Source: Polyangium mundeleinium (GTDB lineage Bacteria; Myxococcota_A; Polyangia; Polyangiales; Polyangiaceae). Taken from it: a stretch of 64,000 bases of DNA. The DNA lies in contig NZ_JAQNDO010000001.1 of assembly GCF_028369105.1 (NCBI RefSeq), positions 2,035,711-2,099,710 of the forward strand. The letters are read 5' to 3'. Made by a program: the position numbers and the translations under genes. The notes under the pieces are model-generated. The model ran no database searches, had not been told where the DNA came from, and was given only the letters and a program-made list of their open reading frames with translations. This document shows, in pieces, positions 1 through 64,000 of the stretch (the stretch's first letter is position 1; every line of letters starts with the position of its first letter).

Positions 1-1029
1 CGTGCCGATCGCGCCGCCTGGCCCGACGAACGTCTCCTCGACGCCCTCGGCGAGGTCCGGCGCCGTGGCCCCCGGCGAGAGCGGCGAGGCGAGCACGAGC
101 GAAGCGAGGCGATCGGCCGAGACGCGAGGCGAGAGCGGCGCGTCGTCGCGGCAGAGGATGGCGCGGCGAAAACACCGGAGCTCGAGGAGGTCGAGCTGCT
201 GCTGGACGGCGACGAGATCGTTTCCTGCCCGCGCGCGCACGGCCTCGGCGGCGGCGGGCCCGAGGCGCTCGGGGAAGACCAGCGGCACCTGGGCGTCGGT
301 GACGAAGGCGAGCCCGGCGTCTTTCATGTCGCGGGCGAAATCGGCGAAGTACTCGGCGCGGTTGTAGGCGACGAGGTGCTCGCCGAGCAGGTAATGGTCC
401 GAGAGCTCGGCGATTGTCTCGAGCTCGCTCGCGAGCCAGGCGCGTGTGGGATCGGAGCGGAGTGTCTCCGTGCCGAGGAAGCGCAAAAAGGCGCGCGCTT
501 TTTCCACGCGCTCGGCGGCCGAGCCTTCGGCGGAGACCTCGCGGCGGAGCATGTCGCGGATCGCGCCGCGCAGGTGCCAGCCGGGGAGGGTATTGAAGCT
601 GATGTACGCGAGCCCGTGGGGCGCGAGGTGGCGGCGGACGACGCGTCGAATGGCTTCGCGGGCGTCGTCGGGGACCCACGAGTAGACGCCGTGGCAGAGG
701 ATGTAATCGAAGGCGTGGGGCTCGTCCTCGAATTCGCGGATGTCGGCGAGGTGGAGCGCGACGTTGCGGAGGCGTGCGCCCTCGGCGTGTTTGCGGGCGA
801 TGGCGAGGGAGTCTTCGGCGCGGTCGAGGGCGACGAAGCGGCTCTCGGGGAAGGCGGCGGCCATGGGCAGGATGTTGCCGCCGGTGGCGGTGCCGATCTC
901 CAGGACGCGGGAGCGGGCGGGCAACGCGGGCCGGAGGCCGAAGAGGACGCCGATCGCGCCGAGGTGGTCGGGGTGCGTCTCGGCGAAGGGCAGGGCCTCG
1001 TAGAAATAATCCTCGTTCGCGACGGCCAC
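1..1029 (-). CDS. class I SAM-dependent methyltransferase (3' end beyond window start; possible MethyTransf_Reg-type C-terminal region)
   Basis: Hand translation of the minus frame (first base = 0 mod 3), which the ORF track lacks because no stop lies inside the window: ...VAVANEDYFYEALPFAETHPDHLGAIGVLFGLRPALPARSRVLEIGTATGGNILPMAAAFPESRFVALD... The LEIGTATGGN stretch is MTase motif I. A GTG at 1029 sits 8 nt after GGAGG; an in-frame ATG at 1113 is the alternative start. The listed 324..1082(-) and 376..1095(+) ORFs are wrong-frame shadows. Confidence 0.7.
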   Translation of the reverse strand, partial: MAVANEDYFYEALPFAETHPDHLGAIGVLFGLRPALPARSRVLEIGTATGGNILPMAAAFPESRFVALDRAEDSLAIARKHAEGARLRNVALHLADIREFEDEPHAFDYILCHGVYSWVPDDAREAIRRVVRRHLAPHGLAYISFNTLPGWHLRGAIRDMLRREVSAEGSAAERVEKARAFLRFLGTETLRSDPTRAWLASELETIAELSDHYLLGEHLVAYNRAEYFADFARDMKDAGLAFVTDAQVPLVFPERLGPAAAEAVRARAGNDLVAVQQQLDLLELRCFRRAILCRDDAPLSPRVSADRLASLVLASPLSPGATAPDLAEGVEETFVGPGGAIGT

Positions 1030-1137
1030 GCGCGTCCTCCGGAAGGGCGGGCCACCTTGGCGGGATCGGGGAGCGGGCGCAAGTGTTTGCCTTGAAGGGC
1101 CGATAGGCCGCATGCTGCGCGCTCGCCGGTCGCGCGT

Positions 1138-2127
1138 ATGGATGGGCTCTCGTTGATTCTGGTCGCCGTGGTCTCCGCGCTCGCGCTCGTGATCGGGGTG
1201 CTCTTGCGGTCGCGGGGGGCGCTCGCGCGGGAGCTCGGGGCCGCGCGGGAGGAAGCGCGGGCGCTGTCGAAGGCCGCCGCCGAGGCGAAGAAGGCGTTGC
1301 CGGAAGCGGAAGCGGCGGCGGAAGCGGAAGCGGAAGCGGCGGCGGAAGCGGAAGCGGAAGCGGCGGAGGCGGCGGCGGCGGCGGAAGCGGCGGCGGCGGC
1401 GGAAGCACGAGCGGACAGGTTCGAGCGCGAGCTTCAGGAGGCTCGCGCGAGTGCCGAGAAGGCGTCTGACGAGTTACGGGAGGCTCGCGCGAGCGCCGCG
1501 AAGGCGTCTGACGAGTTACGGGAGGCTCGCGCGAGCGCCGCGAAGGCGTCTGAGGAGGTCCGGGAGGCTCGCGCGAGCGCCGCGAAGGCGTCTGAGGAGG
1601 TCCGGGAGGCTCGCGCGAGCGCCGCGAAGGCGTCTGGCGAGGTCCGGGAGGCTCGCGCGAGTGCCGAGAAGGCGTCTGGCGAGTTACGGGAGGCGCAGAA
1701 GAGGTGCGAAGAGCTTGAACGGCAGCTCGCGGAGGCCCGCGACCGGACCGACGGCCGGGCGGGGGACCTCTCCGCGGCGAGTCGCCGCATTGAGGAGCTC
1801 GGCCGCGCGCTCCGGCAAGCCGAGCAGGACGCCGAGACCCTCGCGACGCAGAAGGACGCGTTCGCCGCGGAGGTGCGCGCGCTGCGGGACGAGCTGGAGC
1901 GGCGGAAGAAGGCGGCGGAGCAGGCGGCCGCGGCGGCAGCGGCGGCCGAGGGGAAGCCGCTGTCCGCGGCGCCGTCGCGAAGGCCGGGGAAGCAGGCGCC
2001 ACCGCCGGAGCCGGTGACGGCGTTCTTTTGTTTGATCTGCGGGGAAGGGAGCGCGGGGACGAAGCCGCATCGGTGCCTCGTGGAAGAGGCGGAGCTGAAG
2101 AAGAAGGCGGCGGCGGGGAAGCGGTAG
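1138..2127 (+). CDS. membrane-anchored coiled-coil protein with 6 x 14-aa tandem repeats and a C-terminal CxxC...HxC zinc-ribbon-like motif
   Basis: N-terminal TM helix (LSLILVAVVSALALVIGVLL), Ala/Glu-rich coiled coil, (EARASAxKASxExR)x6, C-terminal FFCLICGEGSAGTKPHRC. GC3-rich codons. Confidence 0.65.
   Translation: MDGLSLILVAVVSALALVIGVLLRSRGALARELGAAREEARALSKAAAEAKKALPEAEAAAEAEAEAAAEAEAEAAEAAAAAEAAAAAEARADRFERELQEARASAEKASDELREARASAAKASDELREARASAAKASEEVREARASAAKASEEVREARASAAKASGEVREARASAEKASGELREAQKRCEELERQLAEARDRTDGRAGDLSAASRRIEELGRALRQAEQDAETLATQKDAFAAEVRALRDELERRKKAAEQAAAAAAAAEGKPLSAAPSRRPGKQAPPPEPVTAFFCLICGEGSAGTKPHRCLVEEAELKKKAAAGKR
1438..1689 (+). repeat. 42-bp in-frame tandem repeat x6 inside the coiled-coil gene
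   Basis: gaggctcgcgcgagYgccgMgaaggcgtctgRMgagKtMcgg repeated head-to-tail; encodes EARASA(E/A)KAS(D/E/G)E(L/V)R. Confidence 0.85.
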
Positions 2128-2147
2128 GTGGGGCGGGGGCGGGAGGG

Positions 2148-2174
2148 GCGCGGCCCGCAGGACGAGCCTGCGGG
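2148..2174. terminator. GC hairpin between convergent genes (ggcccgcagg-acgagc-cctgcgggc)
   Basis: 8-9 bp perfect stem between the 1138..2127(+) stop and the 2186(-) stop; a near-identical hairpin lies at 5962..5990 downstream of the paralogous giant gene. Confidence 0.5.
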
Positions 2175-2185
2175 CTGCGAGGGGG

Positions 2186-4672
2186 TTACTGGAAGCTCGC
2201 CGCGCCGATGGCCTGGACGTTCGCGCTGATGCCGCCGACGGCGGCCGGCGTGGTCCAGGTGCTGCCGCTCAGGCGCGCGTGCTTGAGGGTGCCGCTTTCG
2301 CTGAAGAGCAGCTCCGCGTTCTGGCTGCCGATGCCCGGGACCACGACGGGGGGCGCGGAGACCGTGTAGTTGGCGTTCGCGACCTTCGCCGCCGCTGTGT
2401 TCCAGCCGTTCGTCCCGTTGTAGATGACGGAGTAGAGCCAGCTACTGTCGCTGGTGTTCCGGTAGACGAGGACCGCACCGTTGTTCGCGAGCGGCGCGAG
2501 TGCCGGCCGGAGGTTCGTGGTCGACTTGTCGCCGCCCGCGCCATAGCGGACGGTGAGAGGCGTCGACCAGACCCCGCCCGCGTACCGGGACCAGACGATG
2601 ATGTTGCTATACACGAACGTCATCAAGAGATCGCCGCCGCTGAGTCGGATGATGTTCGGCTGGATCGCCGTGTCTGCTGTGACCCCGCTGGTGATCGCGG
2701 CCGTCGCCCAGGAGCCGTTCGTTCGGAACTGGAAGAACACCTTGGAGGAGTCTTGTTCCGGGAACACCAGCACCGCATCACCCGTGGCGCTGCGGAGGAG
2801 CCACTCGAGGTCGTGGACCGTCGCGTCCGTCGGCGCCCCGGTCAACTGGTAGGGCGTGAGCCACTTCGACGACGACGGCGAACCGATGTGCCGGATCGTG
2901 TGGTACTTGCCCATGCCAGGGCCCGGGTGGCGGAATGCGACTTCCGCCACGGGACCGAACGCGCTGATCACGGGGTTCCCGCTCGCCTTGGGGCTCTCCG
3001 GGACATACTCGATCTCGGTCCAGGTACCGATGGTGCCGTTCCATCGGGTGAACAACAGCTCGTCGGTGCCGTAGCCGTAGCGGACGACGCCGATGGCGTG
3101 GCGTGTGGTCGTGATGGCGAGGGACGGCGTACCCACCATGACGTTGATCCCGAACGCGAACGATCCGATCGTCCAGCTCGACCCGTTGTACACAGCGCTC
3201 TGCATGCTGTACGGCGGCGAGGCCGTCCCGGATGTGACGAGCGCGAGGAGGGTCGGGCAAACCTGGCAACTCGCGCCCCCGCAATCGAGGCCCGTCTCCG
3301 TGCCGTCCTTCAAGCCGTTCTTGCACGTCGAAGACACGCAGAGGCCGCGGTCGCAGGTGTTGCTCACGCAATCGCCGTTGACCGCGCACGCCTTACCATT
3401 GCTGCAATCCGTTGCGCAGGTGCCGCCGCAGTCGACGTCGGTCTCGTCGCCGTTCATGACGCCGTCGTCGCAGGTGGCCGCCACGCAGACGCCGCCCGAG
3501 CACGCGCCCGATGGGCAGTCGTCGCCGTTGTTGCAGGTCTTCGTGAACGCGCACTTCGTGGGACAACTGCCGCCGCAATCGACGTCCCCCTCGATGCTGT
3601 TCTTCACGCCGTCGCCGCAGGTGGCCGCCTGGCACGTCCCGCCTGTGCAGACCTTCGAGACACAGTCGTCGCCGCCACCGCAGCTCTGGGCCACGCACTT
3701 ATTGCCCGAGCAGGTGCTCGTGCCGCATTCGGCGACGCTCGTGCAGTAGATGCCCGCATCGACGCACTTCACCGGGCAGTGGTGGCCGCAGTCGACGTCG
3801 CTCTCGTCGCCGTTCTTGATGCCGTCGTCGGGGCAGCAGTAGGGCCCGTTGTCGATGAGTCCGTCACAATCTTCGTCGAGCAAGGTGCAGGGCTGCTCGC
3901 GCCCCGCCGCCTGGTTCTGGTTGCAGGCGACCACGCCGCCCTCGCAAGCGGTGGTGCCGGCCGCGCAGACGCCGAGCAACCCGGTGGCGCAAGCCATGCC
4001 GCCGCCCGGGTTGCCGTCGTCCACGCTGCCGTTGCAGTCGTTGTCGAGCCCGTCGCACACCTCGGACGACGGTATCACCGTATCCGGGCATTCAACGCTC
4101 CCGCTCGAACAATCCGTGAGCCCCTGGGCGCACTCCCCTTGCTTCCCCGGCACGACGCACGGCTGCCCGTCGCACGGGGCCGACTGGCAGACCTCGTCCA
4201 GGCAATACCCCTGTGTGCAATCCCCGTCGACCACGCACGCATCGCCAGGCTCGCACTTCGGGCACTTCGCGCCGCCGCAATCGACGTCCGCCTCGTCGCC
4301 GTTCGCGACCCCGTCGCTGCACGTCGGCGCGCCGCACGCACCGTTCTGGCAAATCTTGTCCTTGCAATCGCCGGAGAGCTTGCACGACTTGCCGGTGCCG
4401 CACGGCGGACAGTCGCCGCCGCCGCAATCCACGTCCGTCTCCGTGCCATTGTACTTGTTGTCGATGGCGCACGTGGCGCCTTCGCCGCCGCCGCCGCCCA
4501 TCCCTCCGGCGCCGCCCATCCCTCCGGCTCCCCCCATTCCACCAGCGCCGCCCGCCCCGCCCGTCCCCTCGATAAGCTCGTACGGTTCGTCGTACCCGAG
4601 GACCTGCGCGCAAGCCTGCAAGGTGAACAGCCCGGCCGCCAAGCAGAGCCCGAAACCTCGACGCGATCGCAT
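2186..4672 (-). CDS. giant secreted lipoprotein (828 aa): Gly-rich linker, multiple Cys-rich repeats incl. Cu-binding_MopE-type repeats (CDGxDNDC(D/N)GxxDE), C-terminal beta-rich domain with repeated G-S-x-W-x-T motifs
   Basis: Signal/lipobox MRSRRGFGLCLAAGLFTLQAC. Repeats such as EVCDGLDNDCNGSVDDGNPGGGMAC. C-terminal 370 aa are paralogous to the C-terminus of the 5998..11949 protein. The start overlaps the upstream stop (TGATG). Confidence 0.8.
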   Translation of the reverse strand: MRSRRGFGLCLAAGLFTLQACAQVLGYDEPYELIEGTGGAGGAGGMGGAGGMGGAGGMGGGGGEGATCAIDNKYNGTETDVDCGGGDCPPCGTGKSCKLSGDCKDKICQNGACGAPTCSDGVANGDEADVDCGGAKCPKCEPGDACVVDGDCTQGYCLDEVCQSAPCDGQPCVVPGKQGECAQGLTDCSSGSVECPDTVIPSSEVCDGLDNDCNGSVDDGNPGGGMACATGLLGVCAAGTTACEGGVVACNQNQAAGREQPCTLLDEDCDGLIDNGPYCCPDDGIKNGDESDVDCGHHCPVKCVDAGIYCTSVAECGTSTCSGNKCVAQSCGGGDDCVSKVCTGGTCQAATCGDGVKNSIEGDVDCGGSCPTKCAFTKTCNNGDDCPSGACSGGVCVAATCDDGVMNGDETDVDCGGTCATDCSNGKACAVNGDCVSNTCDRGLCVSSTCKNGLKDGTETGLDCGGASCQVCPTLLALVTSGTASPPYSMQSAVYNGSSWTIGSFAFGINVMVGTPSLAITTTRHAIGVVRYGYGTDELLFTRWNGTIGTWTEIEYVPESPKASGNPVISAFGPVAEVAFRHPGPGMGKYHTIRHIGSPSSSKWLTPYQLTGAPTDATVHDLEWLLRSATGDAVLVFPEQDSSKVFFQFRTNGSWATAAITSGVTADTAIQPNIIRLSGGDLLMTFVYSNIIVWSRYAGGVWSTPLTVRYGAGGDKSTTNLRPALAPLANNGAVLVYRNTSDSSWLYSVIYNGTNGWNTAAAKVANANYTVSAPPVVVPGIGSQNAELLFSESGTLKHARLSGSTWTTPAAVGGISANVQAIGAASFQ
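3300..4500 (-). repeat. Cys-rich repeat array (MopE-like plus DCGG..C..C..G..C-type) inside the 2186..4672 gene (approximate bounds)
   Basis: Periodic Cys spacing seen in translation; the DNA is periodic at roughly 140 bp. Confidence 0.6.
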
Positions 4673-5715
4673 CAGAACGTTCCCTTCAATCCCAGCGAGA
4701 CCGCACTCGGCCCGACGTCGAAAGTCGCTGCCCGCACGCCCGTCTTGACCGGGCCTTTGGTTTCACCACCCCCGCCCATGACCACCATCACGATACCCGC
4801 CGCCACGCCGACGACGCCCACCCCGAGCCCCACCGTCGCCACGGTGGAGAGGGTCCGCCCCTGCTCCACGGCATCCATCCCGGCCTGGTTGCACTGCGTC
4901 CCCTTGCAATTCGCGTCGACGTCCGCCTTCTTCGCCACGGCGAGCCCGCCTGTCACGCCATACGTCACGAGCCCCGCGACCCCGATGCCCAGCGCGACGA
5001 ACCCCCCGGTCCGCAGCCCGCTGCCTCGGCTCGCCGGCGCGACGGGCGTTTCGGGCTCCTTGGGCTTCTCGGCGACGTTCGGCACGAGCGGCGGCGGCGG
5101 CTTCGGATTCGCCGCGGGCTCGGGCGCCGGCAACACGAGCTCCAGCGTCTTCTTTTCGCCGCGCGCGACGCTCACCTTCGTCTCGACGGCCTTTGCGCCC
5201 GGGACCTCCAGCACCACGACGTGCTCGCCGGGATCGATCGGCAATGAAATGCCGAGCATGGCGGCGCCCATCGGAGTGCCGTCGCGAAGGACCCGCGTCC
5301 CGGCGGGGGCGGCCGGAGGCAGGACGATCAAAAGCTCGGGGACCTCCTTCGAGAGCGTCTCCTTTTGCGCCGATGCTTTTTGCGCACGATCCGCTTGCTT
5401 CTTCTGTTGCTCGGGCGTCATGCGGTCGTACGCCCGCAAGTAATCCTCGTAATGGGCGACGGCCGTCGCGATGCGACCCGCGTTCATCTCGCAATAGGCG
5501 AGCGTGTACAGCGTCCCGGGGCGTGGATCGAGCCGCTGGCTCTCCGCGATGTGGGGACAGGCGACCGCGAATTGCTGCGCCTCCATCTCGGCGACGCCCT
5601 TCCGGAAGAGCGCTTCGGCCGCGGCCACGTCCTGCGCCGGTGCCTCGCGCGCCGACGCGAGCAGGCCGAGGCACACCATCCCACCCAGGATCGATCGTGC
5701 GTTCGTCATGTGCAT
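4672..5715 (-). CDS. PEGA-domain membrane protein (signal peptide, TPR-like helix pair, PEGA domain, C-terminal 2-TM/CxxxxC/aromatic-end anchor module)
   Basis: Start chosen at MHMTNARSILGGMVCLGLLASAREAPAQ (ATG 5715 or 5709, a GGTGAGA RBS-like sequence upstream); the upstream part of the listed ORF is Arg-rich junk. PEGA-like block LLIVLPPAAPAGTRVLRDGTPMGAAMLGISLPIDPGEHVVVLEVPGAKAVETKVSVARGEKKTLELVL. Ends ...GLKGTF. The stop overlaps the downstream ATG by 1 nt. Confidence 0.75.
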   Translation of the reverse strand: MHMTNARSILGGMVCLGLLASAREAPAQDVAAAEALFRKGVAEMEAQQFAVACPHIAESQRLDPRPGTLYTLAYCEMNAGRIATAVAHYEDYLRAYDRMTPEQQKKQADRAQKASAQKETLSKEVPELLIVLPPAAPAGTRVLRDGTPMGAAMLGISLPIDPGEHVVVLEVPGAKAVETKVSVARGEKKTLELVLPAPEPAANPKPPPPLVPNVAEKPKEPETPVAPASRGSGLRTGGFVALGIGVAGLVTYGVTGGLAVAKKADVDANCKGTQCNQAGMDAVEQGRTLSTVATVGLGVGVVGVAAGIVMVVMGGGGETKGPVKTGVRAATFDVGPSAVSLGLKGTF

Positions 5716-5961
5716 TCTTCTCACCGTCATCAGTCCCGCATGGAGTCGCTCGGTGCTGATGTTCCGACAGGCTTCGCCGACGGTGGGCCACGTGGCCGCG
5801 GTCGCGTGCCCCGAGAATCGGGCGTGTATGCCCACCGGCGCCCTACTCACTTTTCGAGGTTTGGGCCAAGAAACTGGCGACAGGGCCTCGTGGAGGAGGC
5901 CGAGCGGGCGATGGGGGCGGCGGTGACGGGAAGCGAGAGGGGCGCGAGGGCGGGAGAGGGC

Positions 5962-5990
5962 GGGCCCGCAGGACGAACCTGCGGGCCCGG
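5962..5990 (-). terminator. GC hairpin gggcccgcagg-acgaac-cctgcgggccc just 3' of the 5998 stop
   Basis: 11-bp perfect stem, duplicated from the 2148..2174 hairpin along with the gene 3' ends. Confidence 0.5.
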
Positions 5991-5997
5991 AGGCGGG

Positions 5998-11949
<5,952 letters not shown>

Positions 11950-12344
11950 CGAACCTCGACCTCCACTGCCCGAGCCCCATCGTCCGCGCCACGCCCGACG
12001 CGGTGCTCGCCACGCTCCGAAGGATCCAAGACGCCAGCGTGAAAGCTGCACCGTGCACGCGCCGGGGAGCTCACCGATGGGACCAGGAAGCAAGGAAAGG
12101 GAGCCACTGTGACGCATGCTACGGCACACTTGCGCACAGGTACAAGCAGATCCACACGATCGCGGCGCGGGGGATACGCTGTGCAATTTGTTACGATCCT
12201 GGAATGGGCCCCGGTGCGCGCCGGGGCAGGAGGGCGCGGGCCCAGGCTTTGCGTGTATCCGCGCGGGGGCCCGAGAGGCCGTGTTCCGAGACAACCTCGC
12301 GGGCTCGCGGCGGATAACGTTGCGGCGCGCGGTCGGTCCACGAT

Positions 12345-14282
12345 ATGTGGATGAGAAACATCATGAACACGAGATGGACAGGGCTCTTCACGTCGATCCT
12401 CACGGGTGTGCTCGGCGCCGGCTCGATGGGCTGCGAGCTCGTGGCAAACGTGGATCGAAGCCAGATCGACCAGAATCCACCCGGCTCGGAGGTCGTCTGC
12501 GGGGACGGGACCCTCGCCACGAGCGAAGCCTGCGACGATGGCAACACGGCGGCCGGTGACGGCTGTTCGGGCACGTGCGTGGTCGAGGACGGGTTCGCGT
12601 GCACCGGGACGCCGAGCGCGTGCGCCGACGTGGACGAGTGCGCGGCGGGTACGGACGACTGCGATGAAAACGCGACCTGCACGAACGCGGAGGGCTCGTT
12701 CACCTGCGCGTGCAAGGCGGGGTTCACGGGCGACGGCGCGACGTGCACGAACGTGGACGAGTGCACGGATGGCACGGCCAACTGCGGCGCAAACGCGACG
12801 TGCGCGGATACGCCCGGCTCGTTCACGTGCACCTGCGACACCGGGTACACCGGCGACGGCGTGACGTGTACGAACGCCGACGAGTGTGCCGATGGCACGA
12901 ACAACTGTGACGCGAACGCGACGTGCACGGATACGGTCGGCTCGTTCGTCTGCGCGTGCAACGCGGGATTCTCGGGCGACGGCGTGACGTGCACGAACGA
13001 TGACGAGTGCATGCTCGGCATCGACAACTGCGACGCAAACGCGACGTGCATGGATACGCCCGGCTCGTTCGCCTGCGTCTGCAACGTGGGCTACATGGGC
13101 GACGGGCTTTCGTGCACGAACGCCGACGAGTGCATGCTCGGGATGGATAACTGCGACGCGAACGCGACGTGCACGGACACGGTCGGCTCGTTCGTCTGCG
13201 CGTGCAACGCGGGGTTCTCGGGCGACGGCGTGACGTGCACGAACGATGACGAGTGCATGCTCGGCATCGACAACTGCGGCGCGAACGCGACGTGCATGGA
13301 CACGCCCGGCTCGTTCGCCTGCGCCTGCAACACGGGATATGCGGGCGACGGCGTGACGTGCACGAACGTCGACGAGTGCATGCTCGGGACGGACAACTGC
13401 AGCGCGGACGCGACGTGCACGGACACGGTCGGCTCGTTCGTCTGCGCGTGCAACGCGGGGTTCTCGGGCGACGGCGTGACGTGCACGAACGACGACGAGT
13501 GCGCGCTCGGCATCGACGACTGCAGCGCGAACGCGACGTGCACGGATACGCCCGGCTCGTTTACCTGCGCCTGCAACGCGGGGTATGAAGGCGACGGCGT
13601 GACCTGCACGCTGCTGCCGGCGAGCTGCAAGGCGATCAAAGCCGCGACGCCCGCCGCGACCGACGGCGACTATGTCATCGATCCGGACGGCACCGGCCCC
13701 ACGCCTTCGTTTACCGTGCGTTGCGACATGACCACGGCGGGCGGCGGCTTCACGCTCGTCTTCAACGACGGCCCCTCGTTCGACCCGAGCCTCGTCGGCG
13801 CGGGCGCGGAGACCGGGTACACGACGAACTACGTGAACAGCGCGTACGCGACGGTGCCGATCACGGCCGACGTGCTGCTCGACGCCTCCGACACGGCGAT
13901 CAGCGCGAACGATCAGGAAGTGCGGACCCTCATCGCGGGGCTCCCGGCGGCGACGCTCGGTCAAACGATGCGTGAGCTCTTCGCCGCGGGCGGGCCGTTT
14001 TATTTCGACGCGGAGGACAACGCCAACGTGACGAACACGTTCGCCGGCGGCGTCACCTGCGGGACGCTCGCGAAGTGGGACGACTACCGGAGCATTCTCT
14101 GCGGCACGTCGGTGCTCGTGGCGCGTGATCCGTCGGGCCCGTCCTGCCCCGGAACGACGTTCGCGTTTGGCATCGATACGAGTTACAGCACCGCGCTCGA
14201 CAACTGCGCCGGCTGGCCGCAAGCGCCGAACGAGAGCGGGACGAACTACTTCCCGGACAACGTCCGCGTCTGGGTGCGCTGA
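12345..14282 (+). CDS. secreted protein: Myxococcus Cys-rich repeat (TIGR02232-like) + 8 calcium-binding EGF-like domains + C-terminal fibrinogen-related domain
   Basis: Signal/lipobox ...GVLGAGSMGC; CGDGTLATSEACDDGNTAAGDGCSGTC; 8 x (D.DEC..G.DNC..NA.C.DT.GSF.C.C..GF.GDG.TC); FTVRCDMTTAGGGFTLVF matches the fibrinogen C-terminal signature (vyCDM...GGGWTV). Confidence 0.85.
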   Translation: MWMRNIMNTRWTGLFTSILTGVLGAGSMGCELVANVDRSQIDQNPPGSEVVCGDGTLATSEACDDGNTAAGDGCSGTCVVEDGFACTGTPSACADVDECAAGTDDCDENATCTNAEGSFTCACKAGFTGDGATCTNVDECTDGTANCGANATCADTPGSFTCTCDTGYTGDGVTCTNADECADGTNNCDANATCTDTVGSFVCACNAGFSGDGVTCTNDDECMLGIDNCDANATCMDTPGSFACVCNVGYMGDGLSCTNADECMLGMDNCDANATCTDTVGSFVCACNAGFSGDGVTCTNDDECMLGIDNCGANATCMDTPGSFACACNTGYAGDGVTCTNVDECMLGTDNCSADATCTDTVGSFVCACNAGFSGDGVTCTNDDECALGIDDCSANATCTDTPGSFTCACNAGYEGDGVTCTLLPASCKAIKAATPAATDGDYVIDPDGTGPTPSFTVRCDMTTAGGGFTLVFNDGPSFDPSLVGAGAETGYTTNYVNSAYATVPITADVLLDASDTAISANDQEVRTLIAGLPAATLGQTMRELFAAGGPFYFDAEDNANVTNTFAGGVTCGTLAKWDDYRSILCGTSVLVARDPSGPSCPGTTFAFGIDTSYSTALDNCAGWPQAPNESGTNYFPDNVRVWVR

Positions 14283-14287
14283 GCGAC

Positions 14288-14330
14288 GCCCGCCCCCCTC
14301 CACGCTCGCCGCGCGGGGGAGGGGGGCGTT
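14288..14330. terminator. bidirectional hairpin between convergent genes (cgcccccctcc ... ggaggggggcg, 11-bp perfect stem, then ttt)
   Basis: Seen directly in the 59-bp gap between the 14282(+) and 14341(-) stops. Confidence 0.6.
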
Positions 14331-14340
14331 TCACGCGGTG

Positions 14341-15378
14341 CTAGAAGCTCCAATCGATTTCGACGCCGCCCCTGCCCGGGCTCGCCGCGGCGTTCACGCG
14401 CAACCGAGGCTCCGTCGAACCGAATTTCGAGGGCGGGGGCTCCGTGAGATACAGAATGACGCCGGCCGCCAGGGCGCCGAGGCCGACAGGCAGAGTGACA
14501 CTGCTGACGATCCCGGTGATTGCCGCGGTGTCCTTGGCGCCCTCTCCGGTCGGATTGCAGATCCTGCCGCTGCAATTCTTTTCGATGGGCTCCTTCTGCG
14601 CCCAGGTGACGACCCCCGTCACGATACCGCCGAGGATGCCGACGGCGCCCACGCCGCCGAGCGTGTAGGCCATGACGCGGCGCCCCGAGATCCCCGGGTC
14701 GAGCGCCGGCATCATCGAAGGCACGGGTTGCAGGGGTTTCGCCTTTTTGGTGGGATCCCCGGACTCGGTCGCCGGCGGCATGGTCACGTTGACCACCTGG
14801 TTCTCCCCTTCCTTCACGCTGAACTTCGTGAACGAGGAGGGACGGCCCGGGATCTCGGTCGTGAGCACGTGCTCGCCGGGGTCGATCGGGAGGGGGATGC
14901 CAATGGCCAGCGGGATGAGCGGGCCTCCGTCGAGCGGCTTGCGGAGCACACGCGTCGTCCCCGGGGCGTCACGCGGGACGCGCAAAATGACCTTGGGGAG
15001 CCGCTTTTCGAGCTCCTGCCGGCGCGCCGATGCGGTCTCCTCGTTGTCGCGCTCCGCCTTTTGCTCGAGGTCCGAGAGCTGCCCGAACGCGTTGAGGTAA
15101 TCGTCGTAGTGCACGGCCGCCGTCGCGATGCGGCCCCACTTGTCGTAACACGTGGCGAGCCAGAAGAGCGTGGATGCGCGCGGATCGTCGCGGTAGGCCG
15201 CCTTGAACGCGGGGCAGGCCGTCACGAAGTTCCCGGCGTCCATCTCCGCACGCGCCGTCTGCACCGCGACCTGCGACGCTCCCGCTTGCGGCGCGCCTGC
15301 CGCGGGCTCGTCCGCCAGGGCACGCCCGGTCATCGTGCAGAGAGCGACGCCTGCGAGAATCAGCGATACGAGACGCAT
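14341..15378 (-). CDS. PEGA-domain membrane protein, paralog of 4672..5715 (same architecture and C-terminal anchor module)
   Basis: Signal MRLVSLILAGVALCTMTGRALA, ACPAFKAAY...TLFWLATCY, PEGA block, TM - NCSGRIC - TM - ...EIDWSF end. Confidence 0.75.
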   Translation of the reverse strand: MRLVSLILAGVALCTMTGRALADEPAAGAPQAGASQVAVQTARAEMDAGNFVTACPAFKAAYRDDPRASTLFWLATCYDKWGRIATAAVHYDDYLNAFGQLSDLEQKAERDNEETASARRQELEKRLPKVILRVPRDAPGTTRVLRKPLDGGPLIPLAIGIPLPIDPGEHVLTTEIPGRPSSFTKFSVKEGENQVVNVTMPPATESGDPTKKAKPLQPVPSMMPALDPGISGRRVMAYTLGGVGAVGILGGIVTGVVTWAQKEPIEKNCSGRICNPTGEGAKDTAAITGIVSSVTLPVGLGALAAGVILYLTEPPPSKFGSTEPRLRVNAAASPGRGGVEIDWSF

Positions 15379-15653
15379 CGTTTGCGATGTTACAGGCGGA
15401 TCCGATGGCGGATCAAGAACAATACAAGCGCGCGGCGACCGCCCTCGCCTTGGCCGCCGGAGGCCATCGCGGCCGCCGGCTTGTACGCGGCGTGAAACTT
15501 TGAGAACGTGGACACGCGTCAGGGGCGCGAGCGATCACGCCGTCCGCGCGTCGGGCGGGAAGGGGAGCACGAAGGTATGGCGACCGTCCGTCACATGATC
15601 GGCTTCCGCTGCGCGGACCACGCGCTTGCGGGCAGCGTTGCCGCGGCGTCTCG

Positions 15654-16418
15654 TTGAGGGGTCCCATGCGGCGGCCCTGGAACCGTCTCCTCTCCACGGC
15701 GCTCGCGGGCGCGCTCGTTGCCCTGACCACGCCGGCCGCGGCGCGCCCGGAGGACCCTGCGCCGTCCGCGCCGCTGCCCGTGCCCGCGCGCGAGGACACG
15801 ACAATCATCATTGAAGACAAACCCTCCGCGCCGCCGCGCGCGGCCCTGCGGCCGACGCCGACCGCGCCTGCGCCCGCGCCGAAAGAGCCGCCGCCGGCGC
15901 GCGCGCCCACCGTGCCGTATAGCCTCGGCCTCCTCGGCCTCGGCGCGGCGTTCGTCGTGACGGGCGGCGTCCTCATGGGGGTCGCGGCCACGCACGTCGA
16001 GCGCTGCGGGGTCGCCGGTTGTTATGACGTGCTCGATCCGAAGCTCGCGTTCATCGGCCAGCTCGTGCTCGCCGGCGGCATCGGCATGAGCCTCACCGCC
16101 GGCACGGCGGCGGCCGTGGGGCTCGTGGCCGACCGAAGACCCGGCCCCCGCCGGAGCGACCATTTCACGGAGATGGGCATCTTCGCGGTGGCCCTCGGCG
16201 CGGGCCTCGCCGGCGTGAGCCTCGCATCCGCCATGGCCCATGACGAGCATCTCGACGGCTTACCGGCCCCGTTCGTCCCCCGGGCCCTCGCCTTCGCGCT
16301 CGCGAGCACCGCCGCGGGGCTCGGCTTCTGGATTTACGGCGGGCGTGACGCGCCGAGCTCCACCGCCGCATCCTTGCGCGTGGGGCCGACCTCGGCGCAT
16401 TTCACGGTACATTACTGA
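15654..16418 (+). CDS. hypothetical Pro-rich membrane protein
   Basis: Signal (RLLSTALAGALVALTTPAAA), Pro-rich region, at least 3 hydrophobic helices; ends 6 nt before the next gene. The competing minus-strand ORFs are Arg-rich shadows. Confidence 0.5.
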   Translation: MRGPMRRPWNRLLSTALAGALVALTTPAAARPEDPAPSAPLPVPAREDTTIIIEDKPSAPPRAALRPTPTAPAPAPKEPPPARAPTVPYSLGLLGLGAAFVVTGGVLMGVAATHVERCGVAGCYDVLDPKLAFIGQLVLAGGIGMSLTAGTAAAVGLVADRRPGPRRSDHFTEMGIFAVALGAGLAGVSLASAMAHDEHLDGLPAPFVPRALAFALASTAAGLGFWIYGGRDAPSSTAASLRVGPTSAHFTVHY

Positions 16419-16424
16419 CCCGCC

Positions 16425-18353
16425 ATGGCCCCCCGCTCCTCCGCCGCGCCCCTCCTCGCTGCGTCCCTGTCCGCGCTCGTGCTCGTCGCTTGCCGCGGCG
16501 AAGGAGGCAGCGTGCGCGTCGACTTCCTGAACCCCGAAGTCGAGCTCTCCACGGGCGTGGACGGCCGCGTTCACCTCGACGGCGCGTTCGACCTCACGGC
16601 CACCCTCTCCACGTGGAGCGACGAGACCGAGGCCGAGATCTGGCTCGACAAACTCGACGTGACCACGCCGGACGCCCCAGTCTTTCCGGTCGTCGGCGAG
16701 ATCCGCGTGCCCGAGGGCGCGTCTTTGTTCCCGCTCGCGGTCGAGGCCTACAACGACAGCACGGTCCGCGTCCCTTTCACGGGCACGAGCCTGGAGACGC
16801 CGGGCGACGAGCTCGCATGGCTCTGCTCGATCGGCCGGCCCATGGAGCTCCAGGGCGCCGTGTACGACGCCGAGACCGGCTCCTTCCAGTCGTTTTATGA
16901 CGCGGCGTCGCAGCTCCAGGGACCGAGGCACGAGATCACGTTTTCCCGCAAGGACGCCGCCTCCCGGCCGCTCCCGCCGCGCTTCGCGTCGAGCCTCCCG
17001 CAGGGCTTGGGCGGCCTCACCGAGCTCGACGTCGAGCACGCGTGGGGCGGGTTCGTCCTCGGCGGCTCGCTCCTCGCGAACCTGAACCTCGGGGATCGGC
17101 AGATCTCCGCAGACGGCGCGGGCGACGTCGTGCTCGTCCGTTTCGACGCGCAGGGAAACGTCCTGTGGGATCACAAGTTCGGCAACGTTGGCATGGAAGG
17201 GATCTCCTCCCTTTCGCAGCGCGACGGGGCGGATCTCTTCGTGGGAGGGCATTACGACTACACGATCGATCTCGGGGCCGGCGTGCTCCAGAACCCGACC
17301 AGCGGATACGGCTATTTCGTCGCGCGCATGTCGGACACAGGCTCGACCGTGTGGAGCACCGGATTCATCGAGGACGTGGCTCCTCCGCGCACCCTTTGCA
17401 CCTTGCCCTACCCGCGTATCGCAGCCCGCCCGGACGGCGGCGTGAGCTTCGTGAAGAGCCTCCACGGATGGATCTCGTTCGCCGGCGGCCCGATCGAGGC
17501 GACGCCGCCCGTGGACGACTGCGGCCCGGACCTGCTCGTCGCCGCGTACGACGCCGCGGGCGCGCTGCTTTACGCGAACCGCTTCGGCGATGCGTACGAG
17601 CAGCAAGCGATCGACGTCGCGGTCGACGACGAGGGCACCACCTGGCTCGTGGGCGTCTCCGAGGGCGTGCTCGATTTCGGCCATGGCCTGCCGCCGATCG
17701 TGGGGCCTGGGATCGTCACGCCGCCGGAGGCAAGGCTCTTCGTCGCGGCGTTTGATCCCCAAGGCACGCCGATCCTCGCGCGGGACCTCGGGCACGTCCT
17801 GCTTCGCCCGAGCCACCAGGTGCGGCTCGCAGTGCGGCCCGGGGGCGGGGTCGTGGTGGCGGGGGCTTTTACCGGCGTGATCGACGTCGGAATGGAGCCG
17901 CTCGTGAGCACGGGCCCGGGCGACGATGGGTTCGTCGTGGCGCTCGACGCGACCGGCAGTCCGATATGGGGGCAGCACTTCGATCACCCGGCGAGCGCGG
18001 TCCTGGAGGCGTTCGCGCTCGCCGACGTGGCCGTCGCCGAGGACGGGCGCGTCGTGCTCGCGGGCCGCGCGACGTCGGGGTTTCGCATCGGCGGGCAGCC
18101 GCTCCCGGGCGGCACCTCGACGTTCGGCGGGGGCCTCGGGAGCGCGCTGTTCGCGTTGGTCCTCGACCCCGCGGGCGCGCCGCTCGGCCATCGGATCCTC
18201 TCGTGCAACGCGGGGCGGTTCGCTGCCCTCGACGTGGGGGCGGGCGAGGTGTCGCTCGTGAGTGCGGTCCTCGGGTATTCCGAGGGGAAGGACGGGCTCC
18301 TTCCTCGCAACGACGGCGCTTTGTGGATGGGCCGGCTCGCGCTGGATCCTTGA
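16425..18353 (+). CDS. lipoprotein with SBBP-type beta-propeller repeats
   Basis: Lipobox LVLVAC; repeated blades (GDVVLVRFDAQGNVLW, LLYANRFGDAYEQQAIDVAVDDEGTTWLVG, LFVAAFDPQGTPI, GFVVALDATGSPIWGQHF). Confidence 0.8.
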   Translation: MAPRSSAAPLLAASLSALVLVACRGEGGSVRVDFLNPEVELSTGVDGRVHLDGAFDLTATLSTWSDETEAEIWLDKLDVTTPDAPVFPVVGEIRVPEGASLFPLAVEAYNDSTVRVPFTGTSLETPGDELAWLCSIGRPMELQGAVYDAETGSFQSFYDAASQLQGPRHEITFSRKDAASRPLPPRFASSLPQGLGGLTELDVEHAWGGFVLGGSLLANLNLGDRQISADGAGDVVLVRFDAQGNVLWDHKFGNVGMEGISSLSQRDGADLFVGGHYDYTIDLGAGVLQNPTSGYGYFVARMSDTGSTVWSTGFIEDVAPPRTLCTLPYPRIAARPDGGVSFVKSLHGWISFAGGPIEATPPVDDCGPDLLVAAYDAAGALLYANRFGDAYEQQAIDVAVDDEGTTWLVGVSEGVLDFGHGLPPIVGPGIVTPPEARLFVAAFDPQGTPILARDLGHVLLRPSHQVRLAVRPGGGVVVAGAFTGVIDVGMEPLVSTGPGDDGFVVALDATGSPIWGQHFDHPASAVLEAFALADVAVAEDGRVVLAGRATSGFRIGGQPLPGGTSTFGGGLGSALFALVLDPAGAPLGHRILSCNAGRFAALDVGAGEVSLVSAVLGYSEGKDGLLPRNDGALWMGRLALDP

Positions 18354-18414
18354 GCGACGTCCCCCCGCGCTTCTTCACGAAGGGTTGGTCGTCCAACGAA
18401 TCGCGCGGGGCGCG

Positions 18415-19425
18415 TTACTTCTTGGCGGGAGCGGGCGCGGGCGCGGGAGCAGGTGCGGCGGCAGGCGCAGCGGCGGGCGCGGCGGGCTCGGCGCCGTGGC
18501 CGGCGTGCGGATCGCTCGCGGCGGCCTCGGGATCGACCGAGATGCCCTTGCGGGTCGTCTTCGTCAGCGGGCCTTCGAGGGGCTTGCCGTCCTTGTCGAC
18601 GAGCTCGACCGTCACCTCGTAGTCGCCCTTCGGCAGGTTCTTCGCGACCTTCGGGGCCCACGTGGTGAACTCGCCCGTGAGCGGCGTGGCGAGGCCCGCG
18701 CCGGCGATCGTGTATTTGACCTTCTCGCCTTTGTCGAGCGCCGTGCCGAAGAGATAGAAATCGAGGAGCAGCTCCTTGCCCATCGCGCCCTTGTTTTCGC
18801 CCTTGGGGCGGCTGTAGACGACGTGGGGCTTCTTCGGGTCGAACGCGCTCTTGCCCTTCTTGCCGACCCAGAACGTCACGAGCTGCTGCGCGCCCTTGCC
18901 CTTGACCGACTCGTGCGTCGCGCGGCTCGCGAACGCGACGAGCGTGTGCTCGCCCTCCGTGAGCTCGGTGCCCGCGGGCAGCAGCTCGGAGACCTTCACG
19001 GGCTTTTTCGTGTCGTAGATCGCCTTGTACGGGAGGTCGTCGAGGATCAGGTGGACGTGCGGCCCCTTCTCGACCGTGGCCCAGTCCTTCACGTCGAGCT
19101 TGATCTCGAAGTCCTTCGCCTTGGCCAGGTCGCCGATCGACGCGTCGTTCTTCGGCGCCGTGATCTTCACGCTCGGCAGCGGCTTCGGGTCCTCGCTCGG
19201 CTTCATGTCCTCGACGACGGGCGGCGGCGGCGCGGGCTTCTTCGCCTCGGTCGTCGTCGTCGTCGTCGTCGTCGTGGCCGCGGGCTCGGGCGTCGGCACG
19301 GCCGTCGTCTCGGCCGGCTTCGCCTCTTCCTGCGACGGTTCCTTCACCTCGGTCTCCGCGCCGCCGCACGCGAAAGCGCTCACGACGAGGGAGAGCATCC
19401 CGACAAACGATACCGTGGTTTTCAT
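18415..19425 (-). CDS. Lys/Pro/Thr-rich lipoprotein
   Basis: MKTTVSFVGMLSLVVSAFAC lipobox, poly-Thr linker, lower-GC Lys-rich body, C-terminal PAAPAAAPAPAPAPAPAKK. Confidence 0.8.
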   Translation of the reverse strand: MKTTVSFVGMLSLVVSAFACGGAETEVKEPSQEEAKPAETTAVPTPEPAATTTTTTTTTEAKKPAPPPPVVEDMKPSEDPKPLPSVKITAPKNDASIGDLAKAKDFEIKLDVKDWATVEKGPHVHLILDDLPYKAIYDTKKPVKVSELLPAGTELTEGEHTLVAFASRATHESVKGKGAQQLVTFWVGKKGKSAFDPKKPHVVYSRPKGENKGAMGKELLLDFYLFGTALDKGEKVKYTIAGAGLATPLTGEFTTWAPKVAKNLPKGDYEVTVELVDKDGKPLEGPLTKTTRKGISVDPEAAASDPHAGHGAEPAAPAAAPAAAPAPAPAPAPAKK

Positions 19426-19671
19426 GGCTCGCCCCTCTAACGCGAAGGCGGGCCCGCGTCGAGGGTGGACGACGGGTTTTTCGTCCCCCGTGCCCTCCGT
19501 TCAGGGGGCGCAGTCACGCGCGTCCCGCGCGCAACGGAAACCCCAAGACCTCGCGGCGGGCCGCGGGGGACGCGAAGCCCCATAGGGCGGCCATGACGTA
19601 CCCGTCATCGACGGACCCGAAGCGCGCGCCGCGCAGCGCCGGGGAGGTTTGCCCGTGCGCGGTCGTGAACG

Positions 19672-20289
19672 TCAGAAGAAAAATGCAGCGCAACAACCCT
19701 CTTGATTGTCGCATTTGCCCGACGGCTCCGTGCACGTCCCGAGCAGCGACGTATCCGAGCGGCAGGTGCACTGCCACGTCCCGTCGCCGAGGCGCGTGCA
19801 CGACGTGCGCAGCTCACCGACTCCTGCGCAGAACGTCGAGCTCGTACACGCGTCGCTCGCGGACGTGCCACTTTGCCCCGTGCACGCGGCCGTATCACTC
19901 CGCGTTTTTCCCTGCGCGCAGGCCCGGAACGCGTCTTCCTCGGCCTTGCAGCCGGCCGGCGGCACGACCTGCGTCGGCACACACGTGAAATCCGCTTTCT
20001 GATCCGCCCAGCATCCGAGCAGCGTTTCGAACGCGCTTTCACACGCCTCGTCCGTGTCGAGGTAGTCCGCGCAATCTTTCGCGCAGCTCGACCACACGAA
20101 GCATTTGATCTGCGAGACGTGGTCGCAGAGCTCGCCGCACCTCGCCGGCGGCAGCTTCGGCTCGCCGCCGCCGCTGCCGCCCGAGCCGCTCGTCGTCGTG
20201 GAAGAGGGAGGGGGCTCCTCCGCGCCGCATGCGAGAAGCCCCTGCAACGTCCCGAAGACGAGGATTGTCCAGACAATTCCGATCCGCAT
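19672..20289 (-). CDS. Cys-rich secreted lipoprotein (24 Cys), ends FFF
   Basis: Start at MRIGIVWTILVFGTLQGLLAC (lipobox LLAC); ATG 20289. Confidence 0.65.
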   Translation of the reverse strand: MRIGIVWTILVFGTLQGLLACGAEEPPPSSTTTSGSGGSGGGEPKLPPARCGELCDHVSQIKCFVWSSCAKDCADYLDTDEACESAFETLLGCWADQKADFTCVPTQVVPPAGCKAEEDAFRACAQGKTRSDTAACTGQSGTSASDACTSSTFCAGVGELRTSCTRLGDGTWQCTCRSDTSLLGTCTEPSGKCDNQEGCCAAFFF

Positions 20290-20334
20290 CGAGCGACTAT
20301 AGGCCGGCGCGGCCATCCCGGAGAAGCGTGTTGC

Positions 20335-21858
20335 TCAGCGTTTCCGGAGCTCCTCTGGCACGCGGGCAAACGTCTCGGGGGCTTCGGCAGCCGCCCATGC
20401 GACCGTGGCCACAGCCCCGACGACCTGATCGAGGTCCTCCTTCGTGACCTTGTCGAGCGTGTCGTTCGCCGTGTGGTGGACGTCGAAGTACTTCGTCGCG
20501 TCCTGGTGCAGATCCACGATCGGCACGGCCGCGGCGTGCAGCGGGATGAGGTCGGCGCCGCCGCGCGCCGGGCCCTTGTCGTACTGGATCCCGAGCGGCG
20601 AAACGAGGCTCGCGATCCGCTCGGCCACGGGCCGCGAGGTGTCGGCGACGAGGAAGCGCGTCGTGTGCACGCGGCCGGAGCCGAGATCGATCTCCAGGGC
20701 GAGCTGGTGCTTGTCGAGCTCGGCCGCGTGGTCCTTGGCGTAGGCGACCGCGCCGCGCAGGCCGTTCTCCTCGTTGGCGAAGAGCACCACGCGGATCGTG
20801 CGTCGCGGCCGCGTGCCGAGGCCGAGCACGAGCCGCGCGGCCTCGACGACCGCCGCGCACCCGGCGCCGTCGTCGATCGCGCCTTGCCCGAGGTCCCACG
20901 CGTCGAGGTGCGCGCCGATCAGGACGATCTCGTCGGGCTTCTCGCGCCCCTTCACCTCGCCGATCACGTTCGCGCTCTCGGCGTCGGGCAGGAGCTTCGC
21001 CCCGAGCGAGAAGCTCACGCGCACGGGTTTGCCCTGACCGACCAGCCGCGCGAGGAGCTCCGCGTCGGGCACGGAGAGCGCGGCGGCCGGGATCTTGGGG
21101 ACGTCTTTCTCGTAGCCCATGGCGCCCGTGTGGGGGAGCCTGTCGTGATCGGTGCCGATCGAGCGGAGGAGCACGCCGATCGCGCCCTTTTTGGCGGCGG
21201 CGACGGCGCCGCGGTGCCGGACGCCGGCGACCTTGCCGTAGCCCGAGCCGTCGCTCGTGCGGGTCATGGGGGCCGAGAAGAAGACGATCTTGCCTTTGAC
21301 CTTGGCCTCGTCCATCGCCGCCATCGCGTCGAGCGACTCGACCATGACGATCTCGCCTTCGAGCCCCTTCGCGGGCGTCCCGACGCTCCCGCCGAGCGCG
21401 GTGAGCGCGAGCGGGTGCGCGTACGGCGCGACGATCCGGCCGCTCTCCGGGCCACGCTCCCAATGCGGGACCATGACCTTTTCGGCGCGCACGTTGTCGA
21501 GCCCCTTGTCCTTCAGGGTGCGGAGGGCCCAGGCGACGGCGGCCTTGTCCCCGAGCGACCCCGCGAGCCTCGGCCCGACCTCGTCGACGAGCGAACGAAC
21601 CATGTCGTACGCGCGCGAGTCGACCTTCGCGGCGCTCTGGAGTTTGTCGACGTTCGGATCGCGGGGCACGGGGGCGGGAGCGGCGGCGGAAGCGGCGGCG
21701 GAAGCGGAAGCGGGAGCGGGAGCGGCGGCGGAAGCGGTCGCGGGAGCGGCAGCGGGCGCGGCGGCGGGTGTGGCGGCGCGTTCGGGCGTCGGGGTTTCTG
21801 CGGCCGAGCAGGCCGTGAGCGAGAGCGTGGCGAGGAGGAGGGCGCTTCGGGCAGACAT
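20335..21858 (-). CDS. M28 family zinc aminopeptidase lipoprotein
   Basis: Lipobox LSLTAC; Ala/Pro-rich linker; IGAHLDAWDLGQGAIDDGAGCAAVVEAARL and FANEENGLRG metal-binding motifs. Confidence 0.9.
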   Translation of the reverse strand: MSARSALLLATLSLTACSAAETPTPERAATPAAAPAAAPATASAAAPAPASASAAASAAAPAPVPRDPNVDKLQSAAKVDSRAYDMVRSLVDEVGPRLAGSLGDKAAVAWALRTLKDKGLDNVRAEKVMVPHWERGPESGRIVAPYAHPLALTALGGSVGTPAKGLEGEIVMVESLDAMAAMDEAKVKGKIVFFSAPMTRTSDGSGYGKVAGVRHRGAVAAAKKGAIGVLLRSIGTDHDRLPHTGAMGYEKDVPKIPAAALSVPDAELLARLVGQGKPVRVSFSLGAKLLPDAESANVIGEVKGREKPDEIVLIGAHLDAWDLGQGAIDDGAGCAAVVEAARLVLGLGTRPRRTIRVVLFANEENGLRGAVAYAKDHAAELDKHQLALEIDLGSGRVHTTRFLVADTSRPVAERIASLVSPLGIQYDKGPARGGADLIPLHAAAVPIVDLHQDATKYFDVHHTANDTLDKVTKEDLDQVVGAVATVAWAAAEAPETFARVPEELRKR

Positions 21859-22021
21859 CGCGGGGCGCGAGTTTGGCGCAAGTCGAGGGGGATGAAAATG
21901 GCTGGATCACGCTCGGCGAAAGCCTGTTCCTCGGAGCATCCGGCTTGCCGTGATTGTCCGGAGCATCGCGTTGACCGGGTAGCGGCGTGAGGGTACCCTC
22001 GAATCGTCCCTGGAGTCGGCC

Positions 22022-22837
22022 ATGCAAACCTCCCACGAACGCCCTGCCATCAAGCCTCGTGATCCCGGCCTCGACTTCGACGAGACCGTCCCGCGCCACT
22101 GGTTCGGGGGCAACGCGCTCGCCACGCACATCGCGAACGGCGTCAATCTGCTGTTCCCGGCGGGCGAGCGCTTTTTCGTGCGCAGCGTCCATCATTACCT
22201 CGACAAACTCGACGACCCCGAGCTCCGCGCCCAGGTGAAGGGCTTTTTCGCTCAGGAGGGCCGCCACGCCCGCACGCACGAGCGTTTCTTCGAGCGCCTC
22301 GAGGAGCAAGGCTACGAGATCCAGACGTTCCTCCGCGTCTACGAGAAGATCGCGTACGGCGTCCTCGAACCTGCGTTCCCCCCGGCCTTCCGCCTCTCCG
22401 TCACCGCCGCGGCCGAGCATTTCACCGCCATCATGGCCGAGAATGCGCTCCGCGAGCGGTTCCTCGATCGGGCCCACCCGGCGCTGCGTGACCTCTTGTT
22501 CTGGCACGCCGCCGAGGAGATCGAGCACCGCGCCGTCGCCTTCGACGTGCTCGGGAAGGTCGCGCCGAGTTATGCCTTGCGGGTCGCCGGCATGGCCCTC
22601 GCCGCCTCCACGCTCGCGGCGTTCTGGATCGCCGGCACGCTCGTGCTCCTCGATCAGGACCGCCGCCGCGGTGATGTCGACCTCCGGGCCGAGCTCCGGA
22701 AGCTCCGCGAGCATCCGATTGGCCAGCGGGTCTTTTTGCGGGGCATCAAGACCTATCTCCGGCGCGATTTTCATCCGCTCGAGGCCGAGATCGACAGCCT
22801 CGCGCGGCAATGGCTCGAAGCGAAGGGCATGGCATGA
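22022..22837 (+). CDS. predicted metal-dependent hydrolase (ferritin-like; PF10118-type His/Glu motifs)
   Basis: FFAQEGRHARTHERFF ... HAAEEIEHRAVAFD; stop TGA overlaps the next start (ATGA). Confidence 0.7.
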   Translation: MQTSHERPAIKPRDPGLDFDETVPRHWFGGNALATHIANGVNLLFPAGERFFVRSVHHYLDKLDDPELRAQVKGFFAQEGRHARTHERFFERLEEQGYEIQTFLRVYEKIAYGVLEPAFPPAFRLSVTAAAEHFTAIMAENALRERFLDRAHPALRDLLFWHAAEEIEHRAVAFDVLGKVAPSYALRVAGMALAASTLAAFWIAGTLVLLDQDRRRGDVDLRAELRKLREHPIGQRVFLRGIKTYLRRDFHPLEAEIDSLARQWLEAKGMA

Positions 22838-23481
22838 CGTTGGCCGTCGAGGTCGGCCCGCGGATCGAGCGCCGCGTGCTCTCGATCGACAGCGCGTACG
22901 ACGAGGACACCGTCGAGGTCCAGCGGATGCGGGATGCGCTGTATGCGGGCCTCGGCGGCCGTGTCGTGCGCTTCGGGCGCACGCTCACCGAGCGCAGCAC
23001 CGTCCTCGCGGCCCTCCGCGTCGCCGCGGAAGAGGGGCGACCTTATGCGGCGATCCTCGTGACCTCGCACGGCGAGCCGAGCCGCGTCCTCGACACGAAT
23101 TCGCCCAAGGGCCTGCTCCTCGCCGACGATTTCCCCGAGGACGAGCTGCGGCTCTGGGCGGAGAACCGCGCCTTGCATTTCATGTGCTGCGACACGGGCG
23201 CGGGCCCGCTCCTCTCGCGGCTCGCGGGGCTCGGCGCGCGCCTCGTCGTCGGGTTCGAGGGCAAACCGCGCTGGCATTCGCCGGAGGGCCGGCAGCGGTG
23301 GCGCGCGTTCGACGCCGAGACCGTGCGCGCGGTCATTGATACGCCCGATCCGAAGGTGGTGGACGAGATTCGTGTACGCTGGCTCGGCCTCGTCGAGCAA
23401 TGGCTCGTGACGGCGCCGCCGGGGTATGCGCAGGACCTCCGGGACATGCGGCAGACGCTCGGGACGATGGTGATTCTCTGA
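22834..23481 (+). CDS. hypothetical protein with caspase-like His...Cys blocks (ILVTSHG ... LHFMCCDTGAG)
   Basis: ATGA overlap with the upstream gene and TGATG overlap with the downstream gene (3-gene coupled operon). Confidence 0.6.
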   Translation: MTLAVEVGPRIERRVLSIDSAYDEDTVEVQRMRDALYAGLGGRVVRFGRTLTERSTVLAALRVAAEEGRPYAAILVTSHGEPSRVLDTNSPKGLLLADDFPEDELRLWAENRALHFMCCDTGAGPLLSRLAGLGARLVVGFEGKPRWHSPEGRQRWRAFDAETVRAVIDTPDPKVVDEIRVRWLGLVEQWLVTAPPGYAQDLRDMRQTLGTMVIL

Positions 23482-25076
23482 TGCGAAGGAAACACGCGGC
23501 ACGGTCTTTCCTCCTCGCGGCGGCGCTCGTGTTGCCGCTGTCCGGCTGCGGGGGCACGCGTATGATCGGGAGCGGCCCGCATGCGTACGGGGAAGCCGCG
23601 CCCGAGGGCATCCGGTATCACCTGCCGAAGACGCTGGTCGAGGTCAGCGTCCGGACCACGCTCACGTCGCGGCGGAGCGTCTCGTACGAGAAAAACGACG
23701 CGGGGCTCTACGAGTTCAAGGTGAAGAGCCTGCCGTTCGACGTCGAGCAGAGCGCGGCGACGGTCACGGTCCTGCACGTGCCGGACACGCGCGAGTTTTA
23801 TGCGCTCCACCTCGAACCGGGCCGCACGTCCGACGATTCGCTGGCCGTCGAGACGTACGGCAATGGTTTGCTCAAGTCCATCAACGTGGAGAGCGCGGGG
23901 CGCGAAGGGCAGGTCGTCGCCGATACGCTCGAAGCGGCGGCCACGATCGCGGGATTTCTCGTGGGGCTCGCGGACCGTGGGACCGAGGCTGCGCGGACGT
24001 TCGCCTGCGGAAAACTCCGTACCGATCCCTCCGCGGCGAAATTCCCCTGCGAGGACCTCGAAGGGTTGCCCATGCAGACCTTGTATTTCCTCGCGGCGAG
24101 CGCGGAGGGTCGCAAGCTCTTCCTGCGCGGCCACGAGCTCGACGCGGTCGCGAGTGAGCGCAGGAAAACGAAGAAGGAGATCGAGGATCGGATCGGCGCC
24201 GCGGACGCGAAAGATCTCGCCGCGCTCGAATCGAAGCGCGCCATGCTCGACGCCTCGCTTCGCGCGGCCCTCGAAGAACGCAAAGAGGTGAGCGCCGCGT
24301 TCGAAGCCCGACTCCAGGCATTCGCCGAAGAGCAACGGTTCGCGCCGGAGTCGATCACGCGAGACGTCGTGCGTGTCTTCGACGTCGCGGAGATCCCCGA
24401 GGAAGCCACGCTGCCCGAGGGTACGAAATCGGCCGACGTGCCGGCGAAGCTCGCGCGTCACCCGGCCATGCTGGAGCTCTGGAATGCGACCCGCATCGCG
24501 ATGGCCTTGACCCCCGATCGCGGCGCGCCGCCGAAACCACCGAAGGGCGCGGCGCCGGCCGAGGAAGAGGCGGAAGGGCGCGTGTTTTATCGTCCGTCGC
24601 GCGCGGCCACGCTGCGGCTGCTCTCGCAAGGGAAAATCGCGGATCCGGACGAAGGGCGAATCGGGGAGTCGTACGAGGGGATTCGTATCGTGGACGCGAG
24701 GATCATCGACGTGATGGATCCCCGTGAGCCGCCGGCGACGGTCTCCTTTGATCCGGCCGCATTCGCCAAGCGCAGGCTCGCGCTCGGATTCGACACGAAA
24801 GGCCGCCTCGTCCGGCTGGAGCAGAGCAGCGCCTCGACCTTCCCCAGCGCGACCGGCGCGGTCGCGGAGGGCCTCGCCAGCGCGAGCGACGCGCTCGGGT
24901 TCGCCAGCATGGTCGACAGCGCTGCGACCGAGGAGACGCTCTCCACGGTCGACGCGCTCGTGCAGATCGAGCGGCTGCGCAGGCAGAGACAATCCCTCGA
25001 CGTGCAGATCCAGGCGCTCGAAACGCAAAAAGCAACCGAATCGAAGAAACGCGTCGCGCCGCCCGTTACGCCCTGA
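23481..25076 (+). CDS. coiled-coil lipoprotein, hypothetical
   Basis: MRRKHAARSFLLAAALVLPLSGC lipobox; long helical Glu/Arg/Ala-rich region. Confidence 0.7.
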   Translation: MRRKHAARSFLLAAALVLPLSGCGGTRMIGSGPHAYGEAAPEGIRYHLPKTLVEVSVRTTLTSRRSVSYEKNDAGLYEFKVKSLPFDVEQSAATVTVLHVPDTREFYALHLEPGRTSDDSLAVETYGNGLLKSINVESAGREGQVVADTLEAAATIAGFLVGLADRGTEAARTFACGKLRTDPSAAKFPCEDLEGLPMQTLYFLAASAEGRKLFLRGHELDAVASERRKTKKEIEDRIGAADAKDLAALESKRAMLDASLRAALEERKEVSAAFEARLQAFAEEQRFAPESITRDVVRVFDVAEIPEEATLPEGTKSADVPAKLARHPAMLELWNATRIAMALTPDRGAPPKPPKGAAPAEEEAEGRVFYRPSRAATLRLLSQGKIADPDEGRIGESYEGIRIVDARIIDVMDPREPPATVSFDPAAFAKRRLALGFDTKGRLVRLEQSSASTFPSATGAVAEGLASASDALGFASMVDSAATEETLSTVDALVQIERLRRQRQSLDVQIQALETQKATESKKRVAPPVTP

Positions 25077-25133
25077 GCACGGGTCCCATGCGGCGCTGCC
25101 ACGACGGTATCGCCTGCATCCCCCAGCCTGCCC

Positions 25134-26450
25134 TCAAATCCTCTTCTTTTTCTTCTTTTTCTTCGGCGGCGGCGGCGGCCGCGTCTTGCCCGGCGCAGCG
25201 GGGATCCACGGCGCGCTCCGATCCACGGGCAGCGGCGTATCCGCGGGCAACGCTTGCTCGCCGGCGCGCTTGACCGTGAACGACGAGCTCACGACGTTGT
25301 ACATGTGGGCGCCGATATTCGAGAGGTCGCCCCCGCCGACGATGCCGATCGGAATGCAGAAGCGGCGCTTGCGCTCCTCGTCGAGGTCGCCGTACGGAAT
25401 GAAACGGCCCGTATCGTCGCGTATGCCGCGCGTGTAGCCACCGCCGCCGCCCGGCGCCATCCCGTCCTGGATCGCCTGTGCGATCTGCTCGATGACCTCG
25501 TTCGCGCAGAGGGGCTTGATCTCGCCCTTCACCGTGCTGCCGGCGGGATACTGGACCTTCGACTCGATCTTGACGACGACCGTGACGCCCTTTTTGTCCG
25601 GCCCCATTTGCAAGGACCGCGCGGCGAGCCCGCTCTTCACGGCCTCCACGACGCCGGTCCAGTGGTTCGCATTCGCGTCCGTGGTGCTGACGAGGCGAAC
25701 GCCCTCGACTTTGCCTTGCGCGTCGAGCTTGACCTCGAACGTGGCGCGGGCGTCCTTGACCGCCGAGGAGCGGACGGCGGAGGCAATGGTGGAGGCGACG
25801 ACGCCGGCCGCGGGGACGTCGATGCCGGTGGACTTGTCCTTGTTGTGAAGGGTGCCGGCAATGACGCGGCTCGCGATATCGGAATCGACGGGACGCGGCG
25901 CCTCGATGGTCGTGGGCGCGGGCCGCGCCGCCGGCGCGCCGGGCACGACGCCCGGGACGGCCCATACCGGCGAACCGAGACCGGGAAGCGCGCCGACGAC
26001 GGGGGCCGGCGCGGGCGCGCCGCCGTATTCGTCGACGGGAGGGCTCGGCGCGGCGGGCGCGGGAGCGGGAGCGGATTCGGGCGCGGAGGCGGATTCGGGA
26101 GCGGGAGCGGGAGCGGGAGCGGATTCGGGAGCGGGAGCGGATTCGGGAGCGGGAGCGGATTCGGGCGCGGGGGCCGGGACGGGCGCCGGGACGGGCGCCG
26201 GGGCACGCACGGCCGCGCGGGCCGATTCGGGCGTGGGCGCTTGCTCGGGCGCGGGGGCCGGCGCGCGTGTCACCACGCCGGGCGGGCCTTCCTCCTCGAT
26301 ATCGACCGTCGTATCCGCTGGAGGCTCGACGCGGGGCAGCAACACCTCGGCACCCGGCGCCGGGGCGCGCGGAGCGACGGAAAGGAAAAGCGCGTGCGCG
26401 AGGATCGCGATCGCGACCGCCCCTAGCTCGCGTCCCCGTTCCTTCACCAC
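25134..26450 (-). CDS. TonB C-terminal-domain-like protein with N-terminal TM anchor, (APAPESAP)n Pro-rich spacer and a PPPPPKKKKKKKRI tail
   Basis: GTG start 26450; TM LGAVAIAILAHALFLSV; ATFEVKLDAQGKVEGVRLVSTT...VVEAV resembles TonB_C; the DNA hexamer repeats at 26040..26200 encode the Pro-rich spacer. Confidence 0.65.
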   Translation of the reverse strand: MVKERGRELGAVAIAILAHALFLSVAPRAPAPGAEVLLPRVEPPADTTVDIEEEGPPGVVTRAPAPAPEQAPTPESARAAVRAPAPVPAPVPAPAPESAPAPESAPAPESAPAPAPAPESASAPESAPAPAPAAPSPPVDEYGGAPAPAPVVGALPGLGSPVWAVPGVVPGAPAARPAPTTIEAPRPVDSDIASRVIAGTLHNKDKSTGIDVPAAGVVASTIASAVRSSAVKDARATFEVKLDAQGKVEGVRLVSTTDANANHWTGVVEAVKSGLAARSLQMGPDKKGVTVVVKIESKVQYPAGSTVKGEIKPLCANEVIEQIAQAIQDGMAPGGGGGYTRGIRDDTGRFIPYGDLDEERKRRFCIPIGIVGGGDLSNIGAHMYNVVSSSFTVKRAGEQALPADTPLPVDRSAPWIPAAPGKTRPPPPPKKKKKKKRI

Positions 26451-26546
26451 GCGCGGAGGCTAGCACATCCGGCGGCGCGATCACACCTCGGCGCGTGAGG
26501 GGGCCGCGGGGTCGAGGGGATTCGCGGATCCTGCCCGAAATGAAAA

Positions 26547-27317
26547 TCAGGGCTTGCCGAGGAACGCGAGCGCCTTTTCGACCTGCTCGTCCGTCATCGC
26601 GTGGCCGGCGCGGGGACGCCCGATCTCCAGGTGCGGCCAGCGCATCCGCTTCAGCATCTTCGCGAGCGCCTGCTGTTTGTCGTGCGTGGGATCCCCCGCG
26701 CCCCACGCGACCACGATCGGCGCGCGTTTCTTCGTCCCCTTGGCCTCCGTCTCGTGATACGGCGCGCCCGAGCCGCCCGCGAAGAGCGCATACCCCGCGA
26801 CGTCGAGCCGTCCGCGCATCGCCAGCGAGGTGGCATAATACGCGCCGTTCGAGAATCCAAAAACGTAGACGCGCTCGAACGGTTTGCCCGCGGCTTGCTC
26901 CAGCGCATTGCGCGCGGCCGTCCATTCGGCGATGAGCGCGTCCTCGTGGCCCCGGCGCGCGTCCATGCTCGTCGGCCAGGCCCACCAGCTCTCCATCGTC
27001 TTCGGCCCGATCCCGCGCCGGCCCCGCGGCATGATCACGGTATGCCCGTACGTCGCGCCCACCCGCGCCGCGTTGCGCTGCGAGTTCCATTGATCGTGCG
27101 TATCGGGCTGAATGACGCCGTGGAGGTGGATGATGAGCGTCCGAGGCCCGGGCGCGGGCTTCTCGGGGACGAACACGCACACCTCGTTCGCGAGCGCCTT
27201 GAGCTCGGCCGCGCACCAGCGGCGCGTGTCGACCTCCGCCGCCGGGGCCTCGGCCGACGCCGGACGTGGACCCGCCGCGAGGAGGGCGAAGACGAACGCG
27301 AGGGCCACCGGGCGCAT
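26547..27317 (-). CDS. secreted alpha/beta-hydrolase-fold esterase (PHB-depolymerase/esterase-like)
   Basis: Signal MRPVALAFVFALLAAGPRPASA; nucleophile elbow VFGFSNGAYY (GxSxG). Confidence 0.85.
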   Translation of the reverse strand: MRPVALAFVFALLAAGPRPASAEAPAAEVDTRRWCAAELKALANEVCVFVPEKPAPGPRTLIIHLHGVIQPDTHDQWNSQRNAARVGATYGHTVIMPRGRRGIGPKTMESWWAWPTSMDARRGHEDALIAEWTAARNALEQAAGKPFERVYVFGFSNGAYYATSLAMRGRLDVAGYALFAGGSGAPYHETEAKGTKKRAPIVVAWGAGDPTHDKQQALAKMLKRMRWPHLEIGRPRAGHAMTDEQVEKALAFLGKP

Positions 27318-27373
27318 CGGCGGACCCTACCACGGGGCGCTCGACGCGGGCACGTTCGTGTATCGTGCTCCCC

Positions 27374-27865
27374 ATGGACGAGACGCGCGGTGACGAGGAT
27401 GTACGGGCTGCACAAGCGCAGGTGCTTTCGGCGCTCGCGGGGCGGCTCTCGAAGGGGGACGCGCTGCTCCCCGCGGATTTCGTGGCCAAGCTCGCCGAGG
27501 AGCTTGCGCTGCGCATCGACGACGAGGCGATCTCCGCGGCCTGGGCCGAACAAGGGAGAGAGGAGCCGGTGACGTGGCGAGGCAGCGCGGCGCGGTCGAG
27601 CCGGCGCGGGCGGGGGAGGGACGTGCGCGACATCGAGCTGTTCGCACGCGCGGTGCGTGACCTCGAAGCGCTCGGGCCGGCCGAACGGGAGGAGATTTCG
27701 CTGGAGATCGATGCGCTCGCCTTTGATCCGGTGCCGCGCGGGGTGATGGCGCTTCACGGTCGGAAAGACGGACACCTGCAAAACCGCATGGGCGGCCGGC
27801 GATTGCTTTACAAGGTGCAGGGAATGCTGGTGACCGTCGTGGCGATCACCAGCGAGGCGGGCTGA
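27374..27865 (+). CDS. RelE/ParE-like toxin-fold protein, possibly an antitoxin-toxin fusion
   Basis: The C-terminus ...GRRLLYKVQGMLVTVVAITSEAG resembles the RelE/ParE beta-core; the N-terminal 70 aa are helical and acidic. Start taken at MDETRGD (the listed ORF starts 108 nt earlier). Confidence 0.4.
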   Translation: MDETRGDEDVRAAQAQVLSALAGRLSKGDALLPADFVAKLAEELALRIDDEAISAAWAEQGREEPVTWRGSAARSSRRGRGRDVRDIELFARAVRDLEALGPAEREEISLEIDALAFDPVPRGVMALHGRKDGHLQNRMGGRRLLYKVQGMLVTVVAITSEAG

Positions 27866-27866
27866 G

Positions 27867-29216
27867 TCAGGAAGGCTTGCGAGGCGTCAGGCGCGCGGTG
27901 CCCTCGAGGCCCTGCGCGCGGGCGGCCTCGACGACGGCCTCACACACGGCCTCGTGCACGTGCGGCAAGAGCGGCGAGGGCACGACCTCGCCCTTTTCGG
28001 CGCACGACGCGATGGCGCGCGCCGCGGCGATACGCATCTCCGGCGTGATGGCGCGGCTCTCCACGGCGAGCGCGCCGCGGAACAGGCCCGGGAACGCGAG
28101 CGCATTGTTGATGCTGCGCCCGTCGCTGCAGAACGCCGCGCCCGCTGCGATGGCGTCCGTCGGCTCGATCTCCGGGTCCGGGTTCGACAGCGGGAAGATC
28201 ACCTGCCCGGGCCGGATCCATTTCGGATCGATGAGGCCAGGCCTGCCCGTCGCCGCGATCACGATATCGGCCTCGCGCATGAGCGTGGGCAGATCGACCG
28301 GGCGCGCGCCCATGCCTTTCAGCCAGTTCATGGCCTCCTCCGACCGGTCCGTCACGAGCACGTCGCGCGCCCCGTGCGCCATCATGAGCCGCGCGATCGC
28401 GCTGCCCGCCGCGCCGAGCCCGATCTGCCCGACGCGCGCCTTCTCCAGCGCCACGCCCGTCATCTTGCAAGCATTGAGCACCGCGGCGAGCGCGACCGTG
28501 GCCGTGCCGTGCTGGTCGTCGTGCATCACGGGTTTGTCGAGGCGCGCGATGAGCTCCTCCTCGATCTTGTAACAATCCGGGATGCGGATGTCCTCGAGGT
28601 GAATGCCGCCGAACGTGAGCGAGAGGCGCATGACCGTGTCCACGAACTCCCGCGGATCGAGGGTGTCGACGAGGATCGGCGTGGCGCTGATCCCGACGAA
28701 CTTGTCGTAAAGGACGGCCTTTCCTTCCATGACCGGCAGCGAGGCAAGCGGCCCGACGTGGCCGAGGCCGAGCACGCGCGTGCCGTTCGTGAAGATACCG
28801 ACCGAGTTGCCGATCCCCGTGAGGTGCCGCGCGCGCTCGGGCTCCCGCTCGATCGCGCGCGCGACGCGGGCCACGCCGGGCGTGTAGATGTAGCGCAAAT
28901 CGCGCTGATGCCGGAGCTCGATCCGGCTCGTCATGTGGAGCTTGCCGCCCTTGTGCAGGTCGAAGACGCGGTCGATCGTGTCGAGAATCTCGACGCCGTC
29001 GACGGCGCGCACGGCCTCGATGACGCGGTCGCGTTGCTCCTCGTCCAGCGTCTCGACCGTGACCTCACGCAGGGTATCGCCCTCCATGCTGCGCAAGGTC
29101 GTGAGGTCACCCAGCAAACCACCTTGCTCGGCGATGGCCGTCGCGAGGCGTGCAAGCTGGCCCACGCGGTGTTTGCATTTGACGCGAAGTACGGTGTCGA
29201 GGCTGGTCTTCCTCAT
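27867..29216 (-). CDS. NAD(P)-dependent malic enzyme with N-terminal ACT domain
   Basis: MRKTSLDTVLRVKCKHRVGQLARLATAI (ACT); YTPGVARV, GLGAAGSAIARLM (Rossmann), ATGRPGLI. ATG 29216. Confidence 0.9.
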   Translation of the reverse strand: MRKTSLDTVLRVKCKHRVGQLARLATAIAEQGGLLGDLTTLRSMEGDTLREVTVETLDEEQRDRVIEAVRAVDGVEILDTIDRVFDLHKGGKLHMTSRIELRHQRDLRYIYTPGVARVARAIEREPERARHLTGIGNSVGIFTNGTRVLGLGHVGPLASLPVMEGKAVLYDKFVGISATPILVDTLDPREFVDTVMRLSLTFGGIHLEDIRIPDCYKIEEELIARLDKPVMHDDQHGTATVALAAVLNACKMTGVALEKARVGQIGLGAAGSAIARLMMAHGARDVLVTDRSEEAMNWLKGMGARPVDLPTLMREADIVIAATGRPGLIDPKWIRPGQVIFPLSNPDPEIEPTDAIAAGAAFCSDGRSINNALAFPGLFRGALAVESRAITPEMRIAAARAIASCAEKGEVVPSPLLPHVHEAVCEAVVEAARAQGLEGTARLTPRKPS

Positions 29217-29341
29217 GGCAGGGGCGCGGACCATACCACGAAGCCGGCTGAGTGGGAGCAAGTTGGGGCAAGGAGGACATTTCCGTCTCGTAGGATCTTC
29301 CCTTATCATCCGCGCGTAGAGTCGCCCGAGGAGAGACAACC

Positions 29342-31312
29342 ATGGTGATGTTCGCGCCCACCGAGGCCTTGCGCCCCAACTTGCAGCTCGACGTCGCGTC
29401 CGGGGACACGCTCGACGTGCGCAAGTTCCAGGTCACGGAGCGCATGTCGGATCTCTTCGAGGTCCGCCTCGTGGCGCTCTCGCCGAACCCGGAGATCGAC
29501 TTTGACGCGGTGCTCGGCCGGGAAGCGACGTTCACGCTCTCCCGCGACCAGCTCCTCGCCACCGCCTACCGCACGTGGGGCGGGATCTGCCATCACATCC
29601 AGCAGATCGAGTCGGAGGAGGCGGGGCTCTCCACGTACGAGCTCGTGATCGTGCCGAAGCTCTGGTTCCTCACGCAGCGGCGCAACCACCGCATGTTCCA
29701 GCAGCTCTCGGACCTCGACGTCGTGCTCCAGCTCCTCCGCGAGTGGGGCATCGAGCCCGTGCAGAAGGTCGACGCGGCCACGTACAAGAAACGCAAATAT
29801 CGCGTGCAGTACGGCGAGAGTGATTACGCGTTCCTCTGCCGGCTGCTCGAAGACGCGGGCATCACGTTTTACTTCGACCAGCAAGGCGAGACCACCGTGC
29901 TCGTCCTTCACGACGCGCCGCAGAACAATCCACCCCGCGAGCCCTCCGTCCGGTTCGTCGACAAACCGATGGTGGACAAGGATCTCGAGTTCGTCACCGA
30001 GGTGCGCGTCGGACAGCGCACGCGGCCCGGCAAGTACACGATCTTCGACCACGACTACCGGCGGCCGGCGAACTACAAGCTGATGGGCACGCACGCCGAG
30101 GGCGAGGCCTTCGAGCAGCAGATGGAGCGCTTCCATTACGTGCCCGGCGCGTCCCTCTTCCGCAGCGACGGGCGCGAGCCCACGCCGAGCGCCGACGACA
30201 AGGGCGCGGCGCGGCACGACGAGGGCGAGGCCAAGCGAATCGCGAAGATCCGCCTGGAGGCGAAGCGCGCCGAGGCCCGCAAGGCCACGTTCCGCACGAA
30301 CCTCGTCGAGCTCCGGCCCGGGACCGTGATGCGCGTCGTCGATCATCCGCGGCGCGAGCTCGCGAGCCGGCTGCTCGTGGTGCATTCGACGTACGAGGGC
30401 ACGTCGTATGGCGAGTGGGTCCACCGGCTCGAAACGCGCAGCGCCGAGATCCCCTACCGCCCGCCGCTCGTCACGCCGAAGCCGAAGGTGAGCGGCGTGG
30501 AGAGCGCGACGGTCGTCGGCCCCGCGGGCGAAGAGATCCATACCGACGAGTTCGGCCGCGTGCGGGTCCATTTCCACTGGGATCGCGAGAGCCAGATGAA
30601 CCAGGACAGCTCGTGCTGGATTCACGTGAGCCAATCCTGGGGCGGCGCGGGATACGGCGGCGTGCAGCTCCCGCGCGTTGGCCAGGAGGTGATCGTCGAT
30701 TTCCTCGGCGGCGATCCGGATCGGCCCATCATCGTGGGGCGCGTCTTCACGAACCTGCAAAAGGTGCCGTACCCGCTGCCGGCGAACAAGACGCAGAGCG
30801 GGCTCCGCTCGGCCTCGTCGCCGGCGACGGGCGGCTACAACGAGCTGATGTTCGAGGACGCCGCGGGCCGCGAGCTCATGCGGCTCCAGGCCGAGAAAGA
30901 CTTCACGGGCCTCGTGAAGCACGACCTCCGGATGAACATCCAGAACGACCGCACGCACAACGTCGGCAACAACGACACGGAGACCGTGGTCGGCGAGCAG
31001 TCGGTGAAGGTCGCGAAGAAACGCACCGTGCGGGTCAAGCTCGATCAGCAGCACCAGGTCGGCGAGAACATCCTCGTGCAGTCGGTCAACGGCGTATCGA
31101 CGCACCTGTCGAAGCAGGCCATCCGGCTCTTCAGCGAGATGATCATCCTCTCCACCTCGCCGGACTCGTTCATCGTGATCTCGCAGAGCGGGATCACGAT
31201 CCAATCGCCGATCGTGCAGATCAACCCGGGCATGCTCCGGGTCCCCAACCCGCCGCAGCCCGCGGCGATCGAAGACGCGGCGACCGTCACGGGATACATC
31301 GGAGCACCATGA
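29342..31312 (+). CDS. vgrG: type VI secretion system spike protein VgrG (TssI)
   Basis: gp27-like N-terminus and gp5 OB region; VIVDFLGGDPDRPIIVGRVFTN is the classic VgrG motif. Stop overlaps the next ATG (ATGA). Confidence 0.9.
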   Translation: MVMFAPTEALRPNLQLDVASGDTLDVRKFQVTERMSDLFEVRLVALSPNPEIDFDAVLGREATFTLSRDQLLATAYRTWGGICHHIQQIESEEAGLSTYELVIVPKLWFLTQRRNHRMFQQLSDLDVVLQLLREWGIEPVQKVDAATYKKRKYRVQYGESDYAFLCRLLEDAGITFYFDQQGETTVLVLHDAPQNNPPREPSVRFVDKPMVDKDLEFVTEVRVGQRTRPGKYTIFDHDYRRPANYKLMGTHAEGEAFEQQMERFHYVPGASLFRSDGREPTPSADDKGAARHDEGEAKRIAKIRLEAKRAEARKATFRTNLVELRPGTVMRVVDHPRRELASRLLVVHSTYEGTSYGEWVHRLETRSAEIPYRPPLVTPKPKVSGVESATVVGPAGEEIHTDEFGRVRVHFHWDRESQMNQDSSCWIHVSQSWGGAGYGGVQLPRVGQEVIVDFLGGDPDRPIIVGRVFTNLQKVPYPLPANKTQSGLRSASSPATGGYNELMFEDAAGRELMRLQAEKDFTGLVKHDLRMNIQNDRTHNVGNNDTETVVGEQSVKVAKKRTVRVKLDQQHQVGENILVQSVNGVSTHLSKQAIRLFSEMIILSTSPDSFIVISQSGITIQSPIVQINPGMLRVPNPPQPAAIEDAATVTGYIGAP

Positions 31313-32265
31313 GAGTTCGCAAGCTACGGGTCGACGGTTTCCGGGGTTTGCCCGATCAGGAGTTTTCCTTGATCAACCCGCGCACGGACGGCGCCCACGA
31401 GATCGTGGTCGTCACGGGCGCGCGCGCGAGCGGCAAGACGAGCTTCCTCGAAGCGATCCTCGCGGCGAAGGAGCAAGTCGGACCTTATGGCCCGGCCGCG
31501 CCGTCGTCGAGCTTCCTGCGGCCCGGCGTGACCACGGCGAAGGTGCGCATCGAATGGGAGCTCTCGAACGGGGAGCGGGATCGGTATGGCACCGGCGCGC
31601 GCGCCTTCGTGAGCGAGTCGATCTTCGGCGACCTCGTGCTCGAGCCGCCGGAGCCGGATCCGGCGCTCGCGGCGCTGCTCGCGGAGTACATCCCGGATCC
31701 GGCCTTCGGGAAGGTCGAGTATTTCCACGCCTCGCGACGGCTGCCATTCGCGTCGGCGATCGATCTCTCGCGGTCGGCCGGCGACAGCCTCGATCGGATG
31801 GTGCGGCTCGGCCGCGACGACATGAAGTACAGCGGGCTCGTGCGCTTCATCGTGGAGGCGGGGCTCGGGCTCGACGTGGACGCCGAGGGCAAACCGAAGC
31901 CCCCGGGGCGCATCAAGAAGGCCTTCGAGGCGCTCTGCCCGACCAAGCAGCTCGGGGGGCTCTATCGCGCGGGCGATGCGATGCTGCCGGTCTTCCTCGA
32001 CGGCCAGCGGAGGGCCTACAGCCTGGCGCAGCTCTCGGACAGCGAGCTCGACGCGTTGCTCTTCGCGACGACGTTCGTGCGGGCGGGCGTCGGGCAATCG
32101 ATCGTGCTCATCGACACGCCGGAGAAGCACCTCGGCGACGTGGAGGCGCGCGATTTCGTGAAGGCGCTCGCGACGCTCGGCGCAAACAACCAGCTCATCG
32201 TGGCGACGCAATCGGCGGCGCTCGTGTCGAGCGTGCCGGCGGATCAAGTGATCCGGCTCGGGTGA
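31309..32265 (+). CDS. SMC/RecF-like ABC-type AAA ATPase, translationally coupled to vgrG
   Basis: MRVRKLRVDGFRGL...VVVTGARASGKTSFLEAI (Walker A); SIVLIDTPEKHL (Walker B/D-loop). Sits in the frame of the long listed ORF 30415..32265. Confidence 0.75.
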   Translation: MRVRKLRVDGFRGLPDQEFSLINPRTDGAHEIVVVTGARASGKTSFLEAILAAKEQVGPYGPAAPSSSFLRPGVTTAKVRIEWELSNGERDRYGTGARAFVSESIFGDLVLEPPEPDPALAALLAEYIPDPAFGKVEYFHASRRLPFASAIDLSRSAGDSLDRMVRLGRDDMKYSGLVRFIVEAGLGLDVDAEGKPKPPGRIKKAFEALCPTKQLGGLYRAGDAMLPVFLDGQRRAYSLAQLSDSELDALLFATTFVRAGVGQSIVLIDTPEKHLGDVEARDFVKALATLGANNQLIVATQSAALVSSVPADQVIRLG

Positions 32266-32269
32266 GGCC

Positions 32270-32698
32270 ATGGCGATCTACGAGGTCGACGAGTTTTCGT
32301 TCGAGGTGCCCGACGGGTACGTCGATCGCAGCATGAACCTGTTCTTCCCGCGGGAGGCCATGACGCGGCTCCGGACGCAAAACCTCGTGATCACGCGGGA
32401 GCCGCGCACGGAGGAGACGGTCGTGCAGCAGGCGGCGAGGATCCTGAAGGTGTTCTCGACCAAGGTCCCCAGCCTCAAGATCATCGGGCAGCGCGATCGG
32501 CCCCTCGGCGCGCTCCCGGGCCGGGAGGCGCGGGCGCACGCGACGCAGCAGGGACACCCGGTCTACCAGCGGTATTATTTCGTCGGTCACTATGGCACCT
32601 TCATCTCGGTGATCGCGACCTCGGCGCGGGCGCAGAGCGCGCAGTGCGACGCCGTCGTCGAGCGGCTGCTCACGAGCTTGCGATTGAAGAAGCGGTAG
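32270..32698 (+). CDS. DUF1795 (Eag-family) T6SS effector chaperone candidate
   Basis: 142 aa; N-terminus MAIYEVDEFSFEVPDGYVDRSMNLFF resembles the DUF1795/DcrB-like signature as I recall it (uncertain); positioned between vgrG and a prePAAR gene. Confidence 0.6.
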   Translation: MAIYEVDEFSFEVPDGYVDRSMNLFFPREAMTRLRTQNLVITREPRTEETVVQQAARILKVFSTKVPSLKIIGQRDRPLGALPGREARAHATQQGHPVYQRYYFVGHYGTFISVIATSARAQSAQCDAVVERLLTSLRLKKR

Positions 32699-32716
32699 GG
32701 TGAGGAGGAGCTTTCT

Positions 32717-33148
32717 TTGAGCCTTTACATCACGCACGAGGCGGGCTTCGAGTTGCCCGCGAACTGGGTCGACGGGACCGTCAACCTCCTCGAATATGCG
32801 CGCCCCGAGGGCACGATCCGGGTGGGGATGTCGCGTAGCGATCGAGGCGGGAAGGACCTCGCCGCGTGCGTGGAGGAGCGGCTCGTGGAGCAGCGGCGCA
32901 AGCTCCCGTTCTTCGAGCTCCTCGGGCGATCGGAGCGCCTCTGCGCGGGCCTTCCGGCGATCGACGTGAAGGTGACCTACGAGGACGCCAAGCAGAAGAT
33001 ATACCAGCGGACGCTGGGGTTCGTGATCGGGGGGCGATTCGTCTCGCTGGGCGTCACGGCGACGCTTTCGCAGCAGGCCGAGGCGGACGCCATTCTCGAG
33101 CGCGCGGCGTCCACGCTCTCGTTGCGGGCGCGGCCGAGCGGGGCCTGA
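32717..33148 (+). CDS. second DUF1795 (Eag-family) chaperone paralog
   Basis: 143 aa; MSLYITHEAGFELPANWVDGTVNLL. Confidence 0.6.
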   Translation: MSLYITHEAGFELPANWVDGTVNLLEYARPEGTIRVGMSRSDRGGKDLAACVEERLVEQRRKLPFFELLGRSERLCAGLPAIDVKVTYEDAKQKIYQRTLGFVIGGRFVSLGVTATLSQQAEADAILERAASTLSLRARPSGA

Positions 33149-33164
33149 AGGGAGGGGCAGGGGC

Positions 33165-34211
<1,047 letters not shown>

Positions 34212-34213
34212 CC

Positions 34214-36472
34214 TTAGCGCCCGCCTCGACCCACGGGCTGCGATTGCACCACGCGGCCCAGCGCCAGCACGCGCAGCGTGATCGACTCGTTGTCTGCCGG
34301 ATCCTGCTGCGGGTGCGGCTCGGCAATGGCTCGCACACGTAGCCGCGGGAAGAGCGGCAGCTTCTCCGACAGCACCTCCGGCATGTACGTCGGCAGCGGC
34401 GAACCGCTGCCCAGAGAGAGCAATCCGCCGATGTGCTCCCCGCCGAAGAGCTTGCGCTTCAGGTAATGACGCTCCTCGATCAGGATTCGCTGCGCCGTCG
34501 TTTCAAGGTAATCCGACGCGAGCGACCGATTGGCCTGGGCAAACGCCTGCCGCACGCGCGACAAGGCCCCCTCGAGGAGCGGCACCGCCGCGCTCCGCGG
34601 CCCCCGGCAGAGCTCCTCCGCCGCGTCGAGCGCCTCCTTCAGCCGCTTGTCCGCCGCGGCGAGCTGCGAGGCCACGGCGATCGTCGTTTTCAGCGTCTCC
34701 AGCGGGTCGCAGGTCATCGCGAGCTCGCCGTTCACGATCACCAGCGGCTGCTCGAAGATCCCATCCTCGTCGATGGCCTCCTCCATCACGCGGGCCATGC
34801 CGATCGCGTCGAGCGGCGGCACGCGGCCGAGCGCGCGCCGGATGTCGCGGCGATCCGTCACGGCCTGCGTCGGCTCCTCCGGCTCCTCGCCCGTGAGCCA
34901 TTCCGTCGGGCGCTGCGGATCCCGCAGGTAGGACGCCCACGCCGATTGCTGTCGCACCCGCTGCGGCGCGTGTTCGTCGAACCAGATCAAATCGACGTAT
35001 TCGGCGGCCGGCGCGCGGCGTCGCACGGGCACGCTCGTCGAGATCACGGGCGCCGCCGGCTCGGGGCGCGGTGCGGCGACGGCCGCCGCATCCGAGGCCG
35101 CCGCGAGCCCGCCGAGCGTCGCCTGGGCATCATGCACGGGCGGCGGCGCGACAGGCGCGGGCGGCGGGACGGCGACGGGCGCGGGCGGCGCGACGGGCGC
35201 GGGCGGAGGGGCATACAGCGGCGGCGCAGCCGGGGGCGCGGGGGTTGGCGCGCTGATCGACGAGGCCGGCGCACTCAGGAAGGGGAGGCGCCCGCCGGGC
35301 GCGGGGGGGCGGGCCGCCGCCTCGGGGGTGGCGCTCGGGGTCGACTGGAAAGGCAAGACGCGCCCGGACGCGGCCTGCACGAGGCTCGGATCGGCGATCG
35401 TCTGGGCCGGTGGCGGCCTTGGCTTCGTGGACTTGATCTCCGCCTCCTCGGTCGGCGGGATCGATTTCTGCGGTCGTGATGGCGCTTCGGGCGCGGCCGC
35501 GGCCTTCGAGGGCGGCGCGCTGTCGAGCCATATCTTCACCTCGCCCGGCTCGTCGCGCAGGCGCATGGGGATCTGCGCGCGGAACGTCAGCGTGCAGAGC
35601 AGCCGATCGGTGTCGATCCACAACGTATCGGCGCGCATCGGCTGCGCGCCTTGCCCGCGGCCCTCGACCAGGAACACCGGCGCGAGGCCCGGCAGGCTCG
35701 TGACGAGCCGCGGCACGCTGGGGTGCAGGTTTTCGAGGAGGATCCGCGCGTTCGCGGGGAGGAAATCGGTCTGCTGATCCGGCGGCGCTGCATTGAAGTA
35801 GCGGAAATCGAAGCCGTCGGGGATGTGCGATTCGTACCAGCGATCGGGCAGGCTGCCGCGGGCGAGCGCGCCGAGCCGCTCGCGCCGCGCGGGCCAGGAA
35901 GGCGCGAGAGGGCCAAACCCGACGGGCTCGACGAAATCGGCCGGGGCGCGGACCGTGACGCCGGGCCACGTGATGTTCGGCATGCGCACGCGCCCCATCG
36001 CGTCGGCCCATCCCGCGCGCACGCCGACCGGATTCGCCGTGTCCGGCCCGCCGCCGGCCCGCTCGTAGACGAGCGGCATTCGCGTGAAACGTTGCCCCTC
36101 GGCGAGAGAGCCGTCGGGCTGGAACCAGCGATCCTGGGTGACCTCGATCGATTTGTCGACCTCGCCCACGAGGAGGCGCGCGACGACCGAACGCGCGGGG
36201 ACCTGCTGCGGCGCGTGCGCGGAGCCCACGAGGAGCACGTCCGCGCGCGGCTTGAAGGGGACGACGTCGCTCGGGACGCGCAGGCTGCGGTTCGTGTCAT
36301 CGTCCCAGTGCTCGTCGGCGGCGGCGATGTCTTCCGGGTCCTCCGCGAGCGGGGACGTGCCCGGCGCGAGGGAAAACGTCGCCTTGCAGACGACCGTGAA
36401 CACCCACCCCTGCGCTCGATTCGGCCAGATCAAGGACGCACAGGGGAACGGGGCATTCGAGACGATTTGCAT
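34214..36472 (-). CDS. DUF2169-family protein (T6SS effector-associated adaptor family) with a long Pro/Ala-rich C-terminal extension
   Basis: The N-terminus MQIVSNAPFPCASLIWPNRAQGWVFTVVCKATFSL resembles the DUF2169 signature as I recall it (M.i.N.tPf......d.dG....vvvvKaTf.l; uncertain); convergent with the PAAR gene (2-nt gap between stops). Confidence 0.6.
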   Translation of the reverse strand: MQIVSNAPFPCASLIWPNRAQGWVFTVVCKATFSLAPGTSPLAEDPEDIAAADEHWDDDTNRSLRVPSDVVPFKPRADVLLVGSAHAPQQVPARSVVARLLVGEVDKSIEVTQDRWFQPDGSLAEGQRFTRMPLVYERAGGGPDTANPVGVRAGWADAMGRVRMPNITWPGVTVRAPADFVEPVGFGPLAPSWPARRERLGALARGSLPDRWYESHIPDGFDFRYFNAAPPDQQTDFLPANARILLENLHPSVPRLVTSLPGLAPVFLVEGRGQGAQPMRADTLWIDTDRLLCTLTFRAQIPMRLRDEPGEVKIWLDSAPPSKAAAAPEAPSRPQKSIPPTEEAEIKSTKPRPPPAQTIADPSLVQAASGRVLPFQSTPSATPEAAARPPAPGGRLPFLSAPASSISAPTPAPPAAPPLYAPPPAPVAPPAPVAVPPPAPVAPPPVHDAQATLGGLAAASDAAAVAAPRPEPAAPVISTSVPVRRRAPAAEYVDLIWFDEHAPQRVRQQSAWASYLRDPQRPTEWLTGEEPEEPTQAVTDRRDIRRALGRVPPLDAIGMARVMEEAIDEDGIFEQPLVIVNGELAMTCDPLETLKTTIAVASQLAAADKRLKEALDAAEELCRGPRSAAVPLLEGALSRVRQAFAQANRSLASDYLETTAQRILIEERHYLKRKLFGGEHIGGLLSLGSGSPLPTYMPEVLSEKLPLFPRLRVRAIAEPHPQQDPADNESITLRVLALGRVVQSQPVGRGGR

Positions 36473-36637
36473 TGGATCCCGCCTGCTCGAAAAGAAAAGA
36501 GTAGGCGAACGAGAGGGGTCTTGTCAACGCGCCGCCGTGGACGTCGGCGCGTTCCAGGGGGAGCCCCCTGTCCCCCGACCGATCGGGCACGACGCCGCCG
36601 TGGTAACTTCTTCCCGTATGCTGTAGGCTGGGGAACC

Positions 36638-37543
36638 ATGAACGTTCGGAATCATTTTTATCGAAGTGCTGCGCTCCTCGGTCTTTGCCCCATTCCTGGT
36701 ACGCTCGGCGCACACGTCGCGCATGGGGATGTGTTCGCGTACGATCCCCCCGGGCTCGCGGTGACGTACATCAAGGGCCGCTTCACGGACCATGATCTGG
36801 GCGTGGGGACGATCCGCTGGCGGGAGACGCCGGCGTCTGACAGTTACCTCGCCGAGACCAACGTCACGGGCGACGTCATCACGTCCTCGTATGGCACCGA
36901 CGTGCTCTCCGTGGTCACCGTGAAGGAGGACAATGGCACGATTCGCTCGACCGAGGTCGAGGAGTCGTGGCAGGGCTGCTCCCTCACGCAGCGCGCGCGG
37001 CCGCTCGGCGGGTCGAATTCGCAATGGCTGACGCACGAGGGGACGTGGGACGGCCAGGTGTATCATTACGCGCAGGAGCGGTTCACGCGCACCCGCGGCC
37101 AGAAGCAGTTGTTCTACGGCCAGCGGCAGCCCGATGGATCCTGGAGCGAGTCGTATGTCTACAACGGGGTCGGCACGGACATCGACGAGACGTGGGGCGG
37201 TAACGTCGAGGGGACGACGTGGGTCAACTGGCTTATCAACTGGGGCGACGCGTACATCTTCGGCAGCGACACGATGTACCTCGACGGCTCCCGCCGCCGG
37301 ACGATCGAGGAGGTCTTCGAGACCTGCGGCGATTCGTACGACTTCACGATCGGCTATGACGGCTCCGGCACGGGGACGAGCACGCGCTGCGAGGTGGTCT
37401 ACCCCTATCCGGACGACCCCGAATGGTATGACATCGTCTACTCGAACTGCACGATGAAGATCTCGAACGGCGCGTGCTCGCGGACGTGTACGGACGGCGG
37501 CACCTATTCGTGCGAGTACGCCATGTCCTCGGTCGTGTACTGA
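36638..37543 (+). CDS. hypothetical Trp/Tyr/Gly-rich secreted protein
   Basis: MNVRNHFYRSAALLGLCPIPG...; its 5' codons are AT-richer than the genomic background; divergent from the DUF2169-like gene. Confidence 0.55.
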   Translation: MNVRNHFYRSAALLGLCPIPGTLGAHVAHGDVFAYDPPGLAVTYIKGRFTDHDLGVGTIRWRETPASDSYLAETNVTGDVITSSYGTDVLSVVTVKEDNGTIRSTEVEESWQGCSLTQRARPLGGSNSQWLTHEGTWDGQVYHYAQERFTRTRGQKQLFYGQRQPDGSWSESYVYNGVGTDIDETWGGNVEGTTWVNWLINWGDAYIFGSDTMYLDGSRRRTIEEVFETCGDSYDFTIGYDGSGTGTSTRCEVVYPYPDDPEWYDIVYSNCTMKISNGACSRTCTDGGTYSCEYAMSSVVY

Positions 37544-37577
37544 AAGAGCGCTCCCCCCCGCGGCGCCCCGATCGCCG

Positions 37578-38690
37578 CTACTGGCACACGCCGAACTCGG
37601 GATGGCCGGGGATGCCGTACGTCGAGCACGTCGCGTCCCCAGTGCAGGGGTGCGCGGCGTCGCAATACGCGAGGCACCGGCGATCGCCGGTGGACCAAGC
37701 GACGCCGCACCGGGCGTTCACGCCGCAATCGGCGTCCTTGGCGCAGACGTCGCCGACGGCCACCGCGCCGGCATGACCACAAGCGAAGCCGCCGGTGGTG
37801 CTGGAGAAATCCACGATCCCGTCCTTGTCGAGGACCGTGCGGTCGCGGCAGGTCGCGCCCGCCTCACAACCATTGCCGAACGGCGCGCAGGTCGGGATGC
37901 AGAGGCCGCCGAGGGGCGAAGCGTACGGGTAGGCGAGGCAGAGCTCGTTCGCGCTGCAATCGGTCGACTTCGTGCAGAACGAGCGGCAGGCGAAGCTGCT
38001 GGCCGGCTTCGCGTCGTCGGTGCAGAGCAAGCCCGGGGCGCAGTTGTCCTCGCCGAAGGCGGTGCGCGTACATGTCGCGCCCTCCGCGACGGCGCCGCCG
38101 GCGGCCTCGCAGACCGAGAAGTAGCTCGTCTTTTGGCCCGCAGGGTCGACCATCGTGCATTCCTTCCCGGCGCCGCAGGTTTGCCCCATGAGGTCACAGC
38201 AGGCGCTCGTGGCGCCCGCGGGGAGCGCTTGCTCGGGGAGCGCGATGCTGCACGAGCCGGCGCTTTCGTCCGTCATGTAGCTGCAGTCCAGCATCAGACT
38301 GCCGTTTTTTTCGAGCTTGGCGGTGCATTCATAAGGAAACTTCGTCGTGGTGACGTGATGGAGGACGCCCGAGAGGGTCGCGGTGGGGCCCTCGACGGTG
38401 CCGGTCAGCACGCCCATGTTGGTGGACACGGTGAGCGCACAGCTATTCTGCGCGACGCAGGCCCCCTTGAGCATCACTCCTATGCCGGCGCTGCATGAAA
38501 GGACCTCCCCCACGACGAACGTGCCGGAGAAATCGGCGCAGTCCGGCCCGCCGCCGCTGCCGCCGGCGCCACCAGTGCCGCCACTGCCACCGGCGCCTCC
38601 ACTGCCGCCGGAGTTCGATTCCGAGCATCCAAAGGTCGCGAGGGATGTGAAGAGAAGACACGCGAGAAGAACGCGAGTACGAGCGTGCAT
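37578..38690 (-). CDS. Cys-rich secreted lipoprotein (about 40 Cys)
   Basis: Start ATG 38690 at MHARTRVLLACLLFTSLATFGC (lipobox), (GGSGGAGG)n linker; the upstream 293 aa of the listed ORF are Arg-rich junk. Confidence 0.7.
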   Translation of the reverse strand: MHARTRVLLACLLFTSLATFGCSESNSGGSGGAGGSGGTGGAGGSGGGPDCADFSGTFVVGEVLSCSAGIGVMLKGACVAQNSCALTVSTNMGVLTGTVEGPTATLSGVLHHVTTTKFPYECTAKLEKNGSLMLDCSYMTDESAGSCSIALPEQALPAGATSACCDLMGQTCGAGKECTMVDPAGQKTSYFSVCEAAGGAVAEGATCTRTAFGEDNCAPGLLCTDDAKPASSFACRSFCTKSTDCSANELCLAYPYASPLGGLCIPTCAPFGNGCEAGATCRDRTVLDKDGIVDFSSTTGGFACGHAGAVAVGDVCAKDADCGVNARCGVAWSTGDRRCLAYCDAAHPCTGDATCSTYGIPGHPEFGVCQ

Positions 38691-38941
38691 GATCGATGAG
38701 CTCCGAGGTGTACCTGCGGTCCGCACAATGTGGACCGCGGATGCGGCGCGCCCCTTGGCAACCGCCGTACCATCTCGGAATGTCGCGGGTTTTGCCGGGC
38801 ACACCCTCGGGAATGTGGGGATTTCGTCGCGCCAGGGTACGCGCACTCTGCGCCGCCGGCAGGACATGCGCGTCGGGGCCTTCGGCGCGCGCGCTCGTGG
38901 ATCCTGTTGGAATCGTGCCCCGCGCGCCGGAATTGTGCCTC

Positions 38942-40243
38942 TCAGTGGCAGCAGGTCTTGCTGTTCCAGGCCACGCTGCCGCCGGACCGATAGATCACGA
39001 CGTTGCCGTCGTTTTGCACGGCGAGATTGGCATAACGGCTCGCGGTGCTGTTCGAGCCCGTGGCCCACACGGGCTCGCCCGTGGACTTGTAGATGACGAG
39101 GTTTCCGTCCTCCTGCATGATGACGCGGTCCCCGCCGTCGCCGTTCGTGCCCGAGGCCCAGAGCGCATTGCCGCCCATGTAGAGCACGAGGTTGCCGTCG
39201 CTCTGGAACTTGAGCTGGAAGCGGCCGTCGCACGACCAGACGGACTGCTCCGTCCCGAGCCCCTGGCCGGCATTCAGCCAGCCGCAGCCCGAGGGCGACG
39301 CATAGGAGGCGTAACGCGACCAGATGCCTGCGCGATCGTCGTCCGCGAGCGAGGTGTCGTTGCCGGTGTAATACGCGTACATGGTCGCGTTCGAGACGGT
39401 CGAATGGCCGAGGCCGAGGGCGTGCCCGACCTCGTGCAGGGCGACGGTCTCGAGGTACGCCGACGACCACGATTCGGCGTCGTCGAAGTGCACATCGCCT
39501 CCGAGGCCGCTGCCCGGCGAATAGGCGTGGGCGAGGACGCCGGACGAGCCGTCGAAGGCACTGCTGCACCCATGGCTACCGGTATAGAACCCGAACGAGA
39601 TGTTCTCGCCCGAGCTCACCTCGGAGAAGCTGAAGGTCGAGGACGAGGTCCACGAGAAGAGCGCGCTCTCAATGGCGGATCGGACCGAGGCCTGGGCGAA
39701 GTCCGAGGTATAATTCGCGAATCGATAGGAGAGGGCCGTGGACGACCAGGTCCCCCCGAAGTGGGTGTAGGGGTTGTCGATGTCCAGGGTCGGCACGACG
39801 CTCGGCGGATCGTAATAATCGGGGTGGCTGCAGCGCGGCATCTGCATGATCCGGTGCGTCTCGGCGTCGACGACGCCGGTCACGGGCAGGCCCTGCTGGG
39901 CCTGGTAGAGCCGCACGCCCTCTTCGAGCGCCTCGTCGAAGAGCTCCGGATCGGCCGGCTCGCGCGAGACGGCGGGGGTCCAATCCGGGTAATGCTCGGC
40001 GAGCTCCTCGTTCTGGAAGTAACCATAACGGCGCAGATACTCGTACACCGCCCGCACGTCCTTGCCCTGCGCCCCGAGGCCGAGGCCCGCGGCGCCCTCG
40101 GCGGCCACGGCATTCTCGTCACCGAGCGTCGTGACGTCGTCGGCCGCGCATCCCACGAGGGCGAGCGAGGCGGAGGCGGCGAGGGGCGCGAGGAAGAGAG
40201 CAAGGCGAGAATCGAAGCGGTTCGTCGAGGCCATGGGATCCAT
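38942..40243 (-). CDS. matrixin (M10A, MMP-like) zinc metalloprotease lipoprotein with PG-binding-like prodomain, cysteine switch, and a C-terminal triple bulb-type lectin domain
   Basis: Lipobox SASLALVGC; VRLYQAQQGLPVTGVVDAETHRIMQMPRCSHPD (cysteine switch PRCxxPD); VALHEVGHALGLGHS (HExxHxxGxxH); ATMYAYY Met-turn; three QxDGNLVxY motifs. Confidence 0.9.
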   Translation of the reverse strand: MDPMASTNRFDSRLALFLAPLAASASLALVGCAADDVTTLGDENAVAAEGAAGLGLGAQGKDVRAVYEYLRRYGYFQNEELAEHYPDWTPAVSREPADPELFDEALEEGVRLYQAQQGLPVTGVVDAETHRIMQMPRCSHPDYYDPPSVVPTLDIDNPYTHFGGTWSSTALSYRFANYTSDFAQASVRSAIESALFSWTSSSTFSFSEVSSGENISFGFYTGSHGCSSAFDGSSGVLAHAYSPGSGLGGDVHFDDAESWSSAYLETVALHEVGHALGLGHSTVSNATMYAYYTGNDTSLADDDRAGIWSRYASYASPSGCGWLNAGQGLGTEQSVWSCDGRFQLKFQSDGNLVLYMGGNALWASGTNGDGGDRVIMQEDGNLVIYKSTGEPVWATGSNSTASRYANLAVQNDGNVVIYRSGGSVAWNSKTCCH

Positions 40244-40499
40244 TCTCCGTGTGCGAGGGATGTGGACCCCTATCGCAACGGGCATGCCAGGGCGGTTGGG
40301 GGCGACGACGTTGGGGCTATCCTGCGGGAAGGAAGGAGGTTTTCTGCTTCGGCGCGCGGCGGCGGAGGACGGGGCGCGTCGGGACCTGGCGGTGGCAGCC
40401 TCCAGGCATGGAGGTGGGAACCGCCAATGGGACCGTCGGCGTGACGAAGCAGGTGGGGGCGGGGCGTCACCCAGGTCCGCGCGCGTGGTGAAGCGGCCA

Positions 40500-40760
40500 G
40501 GTGAGCCCGGTTCGAGGCAGGGACGGGCGTGGCGGCGGTGGGGCGAGGCGTCACCTGGGCGAGGTCACGGCGTGCGCGGGGGTGGATCGGGAGGGAGGTG
40601 GTGGTTACCGGGCGTGATGGGCGGGAGGTGAGGGGGGATCTGGGCGGCGCGGGACGTGCGCGGGGGAAGGTGAGGGCGAACGTGGGGGATTTTCGGGTGG
40701 CGCGGGGGTGGGTGAGGGGTTGCTCAATCGATGGGGGTCAGGTGGCCGCCGTGGGCGCGG
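40500..40760 (+). other. G-rich tract cluster (potential G-quadruplex motifs) in a gene-free region
   Basis: Runs such as gggcgggaggtgaggggggat, gcgggggtgggtgaggggtt, gtgggggatt; no credible ORF on either strand. Confidence 0.4.
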
Positions 40761-40774
40761 AGTTCCAGCAGGAT

Positions 40775-40851
40775 GCGGGAGCGGCAAGCGGGAGCGGAGG
40801 CGGAAGCGGGAGCGGAGGCGGAAGCGGAGGCGGAAGCGGCAGCGGCAAGCG
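40775..40851. repeat. intergenic (GCGGRA)n hexamer microsatellite with GCGGCAAGCG variant
   Basis: gcgggagcggcaagcgggagcggaggcggaagcgggagcggaggcggaagcggaggcggaagcggcagcggcaagcg. Confidence 0.8.
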
Positions 40852-41667
40852 ACGGTGAGGCATGACACGAAGAGCTTGCGGGCTTGCGTTCGCAAGTGGC
40901 TTGCGCGTGTCCTGGGAAAATCGGGCCTCGCGGGCAGGATCCAGCACGCGAGCGCTGGGTCATCGTGCTCGCTCGTCGTCGTAATCGTCGAGTTGTGCGT
41001 CGTGGCCGGGGTGCGTGCTCGTGTGGCGTCGCGAGTTGCGTGGTGGGTACGTGGACGCCTTCCGGCGTGCGTGGAGGCGGTCCCGTGAACGCGTTCGCGC
41101 TCCACCGGACGGGCTCGGATGCCGCTGCCAGGGGTTGCGCACATGGCGGCCTGAGAGCGCGAGGGCGAAGCCGAAGTCCCCACCTCGGAGCGGAGCTGCA
41201 CAGGCCAGCAAGCGCCGCCCGCGGGTGAAAGGCCCCACCATTCGGTCAATGACGGGGGACCGCGGGGAGTTCTGCCGTGGCGGACGGTTGTGGATTCTGC
41301 TTGTCGTCGGGCGTAAGTTGTGAGATCTGTTGCCTTGTGAATTGTGGCGCTGTCGCGCGGCTCCGGTCAGCGAACATGCGTATCGGCATTTGCATCTCAC
41401 GGTTCACAGGTAGCAGAACAACGACGCCCAAAGCGCCGCACTCGATGCTGGCAGCAACCGGCCGCTGCTGCCGAATTGCAGAACTCCGCGGGTTCGACGG
41501 CGGCTATATATAGCACGGAATTGTATGGTTAGGCCGCAGGTTATGCGGCGGCAGGCTCATTGCACAGTTGGAACGGCCGAACGAGGGTCGCCCGAGCGAC
41601 GGCGAGTCAAGCAGATGACAAGGTCCGAGAACCCAGCCTCCACTGACCCTCAGCGAATGGCATCGAC

Positions 41668-42450
41668 GTGCTGACCATCCATAAAGCGCAGATGCATGCG
41701 CTGCGTGCGGCGCTCCGCGACGCCTTTGTGGAGCAGATGATCGTTCACCTCGCACGCTTCTCACGCCCGTCCTTCGGGGCCCTGGAGGAGGATCAGAGGC
41801 GGAAGGTCGTTCATCTCGGCCTGGGCAGGGCGGATTCGTACGGTCTCACGTTCGAGGGGCCGGTCCGTCTCTACCTCGAGTTGATGACCCTCTTGGGGAG
41901 CGATTTCGACACGGATCCTCAATACCCTTGGGCCGGCGAGATCCTGAACGCCCGGGACTCGGGCCCCCAGATGCAACGCGCAACCCTGCTCTACCAGAAG
42001 ACGTTGGAGTATCGAACCGCCGTGTTCGGCCCTGGGGATGTGCATACCCTGGACGCGTTCGGAGGAATCCAAGCCCTGGCGCGGCAAGCCTTCGCGCCGC
42101 TCGCGGGAGACCTGGAAACAACTCTGCCACCGTGGATCGCGTCGATCCATCCCCAGAAGGCCGCTTTTCTTGGGTCGGGCGCCCTCGCGGCGCTCGTCCG
42201 TGAGGGGCTCGACAAGGCACGCGTACTAGCATCCTCCACCGATCGCGAGGTCGCTTTCATCGTCGTGTTCATGCTGATGTTCGGCCACGGCTGCATCGAC
42301 GATCCCCTCCATCCGTGGATCGGGCGAGCCTTGAGCAACGACGGAATCACCGAATCAATCGGTCGTGCAAAACGGTTGGAGCAGGGTCTGTCGGCGTGGC
42401 TCGATCAGGCACGCGTTCCGTTCGCCGAGACCAAACACACCTTCAGGTAG
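41668..42450 (+). CDS. hypothetical protein (lower-GC island)
   Basis: 260-aa ORF with a plausible non-Arg-rich composition, followed 4 nt later by the next gene. Confidence 0.5.
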   Translation: MLTIHKAQMHALRAALRDAFVEQMIVHLARFSRPSFGALEEDQRRKVVHLGLGRADSYGLTFEGPVRLYLELMTLLGSDFDTDPQYPWAGEILNARDSGPQMQRATLLYQKTLEYRTAVFGPGDVHTLDAFGGIQALARQAFAPLAGDLETTLPPWIASIHPQKAAFLGSGALAALVREGLDKARVLASSTDREVAFIVVFMLMFGHGCIDDPLHPWIGRALSNDGITESIGRAKRLEQGLSAWLDQARVPFAETKHTFR

Positions 42451-42454
42451 ACAC

Positions 42455-43342
42455 ATGCCGCTAGGATCCGAACCCACGAACCCGGCGCAGGGCACCACTG
42501 CATCGAGCGAAGCTGCGGAAGCGGTGGCGGCATGCCCTCTCGATCGGCTCCAACCCGCCTTGGCGTGGAACGACCAGCTAGGGGGCCTGAACCTGACTTG
42601 GGAGGTGCTCGACTGTGCGCTGCAGAGCGACGTGACCATCGAGGTCTACTTCGCGAGCGGCCCTGCCTACGCGGACCGCCTCGAGACCGCGGTCTTCACG
42701 CATGTGGTCCCCGCCGGCACCGCGGTTGGTCAGGGCGGGCCAGTCCACGTCCCCGGAGGAGATCTCAGCAATGATCCCGCTGGCACGACGCACCTCATCG
42801 CCACGGGCAAGCCGACCACCTTGGTCGGCCCGATCGCAGACGTCCGCATCGTCTTCGGCGCAAACGCGGACGCGGGAGCGGTCTCCGCGGGCATGACGGA
42901 TATTGTCAAGGACGGCCTCCGCGCCGCGGGCGCCGCGGTGGGCACAATCACCAGCACCGCGCGCACGCCCGCCGATCAGGCGCGAGCGATGTTCAACAAC
43001 ATCCAGAATACTGGCACGGCCGAGCAGCAACAGTTGTACGGCCCCGCCGGTGACGCGGTGATCCAGAGATACATCGACGCAACGCAGAACCTGACCCCGG
43101 CCCAGATCCAGGCACAGAGCACGCAGATCCAGCAGGCGATGACCGACGAGATCAATGCTCAGGGACCGGAGAACGTCTCCAGGCACTGCGGCGATCCGGC
43201 GGTCCGCAGCGTGGTCGACATTTCATACAACTCCTTCAACGCGACGAATCGTCCCCTCTTCCGCACTTCAGTCTCCGCCCGTGTGACGCGGCTCCTCGAT
43301 GAGCCGAACAACAACTGCTTCCATCTCGAGCTGACCAACTGA
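42455..43342 (+). CDS. hypothetical protein; weak LAS/M15-peptidase-like motifs (STARTPADQ ... H)
   Basis: Start taken at MPLGSEP (ATG 42455), immediately after the upstream stop; the listed ORF begins earlier at 42365. Confidence 0.45.
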   Translation: MPLGSEPTNPAQGTTASSEAAEAVAACPLDRLQPALAWNDQLGGLNLTWEVLDCALQSDVTIEVYFASGPAYADRLETAVFTHVVPAGTAVGQGGPVHVPGGDLSNDPAGTTHLIATGKPTTLVGPIADVRIVFGANADAGAVSAGMTDIVKDGLRAAGAAVGTITSTARTPADQARAMFNNIQNTGTAEQQQLYGPAGDAVIQRYIDATQNLTPAQIQAQSTQIQQAMTDEINAQGPENVSRHCGDPAVRSVVDISYNSFNATNRPLFRTSVSARVTRLLDEPNNNCFHLELTN

Positions 43343-43837
43343 CGTGACCTTGCCCTACGCCTCGCTGACAACCCGCAGGAATTCACAAGGGTGCGGGCTC
43401 ATCGCCGTGACTCCGGATCCCTGCGGATCGATTCTATGTTGGAGTTGTCGTACACGTCCCACATCGCGCTTCTCCTCGGTCGCATGGCACACCTTTGCGT
43501 TCAAGTGCAGAATCACCCGCTCGTCGACCGTAAGCTGAACGAGCGCGCGCAGGGCGATTGCTTTCGCAAAGCACTCTGGGTCGTCTTGCAATCGCAAGGC
43601 GATGCGGAGCTCTCAAGTGGGGCAACGGAAATGCGCAGTGACTCTCTTGGCTCGTTGCACGATACTCCATATCCGATCGCGTTGTCGGGGCATTGTGTGA
43701 TTCATGTGGATCCGAACCGTGTCCAGATACGGCCCGGAGCGCATTCAAAGAATTGTTTGCTTCAAATGCTGCCAAAAGGGCTGCATTCCTTGCGGCGGTT
43801 GGGCGGGTAGACCGCGATCCCCCAAGCCCACTAATTC

Positions 43838-43872
43838 CAGGCGAGTGACAAACAATCAATCCCCCGGCAAAG
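43838..43872 (-). terminator. intrinsic-terminator-like hairpin on the minus strand (ccccccggctttgccggggg followed by AUUGAUUGUUUGU)
   Basis: 7-8 bp GC stem, 5-nt loop, U-rich tail when read on the minus strand. Confidence 0.4.
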
Positions 43873-44226
43873 CCGGGGGGTTCGATGCTGCGGCCCATGG
43901 TGGATGGCCCCGCCCAGGACATGGACGGACGTGACCCCCGACACATAACAGTCCTCCACCAAACGCCTGGCGGCCGGAGGTCCGTCACTTTTCGCGTTAC
44001 CTTGCCGAAGCCGGCGCCCTCGTTCGATCACGCGGCTGCATCCGTGTCCGTGCCCGTCATAGCGCCGCCCACACCGAAAAAGCAGCGGCCCACGCTGCGG
44101 CGTCCCCTGGTCGACAGCGACAAACAAGGCATCCCCACGAGCGGTTTGTCCGCGGACCAGAAGGGTTCGTCCGCGGACTCTTCCTTCTAGGATCCGAGCC
44201 TCCGAGTGTGCTCAAGTTCGATCCTC

Positions 44227-45432
44227 ATGCGCGTGATCGTGTGCTGTTCGATCTTGCTCCTCGCGTCGCCCGCGGCGCGGGCGCAGAGCCTCCCGAGCGC
44301 CACCGACGAGAGCCCCGAGGCGGACAGGGACCTGGAGTTCCGGGCGTTCGCGCAGCTCGGGGATCACGAGCGCGCCGCGGGGCGGCTGCGCGAAGCCGCC
44401 CGGGCCTACCGCCAGGCGCTCAACGTGCGGTCCGATCCGCTCATCGCGGGGCGTCTCGGGCTCGTGCTGGTCGAGGGCGGCAGGCCCGAGGATGCGACCG
44501 AGCTCCTGCTCTACGCGCTTCATCAGGCCCCCGCCAGGACGCCCGCGGAGCGAGCCGAGCGCAGGCGCTTTTTCGAGGCGCACGAGGTGGCGCGCGCGCA
44601 TGGCTCGTGGGTCGAAGTGATCGTCTCTCACGCGGGCGCGCGTGTGATGGTGGACGGCATCGATCGGAACGCTCTTGGGCGTTCGGCCTTCTGGACGTTC
44701 GTGGCGGGGGGAGAGCACGAGATCCGCGCGACCCTCGACGGCTTCGAAGAGGCGGTCGTGACGTTCACGGCCGTGAAGGGGGAGGACATGAAGGTTCCCG
44801 TCCCCCTGACGGCGCGCACGGTGGAGCAGGAGCCGGCGGTCCATGTCCCCGAAAAGGCCCCGACCGTGACGTTGCCCGTGGTGGTTTCGGGGCCTGGATT
44901 CACGAAACAGGAAGACCCGTTCGCGGATACAGACAAGAAGGGAATGCGGGGTTATGTCGAAGCGGGGCCAGTGGTGGTGTTTGGCGTGGCGTCGTGGATG
45001 CCTGCCGTCGGGGCGACACTCGCCGGAGGGTTGCAGCCCAACGACTACGTTTCGATCGGCCTGGAGGCGCGCGCGGCTTGGCTGACGACGGGCGTCGCGG
45101 ATCGGCCGATCAATGCGATGACGGCGGGCGGAATGGCGACTCTGTGCGGGCACTACAAGTGGTTCTATGGCTGCGCGCTTGGTCATTTGGGCGTAATTCG
45201 TGTCGAATCCACATCGCGTAGCTACAAGCCCGCGAGTTTCGCTGATGTCAAACCCGGAGCGGGTGGGCGCATCGGTGCCAGGGTTCGAGTCACACAGTCC
45301 TTAACGATCCACGGGGCAGTCGACGTCCTCGGACTGTCGAGCGGCGTTCAGGTGGTTGTTGGACCAACGGTCCTCTCCGATCAGCCGCCGGTCATGCTGG
45401 GCGTGCAGATTGGCGGAGGTTGGGAGTTTTAG
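44227..45432 (+). CDS. secreted PEGA-domain protein with a C-terminal beta-rich domain ending GGGWEF (OMP-like C-terminal Phe)
   Basis: Signal MRVIVCCSILLLASPAARAQ; PEGA-like WVEVIVSHAGARVMVDGIDRNALGRSAFWTFVAGGEHEIRATLDGFEEAVVTF. Confidence 0.7.
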   Translation: MRVIVCCSILLLASPAARAQSLPSATDESPEADRDLEFRAFAQLGDHERAAGRLREAARAYRQALNVRSDPLIAGRLGLVLVEGGRPEDATELLLYALHQAPARTPAERAERRRFFEAHEVARAHGSWVEVIVSHAGARVMVDGIDRNALGRSAFWTFVAGGEHEIRATLDGFEEAVVTFTAVKGEDMKVPVPLTARTVEQEPAVHVPEKAPTVTLPVVVSGPGFTKQEDPFADTDKKGMRGYVEAGPVVVFGVASWMPAVGATLAGGLQPNDYVSIGLEARAAWLTTGVADRPINAMTAGGMATLCGHYKWFYGCALGHLGVIRVESTSRSYKPASFADVKPGAGGRIGARVRVTQSLTIHGAVDVLGLSSGVQVVVGPTVLSDQPPVMLGVQIGGGWEF

Positions 45433-45435
45433 GCT

Positions 45436-46425
45436 ATGCGCACAGCGTTTGTATTGCTCATTTTTAGCGTGGGTCTGATCGTTGCCTCGTGCACAGCGGC
45501 GCCATCTTTCTACGACTTCGAGTGCGATCCAGATTCGTTTTTCCCAGCGCCCGAGTGCATCGACGGGGGCACGGACGCCGGCTCCGACGCTCCGGATGCC
45601 GATCCCCAAGCCGCCTGCACATCGAGGGGCGGGGAATGCGTCGAGATTCCCGACGATCCCGAGGCCGGCTTCTGGAGCCAGGTTCCGTGGGCCGTCTGAT
45701 TCGGCCCGGCCGCGGACATACCGAAGGAGTGCCCCTTCGTCGGGGGCGAGCAGCTCAGGCTTTACGCCGGCCTTACCGCTCCCCCCGCGCAGTGCGACCC
45801 CTGCGAATGCCAGGAAGCCACGGGGCAATGCAGCGGCGTCCCGGGGAAAATCACGATCGGGGCTGGCATGTGCGGCGCAGGGGGGGCGCCGTCGCTCCCT
45901 TTTGACGGCCCGGGGGGGTGGGATGGGAGCTGCACGGACACGAACGCCGTACCCGCGGGGGCGCAGTGTCCCCCGGGGAGCGGCGTCCCGTGCGCGCAGT
46001 CGATCACGTTCTCGGCGCTTCCGCCTCCGGCCAACGAGAAGTGCGACGTCAAGCCGTCGCAGATCATCAAGGTGAGCGGGACGAAGATCACGGAGTGGGA
46101 GACGGGCGCGCTTGCATGTCGGTCGAGCCTCGATACGTCGCTTTGCGGCGCGGGGGATCAACGATGCGTGCCCAAGGTGCTTTATCCCCACCGTCAATGC
46201 GTGTGGCAGGAGGGGAAGCATACCAGGTGCCCACTCGTCAAACATGTACGAGGGTCGACAGCAGAACGTCACAGCGTTCTCCTCATCTTCGACCGCCTCA
46301 CCGATAGGCTCCCCACCGCCCGCCTCGCACGTGCCCTTGACGTAGACGTGTTCCGTGACGGACTTCCCGCCGATGGCTCGGCCCGCGGGGAGGATGGGAT
46401 CGCAGGGGCTGTTATCCGGCGATGA
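45436..46425 (+). pseudogene. Cys-rich lipoprotein gene interrupted by one in-frame TGA (45697..45699)
   Basis: The 45436..45699 ORF (lipobox IVASC) and the 45868..46425 ORF are in the same frame; the 168 nt between them translate without further stops into Cys-rich sequence (ECPFVGGEQLRLYAGLTAPPAQCDPCECQEATGQCSG...). Confidence 0.45.
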
Positions 46426-47981
46426 CCGGCGGAGCGGTCGCGTTTGGCCTCTGGGCCATCGCGCGACATTGGCCAGCCTGGGCTGTCGGCGTTGTGGTCG
46501 TCGTGGTGGCCGCGGTGCTCGTCACCTTGCTCGAGTGGATCATCCCGTATTCGCGAGTTTGGGCGAAGCCGCACGGTGACCGGCTCACCGATTTCTGGCA
46601 CCTCGTCTTCTCCAATCGCGCCTTCGACGTCGGCACGCTTGTCGCCATCGGCGTGTTTGCCCCGCTCGGAGAGGCGCTTTCATCTCGGCTCGGCACACGC
46701 CTCTGGCCGCACGGTTGGCCCCTCCCGCTGCAAGCGCTGCTCGCCGTGGTGGTGTTCGAGCTGCCCTGGTATTGGATCCACCGACTCGAGCATCTCTGGG
46801 CCCCCTTGTGGCGCGTGCACTCGGTGCACCACAGCTCGCGTCGGCTCTATTGGTGGAACTTCGCCCGCACCCACCCGCTCGACAACCTGATAAGCGCGGT
46901 CGCCGCCTTCACGCCGCTTTCGTTGCTCGGCGTCGGTGATGAGCCGCTCGCGCTGATGGCGGCCTTCTCCGGCGCGCACGGCATGCTGCAGCACTCGAAC
47001 GTCGATCTTCGCACCGGCTTTCTCGATCTATTTTTCAGCACCGCGCGCGTTCATCGCTGGCACCATTCGCCCCGCCGTCACGAGGCCGATGCCAATTACA
47101 GTCCGAGGGTGATGCTCTGGGATCACGTCTTCGGGAGCTATCGCTTCCGCCCCGACGTCGCTCCACCCGAGGACGTGGGACTCGGCGAGGATGCGGCGGA
47201 ATTTCCCGAGAGCTACGTCGGCCAGCTCCTCGTCCCGTTTCGCTCGGACCATTGGCGCAAGCGCGAGCAGGAGGCGGCCGCTTCACCTCGAGCGCGCCGC
47301 CCCCGTCCGCTTGCTACGGCTTCCTCGTCCCCTCGACGACCATCCCCCCCCGTCCACGGTCATCCCGGTCGCCTTGCCGCCTGCCTCGCGCTTGAACGTC
47401 ACGCGCCAGCCGAGCGTTCCCATCACGAACTCGGTCTCCGACTGCGGGATGAGCTCCTCCTTGGGGAGCCTCGGCGCGAGCATCACGAGGCGCCCGCCCT
47501 CTTGCTTCACCTCCGCCGTGCCGCTCGGACCGTCCGAGTCGAACTGCAGCACGTAGCTGCCCACGACGCCGGCCGCCGACGCCGCGCTGAGCTCGATGGC
47601 CGTCACGCTCGCGCTGGCCGCGGAGTACGGCTGGCCGGATCAAGCATCTGCTCGGCCGTCGCCTGCGAGAGCAGCGCCTTGGACCGCCCGGCGCGCGCGT
47701 CGGCGATCGCGATCGCCCACCGGGCGAGGTCGCTCGCCGTCGTCCAGAGCCCGGCCGGGGCCATCTCCGGATACACGTGCCACCCGCCAGGGATCGTCTC
47801 GCCCTCGCGGAGGTGGGCGCGGGCCGCCTCGTCCGCGCGCGCGGCGGGCAGCGGCTGCTCGAAGGTGCTGTGGGTCATCCCGGCCGGCCCGAACACGAGC
47901 TCCTGCATGAGGGCAGGGAAAGGCTTGCCGGTGACGTCCGTCATGAGCAGCTGCATCACGAGCGTCCCGCCGCCGGAGTAG
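46422..47981 (+). CDS. fatty-acid hydroxylase / sterol desaturase family membrane protein (His boxes HRLEH, HSVHH, HRWHH); the true 3' end probably lies near 47290
   Basis: The ORF has no stop until 47981 and so nominally overlaps two credible convergent genes by about 700 bp; homology-like sequence ends around residue 290. Confidence 0.55.
   Translation: MTGGAVAFGLWAIARHWPAWAVGVVVVVVAAVLVTLLEWIIPYSRVWAKPHGDRLTDFWHLVFSNRAFDVGTLVAIGVFAPLGEALSSRLGTRLWPHGWPLPLQALLAVVVFELPWYWIHRLEHLWAPLWRVHSVHHSSRRLYWWNFARTHPLDNLISAVAAFTPLSLLGVGDEPLALMAAFSGAHGMLQHSNVDLRTGFLDLFFSTARVHRWHHSPRRHEADANYSPRVMLWDHVFGSYRFRPDVAPPEDVGLGEDAAEFPESYVGQLLVPFRSDHWRKREQEAAASPRARRPRPLATASSSPRRPSPPVHGHPGRLAACLALERHAPAERSHHELGLRLRDELLLGEPRREHHEAPALLLHLRRAARTVRVELQHVAAHDAGRRRRAELDGRHARAGRGVRLAGSSICSAVACESSALDRPARASAIAIAHRARSLAVVQSPAGAISGYTCHPPGIVSPSRRWARAASSARAAGSGCSKVLWVIPAGPNTSSCMRAGKGLPVTSVMSSCITSVPPPE
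47283..47606 (-). CDS. DUF3471-like beta-lactamase C-terminal-domain fragment (split from the upstream serine hydrolase; ATGA overlap)
   Basis: AAGVVGSYVLQFDSDGPSGTAEVKQEGGRLVMLAPRLPKEELIPQSETEFVMGTLGWRVTFKREAGGKATGMTVDGGG. Confidence 0.5.
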   Translation of the reverse strand: MTAIELSAASAAGVVGSYVLQFDSDGPSGTAEVKQEGGRLVMLAPRLPKEELIPQSETEFVMGTLGWRVTFKREAGGKATGMTVDGGGWSSRGRGSRSKRTGAARSR

Positions 47982-48664
47982 CGCGAGATCGAGCCCGGGA
48001 CGGCTTCGACGCGCACCGGCTCGGTGTTCGCCGGAGCCGTCCCGTTCAGGATCTGCGCGAGCGTCGGGATCGGCTGGTTCCGCTCGTAGCCGGGGAAGCC
48101 GTAGTTGGTGAGCCCGGCGGTGTGGCTGGCGAGCCGGCGGAGGGTGACCTTCTCCTTCTCGGTGTGCTCGTTGTCGGGCACCTTCCACGTGGTGAGGTAG
48201 CGGTTGACGTCGGTGTCGAGCTCGAGCGTCCCGCGCTCGACGAGGCGGAGCATCGCCGTGGCGGTGACGGGCTTGCTGACGGACCCGGCCTGGAAGAGCG
48301 TGTCGGGCGTGACCGCGTCCTTCGGGTCGGCCGAGCCGGCCGTCTTCACGCCGGCGCCGCGGGCCCACGCGATGCGCCCGCCCTCGATGACGGCGATGCT
48401 GACGCCGGGCACGTGGTGGTGGGCCATGCGCTCTTCGAGCGTCCAGCGGACGGGCGGCCGGCCGGCGATCTCGACGAACGGGCGCAGGCCGCGGAGCACG
48501 TTGGCGACGTGCGGCTCCTGGGCAGCGCTCGTCGGGCCGGCGGCGGAGCTTGCGGTCGAGGTGGTTGCGGGTGGAGCGGTGTGCGTGACAACGGGCCGCA
48601 CGCAGGCAGACAACGTGACCGCTGTGCAGCACAAAAGGGAGAGAGAACGCAGCAAGGGGCCCAT
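47603..48664 (-). CDS. serine hydrolase of the beta-lactamase/PBP (class C-like) family, lipoprotein
   Basis: Lipobox LSAC; FQAGSVSKPVTATAMLRL (SxxK), YSGGG; ATG 48664. Confidence 0.85.
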   Translation of the reverse strand: MGPLLRSLSLLCCTAVTLSACVRPVVTHTAPPATTSTASSAAGPTSAAQEPHVANVLRGLRPFVEIAGRPPVRWTLEERMAHHHVPGVSIAVIEGGRIAWARGAGVKTAGSADPKDAVTPDTLFQAGSVSKPVTATAMLRLVERGTLELDTDVNRYLTTWKVPDNEHTEKEKVTLRRLASHTAGLTNYGFPGYERNQPIPTLAQILNGTAPANTEPVRVEAVPGSISRYSGGGTLVMQLLMTDVTGKPFPALMQELVFGPAGMTHSTFEQPLPAARADEAARAHLREGETIPGGWHVYPEMAPAGLWTTASDLARWAIAIADARAGRSKALLSQATAEQMLDPASRTPRPARA

Positions 48665-48989
48665 CGTGCGGCGAACGAAACCGCGCACGGCGCGTCGGTT
48701 TCCCGCGCGGAGACCTTTTCCCGTGCAGCACGCCTTCGAAAGAGTTTCGGGGTCGTGGTGGTAGGTGCTCGTCGCGGGCGCGGTTCTTTTTCCACCCGGC
48801 GGCCCGCAAAGAGCTGCGAGATGCAATCCGCTTTTATGAGTCGCGAGCCGAAGGGTGCGCCGATGTCAGACCCGGCGTTTTCCTTATGGCATCCTTTCCC
48901 ATGAAACCCGTGGTAGAATAGAAATCATCGCGGTCATGCACATGCGGCGTCATCCGGACCCGTGGAAGATCCGCTGAACAGCGTGACCC

Positions 48990-49055
48990 TTATGCGATAG
49001 GAGCGGAAGCGGGAGCGGGAGCGGCAAGCGAAATCTGTTTGTGTACCGTTCTTGG
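48990..49055. repeat. intergenic (GCGGRA)n element plus conserved downstream motif (GCGGCAAGCGAAATC...TTGTGTACCGTTCTT)
   Basis: Shares GCGGCAAGCGRAATC-N3-TTGTRTACCGTTYT with the element at 50143..50200. Confidence 0.7.
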
Positions 49056-49116
49056 CATTGCACCGTGAAGGGTTGAGCCCCGCCGCCGGCTCGCGTTACC
49101 CTCGGGCGAGCCTGTC

Positions 49117-50121
49117 ATGCCCTCTGCTCACATGCTCGTGCCCGCGGTCCTTGCAGTATCGCTCCTCACGTGCGCGGCGCCTGAGCCCGCGCCTGTGATC
49201 CCTGTTCTGCCCTCGGTTCCCTCGACACCAGGGGCCGTGCCGCCGCGTCCCAACGGCGCGTGCCCGCCTGATTCCCCCGACAAGTACGAGGAGCTCCTCG
49301 CCGCCATGCGCCGCGAGGAGGCCACGCATACGCACGTGGTCCCCGAGCACGACACGCGCTTCGGCGCCGTCGTCTGCAAGGCGAAACAGGGCGTATGGCG
49401 CGATCCCACCGGCCAGGTCCGCGCCTGCACGGTCGCGCGCCCCGTGACGGTGTCCGGCATCGACATCGGCGCCGATGCATACACCCTCTTTCACGCGAAC
49501 GGCCACCCCTGGCAGACCCATGTCGCGCACCCGATCACGTGGAAGACCGCGGCCGGCGTCGTGGTGCCCTGCGCCGCCGATCTCGTGGTCTTCTCCAAAA
49601 CGGGCGCGCTCGAGCACTGCAAGCTCCATCGCCCGATGGTGCTCGACGGCGTCGCCTGCCGCGCCGGCGAGAGCGTCGCCTTTCACCCGGGCGGCCGGCT
49701 CTGGGCCGCGACCATCGACGCGCCGGTCCTTGCGCTGGGCATCACGTTTCCGGAGGGGAAGAGGCTGAGCTGGCACGAGGACGGCTCCTTCGCGGGCGCC
49801 TACGTGACGGAACCATGGGAGATCCAAGGGTTCGTCGTCCGCTCCGACGTGAAGGTCCACCCGAACGGCAAGCTCGCCGAGATCGTGCTGGCGCAGCCAC
49901 GCGACCTCGCGGGCCAGAGCTTTCCGGCAGGCGCCAAGCTCCGCTTCCGCGCGGACGGCACGCTCCAGCGCGCTGACTACGTCTCGAAGCGCGGATTCAT
50001 GATCCACGGCGAGCCGTGGAGCGACACCGTGCACCTCACCTTCGACTGCCACGAGAAGGTCGTGGAATCGCACACGGAGCATTTCCAGGCGGATCACGCG
50101 CCTCACCCGCCGAAGCGGTGA
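49117..50121 (+). CDS. lipoprotein with MORN-variant-like repeats
   Basis: Lipobox SLLTC; repeated h.HpNG..w blocks (FHANGHPWQTHV, FHPGGRLWAATI, WHEDGSFAGAYV, VHPNGKLAEIVL). Confidence 0.7.
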   Translation: MPSAHMLVPAVLAVSLLTCAAPEPAPVIPVLPSVPSTPGAVPPRPNGACPPDSPDKYEELLAAMRREEATHTHVVPEHDTRFGAVVCKAKQGVWRDPTGQVRACTVARPVTVSGIDIGADAYTLFHANGHPWQTHVAHPITWKTAAGVVVPCAADLVVFSKTGALEHCKLHRPMVLDGVACRAGESVAFHPGGRLWAATIDAPVLALGITFPEGKRLSWHEDGSFAGAYVTEPWEIQGFVVRSDVKVHPNGKLAEIVLAQPRDLAGQSFPAGAKLRFRADGTLQRADYVSKRGFMIHGEPWSDTVHLTFDCHEKVVESHTEHFQADHAPHPPKR

Positions 50122-50142
50122 TCACGGCCGGTGCTTTGCGAG

Positions 50143-50200
50143 CAGCGGGGAGCAGAGGCGGAAGCGGCAAGCGGAATCGCCTTGTATACCGTTTTCGAGG
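50143..50200. repeat. intergenic (GCGGRA)n element plus conserved motif (GCGGCAAGCGGAATCGCCTTGTATACCGTTTT)
   Basis: See the 48990 element. Confidence 0.7.
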
Positions 50201-50206
50201 GCCGTG

Positions 50207-50235
50207 TTGACTTGCTTCTGGGCGCAGCATAATCT
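50207..50235 (+). promoter_or_regulatory. sigma70-like promoter TTGACT-N17-TAATCT, 12 nt upstream of the 50248 ATG
   Basis: Read directly: ttgact tgcttctgggcgcagca taatct cgcgcacgcatc ATG. This implies a leaderless or very short leader mRNA. Confidence 0.55.
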
Positions 50236-50247
50236 CGCGCACGCATC

Positions 50248-50919
50248 ATGGCGAACCGAGCCTATCTTCGGTGCCTTCAGGGACGCTCGGATCACGAGGT
50301 CACGGCGGCCTACAGCCTTCCGGACGCGTGGTGCGACCTTTTCGGGCCCTCGGACTTCCATAACGGCAACGACTGTCCGGTGCCGGACGCCTGCAAGCCC
50401 ATCACGACGTCCTATCTCCTCGCGGAAGCACCCGCCGCGCTCGCGCGGTTCGCAGAGCGGATGAAGCGCGCGAAAATCAGGCTCGAAGGAGACGGCCTGA
50501 CGGCCCGGGTCTACGCGTGGCTGACAACCCACTTCGCTGAGGGTTGGCTCTTCGCAGACACGACCGAGCTGGAATGGATGATGGACCACTTCGTCCCCTT
50601 CACCCGGAAACAACTCAAAAGCGCGGAGAAACGAGTGCGGCGCGAGGAACTGACCGCCACGACGCTGCTGGTCGACTTCGGCTGGGGCACCGGGCTCTCT
50701 GCAAAGGAAGTGGAAGAGGAGCTTCGAAGAGCCAGACGGAATCCCCACGACGTCGCGACGCTCGAAGGTCGTCCCTATCGGATCGAGGACACCTACACCG
50801 TGGGGGAAGTCGTCGCGCATCGCGTGTTCGGCTCGGGAACTGTGCGCACGGTCAAAGAGTCGACCGTCACCATTGCGTTCGCCATCGGCACGAAGACGCT
50901 CGCCCACCGCAAGGGCTGA
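50248..50919 (+). CDS. hypothetical protein
   Basis: 223-aa ORF with balanced composition, promoter immediately upstream. Confidence 0.6.
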   Translation: MANRAYLRCLQGRSDHEVTAAYSLPDAWCDLFGPSDFHNGNDCPVPDACKPITTSYLLAEAPAALARFAERMKRAKIRLEGDGLTARVYAWLTTHFAEGWLFADTTELEWMMDHFVPFTRKQLKSAEKRVRREELTATTLLVDFGWGTGLSAKEVEEELRRARRNPHDVATLEGRPYRIEDTYTVGEVVAHRVFGSGTVRTVKESTVTIAFAIGTKTLAHRKG

Positions 50920-50924
50920 GCGCC

Positions 50925-51008
50925 CGGAAGCGGGAGCGGAAGCGGCAAGCGGGAGCGGAGGCGGAAGCGGAAGCGGGAGCGGGAGCGGAAGCGGGAGCGG
51001 AAGCGGAA
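50925..51008. repeat. intergenic (GCGGRA)n hexamer microsatellite, about 14 units
   Basis: ggaagcgggagcggaagcggcaagcgggagcggaggcggaagcggaagcgggagcgggagcggaagcgggagcggaagcggaag. Confidence 0.85.
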
Positions 51009-51048
51009 GATTGTGCCGATGGCAGCGCTTGGCTAGTCTCCGGCCATC

Positions 51049-51792
51049 ATGGCAGACGCGATTCCGTCCCACGTCGTTCAAGCCCTGGCGCCGACCGGAC
51101 GGCTCCGCGCGGCGATCAACTTCGGCAATACCGTCCTGGCGCAGAGAGACCCCATCACCGGCGAGCCGCGCGGGGTCTCCGGCGAGCTCGCGCGCGAATT
51201 CGCCAAACGACTCGGCATCCCGATCGAGTTCGTCACCTTCGACGCCGCTGGCAAGGTATTCGAGGCTTTGAAGCGCGGCGAATGGGACATCGCCTTCCTG
51301 GCGATCGATCCGGTGCGCGCGGCCGAGATCGACTTCACGGGGCCTTATGTGCTGATCGAGGGCGCCTACGTCGTGCCGAAGGACTCGCCCATCAAGACCA
51401 CCGACGAGGTGGACCGCGACGACATCCGTGTCGCCGCCGCCAAGGGCAGCGCGTATGAACTTCATCTGACGCGGACACTCGAGCGCGCCAAAGTCGTCAC
51501 ACAGCCGACCGGCTCCGAGGCCTGCGAGATGTTCCTGCGCGACAAACTGGAGGTCGCCGCCGGCGTGAAGCAGCCGATGACCAAATTCGCCGAGGAGCAT
51601 CCCGAGACGCGCCTGATCCCCGGCCGCTTCATGGCGATCGAGCAGGCGATGGGCATGCCGAAGGGCCGCGACGCAGGCGTGCGCGCGCTCCGCGCGTTCG
51701 TCGAGGAGATGAAGGCGTCCGGCTTCGTCGCGAGGGCACTCGAGCGCAGCGGCCAGAACGAGGCGGTCGTCGCGCCGCCGACGCCGATTTGA
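51049..51792 (+). CDS. ABC-transporter substrate-binding-protein-like (periplasmic binding protein type 3, amino-acid family) protein without an obvious signal peptide
   Basis: RLRAAINFGNTVLAQRDPITGEPRGVSGELAREFAKRLGIPIEFV...DIAFLAIDPVRAAEIDFTGPY. Confidence 0.8.
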   Translation: MADAIPSHVVQALAPTGRLRAAINFGNTVLAQRDPITGEPRGVSGELAREFAKRLGIPIEFVTFDAAGKVFEALKRGEWDIAFLAIDPVRAAEIDFTGPYVLIEGAYVVPKDSPIKTTDEVDRDDIRVAAAKGSAYELHLTRTLERAKVVTQPTGSEACEMFLRDKLEVAAGVKQPMTKFAEEHPETRLIPGRFMAIEQAMGMPKGRDAGVRALRAFVEEMKASGFVARALERSGQNEAVVAPPTPI

Positions 51793-51889
51793 TCCGCGCA
51801 TTCACCGTCGCGGGGGTGGCCCGTCATGGCGGAGGGTGGCGGCTGCCAGGGATGAGCGATGTCGTGCTCGGCAATCGTCGCATGTTTGT

Positions 51890-54800
51890 TCAAGGGGCAA
51901 TGCCCCGGGTCGGGTCAAGGGCGGAAGCCCTTGTGGGGTGAAGGGGCAACGCCCCTTCGCTCTCGGTCGAGAGCGGCAGCTCGACGCAGAAGGTCGAGCC
52001 CCGGCCGATCTCGCTCGACACACGAATTCGGCCGCCGTGCGCCTCGACGATGGTGCGCGTGATGTAGAGGCCGAGCCCGAGCCCCCCGTAATGCTGCGAC
52101 GAGACGCCGCGTCGAAATCGTTCGAAGAGCTGCGCCTGCACCTCGGCCGGGATCCCGATCCCGCGGTCCGTCACCGAGAGCCGTGCGACCCGATCTTCTC
52201 CGGTGATGGTGATGTCGATCGGCTGGCGTTCCCCGAACTTGATCGCGTTGGTGAGGAGGTTGGTCACGACCTGCTCCAGGCGGTGCGGGTCCCACCGGCC
52301 GATGACCGGCTGCTCCGCGCGCACGGCAATCGCGCTGCCTGACCGCGCGATCTGATCGCCGAGGTGGGCGACGACCTCGTCGACGAGCGCGCGCAGCTCG
52401 ACGGGCGCTGGGTACAGCTCGAGCCTCCCCGCCTGGATCCGGGAAACGTCGAGGAGCATATCGATGAGGTCGGCGAGGCGCTTGACCTGGCGGTCAGAGA
52501 GGGCGACCGCGGATCGCACGCGCTCGACGTCCATGCCCCGCGCGAGCCTTTGCCCCAGCGATTGAATGGCGAGCTGCAGGCTGGTGAGCGGGGTGCGGAG
52601 CTCGTGCGAGGCGATCGAAAGGAACTCGTCCCGTAGCTGCACGGCCTCCTCCGCTGCCGTGCGCGCGCGCCGCTCGTCCAGGAGGAGCTGATCGCGCTGC
52701 TGCTCGGCGCGCACGCGCGCGGTGATGTCGCGGAAGCTCCAGACCCGCCCGACCACGCGCCCGCCGAGGCGCTGGGGCTGCGAATAACGCTCGAAGATGC
52801 GCCCGTCCGCGAACGGGATGACATCGAAGCTGGACTTCTCGGGCGAGGCATAGAGAGCGCGGATCCTTTGCAGGAACGTCTCGGGATCGAGGAGCTGGTC
52901 GCAGACGAACGTACGGAACGTGTCGTCCGACCCGGTGGAGAGGATCTCGTCCGGGATGCGCCACATCGCCGCGAACCTGTGATTCTGACGCACGACGCGC
53001 TGCTCGTCGTCGACGACGAGGATGCCGTCCGCCGTCGATTCGAGCGTGGCCTCGAGGAGCGAGTAGGAATGGCGGAGCACCTCCTCGGCGCGCCGTCGCT
53101 CCGCGTTCTCCTGCTGCAAATCCGCATAGAGGCGCGCATTCTCGATGGAGTTGGCCGCCTGGGCCGAGAGATGCCGGATCACCTCGACGCGATCGGGGGT
53201 GAAAGCAGAGCGGGTGAGGTCGTTGTCGAGATAGATCACGCCGGCGAGGCGGCCCTTGTAGACGAGGGGCGCGGCGAGCGAGGAGCACGGCGCACCGCCG
53301 GCGAAGCAGGGATCGCGCCCGAACGGCCCGTCGATCGCGAGGTCGTCGAGCAGGACGGTCTCGCGCGTCCGCGCCACGTACGTGACGACGCTGGCCGGCA
53401 GGTCCTTGCGGTCCTCGAGGGGCGCCGCGCCAAGCACGTGGACGGCCGCCTCGCCGATGCGGTGCTCGGCCTCGACGACGAGCCGTCCGTCACGCAGCAG
53501 CAGCAGGACGCCGCGCCGCGCGCCGGCATTCTCGACCAGGATGCGCATGAGCGCGTCGAGCAGGCGCTCGAGGACGATCTCGCCCGAGATGGCCTGGGAG
53601 GCCTTGAGCACCGAGCCGAGGTCGAGCGCGGTGCTGGCGGGCGCAGCGGCCTCCGGGCCCATCGCGCCGCGAAGGATCTCGCTGGGGACGAGGTCGGGGT
53701 ACGCGCGTTCGAGGCGCCGCATCGCCTCGGTCGCGCCCCAGCGGCCGTACGCCCGGTGCGCCTTGGTCAGGTAGGCGCAGGCGACGGTGGTCTTGCCGAG
53801 AGCGCGGAAGGACAGGCCGGCGAGCTCGTTGGCGAGCGCCTCGTCGTGGAGGTAGCCGCCGCGCTGCGCGAGGGCGATCGCCTCGTCGTAGCGCTCCCAC
53901 GCGGCGTGCGCGTCGCCGCGGACGCGCGCGAGCTCGGCGTCGAGCAGGGCGCTGCGGTGCGCCAGGTTCTCCGGGCAGAGGTCCGCCCAGCGCGAGAGTT
54001 TTTTAGCGAAGATCTCCGCGCGGGCGAGGAAGAGCACGCGCTCGTCGGGGGAGACCACGTCCGCCGCCTGCGTGAGCGCGACGCCGGCGTAGACATGGAA
54101 CGCAGCGGCGCCCTGCCAGGACACCACGGTCGGGATCTCGATGTTCAGCGAGAGCGCGGTGCGCGCCGCTTCCTCGAACGCGCCCTGGAAGACGCCGAGG
54201 AGCACGACGTAGAACTGCGCGAGGGAAGTCGAGACCAGGTTGTCCATCCGGCGGGACTCCTCGATCACCTCGTCGATGTCGACCCATGCGCCCTTGAGCT
54301 TGGCCGGGCGCGCGGTCTCGACCGAGAGCTGGTGCGCCAACTGTCCGATCGCGTCGACTATCCAGGTGATGGTGTCGAACTCGTCGAGCTTGCATATCGG
54401 CTGGTAACTCTGCGCCTCGGCGAGGAGGTCGGAGAGCGGCAGGCCGCGCAGGAGGCTGTTCGTGATGGCGTTGACTGTGTTGTAGAACGCCCAGATGTAC
54501 TGGCCCGTCTCGAGCCCGGCGTGCATCCCCGCGAGCAGCGACTTCTGGCAGGCGGGGTAGCCCTCTCTCCAGTGCTGTACGTGGCCGCCCCACAAGTGCC
54601 GGAGCATCGCCTCGGATTTCTTGTCCGGGTGGCGCTCCGAAAGGTCGATGGCAGCGCGGCCAAAGCGGTAGCCGAGCTCGACGTCGCCGCGGGCGCAGAG
54701 GGACGTCCCGAAGGTGATGCAGCCGTAGATCGCGTGCTTCGACAGGCCGTGGCGCAGCGTGTTCTCGAGGATCTTCGCGACCATGATGGTGAGGTTGTTG

Positions 54801-57502
54801 GGGCTCAAGAACCAGCCGGGAGCAAAGAGCTCCTGGAGCACGTCCTGCATGGCGCGGATCTCCGGGTCCACGAGCGGCGGCAGGCCTGGGAGCGCATCGA
54901 GCGTCTTTTCCCGGACGAGATCCATCGTCGCCTGGACTTGGGCGTTGACCATGGATTCGTCGGGGAACGGGGGCAGGTCGAGCCCGAACGGGCGCAGGGC
55001 CGCGAGTCCCTCCGCGAGCGCGGCGGGCAGGTCGTTCTTGAGCACCTGCACGTTCATCTTGAGCCGCAGCACCTCGGTGCGATCGAGCCGGCTCGCGGTC
55101 CGCTCCAGGCTGTCGGAGAGGACCGCGAGGGCGTCGTCGTGCCGGCCGCAGAGCGAGAGCATGAGGCCGGTCTTCTTCGCGTACTCGAGGCGGAGCGGGT
55201 ACTGCGACGTCCAGGCATCCTCGGGAAGGCGCAGGAGGCCGAGCTTCAGGTAGCGCAGGGCGGCGCCGAAGGCGGCCGCGTCCTCGGCGCGGCAGGCGGC
55301 CTCGAGGCTCATGCGGGCGATGCGCAGGCGCTCCGCGGGGTCCGACACGAGGTCGCCCGCGTTGTTCAGGTGGCCGACGACGTCGAAGAGGTTCTGGTTC
55401 TCGGAGAGGTCCAGCTTGCCCGCGAGCAGCCGGCCGATCCGGAGGTGGAAGGCGGGCCGGTCCGCCTCCGGGATCATCGCATAGGCGCCCTCCTGGACCT
55501 TGTCATGAGCGAAGCGGTAGCCCTCGCGGCGGGCGATCACGAGCCCCTCGCTGACGGCGGGATCGAGGCGACCGTACGCGTCTTCCGGCGAGCACTCGCT
55601 CACCGTGGCGAGCACGTCGAGCTCGAACCGGTTGCCGATCGCCGCGGCGAGCTTCAGGGCCGCCTGGGTCGTCGCGGGTAGCCGCGCGATGGTGCGCACC
55701 ATGAGGTCGACGACGTTGTCCGTGTACGCGAGCGCATCGATCTTGGCGAGGTCCCAGCGCCATCCCGACCCGGCTGCGAACGTGAGCACGCCGTGGTCGT
55801 GCAGCGACCGGACGAACTCCTTGACGAAGAACGGGTTGCCGCCGGTCTTCTTCAGCACCGCATCGGCGAACGGCCCGCAGTCGTCGCGCTTGAGGCTGTC
55901 CGAGAGCATCTCGAGCAGGTGCGGGCGCGCGAGCGGGGCGAGGACGATGTCGCGCACGACGAGCCCGGCGTGCTCGAGCTCCTCGATGGCCAGGACGAAC
56001 GGGTGCCCGGGCGAGACCTCGTTGTCGCGGTAAGCGCCGCAGAAGAAGAGCGCCTCGAGCGAGTCGTCGGCGAGGAGCGCCCGGAGCAGCCCGAGGCTCG
56101 CGGGGTCGATCCACTGCAGATCGTCGAGGAACAGGACGAGCGGGTGCGCGTGCCGCGCGAACACCGAGACGAAGAGCAAGAAGCACCGGTTCAGGCGGTT
56201 CTGCGCCTCGACGGGCCCGAGCTCGGGGACGGGCGGCTGCGCGCCGAGCACGTGGGATAACGAGGGGATGACGTCGCAGATCACCTGCCCGTTCGGGCCG
56301 AGCACGTCGAGGAGCAACCGCCGCCACGCCTCGCTCCGCGCCTCGCTCTCGGTGAGGATCTGCCGCACGAGGCCGTCGAACGCCTGGATCACCGCGCTGT
56401 AGGGCGTGTCGCGGTTGTACTGGTCGTATTTGCCGCTCGTGAAATAGCCCTTCTGCCGCGCGAGCGGCTTCAGGATCTCGTGAACGAGCGAGGATTTGCC
56501 GATGCCCGAGTAGCCGGAGACGAGGACGATCTCGCGGCTCCCCGCGAGCGCGCGCTCGAACGCGGCGGTGAGCGCCTCGATGTCATGCTCGCGGCCGTAG
56601 AGCTTCTGGTGGATCCGGAAGAGGTCCTGACGATCGCGCTGGCCCACGACGAAGGGCTCGATCGTCCCCGTGCCGCGCAGGGCCTCACGGCAGCGCTCGA
56701 GGTCGGCGAGCAGGCCCTCGGCGCTCTGGTAGCGGTCCTCGGCGTTTTTCGCGAGCAGCTTGAGCACGACGTCGGAGACGGCCTCGGGGATCGTCGGATC
56801 GACGCGGGACGGCGGCGCGGGCGCGAGGGCGAGGTGCGCGTGGATGAGCTCCATCGGGTCCAGGACCTCGAAGGGGCGCTGACCCGTGAGCATCTGGTAA
56901 AGGATGACGCCGAGCGCATAAAGGTCGGTCCGGTAGTCGACGCCGCGGTTCATGCGGCCGGTCTGCTCGGGGGAGATGTAGGGCAGCACGTCGGCGATCA
57001 CCGCCGGCTCGTAGAGCCGCTCGTGCGCGCGGGTGATCTCGGCGTCGACGCCGAAGTTCTTGATCTTGACCGCGCCGTGCGCGCCGACGAGCACGTTTTG
57101 CGGGCGCAGGTCGCGGTGGACGAGCCCCGCCGCGTGCACCACGGCGAGGCCTTCGGCGAGCGCGGCCGCGAGATCGAGCGCATCGACGACGGGCATTCTG
57201 CGTGACGGACGCGCGGCGAGGATCCGCGCGAGATCGCGGCCCGGGAAGTCCTCGAGGACGACGATCAAGGAGCCCGCGAGCTCCTCGACGCCGCGCAGCG
57301 CGACGAGGCGGGGCGAGGCGATGCGCGCGATGCGCTCGTACTGGTGCTTGAAGCGCGCGACCTCGGCGCGCGTCGATCCTTCCGCGCGGAGGATTTTCAG
57401 CAAAACCGGGACGCCGTCGCCCTCGCGGTACGCGCGGTACAGGCTAAAATCGGCGCTTTCCTCGATCTTCTCCCGGAGCGCGTAGCCTCTCCCGACGACC
57501 AT
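51890..57502 (-). CDS. 1870-aa multidomain sensor: Ser/Thr-kinase-like domain (atypical motifs) - AAA/STAND NTPase - TPR - GAF - PAS - HisKA - HATPase_c
   Basis: HRDLRPQNVLV catalytic loop but NFG instead of DFG and a degenerate Gly loop; Walker A LVSGYSGIGKSSLV; FLSIASHELRTPL (H-box); ITITGEDRVARLSVTDRGIGIP...GGLGLGL (N/G1/G2 boxes). Confidence 0.9.
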   Translation of the reverse strand: MVVGRGYALREKIEESADFSLYRAYREGDGVPVLLKILRAEGSTRAEVARFKHQYERIARIASPRLVALRGVEELAGSLIVVLEDFPGRDLARILAARPSRRMPVVDALDLAAALAEGLAVVHAAGLVHRDLRPQNVLVGAHGAVKIKNFGVDAEITRAHERLYEPAVIADVLPYISPEQTGRMNRGVDYRTDLYALGVILYQMLTGQRPFEVLDPMELIHAHLALAPAPPSRVDPTIPEAVSDVVLKLLAKNAEDRYQSAEGLLADLERCREALRGTGTIEPFVVGQRDRQDLFRIHQKLYGREHDIEALTAAFERALAGSREIVLVSGYSGIGKSSLVHEILKPLARQKGYFTSGKYDQYNRDTPYSAVIQAFDGLVRQILTESEARSEAWRRLLLDVLGPNGQVICDVIPSLSHVLGAQPPVPELGPVEAQNRLNRCFLLFVSVFARHAHPLVLFLDDLQWIDPASLGLLRALLADDSLEALFFCGAYRDNEVSPGHPFVLAIEELEHAGLVVRDIVLAPLARPHLLEMLSDSLKRDDCGPFADAVLKKTGGNPFFVKEFVRSLHDHGVLTFAAGSGWRWDLAKIDALAYTDNVVDLMVRTIARLPATTQAALKLAAAIGNRFELDVLATVSECSPEDAYGRLDPAVSEGLVIARREGYRFAHDKVQEGAYAMIPEADRPAFHLRIGRLLAGKLDLSENQNLFDVVGHLNNAGDLVSDPAERLRIARMSLEAACRAEDAAAFGAALRYLKLGLLRLPEDAWTSQYPLRLEYAKKTGLMLSLCGRHDDALAVLSDSLERTASRLDRTEVLRLKMNVQVLKNDLPAALAEGLAALRPFGLDLPPFPDESMVNAQVQATMDLVREKTLDALPGLPPLVDPEIRAMQDVLQELFAPGWFLSPNNLTIMVAKILENTLRHGLSKHAIYGCITFGTSLCARGDVELGYRFGRAAIDLSERHPDKKSEAMLRHLWGGHVQHWREGYPACQKSLLAGMHAGLETGQYIWAFYNTVNAITNSLLRGLPLSDLLAEAQSYQPICKLDEFDTITWIVDAIGQLAHQLSVETARPAKLKGAWVDIDEVIEESRRMDNLVSTSLAQFYVVLLGVFQGAFEEAARTALSLNIEIPTVVSWQGAAAFHVYAGVALTQAADVVSPDERVLFLARAEIFAKKLSRWADLCPENLAHRSALLDAELARVRGDAHAAWERYDEAIALAQRGGYLHDEALANELAGLSFRALGKTTVACAYLTKAHRAYGRWGATEAMRRLERAYPDLVPSEILRGAMGPEAAAPASTALDLGSVLKASQAISGEIVLERLLDALMRILVENAGARRGVLLLLRDGRLVVEAEHRIGEAAVHVLGAAPLEDRKDLPASVVTYVARTRETVLLDDLAIDGPFGRDPCFAGGAPCSSLAAPLVYKGRLAGVIYLDNDLTRSAFTPDRVEVIRHLSAQAANSIENARLYADLQQENAERRRAEEVLRHSYSLLEATLESTADGILVVDDEQRVVRQNHRFAAMWRIPDEILSTGSDDTFRTFVCDQLLDPETFLQRIRALYASPEKSSFDVIPFADGRIFERYSQPQRLGGRVVGRVWSFRDITARVRAEQQRDQLLLDERRARTAAEEAVQLRDEFLSIASHELRTPLTSLQLAIQSLGQRLARGMDVERVRSAVALSDRQVKRLADLIDMLLDVSRIQAGRLELYPAPVELRALVDEVVAHLGDQIARSGSAIAVRAEQPVIGRWDPHRLEQVVTNLLTNAIKFGERQPIDITITGEDRVARLSVTDRGIGIPAEVQAQLFERFRRGVSSQHYGGLGLGLYITRTIVEAHGGRIRVSSEIGRGSTFCVELPLSTESEGALPLHPTRASALDPTRGIAP

Positions 57503-57571
57503 TGAAGACCTTGCTCACTCGCCCGTGCAAGGCGGCGCATATGACAAGCTACTTATATGCCGAAGGGTGAG

Positions 57572-57654
57572 CAAGTTCGGGGAACGCCAGCCGATAGACA
57601 TCACCATCACCGGAGAAGATCGGGTCGCACGGCTCTCGGTGACGGACCGCGGGA
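57572..57654 (+). repeat. 83-bp inverted copy (1 mismatch) of kinase-gene-internal segment 52167..52249, located 70 nt upstream of the kinase start codon
   Basis: caagttcggggaacgccagccgatAgacatcaccatcaccggagaagatcgggtcgcacggctctcggtgacggaccgcggga equals the reverse complement of 52167..52249 except A/C at one position; followed by the (GCGGRA)n element 57649..57680. Confidence 0.9.
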
Positions 57655-58099
57655 GCGGAGGCGGGCGCGGGAGCGGGAGGGGAAGCCCGCCCCGGTCGTC
57701 CTGCCAGGTGCTTATAGCGTGACGTCGGAGAGTCGCGACATCGATGCTTACAAGGGGAAGCGAACCGCTCTCCCGCTCGATCTCGGCGAGATATGAGCAA
57801 CTCGAAGCCGGCGATATCGATTTCGGCGGCGTACATGTCTCCTTGTGGCGACGGGGGGCGGATGGTGACCGTGATGGTGCGGGGAGCGCGTCCGTCCGCA
57901 GGGGTCCATTGCAGCTTCTGGATTTGCATGGGCGAGGTCATTGCTTGGCGCAGTCCCGGGGACACCGAAGGTCCGCGTGTGGCGCGTCCGGGGCTCGATG
58001 CAAATGGGCACGTTCGAGGCGCGATGGGCCTCGCGCCCCGAAAGCCCTCATCTCTCCTTGCCACCCAGCGGCTCCTGAGGAACCCTGCGAGGCTCGCAG

Positions 58100-59398
58100 A
58101 TGAAGATCACAACGGTCATGAACGGCGTCCGCTGCTCGAGCCGGCGAGCCTCGCATCCACAGCGGTTCGCGGCGCTCGCATGTGCTGCCTTGGTCGTCAG
58201 TTGCACGCAAGCACCGCCGCAAGCACCGCCGCAAGCACCGCCGCAGGCGCGACAGGAGGTGGTGTCTCCCTCCCCCGCCACCGCTGCGGCACCGCCGCCC
58301 CCTGTCGCCGAGGTTCAGGTCGATGGTCCGCGCATTCGCGTCGCCTTGAAGGAAATTCGCGTCGACGATGCGGCCGTACCTTGGGACCCCGCGCTCCTTC
58401 GAGACCGGCTCCAGAAGATCGATCCCCTCTTCGAGGCGCTGCGCGAGCTTCGCAAGCCCGGAATCGACCGGCTTGCTTCCGGCGAATGCGTCTTCGAGGT
58501 CGAGCCCGACGTCCCCTTCACGGCCGCGGCCAGCGCCATCATGACGAGCGCGTTTGCAGGCTGCCCAGTGGCATGGGTGTCGACCGGCTCGGGGTGGCTG
58601 AAGTTGCGGACGCCCCTTCCGCTGCCTCCCGGCACGCCGCTCCCGGCGCCCGAAAGCAGAGTTCCCTCGCGCCGGCAGAGCGCGCTGCACATCGGCCCGA
58701 CGGAGCTCGAGCTCACGGTCTTCGCGGTCGTGCCGCCCGCCTCCGGCGCGGGCCGCGAGCAGCTCGAAAAAGTCGTGCATCGGACGGTCGAGCGTGGGAC
58801 GTCGGCGGCCCGCGAGCTCGGCAGCGCGCTCGTCGGGGCTTGCCAGCAGGCTCCGCGTCCCTGTCCAGCAGGCCTGTGGTTGACCGCGGATGCGGACGTG
58901 CTTTTCAGCGAGGCCGCGCGCGCTCTCGGGGCGATCGTCGACGTGCAGAAGGCAGCTCCCGCCGCTGGTGGTGGGGCAGCGGAGGTCTTGGTGAGCTTTC
59001 GGTCCCGTGGCACCGGGCCTATCGATCAGCTCCCTCCTGCCATTCGGCTCGGAAGCCTCCAGGTATCCGGCCGTCTCCCACCGGGGGAGATCCAGCGCAT
59101 CGCTCGGAGCAACTTCGGCACATTCCGGGCCTGCTACGAGGAGGGGTTGAAGCGGAATCCCAACCTGGAAGGGCGCATCGGTGTGCGTTTCGTGATCGGA
59201 AAGGACGGTCGCGTGACGAAAGCCGGTGCGGTCCCGGACCCAACCGCGGAGTTCGCGACCGAGAGATCGGAGCCGCTGCTGCCAGACGAAAAGGTCGTCG
59301 CGTGCGTCGTCGGGGCGTTCGAGAAGCTCGTTTTTCCTGCGCCGGAGGGGGGGATCGTGACCGTGGTGTATCCCATCCAATTCTCTCCGGGAAGCTGA
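58100..59398 (+). CDS. lipoprotein with (APPQ)n linker and a C-terminal ~100-aa domain that I believe resembles the AgmX/PglI-type (Myxococcales) C-terminal domain, recalled from memory
   Basis: Lipobox LVVSC; C-terminus ...FGTFRACYEEGL...GRIGVRFVIGKDGRV...VVACVVGAFEKLVFPAPEGGIVTVVYPIQFSP. The alternative start is MNGVRC at 58118. Confidence 0.7.
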   Translation: MKITTVMNGVRCSSRRASHPQRFAALACAALVVSCTQAPPQAPPQAPPQARQEVVSPSPATAAAPPPPVAEVQVDGPRIRVALKEIRVDDAAVPWDPALLRDRLQKIDPLFEALRELRKPGIDRLASGECVFEVEPDVPFTAAASAIMTSAFAGCPVAWVSTGSGWLKLRTPLPLPPGTPLPAPESRVPSRRQSALHIGPTELELTVFAVVPPASGAGREQLEKVVHRTVERGTSAARELGSALVGACQQAPRPCPAGLWLTADADVLFSEAARALGAIVDVQKAAPAAGGGAAEVLVSFRSRGTGPIDQLPPAIRLGSLQVSGRLPPGEIQRIARSNFGTFRACYEEGLKRNPNLEGRIGVRFVIGKDGRVTKAGAVPDPTAEFATERSEPLLPDEKVVACVVGAFEKLVFPAPEGGIVTVVYPIQFSPGS

Positions 59399-59451
59399 GC
59401 GGGCAAAGGCCCGTCGAACGCGTGCTTCCCGCCCAGGGCGAGCGTGATCGT

Positions 59452-60195
59452 TCAGGGGCCGGAGCTGGGGAGGGCGAGCGCGTCTTCGAGAGCCCGGCAC
59501 GCATGCAGGTTCCAGACGAACCACATCATCGAGCCGCCCGTTTGGACCACGTCCCACACGGCGACGGATTTGCCGAGCACCTCGTTGTGCTCGCCGCCGA
59601 GGCAGGTCTTTTCCTTGGGTTTGGGCACATCATCGAGCTTCGTGCGGTCCGCGCCCCAGGCTTCGAAGGTCGTGGCGTCGGCGCAGCGGTGTTTCTCCCG
59701 GCACAGGGCGATGGCCCGCTCCGTGGCCTGGTAGGTCCATGCCTCGGTGCTGTAGAACGGCACGCACTCGATGATGCGTTCGAGCTTCTGCGCGATTTCG
59801 TCGGGCGAGTGTTTCCCGGCGAGGACCTGCGCGACACGCGTGCGGACCTCGCGATCAAACTGCGCAGGGGTCTTCGCCTCGGCTCTGCGGGACCACGTCG
59901 TGTCCGTGTCGCCGTCATAGTGGAAGACGACGAAGCCGCCGGGCTCGGCGATTTTCCGGGCGATGTAATGCCAGAGGTCTCGCTTTTTACGCTCGTCTTT
60001 GGCCTTCGTGCTCCGCCATTGATTCGCGATCAGGACGGGCCGGATGTCGTCATCGACGGGGACGAGCTCGACGCGGGGCGTGTACCCATTCTCCTCGAAC
60101 CGGTTCAGCAACTTCTGAACAATGGCCCGGAGGCCACGCCATGTAGGCTCGCTCGAATCCTCCGAGAGCAGCGCGATGGAGAAGCGCGGCCTCAC
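59452..60195 (-). CDS. Toprim-like (DUF4276/DUF4435-like) partner protein, GTG start overlapping the ATPase stop (GTGA)
   Basis: VRPRFSIALLSEDSSE (strand-1 Glu) ... FVVFHYDGDTD (DxD); 247 aa; the upstream 138 aa of the listed ORF are Pro/Arg junk antisense to nothing credible. Confidence 0.6.
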   Translation of the reverse strand: MRPRFSIALLSEDSSEPTWRGLRAIVQKLLNRFEENGYTPRVELVPVDDDIRPVLIANQWRSTKAKDERKKRDLWHYIARKIAEPGGFVVFHYDGDTDTTWSRRAEAKTPAQFDREVRTRVAQVLAGKHSPDEIAQKLERIIECVPFYSTEAWTYQATERAIALCREKHRCADATTFEAWGADRTKLDDVPKPKEKTCLGGEHNEVLGKSVAVWDVVQTGGSMMWFVWNLHACRALEDALALPSSGP

Positions 60196-61424
60196 CAGAG
60201 GCCCTCGGTGCGGAGCACCTCGCTGACGTGCTGGATGCCGGTCTGGTAGGCGACGTAGAAGCGCTCGGCTTCCTCCTCGTTGAAATTGCGCCAGACCATC
60301 TGCTCGCGCCCGTCGGGGCCGAGGGCCGTGGTGCACCGGATGAAGGTGGTGCGGACGGCTTCGGCGGATTCGATGGGGATGTGGTCGAGGAGGAAAGGGT
60401 GTTGCGTCGCGAGGAAGCTCTGGCGGTCTTGCATGCGGTCGAAGCAGAGCTCGATCCATTCGTGGTGCAGGCCGTTGAGGAGTTCGTCGATGACGAGCGG
60501 GAGATCCTGCCGGACGGCGAGGTACCACAGGAAGCAGAAGAGCCGCTTCTGACCGAAGCTCAGGAGCTGGTGGGAAACCTGAGAGCCGTCTGCACGGCGG
60601 AACAGGCAATCGAAGCCCTGATAGATCGTCCCAGCCTGCGATTGCTGGAGCATTCGCAGGTATAGCTCGGCGGAAGCGAAGCCGAGCGCGGTTGGAATCC
60701 GCGAAAGCACGCCGAGCTCATCGAAGGGAATGCACAGCGGTTCAGGCGATTTGGGCTTGTGTGATGCAATGTTCACGAAGCCTTTGGGTAGCCATTCGCC
60801 GAATTCAATCCGGGGCCCGTGCACTTTGAAGGAAGCTTGCGTGATGACATCCAAAGTAGCGACAGCCTCATCGAGCCGGTCAACACGTCCCCAGACGTTG
60901 AATGTTTCAAAAATGACATCCCAAACTTGGGAGGGGAGGCTGTCGATTATGTCGGGAATGCTCAACATGGCGACGAGCACCCGCATACCCGCCCGGCCCC
61001 CCGCCCTCCCCTCGAAAGTCTTCGCGGACCCCTTCGCAGGCGTCCAGGTTACTCGCGTGCCGGTGACCTCGGCGCATCCGATCGTAGTGCCCGCGTCACG
61101 AACAGTCATCGTCCAGGCATCGTCGAACTCTGCCTCCTCGCCGAATAGCGGTGCGAGGCCCCTGGGTTTGGCTGGAGTACGAATCGCCCGCATCTCGAGC
61201 TGTGTATCGCCCTCCTCCAGCCACCACGTCAGATCGAACCCCGCATCCTCCTTCGCGAATCCCGACAGGTCATCATTCGTGACCGCGGCGATCACATCGA
61301 GCAGCGTCGACTTGCCCGTCGCGTTTTTCCCGAGCAGGACGTTGAACGTGGGGCCGAAGCGGAGATCCGTCCCGGGCTTGACGTTGCGGAATCGGTCGAT
61401 CCGGAGCCGCGTGAGCCGCACCAT
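60192..61424 (-). CDS. ABC-type AAA_21-like ATPase (RecF/OLD/AriA-like)
   Basis: MVRLTRLRIDRFRNV...VLLGKNATGKSTLLDVI (Walker A); LSFGQKRL (signature-like); LPLVIDELLNGLH (Walker B/H). ATG 61424; the listed ORF continues 5' into the repeat array. Confidence 0.8.
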   Translation of the reverse strand: MVRLTRLRIDRFRNVKPGTDLRFGPTFNVLLGKNATGKSTLLDVIAAVTNDDLSGFAKEDAGFDLTWWLEEGDTQLEMRAIRTPAKPRGLAPLFGEEAEFDDAWTMTVRDAGTTIGCAEVTGTRVTWTPAKGSAKTFEGRAGGRAGMRVLVAMLSIPDIIDSLPSQVWDVIFETFNVWGRVDRLDEAVATLDVITQASFKVHGPRIEFGEWLPKGFVNIASHKPKSPEPLCIPFDELGVLSRIPTALGFASAELYLRMLQQSQAGTIYQGFDCLFRRADGSQVSHQLLSFGQKRLFCFLWYLAVRQDLPLVIDELLNGLHHEWIELCFDRMQDRQSFLATQHPFLLDHIPIESAEAVRTTFIRCTTALGPDGREQMVWRNFNEEEAERFYVAYQTGIQHVSEVLRTEGLW

Positions 61425-61544
61425 GCGGGTCTTCTTACCGTCGCCCACCCCGGATGCATAGGGCCAAAGCCGGCCGCCCCGTCGCCCACGCAAGCGCACC
61501 CCTCTGCCCCATGAGCCCACCTCCTTGCTCGCAGAAGGGAGCAC

Positions 61545-61925
61545 GCCGTCGTCCTCCGGGGAGCATGACGACGTCCTCCCGGAGCATGACGACATCCGCG
61601 GGGAGCACGCCGTCGTCCTCCGGGGAGCATGACGACGTCCGCGGGGAGCATGACGACGTCCTCCCGGAGCATGACGACATCCGCGGGGAGCACGCCGTCG
61701 TCCTCCGGGGAGCATGACGACGTCCGCGGGGAGCACGCCGTCGTCCGCCGGGGAGCATGACGACGTCCGCGGGGAGCACGCCGTCGTCCTCCGGGAGCAT
61801 GAAGACGTCCGCCGAGAGCATGAAGACGTCCGCCGGGAGCATGAAGACGTCCGCCGGGAGCACGCCGTCGTCCTCCGGGAGCATGACGACGCGCGCCGGG
61901 AGCACGCCATCGTCCGCCGGGAGCG
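61545..61925. repeat. 21-bp tandem repeat array, about 18-20 units (ggagcaYgMcgWcgtcctccS), immediately 5' of the ATPase gene
   Basis: Read directly. The units keep a 7-codon period, giving open frames on both strands (REHEDVR..., DDGVLPADVVMLPE..., SRRTSSC...). Confidence 0.9.
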
Positions 61926-61935
61926 CGACGCGACG

Positions 61936-62388
61936 CTAGAACCGCCCCATCACCACGAGCCCCTGCATCGCCCCGCTCACGACCGGCACCACGGTGACCT
62001 TCGCTGGCGCCGGGCTCGGGTGCGCTTCGGGATTGATCCACCCGAGCACCAATCCAAGAAAGACCCCCGCCGCGCCCACGCCGAGCGCCGTGGTCGCGAC
62101 CCGCCCGTCGGTCGTCGCTTTCTCGCGGAGCGCATACCCCTCGGCGTCACATTTGTCCGGATCCGACGTGAGGCAATGCTGCTTCGTCGCCGCATTCGCC
62201 TCGTCCGAGCGAGACGCATACACTGCGCCGGCCACGATCGCAGAGGCGCCCGTGGTCATGACGAGCGCCGCCGCAATGCGGGGGCCCGTCCAGAAGGGGG
62301 CCGGCGGAGGCGGCGGCGCCGCGGGGGGTTCGGCCCAGGCGATCGAGGGGAGCACGAGGGCGGCCAGGAAAAAGGGCAGGGAGCGCAT
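61936..62388 (-). CDS. small secreted membrane protein carrying the same C-terminal anchor module as the two PEGA proteins
   Basis: MRSLPFFLAALVLPSIAWA signal; TM - C(x8)C - TM - ends VVMGRF; stop of the upstream gene 1 nt away. Confidence 0.6.
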   Translation of the reverse strand: MRSLPFFLAALVLPSIAWAEPPAAPPPPPAPFWTGPRIAAALVMTTGASAIVAGAVYASRSDEANAATKQHCLTSDPDKCDAEGYALREKATTDGRVATTALGVGAAGVFLGLVLGWINPEAHPSPAPAKVTVVPVVSGAMQGLVVMGRF

Positions 62389-62389
62389 G

Positions 62390-64000
62390 TCAGAGGTCGA
62401 AGAGCTCGTCGTCCTGGCCCGCGTCCTCCTCGGCGAGGAGCGCCTCCGCGTGCTTGGCGACCGATTCGAAGAATTTTTGCTCGGGTGATTTCGAGGGCAA
62501 TCGGGCCGCGGCCTCGCGGGCCTGCGAGCGCAGGAGCGTCTCGCTGCGATCCGCCCGGGCGCCCGAGCGAGGCCGCGCCTGGCCCGTGACGACCGAGAAG
62601 AGCGCGCTCCGGACACGCTCGAAGCAGCCCTCGCCGGTCGCGTGCGCCCGCCGGAGGAGCGTGGCGACGAGCTCGAGGTGCGCGAAGAGGAAGGTGGGCG
62701 GCGCCTCTTCGAGGAGCGCGGAGATCGCTTCGAGCTCGCTCTCGCCGCCGTCCTGCACCCACTCGGAGAGGACTTCGACCGTCGGCAAGGCGAACGAGCG
62801 CGAGGCGTCGTGGAAGAGGCGCGCGGCGTGGAAACGGACCCAGCCAATGCGGGCCCGCGCGAGGTGGCGGACGCGGCGCAGGAGCGAGAGCCACTCCGGC
62901 GAGCGCGTGAGGCCGGCGAGGATGGCCGAGAGGCCCTCCGGCGGGAGCGGCTCGTACTCCTCCGCCCCTGCGACGGCCCCGGACGCGGCGCGCGCGATGC
63001 GCTCGATGAAGAGGCCCGCGACGTCCTCCGGCAGGCGTTTGCCCGCGTGGTGGAGGAATCGCATCGTGGAGTGGCCGTCGAGGCTACGCGCCGCGCCGAG
63101 GCGCGTGAGGAAGAGGATGATTTCCTCCTCGGAGAGCGCGCCTTCGGAGAAGAGGCCGCCCGCGTCGAGGGCGCCGAAGAGGGCCTCGGCGACCTCGGGG
63201 CCCTCGGAGAGGTCGACGCCGACGGCGAGCTCGACCGCGTCGCGCGGGGAGGATTTGGCGAGGGTGCGGAGCGCCCCGAGCGCCGCGCGGCGGACGAAGC
63301 CGTCGCGGTGTCCGAGGAGGTGGCGGAGCGCTTCGCGATCGCCGGGCAGGGGCTTTTCGACCCAGCGATGGAAGACCTGCGCGAGCGAGGCGCAGAGCGT
63401 GGGGTTGCCGCCCGTGACGATGGTGTCGACGAGGGCCTCGGCGCGATCGGGCGCGGCCTCGCGGAGTGCATGCAACAAGGAGGCGACGTGCGGGCCGAGC
63501 GGGCTCTCGGGCGCGCCCATGACGGCCTCGCAGATCGCCGCGGCCGCCGCCGGATGCATGCGGGAGAGGACGTGCAGGAGGAGGCGCGGGGAGCCGGACT
63601 TGCCCGCGAGCGCGAGGGCTTCGAGCGCCGCGCCGAGCCATTCGGCCGTCTGCGCAGGCGGGTGGCCCTCGGCGAGCATCTCGTCGACGACCGCGCGACA
63701 CGCGTCGGCCGAGCGTCGCTCGACGCCCCCGCGATCGACCTCGCCCGAGCCCGGGATCTCGCTCGCCGGCAGGTCGATCATGCCGCGCTGCGCGGGTGAG
63801 CGTTGCGTGAGGGCCTCGTAGAGCCTGCGCTCGGCCGAGGTCGGGACGGTGCCAAGGGCCGTCTCGGCCGCCGCGCGCACCTCGGAGGAGCTCGCGCGCC
63901 GGGCCGCGCGCCGGAGCGCGTCGGCGACCGCAAAATGGACGAGCGGATCGGTGGAGGTGTTCGCGGCGGCGCCGAGCATCGTGAGGATGTCGAGCCGCTC
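62390..64000 (-). CDS. HEAT/PBS-lyase-like repeat protein (N-terminus beyond window end)
   Basis: Repeated (alpha-alpha) units with ...ALGAL..L..P motifs; the in-frame sequence upstream of the listed Met continues to the window edge without a stop. Confidence 0.65.
   Translation of the reverse strand, partial: ERLDILTMLGAAANTSTDPLVHFAVADALRRAARRASSSEVRAAAETALGTVPTSAERRLYEALTQRSPAQRGMIDLPASEIPGSGEVDRGGVERRSADACRAVVDEMLAEGHPPAQTAEWLGAALEALALAGKSGSPRLLLHVLSRMHPAAAAAICEAVMGAPESPLGPHVASLLHALREAAPDRAEALVDTIVTGGNPTLCASLAQVFHRWVEKPLPGDREALRHLLGHRDGFVRRAALGALRTLAKSSPRDAVELAVGVDLSEGPEVAEALFGALDAGGLFSEGALSEEEIILFLTRLGAARSLDGHSTMRFLHHAGKRLPEDVAGLFIERIARAASGAVAGAEEYEPLPPEGLSAILAGLTRSPEWLSLLRRVRHLARARIGWVRFHAARLFHDASRSFALPTVEVLSEWVQDGGESELEAISALLEEAPPTFLFAHLELVATLLRRAHATGEGCFERVRSALFSVVTGQARPRSGARADRSETLLRSQAREAAARLPSKSPEQKFFESVAKHAEALLAEEDAGQDDELFDL

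Follow-up and report, generated by a model that had tools for sequence, protein, structure and literature searches.

Myxobacteria of the Polyangiaceae type possess a conserved gene module in which familiar components of the T6SS spike are joined with a PtuA-like ATP-binding protein. We describe it in a 64,000-nucleotide stretch of DNA from Polyangium mundeleinium (the window), where it forms an auxiliary T6SS spike gene island. The known parts are VgrG, two Eag chaperones, a membrane-anchored PAAR tip and a DUF2169 protein; their union with the PtuA-like protein is undescribed in the literature checked. The arrangement recurs (13 loci) and is not peculiar to one genome. The reading we favor, with a probability of roughly one half, is that the module loads auxiliary spikes and that the PtuA-like protein acts as a nucleotide-dependent accessory to the VgrG-PAAR spike.

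Spike, chaperone and tip genes of the island

Every ORF that the initial annotation had reported is present where it was placed. That annotation was to fall if the two DUF1795 ORFs or the PAAR ORF lacked profile matches, and all three match. Its description of an auxiliary vgrG island without core genes also stands: no T6SS core family turned up when the window's 42 other gene calls were surveyed with Pfam. A promoter and terminator scan gave counts close to shuffle expectation, and a CCG tract was the sole repeat found by a repeat search. The window also encodes a second AAA_21 ATPase, with an unassigned partner, at 59452-61448. A COMMD-like identity for the module proteins was considered and dropped, as none matches a COMM profile; the COMMD paper deals with separate genes of a VgrG1b-like cluster (PMC13392464).

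The island begins with vgrG, which encodes a TssI spike of 656 aa (29342..31312, forward strand). The protein contains the GGDPDRPIIVGRVF motif that had suggested its identity and matches TIGR03361 far above the curated cutoff (E 1e-142, 476 bits against 186). It also matches Phage_GPD, Phage_base_V and Gp5_trimer_C (PF05954, PF04717, PF22178), so that gp27-like, OB-fold and gp5 beta-helix domains are all represented, as membership of VgrG/TssI demands. We found no C-terminal effector domain on it.

Two tandem genes on the forward strand encode Eag-type chaperones: Eag A (142 aa, 32270..32698) and Eag B (143 aa, TTG start, 32717..33148). Both match PF08786 (DcrB/DUF1795; E 2.3e-13, 50.8 bits, cutoff 27.2). 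Among solved structures their best sequence matches are EagT6 and SciW, with weak E values of 0.0015-0.7, the lowest being that of Eag B against EagT6. The chaperone had been called duplicated; two DUF1795 genes do stand in tandem, but a recent duplication is not borne out. At only 26% identity in a pairwise comparison, they are an old conserved pair. Eag A is 34-70% identical to the Eags in position 1 of related loci and 19-28% identical to those in position 2; it is orthologous to the former, and Eag B belongs to the position-2 lineage. Both are kept together at several related loci. Sequence comparison thus places Eag A and Eag B in two lineages of ancient divergence.

Directly downstream of the Eag genes, as at nine related loci, lies the gene for a prePAAR-TMD-PAAR tip protein of 348 aa (33165..34211, forward strand), recognized by PF05488 and by a motif and hydropathy scan. 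Its prePAAR motif, AVRIDDAVEH (aa 10-19, nt 33192-33221), fits AARxxDxxxH. A Gly/Ala-rich TMD region (aa 16-59, nt 33210-33341) is followed by the PAAR domain (aa 71-133, nt 33375-33563; PF05488 E 2.3e-10, 41 bits, cutoff 27); the prePAAR_I profile is sub-threshold (E 0.014). In the family alignment A10, R12, D15, H19 and C101 are invariant, and six of seven aligned homologues keep the prePAAR motif. The protein is therefore a prePAAR/PAAR membrane protein, as first proposed, with the motif, hydrophobic region (one in this protein) and PAAR domain that define prePAAR effectors in general. A word-indexed homologue search with the PAAR N-terminus gave three matches.

The profile matches and gene order agree with the Eag paradigm that the initial annotation invoked, in which Eag chaperones serve prePAAR proteins (EagT6-Tse6, EagR1-RhsA and SciW-Rhs1; Ahmad et al. 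2020, PMC7773334). As in those systems, an AARxxDxxxH-type motif, its His a putative fourth zinc ligand, and a Gly/Ala-rich TMD region precede a true PAAR domain, with adjoining DUF1795 genes and vgrG directly upstream. There are also differences (PMC7773334). Unlike class I effectors, the 348-aa protein has no Rhs repeats and no match to an Rhs or toxin profile, and no Rhs gene adjoins it. Unlike class II effectors, it has no second TMD region (no Kyte-Doolittle segment of at least 1.4 past the PAAR domain), and the GxxxxGxxLxGxxxD motif occurs in none of the seven homologues. Two divergent Eags accompany a single TMD region; the island has an ATPase and a DUF2169 gene but no immunity gene; and the host is a myxobacterium, whereas the published survey covered 15 proteobacterial genera.

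What does this tip carry? The PAAR domain is followed by a region of about 110 aa (aa 146-254) that is conserved yet fast-evolving, homologous across the family at 19-48% identity. Next comes a Pro tract (aa 255-333, nt 33927-34163; 74 Pro, longest run 48) and a 15-aa Gly-rich C-terminus. The P. fumosum orthologue, 94% identical, also has a polyPro tail; the P. jinanense protein has a Gly/Ser tail. The latter did not arise from the polyPro tract by frame shift or inversion, since a different repeat, GGC/AGC/AAC, encodes it. The tails are hypervariable low-complexity sequence, to judge from these comparisons. The initial annotation had spoken of an effector without a toxin domain: we likewise recognize no toxin domain, but with none present and no immunity gene the protein is better called a candidate effector. 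Since the tip bears no recognized enzyme domain, it may be membrane-targeting or purely structural.

The convergent gene at the 3' side, 2 bp from the PAAR gene, encodes a TvpA-like protein of 752 aa (34214..36472, reverse strand), and its suspected DUF2169 domain is clear (PF09937, E 1.4e-70; aa 24-298, nt 35579-36403). A Pro/Ala-rich linker (about aa 320-480) leads to an unannotated conserved C-terminal domain (about aa 485-752, nt 34217-35020) that can be aligned across related loci. Its family comprises 1091 clusters at 50% identity; the domain is C-terminal in every match listed, and ten of ten sampled members also have DUF2169. A word-indexed search returned five matches. Searches of Pfam and of PDB sequences gave no match, a 22-sequence profile against PDB sequences gave nothing credible (best E 0.2), and AlphaFold2 on a six-sequence alignment reached a pLDDT of 44.

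The role of DUF2169/TvpA proteins has been described by Sachar et al. 2025 (PMC11883445) and Monlezun et al. 2026 (PMC13373197). Published examples pair with PIPY/DUF4150 tips and are seldom found beside true PAAR genes. The island resembles the TvpA/DUF2169 systems (PMC11883445) in linking a DUF2169 gene to vgrG and a tip gene, and multidomain DUF2169 proteins are already known there. It departs from them in that its tip is a canonical zinc-type PAAR with a prePAAR motif: the tip matches PAAR_motif only, with no DUF4150 up to E 1, and the window's gene calls include no DUF4150. Further departures are that the DUF2169 gene is convergent or divergent and outside the vgrG operon, that its C-terminal extension is an unannotated domain of about 270 aa rather than pentapeptide repeats, and that Eag chaperones are also in the island. 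Nor does the island contain TvpB, TvpC or TvpD (DUF6484, DUF3540) genes. DUF2169 and its C-terminal domain are linked to the module at nine of 13 loci, convergently or divergently, and missing at four; members of the family are also found singly or next to vgrG islands of other types. Given this distribution, the opposite strand and the published PIPY pairing, the DUF2169 protein may serve a different tip.

Beyond it lies a gene for a Trp-rich protein (36638-37543), with a probable Sec signal judged by eye. It had been placed at the 3' boundary of the island. We regard it as a neighbor and not a component, because none of the related loci encodes a homologue and the syntenic locus of P. jinanense lacks the gene; for these reasons, together with the Sec signal, we rejected it as cargo.

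A PtuA-like protein in vgrG-PAAR operons

The remaining gene (31309..32265, forward strand) encodes the PtuA-like ABC/SMC-head protein of 318 aa. Its start codon and the stop of vgrG overlap in the sequence ATGA, and the protein scores 30.1 bits against AAA_21 (cutoff 27), in agreement with the proposed SMC-head-type ATPase translationally coupled to vgrG. Matches to SMC_N, RecF and PtuA profiles are weak. The protein belongs to the ABC/SMC-head superfamily by its Walker A (aa 37-44), signature-like motif, Walker B Asp and ABC head fold. Walker A, GxxxxGKT, is unchanged in 109 of 109 homologues, indicating that nucleotide binding is under selection. The residues of catalysis are another matter. 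Walker B is non-canonical (LIDTPE, aa 267-272); of the 109 homologues, 96 have Thr or Ser directly after its Asp and three have Glu. The H-loop position, A-T-Q here (aa 299-301), is never occupied by His. Lacking both the catalytic Glu and the H-loop His, the protein might not be an ATPase at all.

By fold and profile its nearest relatives are the defence ATPases PtuA, AriA and GajA. It is about 200 aa shorter than PtuA (Septu, retron Ec78/Ec83) and AriA (PARIS), consisting of the head only. The catalytic residues are replaced, and there is no partner nuclease: neither the module nor related loci contain a PtuB HNH or other nuclease family. Against the PtuA equivalog of NCBIfam (NF041760) it scores 21.6 bits, far under the cutoff of 500. 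PtuA-type ATPases normally sense or act on nucleic acids in defence systems; nothing in the module accounts for such an activity, which counts against an accessory role.

Unlike PtuA and AriA, this protein is always encoded in vgrG/PAAR operons: the linkage holds at 13 of 13 distinct loci, across genera and down to 33% identity. (A contig search with patterns back-translated from the ATPase alignment found at least two loci.) Its start overlaps the preceding stop by 4 nt at seven of the 11 loci for which genes were called, and at ten loci it lies between vgrG and the eag genes. Three loci (L005, L008 and L013) have the ATPase but no detectable Eag, and at L008 and L013 the PAAR protein has no TMD. 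At the Eag-less loci a PAAR protein with a peptidase-type domain is followed by a non-homologous immunity-like gene. The presence of the ATPase there indicates that its partner is the VgrG/PAAR spike, not a particular toxin.

Divergence from P. jinanense separates the genes into two sets. VgrG (91%, dN/dS 0.22), the ATPase (dN/dS 0.19) and DUF2169 are 89-91% identical, with dS of 0.24-0.28 and dN/dS of about 0.2. Eag A, Eag B and PAAR are 70%, 68% and 46% identical, with dS of 0.43-1.2. In this comparison the ATPase evolves in step with the apparatus genes, and the Eags co-vary with the TMD-PAAR protein. Our literature search found no description of such an ATPase as a T6SS accessory, so within the literature checked the arrangement is, as had been claimed, undescribed.

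Proposed mechanism and competing explanations

How might these proteins work together? By family precedent, VgrG would form the trimeric spike and the 348-aa protein would cap it. The two Eags, possibly as a heterodimer, would keep the hydrophobic N-terminal helices of the tip soluble in the producer, and the DUF2169 protein would stabilize the VgrG-bound tip in the way that TvpA/DUF2169 stabilizes tips of the PIPY type. From the present data we infer that the PtuA-like protein is a nucleotide-dependent accessory of this spike. It would bind ATP, form head-to-head dimers as other ABC/SMC heads do, and act as a slow switch or clamp that licenses the tip either to assemble on VgrG or to pass to the baseplate; it might also help strip the chaperones. 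It would thus be conserved delivery hardware, neither toxin nor immunity protein. The tip itself offers only membrane helices, the domain of about 110 aa and the variable tail, with no recognizable enzyme domain.

It is possible, although we think it doubtful, that the PAAR-TMD protein is itself the toxin, a small membrane-inserting or depolarizing effector with the Eags, DUF2169 protein and ATPase as its delivery aids; on this tentative reading, damage to the target membrane would come from its Gly-zipper helices and post-PAAR domain. The prePAAR, TMD and Eag architecture is that of known TMD effectors (PMC7773334), although the TMDs of the prePAAR effectors described in the literature are there for translocation and not killing. 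Like effector cassettes, the Eag-Eag-PAAR cassette has a much higher rate of evolution than its neighbors, and a VgrG-linked membrane-potential effector is reported in the Serratia Tvp system (PMC13373197). Yet the tip matches no toxin family in profile searches, and its post-PAAR region is homologous throughout the family and unswapped, unlike polymorphic toxin domains. A conserved 106-aa ORF after the PAAR gene in one subclade (L002/L016) could be an immunity gene; in the window and at most related loci there is no immunity-like ORF, the DUF2169 gene lying 2 bp beyond the PAAR stop.

The other explanations concern the ATPase. That it is specifically an Eag-release or loading factor, ATP binding prying the very tightly held TMD from the Eag pair upon docking of the tip at VgrG or the baseplate, seems unlikely to us. 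The position of its gene between vgrG and eag speaks for this idea, and release is energetically demanding and its catalyst explicitly unknown (PMC12881460). But the Eag-less loci retain the ATPase, two of them with a PAAR protein that has no TMD to release; the canonical hydrolysis residues are missing; and proteobacterial Eag systems function without such a protein. We consider it very improbable that the ATPase is a hitch-hiker in variable vgrG islands, Septu/PARIS-like or toxin-antitoxin-like, with no secretion role. Its kinship with PtuA, AriA and GajA and the second AAA_21 ATPase at 59452-61448 fit such a passenger. Constant linkage to vgrG/PAAR across genera, the recurrent 4-nt overlap and divergence as low as that of vgrG do not, nor do the absence of a nuclease or other effector partner, a 318-aa head without the PtuA insertion and the failing NCBIfam score.

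Implications for spike loading

At present three adaptor families that work without ATP account for the loading of T6SS spikes: Eag, DUF4123 and DUF2169/Tvp. A conserved nucleotide-binding protein encoded within vgrG-PAAR operons would introduce a step gated by energy or nucleotide. Eag-TMD complexes are extremely stable, and what dissociates them is an open question (PMC12881460), for which the ATPase would be a concrete candidate. A bolder proposal, which we offer with considerable reserve, is that the PtuA-like protein represents a new class of T6SS accessory, an ATP-gated ABC-head clamp from a defence lineage acting in PAAR loading and TMD release, with a tip that may be a non-enzymatic effector. 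If so, in Eag modules the clamp would also supply the missing activity that frees transmembrane helices from their chaperones, and the tip would be a membrane anchor with a polyproline or low-complexity tail, for example a membrane-anchored proline-rich tether. The module runs counter to reports that DUF2169 pairs almost exclusively with PIPY tips, sets Eag-type and Tvp-type chaperones side by side, and reveals a large unannotated family of DUF2169 C-terminal domains (more than 1000 clusters at 50% identity). It also illustrates how an ABC ATPase fold of the defence type has been put to new use in secretion.

Gene content of the module

The vgrG gene (29342-31312, + strand) encodes a protein that matches TIGR03361 (E 1e-142) as well as Phage_GPD, Phage_base_V and Gp5_trimer_C. 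Its stop codon and the ATG of the next gene share the sequence ATGA. This second gene (31309-32265, +) encodes a P-loop protein of 318 aa, the ATPase, whose AAA_21 match lies barely over threshold and whose profile matches to SMC_N, RecF and PtuA are weak. Two genes for Eag-type (DUF1795/DcrB) chaperones follow, EagA (32270-32698, +) and EagB (32717-33148, +), both matched at E 2.3e-13 with a score almost double the gathering threshold; their top matches among sequences of solved structure are EagT6 and SciW, with weak E-values. Next comes a 348-aa PAAR protein, the tip (33165-34211, +; PF05488, E 2.3e-10; prePAAR_I sub-threshold), and convergent with it a 752-aa DUF2169 protein (34214-36472, -; PF09937, E 1.4e-70). 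The initial annotation had placed these ORFs exactly, and profile searches agree with every family it named, DUF1795 and PAAR among them. The remaining genes of the window, whose G+C is about 69%, were called by codon-usage score; because a Pfam scan of all 42 found no T6SS core family, the description of an orphan, auxiliary vgrG island is correct for the 64 kb. The finding is real and was interpreted correctly in the main.

One gene assigned to the 3' boundary of the module does not belong there. The Trp-rich gene (36638-37543) is absent from the syntenic locus of P. jinanense, and a tblastn search of L001-L010, the first ten of the related loci, gave no match. Its 301-aa product has a probable Sec signal (within 36638-38700, +); a Cys-rich putative lipoprotein is encoded on the other strand (about 37578-38700, -), and neither has a family match. 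The two genes sit between the DUF2169 gene and an M10 peptidase/lectin gene. They look like an insertion, since both are missing from the P. jinanense locus, where, as in the window, a malic enzyme gene lies upstream and a gene for a lectin-domain M10 peptidase downstream.

Elsewhere, a second AAA_21/SMC_N-type ATPase of 418 aa (60192-61448, -; PF13304, E 8.5e-13; PADLOC AriA, 4e-15) heads a pair (59452-61448, -) whose other member, a co-oriented 247-aa ORF downstream, matches no family. G+C falls locally to 0.61 here, and the pair might represent a defence or TA-like island of two genes, unconnected with the vgrG module. A 166-aa ORF between esterase and malic enzyme genes (27365-27865, +) has no Pfam match; by eye its C-terminus (LLYKVQGMLVTVVAI) resembles a RelE/ParE-type toxin. 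The G+C minimum of the window (43001-44000, 0.60 vs about 0.69) falls within a region of weak coding signal at 41.7-45.4 kb, so this DNA may have been acquired recently. Large repeat proteins of the MopE and EGF kind are typical of myxobacterial secretomes; here a 1983-aa protein with 17 MopE-type Cu-binding motifs (5998-11949, -) adjoins a 645-aa protein with eight EGF-like domains (12345-14282, +). A 1870-aa signalling protein (51890-57502, -) combines Ser/Thr kinase, AAA_16 (STAND-like), GAF, PAS, HisKA and HATPase domains.

Conservation and divergence across loci

The ATPase has 112 detectable homologues. Those with names all come from Polyangium, Chondromyces, Minicystis or unclassified Polyangiaceae/Myxococcales, the nearest being Polyangium proteins of 90-95% identity; the others are metagenomic. 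We inspected 13 distinct loci, 11 of them with gene calls. The ATPase lies within a vgrG/PAAR operon in all 13, and its start overlaps the preceding stop by 4 nt in seven of the 11. Ten loci share one order: vgrG, ATPase, one or two Eag genes and a short prePAAR-TMD-PAAR gene (280-396 aa). Two Eag-less relatives (L008, 8584-9432; L013, 6435-7346) have instead vgrG, a PAAR-toxin gene, a small ORF and the ATPase; their PAAR proteins lack a TMD and bear a metallopeptidase-like HExxH (HEFGH) region or a Peptidase_C39_2-like domain. Their small ORFs (161 and 217 aa) share no homology, and that of L013 has a lipoprotein-type signal, as would be expected of immunity proteins. A further locus, L005, carries three vgrG copies with the ATPase and a PAAR gene. 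A DUF2169 gene with the same C-terminal domain occurs in 9/13 loci, mostly convergent and abutting the PAAR gene, and in L006 divergent, upstream of vgrG.

In the subclade of C. crocatus copy 2 and P. spumosum, a conserved 106-aa ORF (62% identity) follows the PAAR gene (L002, 13008-13328; L016, 10061-10381), and a LysM-muramidase gene lies immediately upstream of the DUF2169 gene (L002, 15858-16973; L016, 12707-13594). Genes for binding or hydrolysing peptidoglycan recur beside other copies: Amidase_2 (L015), lysozyme-like (L017) or PG_binding_1 (L012 and L007). Such neighbours could be cargo or cell-wall remodelling partners.

How have the module genes diverged? Compared codon by codon with P. 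jinanense, amino-acid identity, dS and dN/dS are 91%, 0.24 and 0.22 for VgrG; 90%, 0.28 and 0.19 for the ATPase; 89%, 0.28 and 0.21 for DUF2169; 70%, 0.50 and 0.41 for EagA; 68%, 0.43 and 0.56 for EagB; and 46%, 1.23 and 0.49 for PAAR. All six genes are under purifying selection, and the Eag-Eag-PAAR block is a much more divergent cassette flanked by conserved genes. This pattern puts the ATPase with the delivery apparatus and argues against a toxin or immunity protein, which would co-vary with the cargo. Within the tip, identity is highest in the PAAR domain (70%), then the TMD (53%) and the post-PAAR region (41%). The last is homologous between genera (19-48% identity) and is therefore not a swapped polymorphic toxin domain. 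The chaperone had been described as duplicated; there are indeed two Eag genes, but EagA and EagB are only 26% identical and represent two orthologous lineages, by position, across loci. That both are kept for one TMD region suggests that they form a heterodimer or divide the work between them.

Features of the tip, the ATPase and the DUF2169 protein

Residues 10-19 of the tip (AVRIDDAVEH) agree with the prePAAR consensus AARxxDxxxH (Ahmad et al. 2020; PMC7773334). A single Gly/Ala-rich hydrophobic stretch, long enough for two helices, spans aa 16-59, and the PAAR domain aa 71-133. A10, R12, D15, H19 and C101 do not vary among seven aligned family members, which fits the published proposal of a prePAAR His that completes the Zn site. 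Hydrophobicity is too low for a second TMD region in aa 146-254, and a motif scan did not find the class II motif GxxxxGxxLxGxxxD; the protein is thus not class II. Its N-terminus is laid out like that of class I prePAAR effectors, but there is no Rhs cage or toxin. The earlier statement that the tip lacks a toxin domain stands, as no Pfam or NCBIfam toxin family matches. Residues 255-333 comprise 74 prolines (longest run 48) and four glycines, and the protein ends in 15 Gly-rich residues. The prolines are encoded by an imperfect CCN trinucleotide tract (33927-34163). The P. fumosum orthologue (94% identical) shares this tail, and its partial record stops within the tract, so the length of the tract may depend on the assembly. 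The P. jinanense tail is instead a Gly/Ser/Asn repeat encoded by unrelated DNA, and that of Chondromyces is rich in Pro/Ala/Thr. Given these differences in composition, the tail is a hypervariable, low-complexity appendage.

The ATPase motifs were tallied over 109 family members. Walker A residues G37, G42 and K43 are invariant, as are Walker B D269 and P271-E272, and position 44 is Thr in 108. ABC/SMC-head ATPases normally carry a catalytic Glu after Walker B; here that position is Thr in 84 members, Ser in 12 and Glu in only three, and none of the 109 has the H-loop His. From these residues, nucleotide binding appears essential, as probably does ATP-dependent head dimerisation; hydrolysis would be slow, partner-activated or dependent on E272.

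The C-terminal ~270 residues of the DUF2169 protein are conserved in all module copies. They represent a family (1091 clusters at 50% identity) that has neither a Pfam model nor a sequence relative in the PDB. The domain is C-terminal in all matches listed, mostly proteins of 650-960 aa (the shorter ones are probably fragments), and 10/10 sampled members have an N-terminal DUF2169 domain. Two more distant members are solitary or beside a DUF4123-type vgrG island, so the family is a general myxobacterial T6SS-linked accessory rather than exclusive to the module. Tvp classes I-III, as defined by Monlezun et al. 2026 (PMC13373197), are built around DUF2169 (TvpA) and involve neither an ATPase nor an Eag, whereas the module has both. 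Its tip also differs from theirs: the DUF2169 systems of the literature (Sachar et al. 2025, PMC11883445, as well as Monlezun et al.) serve PIPY (DUF4150) tips, and published DUF2169 genes seldom adjoin a true PAAR gene, but the tip encoded beside this one is of canonical PAAR type, and a profile search gave no DUF4150 match.

A candidate spike-loading module

What might the module do? We give a probability of about one half to an auxiliary spike-loading module. VgrG would carry the TMD-bearing PAAR tip as its cap, which both Eag chaperones would hold and the DUF2169 protein probably stabilise, and the PtuA-like ATPase would serve the VgrG-PAAR spike as a nucleotide-gated accessory, a dimerising switch. 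The tip might itself be a membrane toxin, a reading we hold to be half as probable, as an immunity gene is missing in most loci. We are more doubtful of an ATPase dedicated to Eag release: what frees TMDs from Eag chaperones is declared unknown in the literature (PMC12881460), but the ATPase also occurs in Eag-less loci. Least probable is a hitch-hiking defence gene, which is contradicted by the linkage to vgrG/PAAR in 13/13 loci and by the lack of any partner nuclease.

The initial annotation called the arrangement undescribed, and within the literature searched this is so: full-text searches for VgrG with AAA_21 or PtuA returned nothing relevant, and a 2026 review of T6SS accessory factors names ClpV, the ABC-like protein TagT and the regulator Sfa2, but no PtuA- or SMC-head-type protein. 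Myxobacteria are rich in PAAR and adaptor genes (up to 35 and 70 in Chondromyces apiculatus), so orphan vgrG islands as such are ordinary in the group. Rather than a new type of system, the module is a variant within the known T6SS adaptor/tip systems. Its interest lies in a conserved but undescribed ABC-head ATP-binding component, in Eag-type and DUF2169-type chaperones gathered around a true PAAR tip, and in a TMD-PAAR protein with a hypervariable tail and neither toxin nor immunity gene.

Follow-up and report, generated by a model that had tools for sequence, protein, structure and literature searches.

A short, apparently undescribed intergenic repeat with variable hexamer arrays in Polyangium

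The window analysed in the present study, a stretch of 64,000 nt of the Polyangium mundeleinium genome, contains a run of genes between which tracts of the hexamer GCGGRA are placed (Table 1). A beta-lactamase-family gene is followed by a divergently transcribed lipoprotein gene (gene X), a gene for a hypothetical protein (gene Y) and a gene for a solute-binding protein, and the three gaps that lie between these four genes are occupied by the elements A, B and C. The gene X product is 100% identical to P. mundeleinium protein P0150 and matched no Pfam family, and exact-match protein records were found for none of gene Y, the solute-binding protein, P0001 and P0151. A preliminary description of this DNA had reported five noncoding (GCGGRA)n tracts, and reading of the sequence located all five where they had been placed; TRF called period-6 arrays at 40771-40851, 49000-49024, 50925-51009 and 57649-57683. 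Allowing at most one mismatch, GCGGRAGCGGRAGCGGRA matched 28 times in the window, always on the plus strand, against 0.03 matches expected from shuffles, and hexamer dimers numbered 22 on the plus strand and 0 on the minus strand. The exact sequence GCGGCAAGCG, herein called the core, occurs on the plus strand five times (40781, 40842, 49021, 50164 and 50942), every time within the tracts, and on the minus strand once, away from them. As a conserved feature the core therefore holds for four of the five noncoding tracts, tract E being the one that lacks it. A replication-strand cause of the all-plus bias was considered and rejected, because local GC skew does not track element orientation across loci and because both strands bear arrays at some loci; in the window, local co-orientation is the better reading of the bias.

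Table 1. Positions of the repeat elements, their parts, the coding hexamer tracts and the neighbouring genes in the window.
Feature	Position	Strand	Basis or remark
Coding tract, (GCG GAA)n = (Ala-Glu)n	1300..1404	+	in gene 1138-2127, translation
Coding tract, reverse complement = Ala/Ser/Pro linker after lipobox	21668..21733	-	gene 20335-21858, translation
Coding tract, reverse complement = (APAPES)n linker	26053..26160	-	gene 25134-26450, translation
Element D, partial: 10-unit array between two cores, without box	40775..40851	+	
Beta-lactamase-family gene, left of element A, divergent from gene X	47603..48826	-	Pfam PF00144, E=4.6e-51
Left module beside element A, about 100-130 nt, lower GC	48864..48996	+	nhmmer, alignment
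Element A, full copy	48997..49055	+	sequence read, family HMM
Element A array, GCGGAA GCGGGA GCGGGA	49003-49020	+	
Element A core, GCGGCAAGCG	49021-49030	+	
Element A box, AAATCTGTTTGTGTACCG	49031-49048	+	
Element A tail, TTCTTGG	ends 49055	+	
Gene X, lipoprotein, 334 aa, between elements A and B	49117..50121	+	
Element B, full copy, short degenerate array	50143..50200	+	sequence read, HMM
Element B array remnant	50146-50163	+	
Element B core	50164-50173	+	
Element B box, GAATCGCCTTGTATACCG	50174-50191	+	
Element B tail, TTTTCGAGG	ends 50200	+	
Likely promoter of gene Y, TTGACT-17 nt-TAATCT, ATG 12 nt past second hexamer	50207..50235	+	conservation
Gene Y, hypothetical protein, 223 aa, between elements B and C	50248..50919	+	
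Element C	50924..51022	+	
Element C first array, three units	50924-50941	+	
Element C core	50942-50951	+	
Element C second array, 10 perfect units	50949-51008	+	
Element C degenerate box, GATTGTG--CCGATGG	51009-51022	+	
Solute-binding protein gene (SBP_bac_3), right of element C	51049..51792	+	Pfam, E=8.9e-18
Tract E, degenerate 6-unit array, without core or box	57649..57684	+	

Elements A and B are the two full copies, and the motif said to follow both of their tracts is exact at 49039-49050 and 50182-50193. The family HMM matched element A at 49021-49054 (E=1.7e-7), and core, box and right flank are the same at a locus of P. jinanense (L030). From the end of its box to the ATG of gene X (49117) there are 68 nt, and the module on its left, whose last bases are ...CCCTTATGCGATAGGAGCG, includes a 13-codon mini-ORF and an extended -10-like site, TGGTAGAAT. 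Only about three units are recognisable in the degenerate array of element B, which the HMM matched at 50164-50200; its box ends 56 nt before the ATG of gene Y (50248) and 15 nt before the conserved -35 hexamer of this gene. The block to which this hexamer belongs is likely the promoter of gene Y and does not belong to element B. The assignment was made from conservation, because the consensus scan did not call a promoter there: at a locus without array or box (L043), where the gene Y homologue is 87% identical, a TTGAC-17-TARTCT block is conserved upstream, and gene Y homologues outside the clade (at most 87% amino-acid identity) keep the promoter and lack array and box. For element C, 41 nt separate the array end from the ATG at 51049, and its degenerate box includes TTGTGC (51011-51016), 17 nt ahead of TAGTCT (51034-51039). 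The gaps between supported genes that elements B and C occupy measure 126 and 129 nt.

The statement that each tract lies just upstream of a gene is borne out for elements A, B and C, all of which are 40-70 nt upstream of co-oriented start codons, and fails for D and E on the distances to starts. Element D is about 490 nt upstream of the start of a matrixin gene, which is encoded on the opposite strand, and the next predicted plus-strand gene follows only after about 830 nt; its cores are at 40781-40790 and 40842-40851, and a search of the locus gave no box. At 40876-40910, 3' of element D, there are GCTTGCG motifs, which correspond to the centre of the core in reverse complement, and one unrelated terminator-like site lies near the element. 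After tract E, the next supported plus-strand gene is a lipoprotein gene starting at 58100, not at 57793, and the membership of this tract in the repeat family is doubtful. The hexamer tracts within genes are real and coding, as had been described; their grouping with the noncoding tracts is not upheld, since the search for core and box found neither in them and they encode ordinary low-complexity linkers. Taken together, three to four of the five noncoding tracts belong to one short DNA repeat that is apparently undescribed and almost confined to Polyangium.

The repeat family extends beyond the window. On the G-rich strand, the consensus copy consists of at least 2-3 GCGGRA units (up to about 30), the variant unit GCGGCAAGCG and a fixed unit, RAATC-N3-TTGTGTACCG-YTYNNGAGG, and the Polyangium form reads GCGGCAAGCG-RAATC-N3-TTGTGTACCG-YT..GAGG; the fixed sequence covers about 37 nt in most copies and reaches about 145 nt in a subfamily. 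Scanning of 185,579 species genomes with a strict array-plus-core pattern returned 30 loci, about 21 of them in Polyangium or Polyangiaceae. The loci on the Polyangium side come from P. jinanense, P. fumosum, Polyangium spp. 6x1, 15x6 and y55x31 and MAGs, and the non-Polyangium loci lack the box. The strict pattern gave 2-6 matches per genome, with more variant copies in the same loci, although copy number and clustering are biased because the loci were retrieved by searching for the element itself. The motif shared by A and B recurs outside the window, contrary to the refuting condition set out in the preliminary description, with 25 boxed copies counted (five of them on metagenome contigs), in which array and core are always 5' of the box. 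With at most one mismatch, the box was found in at least 20 copies, always after array and core, and five copies had not been used for locus retrieval. A long-form HMM identified 29 sites, 28 of which start at the core and most of which end at 33-39 nt. The arrays are intergenic in 39 of 42 cases, the right-hand neighbour is co-oriented in 21 and convergent in 13 of 34 (a split that is not significant), and the boxes within one locus are all in direct orientation. Over the family as a whole, the element shows no fixed association with gene starts. Conservation within the element is highest in the box, and the conservation of its 18 nt across species suggests that something recognises it. Viral contigs yielded no copy, and no description of this repeat was found in the searchable literature. 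The earlier suggestion of a miniature repeat family is thus supported, as the unit of array, core and box is present in at least six Polyangium species and on metagenome contigs, beside unrelated flanks.

Array length differs widely between species. The left module of element A was also found by nhmmer in three other species (L022, L021 and L029), where it flanks arrays of about 2, 9 and 29 units, making about 2, 4, 9 and 29 units in the four species that share this locus. Across species, element B has 3, 3 and 8 units, its orthologous copies being those of P. jinanense (L004, about 8) and Polyangium sp. 6x1 (L005, about 3), and element C has 14, 5 and about 13. The array length is equal in two near-identical metagenome strains with 98.7% identity in the flanks. 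Of 31 copies, 27 have a perfect unit next to the core, compared with 2-3 at units 9-12. We infer that the array grows and shrinks by replication slippage, chiefly at the end near the core. The idea of slippage-prone contingency tracts hence survives in its first half, as polymorphism in length (one locus spans about 2 to 29 units), and not in the contingency switch. G-quadruplex formation was rejected as a defining property of the arrays, because the motif (four runs of at least three G, 1-7 nt apart) is present in 10 of 61 array segments only and the commonest unit, GCGGAA, has GG only.

The flanks of the elements were compared between genomes. Between species, homology ends at the elements, and in all 17 flank-sharing pairs, one side only is shared. 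Internal ends of homology blocks lie within 60 nt of an array in 22 of 68 cases (20 of these within 15 nt), compared with 3.4 +/- 1.7 for random positions, and this enrichment is overstated, because random positions do not allow for a preference of breaks for intergenic DNA. Mosaicism is also general in the region, as some breaks fall inside genes or off the arrays, e.g. at 47264, 51952 and 57558. At element A, the DNA of the beta-lactamase-family gene in Polyangium sp. 15x6 (L022) is 96% identical up to the array, and beyond it the loci differ. The segment 50147-51007 is 94-95% identical to L004 and L005, and homology is absent on either side; the junctions orthologous to element C in these two loci have different array lengths and unrelated right flanks. 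Gene Y behaves as a single unit, with different neighbours in each of the three species. The 88% homologue of gene X in Polyangium sp. 6x1 is on another contig than the gene Y homologue of that strain, and the element is absent from homologues of gene X that are at most 62% identical. At tract E, homology with the kinase loci L001 and L002 breaks about 80 nt away, not at the tract. In these kinase orthologue loci, synteny stops at the kinase gene and arrays are absent, and they are therefore usable only as an array-free sample. The search for an empty site through gene Y homologues (at most 87% identity) gave unrelated left flanks, and the comparison upstream of orf45301 gave no clean alignment.

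Several features expected of mobile DNA were also searched for. No recurrent transposase or recombinase was found near the elements, the recurrent families being kinases and flank orthologues only, and no ORF between 37.5 and 61.4 kb was matched by Pfam to a recombinase. No terminal inverted repeat involving box or core was detected in five copies, and no target-site duplication was visible around minimal copies, where the array end is fuzzy. These negative results for a mobilising enzyme, terminal inverted repeats and target-site duplications count against the interpretation that is proposed next.

Herein, we propose, with moderate confidence, that A, B, C and the truncated D are copies of a noncoding interspersed repeat restricted to a Polyangium subclade, which carries a slippage-prone tail and acts as, or marks, a recombination junction. 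The dispersed arrays would serve as portable homology patches for the exchange, deletion and insertion of gene-sized segments, and through such events the neighbours on the two sides would come to differ from species to species. The right edge of the fixed unit is discrete against at least 10 unrelated flanks, and the unit must therefore also have reached new sites by being copied whole. Effects of the elements on the adjacent promoters (those of genes X and Y and of the solute-binding protein gene) would, if present, be incidental. A bolder form of this proposal, which makes the co-oriented G-rich arrays the operative component of a system of cassette exchange, is speculative and in our opinion distinctly unlikely. 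Recombination between two arrays would release the segment between them (box, promoter and gene) as a circle, which could re-enter at any other array. The target array could be in the same or a related genome, the exchange could be driven by RecA or by an enzyme recognising core and box, transcription-induced structures on the G-rich strand might help as in immunoglobulin switch regions, and single genes such as X and Y would be shuffled among loci and species.

Different roles for the element were weighed against the recombination-junction proposal. It might be a portable cis-regulatory module (a mobile promoter or operator), in which the box TTGTGTACCG is a transcription-factor site or a -35-like hexamer, while the array serves upstream as a spacer or a platform for binding and tunes the promoter just downstream. 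The short distances from A, B and C to co-oriented start codons, the position of the element B box 15 nt before the -35 hexamer, the TTGTGC that the degenerate box of C supplies 17 nt before TAGTCT, the 21 co-oriented right-hand neighbours of 34 and the box as the most conserved portion of the element are all consistent with such a role. We nevertheless regard it as rather unlikely, since 13 of the 34 copies point towards a convergent gene at its 3' end and 21:13 is not significant, a -10-like hexamer at constant spacing from the box is missing from most copies, the consensus promoter scan was negative at A-C, the gene Y promoter is intact in an element-free homologue, and the genes downstream of the copies have no common function or family. 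It is improbable that the element acts as RNA. In such a role, core and box would fold into a small hairpin (AGCGG...CCGYU) that in many copies has a U-rich run behind it, the array would present repeated GGA motifs, and the element would work as a terminator or attenuator, as a leader bound by a protein or, if the opposite strand is transcribed, as a C-rich site for Rho loading. Across 18 copies, an interrupted hairpin of nine pairs is possible in 98% of cells, and one-sided changes all preserve G-U or G-C pairing, which is true of the G-rich strand only; however, there are no compensatory changes, shuffles score equally and folding energies are ordinary (z -1.8 to +0.4). A T-rich run follows CCG in about half of the copies and several copies begin 6-40 nt past the stop codon of a co-oriented gene, but the terminator scan was negative at A-C and the relation to the direction of transcription is not constant. 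Rfam 15 gave no match at the gathering score in the window or at E<=1 in 48800-51100, and a chance hit was seen only in L007.

Even less can be said for the possibility that the element is a decayed coding fragment, which we consider very improbable. On the C-rich strand, box, core and array read ...TVHKQISLAA(AP/AS)n, and every copy keeps this frame open; genes 20335-21858 and 25134-26450 also use this hexamer to encode AP and AS linkers. Four long copies have MQILLKIAPLVLALAS ahead, resembling a signal peptide followed by an Ala-Pro/Ala-Ser linker, together with an ATG, a GGAGG-like site and a hydrophobic N-terminus. However, most copies have no start codon in frame, the ORFs enter Arg/Pro-rich, out-of-frame-like sequence or stop within a few codons, the variation of the box shows no third-position pattern, and B and C are confined to their 126- and 129-nt gaps between supported genes. 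The least probable reading is that the arrays are contingency loci, at which gain or loss of hexamers switches the adjacent gene on or off; the tandem short units and their clear length variation between species speak for it. This switch is largely refuted by tract position and unit size: six-base steps preserve the reading frame, tracts A and B end at least 40 nt upstream of the -35 hexamer, and tract C abuts the promoter spacer and does not enter it. The tracts also include a conserved non-repetitive unit, their neighbours are unrelated genes, 3' ends included, and the array length is the same in the two near-identical metagenome strains.

The repeat shares properties with several known systems and is identical to none of those compared. 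REP/BIME and ERIC sequences, which have many copies per genome, are likewise short, noncoding units that are almost always intergenic, lineage-specific, present in either orientation and located at rearrangement points. However, REP and ERIC units are imperfect palindromes, whereas no inverted repeat was found in the Polyangium unit, which has a weak, unproven hairpin and a microsatellite on one side, and REPs are tied to RAYT transposases, whereas no RAYT-like gene was seen near the Polyangium elements. MIRU-VNTR loci are also dispersed intergenic tandem loci of varying copy number, often between co-oriented genes, but MIRU units measure about 40-100 bp and make up the entire locus, compared with a unit of 6 bp plus a unique 37-nt sequence of fixed polarity in Polyangium. 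MITEs (e.g. Correia elements) are similarly small and non-autonomous-looking, with a discrete boundary, beside unrelated sequence and near promoters; the terminal inverted repeats of MITEs were not found in the Polyangium repeat, and no target-site duplication was seen around its minimal copies. Putative mobile promoters resemble it in that unrelated genes, within a genome and in its relatives, have one and the same short intergenic sequence upstream, but at least one third of the Polyangium copies face no gene start, and the microsatellite part is foreign to that class.

The likeness to integron attC sites and cassettes lies in a recurring short site that separates single co-oriented genes (gene X, gene Y and the gene for the solute-binding protein), in homology between genomes that ends at the site and in neighbours that differ by species. 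In contrast to attC, the consensus unit has no R''/L''-L'/R' inverted-repeat structure and no GTTRRRY core; integrase and attI were not seen in the window, some Polyangium "cassettes" are multi-gene and on both strands, and the cassette genes have their own promoters. Two more distant analogies may be drawn. The C-rich strand could be compared with eukaryotic SINE/non-LTR retroposons, having a defined body followed by a (TYCCGC)n tail and nested copies that share the tail-proximal end, although neither reverse transcriptase nor target-site duplication was found and most copy lengths cluster at about 37 nt and are not randomly truncated. Immunoglobulin switch regions might be considered similar in their G-rich short tandem repeats, which are locally co-oriented and at which junctions occur, but no sign of R-loops was found for the Polyangium arrays.

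The genomes of Polyangium and Sorangium are among the largest bacterial genomes (12-16 Mb), and to our knowledge the reshuffling of gene order in these genera is poorly understood. The arrays described herein are ready VNTR-type markers for typing Polyangium isolates, and the 18-nt box is a defined candidate target for a binding protein. If the repeat is neutral, it would still be a useful example of a bacterial interspersed repeat seeding microsatellites. If cassette exchange were true, it would represent a new, myxobacterial route of gene mobility without integron-type sites or integrase. As a recombination junction, the repeat is a concrete candidate for the recombination substrate behind the plasticity of these genomes.

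The five non-coding tracts lie where the preliminary description had placed them (A to E in the table), with period-6 arrays called there by TRF, and the conserved core ascribed to these tracts, the variant unit GCGGCAAGCG, was found in A, B, C and D but not in E. At a window G+C of ~69%, 28 GCGGRA trimers (at most one mismatch) were observed where shuffles predict 0.03, every one of them lying on the + strand, and GCGGRA dimers numbered 22 on the + strand and 0 on the - strand. Exact GCGGCAAGCG occurred at five + strand sites, all within A-D and two of them in D, and at one - strand site outside the tracts. A position just upstream of genes was confirmed for A, B and C, which have co-oriented genes directly 3', but not for D and E, from which the nearest supported + strand gene starts lie ~830 and ~420 nt away, respectively.

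Gene order around the tracts, from Pfam and a codon-usage gene call
Feature	Position	Strand
Matrixin	38942-40285	-
Element D	40775	+
ORFs without Pfam families, also a TPR/PEGA protein	about 41.6-46.3 kb	
Fatty-acid hydroxylase	46422-	+
Beta-lactamase-family gene	47603-48826	-
Element A	48997	+
Gene X, lipoprotein	49117-50121	+
Element B	50143	+
Gene Y	50248-50919	+
Element C	50924	+
Solute-binding protein gene	51049-51792	+
Kinase	51890-57502	-
Tract E	57649	+
Lipoprotein	58100-59398	+

The window derives from P. mundeleinium or a near-identical strain: the gene X product matches a P. mundeleinium protein at 100% identity, and the cluster representative of the large kinase is 94% identical. 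The hydroxylase ORF, extending to 47981, overlaps the beta-lactamase-family gene by ~380 nt; its P. jinanense counterpart shows 98.6% identity over the first 281 aa, where homology ends mid-gene, and the reading frame in the window may be a fusion or have been called too long. Between D and A, G+C falls to 62.9% at 42001-44000 (~68-70% elsewhere in the window), the ORFs there (41668-42450, 42560-43342, 43434-43988) have no Pfam family, and this stretch may be acquired DNA.

The motif shared by A and B is not confined to this window. A scan of 185,579 species (one genome each) for GCGGRAGCGGRAGCGGCAAGCG returned only 30 loci, of which ~21 were from Polyangium or Polyangiaceae, the carriers being P. 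jinanense, P. fumosum, spp. 6x1, 15x6 and y55x31, and MAGs. The box, RAATC-N3-TTGTGTACCG, followed the core in most Polyangium matches and in none of those from other phyla; its recurrence at other Polyangium loci is the outcome that the preliminary description had itself required of a real family. Across all fetched DNA, at least 20 true boxes were found, each with array and core on its 5' side, including five that had played no part in retrieving their locus, and a metagenome scan for core plus box added five contigs. The consensus is (GCGGRA)n-GCGGCAAGCG-AAATCTG-N-TTGTGTACCG-YTYNNGAGG. An HMM built on the long subfamily matched 29 sites, with the alignment starting at the core in 28 and ending mostly after 33-39 nt (seven reach ~145 nt); thus, the polarity of the element is fixed, its right end is discrete and abuts at least 10 unrelated flanks, and its left end, made of the array, varies.

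Several variants accompany this form. Copies extending ~145 nt beyond the core (…GAGGCTAGAGCGAGGACTAACGGCGCGATCTTCAACAGGATTTGCATGG…) were observed at L007 2150-2297(-), L022 5076-5221(-), L026 4125-4256(-), L031, L033 and L035; on the opposite strand, four long copies carry GGAGG, ATG and a signal-peptide-like MQILLKIAPLVLALAS running into box and array. In P. jinanense (L004 1620-1745, - strand), a further tandem array, (GCGTGCGCTTGC)n, comes after the orthologue of array C. Downstream of D (40876-40910), the window holds several copies of GCTTGCG, which is the core centre in reverse complement; this right flank is also found behind arrays in L021 and L026.

The array is a microsatellite whose length varies between species. 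The module left of A (48864-48996, ~100-130 nt) is 83-96% conserved beside arrays in spp. 15x6 and 6x1 and P. jinanense, with differing outer flanks, and the arrays behind it count ~4, 2, 29 and 9 units across the four genomes; B has ~3, 3 and 8 units in its three carriers, and C ~14, 5 and 13. The module also holds an extended -10-like TGGTAGAAT and a 13-codon ORF (MHMRRHPDTWKIR), of which sp. 6x1 keeps the stop codon and two synonymous changes. Of 31 copies, 27 have perfect core-adjacent units, and purity drops with distance from the core, as expected if units arise near the core and older ones decay. Two near-identical metagenome strains differ by one A/G substitution at equal length, so array change is not extremely fast. 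The slippage-prone tract of the preliminary description is supported as length polymorphism; a contingency switch is ruled out by the six-base steps and the site upstream of the -35 hexamer.

Homology breaks were associated with the elements. The gene Y segment from array B to array C (50147-51007) is 94-95% identical in P. jinanense and sp. 6x1 but is bordered, left and right, by different DNA in each of the three genomes. On the left of A, the beta-lactamase-family gene and the flank show 96% identity in sp. 15x6, where the right side is different; in P. jinanense, the box and gene X leader that form A's right side lie behind another left flank. All 17 flank-sharing pairs are common on one side only, these pairs being non-independent and representing ~7 distinct junction families. 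After the arrays had been masked, 22 of the 68 internal block ends of the homology comparison lay within 60 nt of an array (20 within 15 nt), against 3.4 +/- 1.7 for random positions in the same loci, which were chosen for holding elements; breaks would favour intergenic DNA anyway. The association is real in these loci; mosaicism is a general trait of the region, some breaks lying within genes or off arrays (47264, 51952 and 57558). In a metagenome relative (L038 2881-6672), a 72% identical gene Y homologue without arrays adjoins VgrG and DUF2169/pentapeptide genes (type VI secretion context) as well as a bacteriophytochrome operon.

A regulatory role was also considered. The likely promoter of gene Y (50207-50235; TTGACT, 17 nt, TAATCT) is kept in an 87%-identical homologue without array or box and is thus independent of the element just upstream. 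At C, the degenerate box gives TTGTGC 17 nt before TAGTCT. The element may affect regulation locally, but this cannot be its general role. Orientation bound to gene starts was not borne out: read on the G-rich strand, 21 right neighbours were co-oriented and 13 convergent, and the left neighbours comprised 16 on + and 15 on -. Element orientation was likewise not tied to replication skew.

A structured RNA is unproven: a small hairpin of the last array unit and core with the box end can form in 98% of cells, but compensatory changes were not found, folding energy was ordinary, and Rfam gave no match. A G-quadruplex family was rejected, the canonical motif occurring in just 10 of 61 arrays. The C-rich strand reads TVHKQISLAA(AP/AS)n, to which the four long copies add their signal-peptide-like start; for the family, a coding element was rejected, as a start codon or a sensible continuation is missing from most copies, although a coding origin is conceivable. 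Three hexamer tracts reported in coding DNA are truly coding, but they lack core and box and are not copies; they are low-complexity linkers, (Ala-Glu)n on the + strand and Ala-Ser/Ala-Pro on the - strand, having the hexamer but not the element in common with A-D.

Other repeats occur in the window. Another in-frame linker is encoded at 58206-58245 (perfect 12-bp x 3.3 repeat, CGCAAGCACCGC), giving (QAPP)n immediately behind the lipobox in lipoprotein gene 58100-59398. Directly 3' of the (Ala-Glu)n hexamer tract, gene 1138-2127 holds a 42-bp x 6.1 tandem repeat (1437-1694, 94% matches), which is translated into repeats of 14 residues (…ASAAKASEEVREAR…). Very large Cys-rich repeat proteins, EGF-like by sequence, are encoded at 5998-12360(-) and 12318-14282(+), with tandem repeats of 165 bp x 13 (7676-9861) and 123/246 bp x 8 (12633-13610). 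An unusually long (CCG)60 tract (33984-34163, 85% matches) adjoins (TCC)n-like repeats (33929-34027), and a nested 21/42/85-bp repeat with 18 copies of the 21-mer (61537-61924) adjoins an AAA_21 (AbiEii-like) ATPase gene (60192-61448, -). The C-terminal PPPPPKKKKKKKRI of gene 25134-26450(-) derives from a T/C-rich run (TCTTCTTTT x 2.6; 25134-25183), unusual for a ~69% G+C genome.

Among known kinds, the element comes closest to REP/BIME/ERIC-type repeats, MIRU-type VNTRs, MITEs and putative mobile promoters, and in behaviour only to integron attC sites; it did not show the defining structural features of these that were testable here. Terminal inverted repeats were not found in it, nor a recurrent neighbour gene able to mobilise it, nor, by Pfam, a recombinase in the window gene cluster; an earlier description of the element was not found in the searchable literature. 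We rate the element as a variant among bacterial interspersed intergenic repeats. Herein, we propose a lineage-specific non-coding interspersed repeat consisting of a ~37-nt unique unit and a slippage-prone hexamer tail; the descriptive part of this reading is well supported. We infer that a copying mechanism spread the unit and that recombination between dispersed arrays caused the mosaic, in which the copies would be recombination junctions, or markers of them, between gene-sized segments.

Follow-up and report, generated by a model that had tools for sequence, protein, structure and literature searches.

An uncharacterised ABC ATPase and Toprim-like gene pair in Polyangium mundeleinium that resembles OLD, PARIS and HEC-01, beside a lineage-specific minisatellite

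Polyangium mundeleinium carries two overlapping minus-strand genes, an ABC-type ATPase and a Toprim-like partner, which form an uncharacterised cassette. The cassette resembles the OLD, PARIS and HEC-01 anti-phage systems without belonging to any of them. On balance, ATPase and partner appear to make up an autonomous accessory cassette of which the adjoining tandem repeat array is not a component. The features of the locus, given as positions in the window (the whole 64,000-nucleotide stretch of P. mundeleinium DNA that was analysed), are as follows.

59452..60195, minus strand: partner protein, 247 aa, GTG start (WP_271916599.1)
60192..60195, minus strand: GTGA start/stop overlap of ATPase and partner, 4 nt
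60192..61424, minus strand: ABC-type ATPase, 410 aa (WP_271916600.1, NCBI name 'AAA family ATPase')
61425..61536, minus strand: non-repetitive leader between the array and the ATPase ATG, 112 nt
61537..61935, minus strand: minisatellite of 18 clean units and 1 degenerate unit of 21/22 nt, unit types GGACGTCGTCATGCTCC and GGACGACGGCGTGCTCC
61936..62388, minus strand: upstream gene, 150 aa, predicted secreted or membrane protein, outside the cassette and bounding it

A preliminary description of this DNA had reported the two minus-strand genes with their GTGA overlap. Both are present at these coordinates, and the NCBI annotation has the same two proteins (WP_271916600.1 and WP_271916599.1). The motifs quoted there were also all found (GKNATGKST, SFGQKRL and VIDELLNGLH in the ATPase; LLSEDSSE and HYDGDTD in the partner). 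The overlap is consistent with translational coupling of the two genes. It is also 4 nt long in four homologous loci (L002, L005, L006 and L010) and 1 nt long in another (L009).

The ATPase is matched by Pfam AAA_21 (E 8.1e-13). Its predicted structure is a high-confidence head of the Rad50/SMC/RecF/AriA type, nearest to the Rad50, SMC and RecF heads and to the defence ATPases AriA, PtuA, retron Ec83 and Eco8 OLD. Its motifs are listed below, with residue invariance read from the family alignment A3.

61305..61331, minus strand: Walker A / P-loop GKNATGKST, residues 32-40 (G32, N34, G37, K38 and T40 invariant)
60540..60563, minus strand: ABC signature-like LSFGQKRL, residues 288-295 (S289, G291, Q292 and R294 invariant)
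60483..60500, minus strand: Walker B PLVIDE, residues 309-314 (D313 and E314 invariant)

The AlphaFold2 (AF2) model of the partner (pLDDT 92.7) has an N-terminal Toprim-like alpha/beta domain, with strands at residues 5-11, 42-45, 87-92 and 141-144, and a C-terminal helical domain. A Toprim-like Glu and DxD had been proposed for this protein, and the model bears this out: an invariant Glu follows strand 1 and a DxD follows strand 3.

60157..60162, minus strand: Glu12-Asp13 at the end of strand 1, the Toprim Glu position, invariant
59902..59922, minus strand: HYDGDTD after strand 3, with H92, D94 and D96/98 at the Toprim DxD position
59743..59745, minus strand: Glu151 (YSxEAW) after strand 4, invariant

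Among 52 partner sequences (25–68% identity), E12/D13 and H92-x-D94-G-D are invariant; H92, D94 and D98 fall on invariant family columns, as do E12 and D13. Glu151 is a candidate additional metal ligand, a role we infer. The HYDGDTD site also holds a 6-nt microduplication (GACACG) unique to P. mundeleinium.

Sequence searches place the partner in no described family. Nothing usable for family placement came from Pfam, NCBIfam, PADLOC or the PDB (phmmer and profile), and Foldseek against the PDB gave no significant match. TAL-effector matches had no stretch above threshold and are treated as spurious. UvrD, HNH and RloB in Pfam and PADLOC did not match the partner. UniRef names it 'DUF4276 family protein', a label that Pfam DUF4276 (PF14103) does not reproduce: the model has no match to the partner itself and only faint ones among its relatives (1 of 27 at E 0.16; 2 of 52, best 0.0046). 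The partner family comprises about 635 clusters at 50% identity and has no model in the Pfam, NCBIfam and PADLOC libraries searched.

PARIS consists of the ABC ATPase AriA and the DUF4435 Toprim nuclease AriB. Like the cassette, it has two genes with the ATPase first and a small, separate Toprim-type effector; it is activated by a phage trigger such as Ocr, and released AriB cleaves tRNA (PMC11464382). The preliminary description had assigned the pair to an AriA/AriB or split-OLD arrangement. An ABC ATPase coupled to a Toprim-like partner holds, but membership in PARIS fails because the partner lacks DUF4435: PF14491 does not match the partner at E <= 1, 27 relatives at E <= 10 or 52 relatives at E <= 1. 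The partner is also shorter (247 aa), with its own helical domain, and AriB is absent among the best 60 structural matches listed for it. AriA is the best PDB sequence match of the ATPase, but the similarity is confined to the P-loop (residues 21-57). The PADLOC AriA model (PDLC02980) matches at 3.6e-15, which we treat as generic because its residues and its 304-position model range coincide with those of the AAA_21 match. The AriAB model matches at 3e-5, at the N-terminus only.

The OLD family (P2 Old, Burkholderia class 2, GajA of Gabija and the retron Eco8 OLD) likewise joins an ABC ATPase to a Toprim nuclease. The partner has the Toprim fold of this family, with Glu after strand 1, DxD after strand 3 and a helical domain, and its best structural match among those listed is the Toprim and helical C-terminal region of Burkholderia class 2 OLD (6nk8). 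In contrast to OLD proteins, ATPase and Toprim are here on separate polypeptides, and the pair is split over two ORFs in all homologous loci. Toprim_OLD (PF20469) has no sequence match to the partner or to the sets of 27 and 52 relatives, there is no UvrD/GajB or reverse-transcriptase partner, and the ATPase is nearer to Rad50/SMC/RecF heads than to OLD ATPases. GajA and PtuA models give N-terminal P-loop matches only, and the cognate proteins of Gabija, Septu and AbiL (GajB UvrD helicase, PtuB HNH and AbiLii RloB) are not matched here.

HEC-01, a PADLOC candidate system (ABC ATPase HEC-01A and TOPRIM protein HEC-01B), has the same two-gene architecture, and no other models in the defence libraries touch the partner family. 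However, these matches are short and fall below threshold. HEC-01B covers 27 residues of the partner (128-154, E 0.01) and matches 3 of 52 relatives faintly (best 1.5e-4), and HEC-01A covers about 66 N-terminal residues of the ATPase (best stretch 3-68, E 6.8e-8). Both HEC-01B and DUF4276 are described as Toprim. HEC-01 was found embedded in Hma systems; no Hma genes lie near the cassette.

A small Toprim-superfamily protein with an AAA_21-type ATPase is also found in DUF4276/Mad4 with Mad3 (MADS) and in RloB/AbiLii with AbiLi. The PADLOC mad3 and AbiLi models match the ATPase, AbiLi partially. Here, in contrast, there is no methyltransferase or other MADS gene, the neighbours are unrelated, and NCBIfam antiphage_MADS3 scores far under its cut-off (33.9 versus 420 bits); neither DUF4276 nor RloB is matched by the partner.

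The pairing of the two genes is obligate, and their distribution is patchy and mobile. The ATPase lies directly upstream of the partner in all eight other loci with intact partner genes, and the pairing is still seen at 33% identity, in Pyxidicoccus. Each lineage has different flanking genes. A conserved housekeeping context, named beforehand as evidence against the defence reading, was not found, as the context outside Polyangium is variable. The homologous neighbourhoods consist mostly of housekeeping genes and are not recognisable defence islands. In P. fumosum, the segment equivalent to 59949-61937 is replaced and the pair is lost; the two replacing genes have no family match, so 'defence-island turnover' in this species is unsupported. 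A TacA-like antitoxin gene adjoins one homologous locus. Phage and plasmid collections contained no homologue of either protein. The ATPase homologues at L001, L003 and L008 are broken into two ORFs, which could reflect decay or assembly error.

The array is a real, lineage-specific (Polyangium) noncoding minisatellite in an intergenic spacer, with a copy number that varies between species. TRF places it at 61537-61924 (period 21, 18.3 copies, scores 432-551). The units follow the pattern GG[AC]GGAYGWCKKCRTGC, with higher-order periods of 42 and 85, and the unit core occurs 18 times in the array against 0.42 expected by chance in the whole window. The preliminary description had a perfect-period 21-bp array immediately 5' of the ATPase, in frame on both strands. 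A tandem array does lie 5' of the ATPase, but neither directly adjacent nor in perfect period. The 112-nt leader intervenes (its final ~76 nt are conserved in P. sorediatum), unit-to-unit identity is 78–89%, and spacings between the 18 clean units are 21 nt in 13 cases out of 17 and 22 nt in the other 4. The four 22-nt units shift the frame on either strand, so no single reading frame is kept through the array; one is kept only in the eight units nearest the upstream gene. We rejected the array as coding sequence because the 22-nt units break every frame and the ORFs differ between species. NCBI annotates none of these ORFs, and their products are absent from the protein collection.

An orthologous array lies in the same place in P. 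sorediatum (L005, 5422-5925). Copy number differs between the two species, with 18-19 units in P. mundeleinium and 23-24 in P. sorediatum. Homologous cassettes in six other lineages (L001-L003, L006 and L008-L010) have no array, and the array was therefore rejected as a cassette part. P. fumosum and a metagenome contig carry related arrays at unrelated loci; a genome-wide DNA pattern scan gave 0 matches for the strict pattern and matches in P. fumosum only for the relaxed one.

It is conceivable, if doubtful, that the array is a decayed or once-translated C-terminal heptad-repeat extension of the upstream 150-aa gene rather than part of the ATPase operon. This gene is conserved in P. sorediatum and P. 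fumosum (its protein had no match in a family search), and its TAG stop lies directly against the array. Across this single TAG, the frame of the gene continues through the first 8 units in P. mundeleinium and the first 11 in P. sorediatum, which read (M/V)LP(A/E)D(V/D)(V/G) and have a G or C in each third position. On scaffold 2 of P. fumosum, a related array is fused in frame, with no stop, to a duplicated 3' fragment of another gene. However, the TAG is conserved in both species, the frame is broken further on by 22-nt units, the chance of being in frame is one in three each time, and the array at L013 has no recognisable coding sequence ahead of it.

For the gene pair, we lean towards an autonomous, ATPase-controlled nuclease cassette of the OLD/PARIS/HEC-01 type, probably for defence. 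By analogy with those systems, we infer complex formation, nuclease activity, a trigger and a defence role. A Rad50-like ABC ATPase that lacks a long coiled coil would be co-translated with a small nuclease-like protein, whose Toprim metal-binding centre would comprise Glu12, Asp94-x-Asp96 and probably Glu151. The ATPase would most likely bind the partner, restrain or license the nuclease and do the sensing. Once triggered, for instance by phage infection, the nuclease would cut DNA or RNA, and the infection would be stopped or the cell killed. Against a defence role, we know of no defence phenotype for the ATPase–partner family. HEC-01, the nearest candidate, gave no protection in E. coli assays. 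The mostly housekeeping neighbourhoods, the lack of homologues in the phage and plasmid collections and the split ATPases at L001, L003 and L008 also count against it.

It is unlikely that the pair is instead a module for repair or maintenance of cellular DNA, similar to RecF/RecR or Rad50/Mre11. In favour of this, the ATPase is matched best in structure by Rad50, SMC and RecF heads, neighbourhoods are often housekeeping, and the Toprim-domain protein RecR works with the ABC ATPase RecF. NCBIfam RecF (TIGR00611) does match the N-terminal 44 residues of the ATPase (E 1.1e-7), but its 31.4 bits do not reach the equivalog cut-off of 172. The partner retains the full set of catalytic acids typical of Toprim nucleases, and the patchy distribution, context that differs per lineage and loss in P. 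fumosum fit a core repair function poorly.

We give a similarly small chance to a toxin–antitoxin-like addiction module without an anti-phage role, in which the nuclease would be the toxin and the ATPase its antidote. The tight coupling by start/stop overlap, solitary insertion in varied contexts and the TacA-like neighbour of one homologue all suit such a module, and AAA_21 is called 'putative AbiEii toxin, Type IV TA system' in Pfam. Plasmid or phage copies, in contrast, were not found in the collections searched. Such a module overlaps mechanistically with abortive-infection defence, so the two are hard to tell apart by sequence alone.

A regulatory role of the array is not favoured. The preliminary description had suggested a contingency locus or leader peptide, for which we found no positive support: the tract lies outside the conserved start of the coding sequence, and the two species share no conserved array ORF. 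That the array sets cassette expression, as a contingency element or as a ribosome-loading leader of Shine–Dalgarno (SD) plus start-codon units, is highly improbable. Two species do share its position with differing unit numbers, and every unit has an SD-like hexamer 7 nt before ATG or GTG (GG[A/C]GGA-N7-[A/G]TG). In both species, the TAA that closes one array ORF lies 8 nt ahead of the ATPase ATG, and no terminator was found between array and ATPase; a scan of the gene strand near the array and leader for sigma-70-like promoters and terminators gave none of either. However, six other lineages lack the array at their cassettes, related arrays sit at unrelated loci, and the array ORFs are unconserved (156 aa versus 75 aa, with frames differing after unit 8). 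Units of 21 nt cannot switch frame, and they would leave promoter phasing unchanged, since 21 bp is two helical turns. Array RNA folds no better than shuffled sequence (z = -1.07), and, by inspection, unit variants differ mostly through non-synonymous changes when read in the best frame. An Rfam scan of the array gave nothing relevant.

The least likely reading, barely credible to us, makes the partner family and its dedicated ABC ATPase, which lacks a coiled coil, a new, separately evolved split OLD-like immune class whose expression in Polyangium is tuned by an expandable leader of tandem SD-plus-start-codon units, working as a copy-number rheostat or a ribosome trap.

The gene pair matters more than the repeat array, which is a record of a Polyangium minisatellite family that evolves fast, breaks assemblies and is located at gene ends. 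The pairing of an ABC ATPase with a Toprim nuclease is a recurring design in bacterial immunity, found in OLD, Gabija, PARIS and retron Eco8. The Pfam, NCBIfam and PADLOC libraries searched do not reveal the present family, although it is widespread among soil bacteria. Defence screens based on E. coli serve myxobacteria poorly; given the negative HEC-01 result in such a screen, a test in the native host is the informative one. The known repertoire of OLD-like systems would grow if the family were added to defence catalogues and tried in a myxobacterial host.

The cassette consists of an ABC ATPase gene and a partner gene that share the four bases GTGA. Our gene boundaries are the same as those in the NCBI annotation. 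G+C content is 0.57–0.65 in the cassette region, slightly below that of the flanks (0.70–0.75).

60192-61424, reverse strand: ATPase gene, ATG at 61424 to TGA at 60192, 410 aa
59452-60195, reverse strand: partner gene, GTG at 60195 to 59452, 247 aa

The first gene encodes a Rad50/RecF-like ABC ATPase, of a kind common to many defence systems and with no nearer family, as judged from its library matches and invariant nucleotide-binding motifs. It matches Pfam AAA_21 at 8.1e-13 and, at its N-terminus, AAA_23, SMC_N and AAA_15. The top PADLOC model is ‘AriA’ (PDLC02980); we take this match as generic because its residues and 304-position range are identical to those of AAA_21. Other PADLOC defence ATPase models (mad3, AbiLi, HEC-01A, PtuA and GajA) match mainly the first ~50–70 residues, and NCBIfam scores for MAD3, RecF and PtuA are all far under cut-off. 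In an alignment of 46 homologues, the most distant at 31% identity, the invariant positions include Walker A, signature residues S289, G291, Q292 and R294, and Walker B residues D313 and E314.

The partner is unrecognised by any library searched (Pfam, PADLOC, NCBIfam). It is a member of a well-defined family, with 51 close relatives by sequence search and 635 representative clusters by profile search (E ≤ 0.001). Among the 150 family matches listed, nearly all are 190–320 aa long and align across almost their full length. Residues E12, D13, H92, D94, D98, E151, W153 and S222 are invariant over 52 diverse members. The structural model (pLDDT 92.7) has strands at 5–11, 42–45, 87–92 and 141–144 with helices between them, and a helical C-terminal half. 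The invariant Glu-Asp sits just after strand 1, with H-x-D-G-D after strand 3, the positions at which Toprim domains have their Glu and DxD (PMC12065111). A Foldseek search with the model returned no significant match. Faint sequence links agree with a Toprim placement: HEC-01B matches 3 of the 52 members (best 1.5e-4) and DUF4276 matches 2 (best 0.0046). UniRef labels the partner ‘DUF4276 family’. We read it as a divergent Toprim-superfamily protein with its catalytic-type acid set intact, and infer nuclease activity. At the DxD motif, the gene carries a 6-nt microduplication (GACACG twice, 59902-59913), so that the protein reads DGDTDTTW where all relatives read DGDTTW.

ABC ATPase–Toprim associations have been described in OLD, Gabija, PARIS, Wadjet and HEC-01. 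By analogy, an ATPase-controlled Toprim nuclease is the most likely mechanism: the ATPase would be a sensor or regulator of the partner, and this effector would act in abortive infection or nucleic-acid restriction. The OLD/PARIS-like architecture proposed in the preliminary description is supported, in that an ATPase with invariant motifs is coupled to a Toprim-like partner. Its assignment to PARIS fails, as the partner lacks the defining AriB domain, DUF4435. Membership of OLD also fails, since the architecture is not fused and no Toprim_OLD model matches. The relationships to DUF4276 and to HEC-01, which gave no defence in E. coli, are sub-threshold. For these reasons we file the cassette as a new, unmodelled example of a known design, the ‘split OLD-like ATPase + Toprim pair’, with a putative, unproven defence role.

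The cassette behaves as an accessory, horizontally moving unit, given its constant pairing, varying flanks and replacement in P. fumosum. At every locus compared that has an intact partner homologue (L002, L005, L006, L009 and L010), an ATPase gene of the family lies directly upstream, in most cases overlapping it by 4 nt. At L001 (4768-6004), L003 (4737-5982) and L008 (6582-8004) the ATPase is called as two shorter ORFs, which could reflect pseudogenisation or long-read metagenome indel errors. Both genes of a Pyxidicoccus pair (33% identity) are homologous to the cassette, and many ATPase and partner matches fall on contigs of equal size in both match lists. The flanks differ per locus: T6SS and TacA-like genes; an HTH gene with a methyltransferase; flagellar genes plus aconitase; aromatic amino-acid and ribosomal genes; pyrophosphatase with SUKH. 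Polyangium genomes are collinear at this locus, and P. sorediatum matches window 58051-64000 at 89–94% identity. P. fumosum retains the flanks (window 58052-59948 and 61938-64000) and has 1.7 kb (SSMQ01000003.1, L004 4311-6034; window 59949-61937) in place of the array, the ATPase gene and ~82 codons from the 5' end of the partner gene. The two genes of this segment (224 and 117 aa) have no family match. There, the partner remnant adjoins, with nothing between, a 125-bp duplicate derived from the upstream gene (window 62008-62132). No cassette copy was found in the plasmid and phage collections searched, and at the loci compared the cassette is not visibly embedded in defence islands.

The array 5' of the ATPase gene is genuine, and its turnover proceeds by block duplication. 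TRF reports periods of 21, 42 and 85 at 61537-61924. Anchored on a conserved core, it has 18 clean units and one degenerate unit beside the upstream gene's stop. Thirteen spacings are 21 nt and four are 22 nt, which corrects the earlier claims of a perfect period and of units in frame on both strands. The units are of two types (cores GGACGTCGTCATGCTCC and GGACGACGGCGTGCTCC), which alternate in higher-order blocks. P. sorediatum has an orthologous array of 23–24 units in the same spacer, with the same first five units and one four-unit block duplicated. All other homologous cassettes (L001-L003, L006, L008-L010) lack such an array. Related 21/22-nt arrays with unit GGCGGATGWCGGCATGCKCYC lie at two contig ends: the start of P. 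fumosum scaffold 2 (L007 51-700; 23–24 units) and a soil metagenome contig with no ATPase nearby (L013 6-238). The former is joined in frame to a duplicate (~93% identical) of the 3'-terminal ~130 nt of a 313-aa gene; that gene lies 1.5 kb away, and its C-terminal ADTLMPR resembles the repeat heptad.

The array is best read as a noncoding minisatellite, specific to the lineage and located in the spacer. Its first 8 units (61750-61938, reverse strand) continue the frame of the upstream 150-aa gene past a single TAG stop, as do the first 11 in P. sorediatum (L005 5408-5668). This reading runs ...MGRF, stop, RRVALPADDGVLPARVVMLPEDDGVLPADVFMLP..., with all third codon positions G or C, and the in-frame units resemble a C-terminal heptad-repeat extension, either former or potential. 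Every unit also has GG(A/C)GGA-N7-(A/G)TG on the gene strand, an SD-like hexamer and start codon. Both features are curious; a leader or uORF role is possible but unsupported. The array ORFs are not conserved between P. mundeleinium and P. sorediatum, RNA folding is unremarkable, Rfam gives nothing, and a scan of the gene strand in and beside the array detected neither promoter nor terminator. The proposed control of the module by the array is not supported. The preliminary description was largely right in observation and half right in interpretation.

Unrelated arrays lie just downstream of the partner gene at L003 (6737-6906, 43 nt x4) and L008 (8788-9034, 42 nt x6), both metagenome assemblies; at L003 the units include a hairpin, GGAAGG...CCTTCC, and are REP-like in appearance. 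Counting the Polyangium array, a minisatellite touches the cassette in 3 of 8 independent loci, which may be chance in GC-rich genomes. Other repeats and genes in the window are:

58100-59398, forward strand: convergent 432-aa predicted lipoprotein, AgmX/PglI (GltG-like) C-terminal domain (2e-19)
51890-57502, reverse strand: 1870-aa ORF, translation read by eye
1138-2127, forward strand: 329-aa protein gene, coding repeat at 1437-1694
7231-9861: long array, periods 147–165 nt
12633-13610: long array, period 123/246 nt

The lipoprotein gene is conserved beside the cassette locus in three Polyangium species, and its perfect 12-nt x3.3 repeat (58206-58245) codes for PPQA repeats. The 1870-aa ORF looks like a multidomain signalling protein with N-terminal protein kinase-like, P-loop and C-terminal histidine kinase-like regions. 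The 329-aa protein offers a contrast, a repeat that keeps its frame: its 42-nt x6 repeat LREARASAAKASDE has zero indels, and the gene also has GCGGAA hexamer tracts. The 123/246-nt consensus has Cys-rich codons in one frame.

The cassette is a candidate defence pair, unmodelled yet of conventional type, and alongside it lies an unexplained minisatellite.
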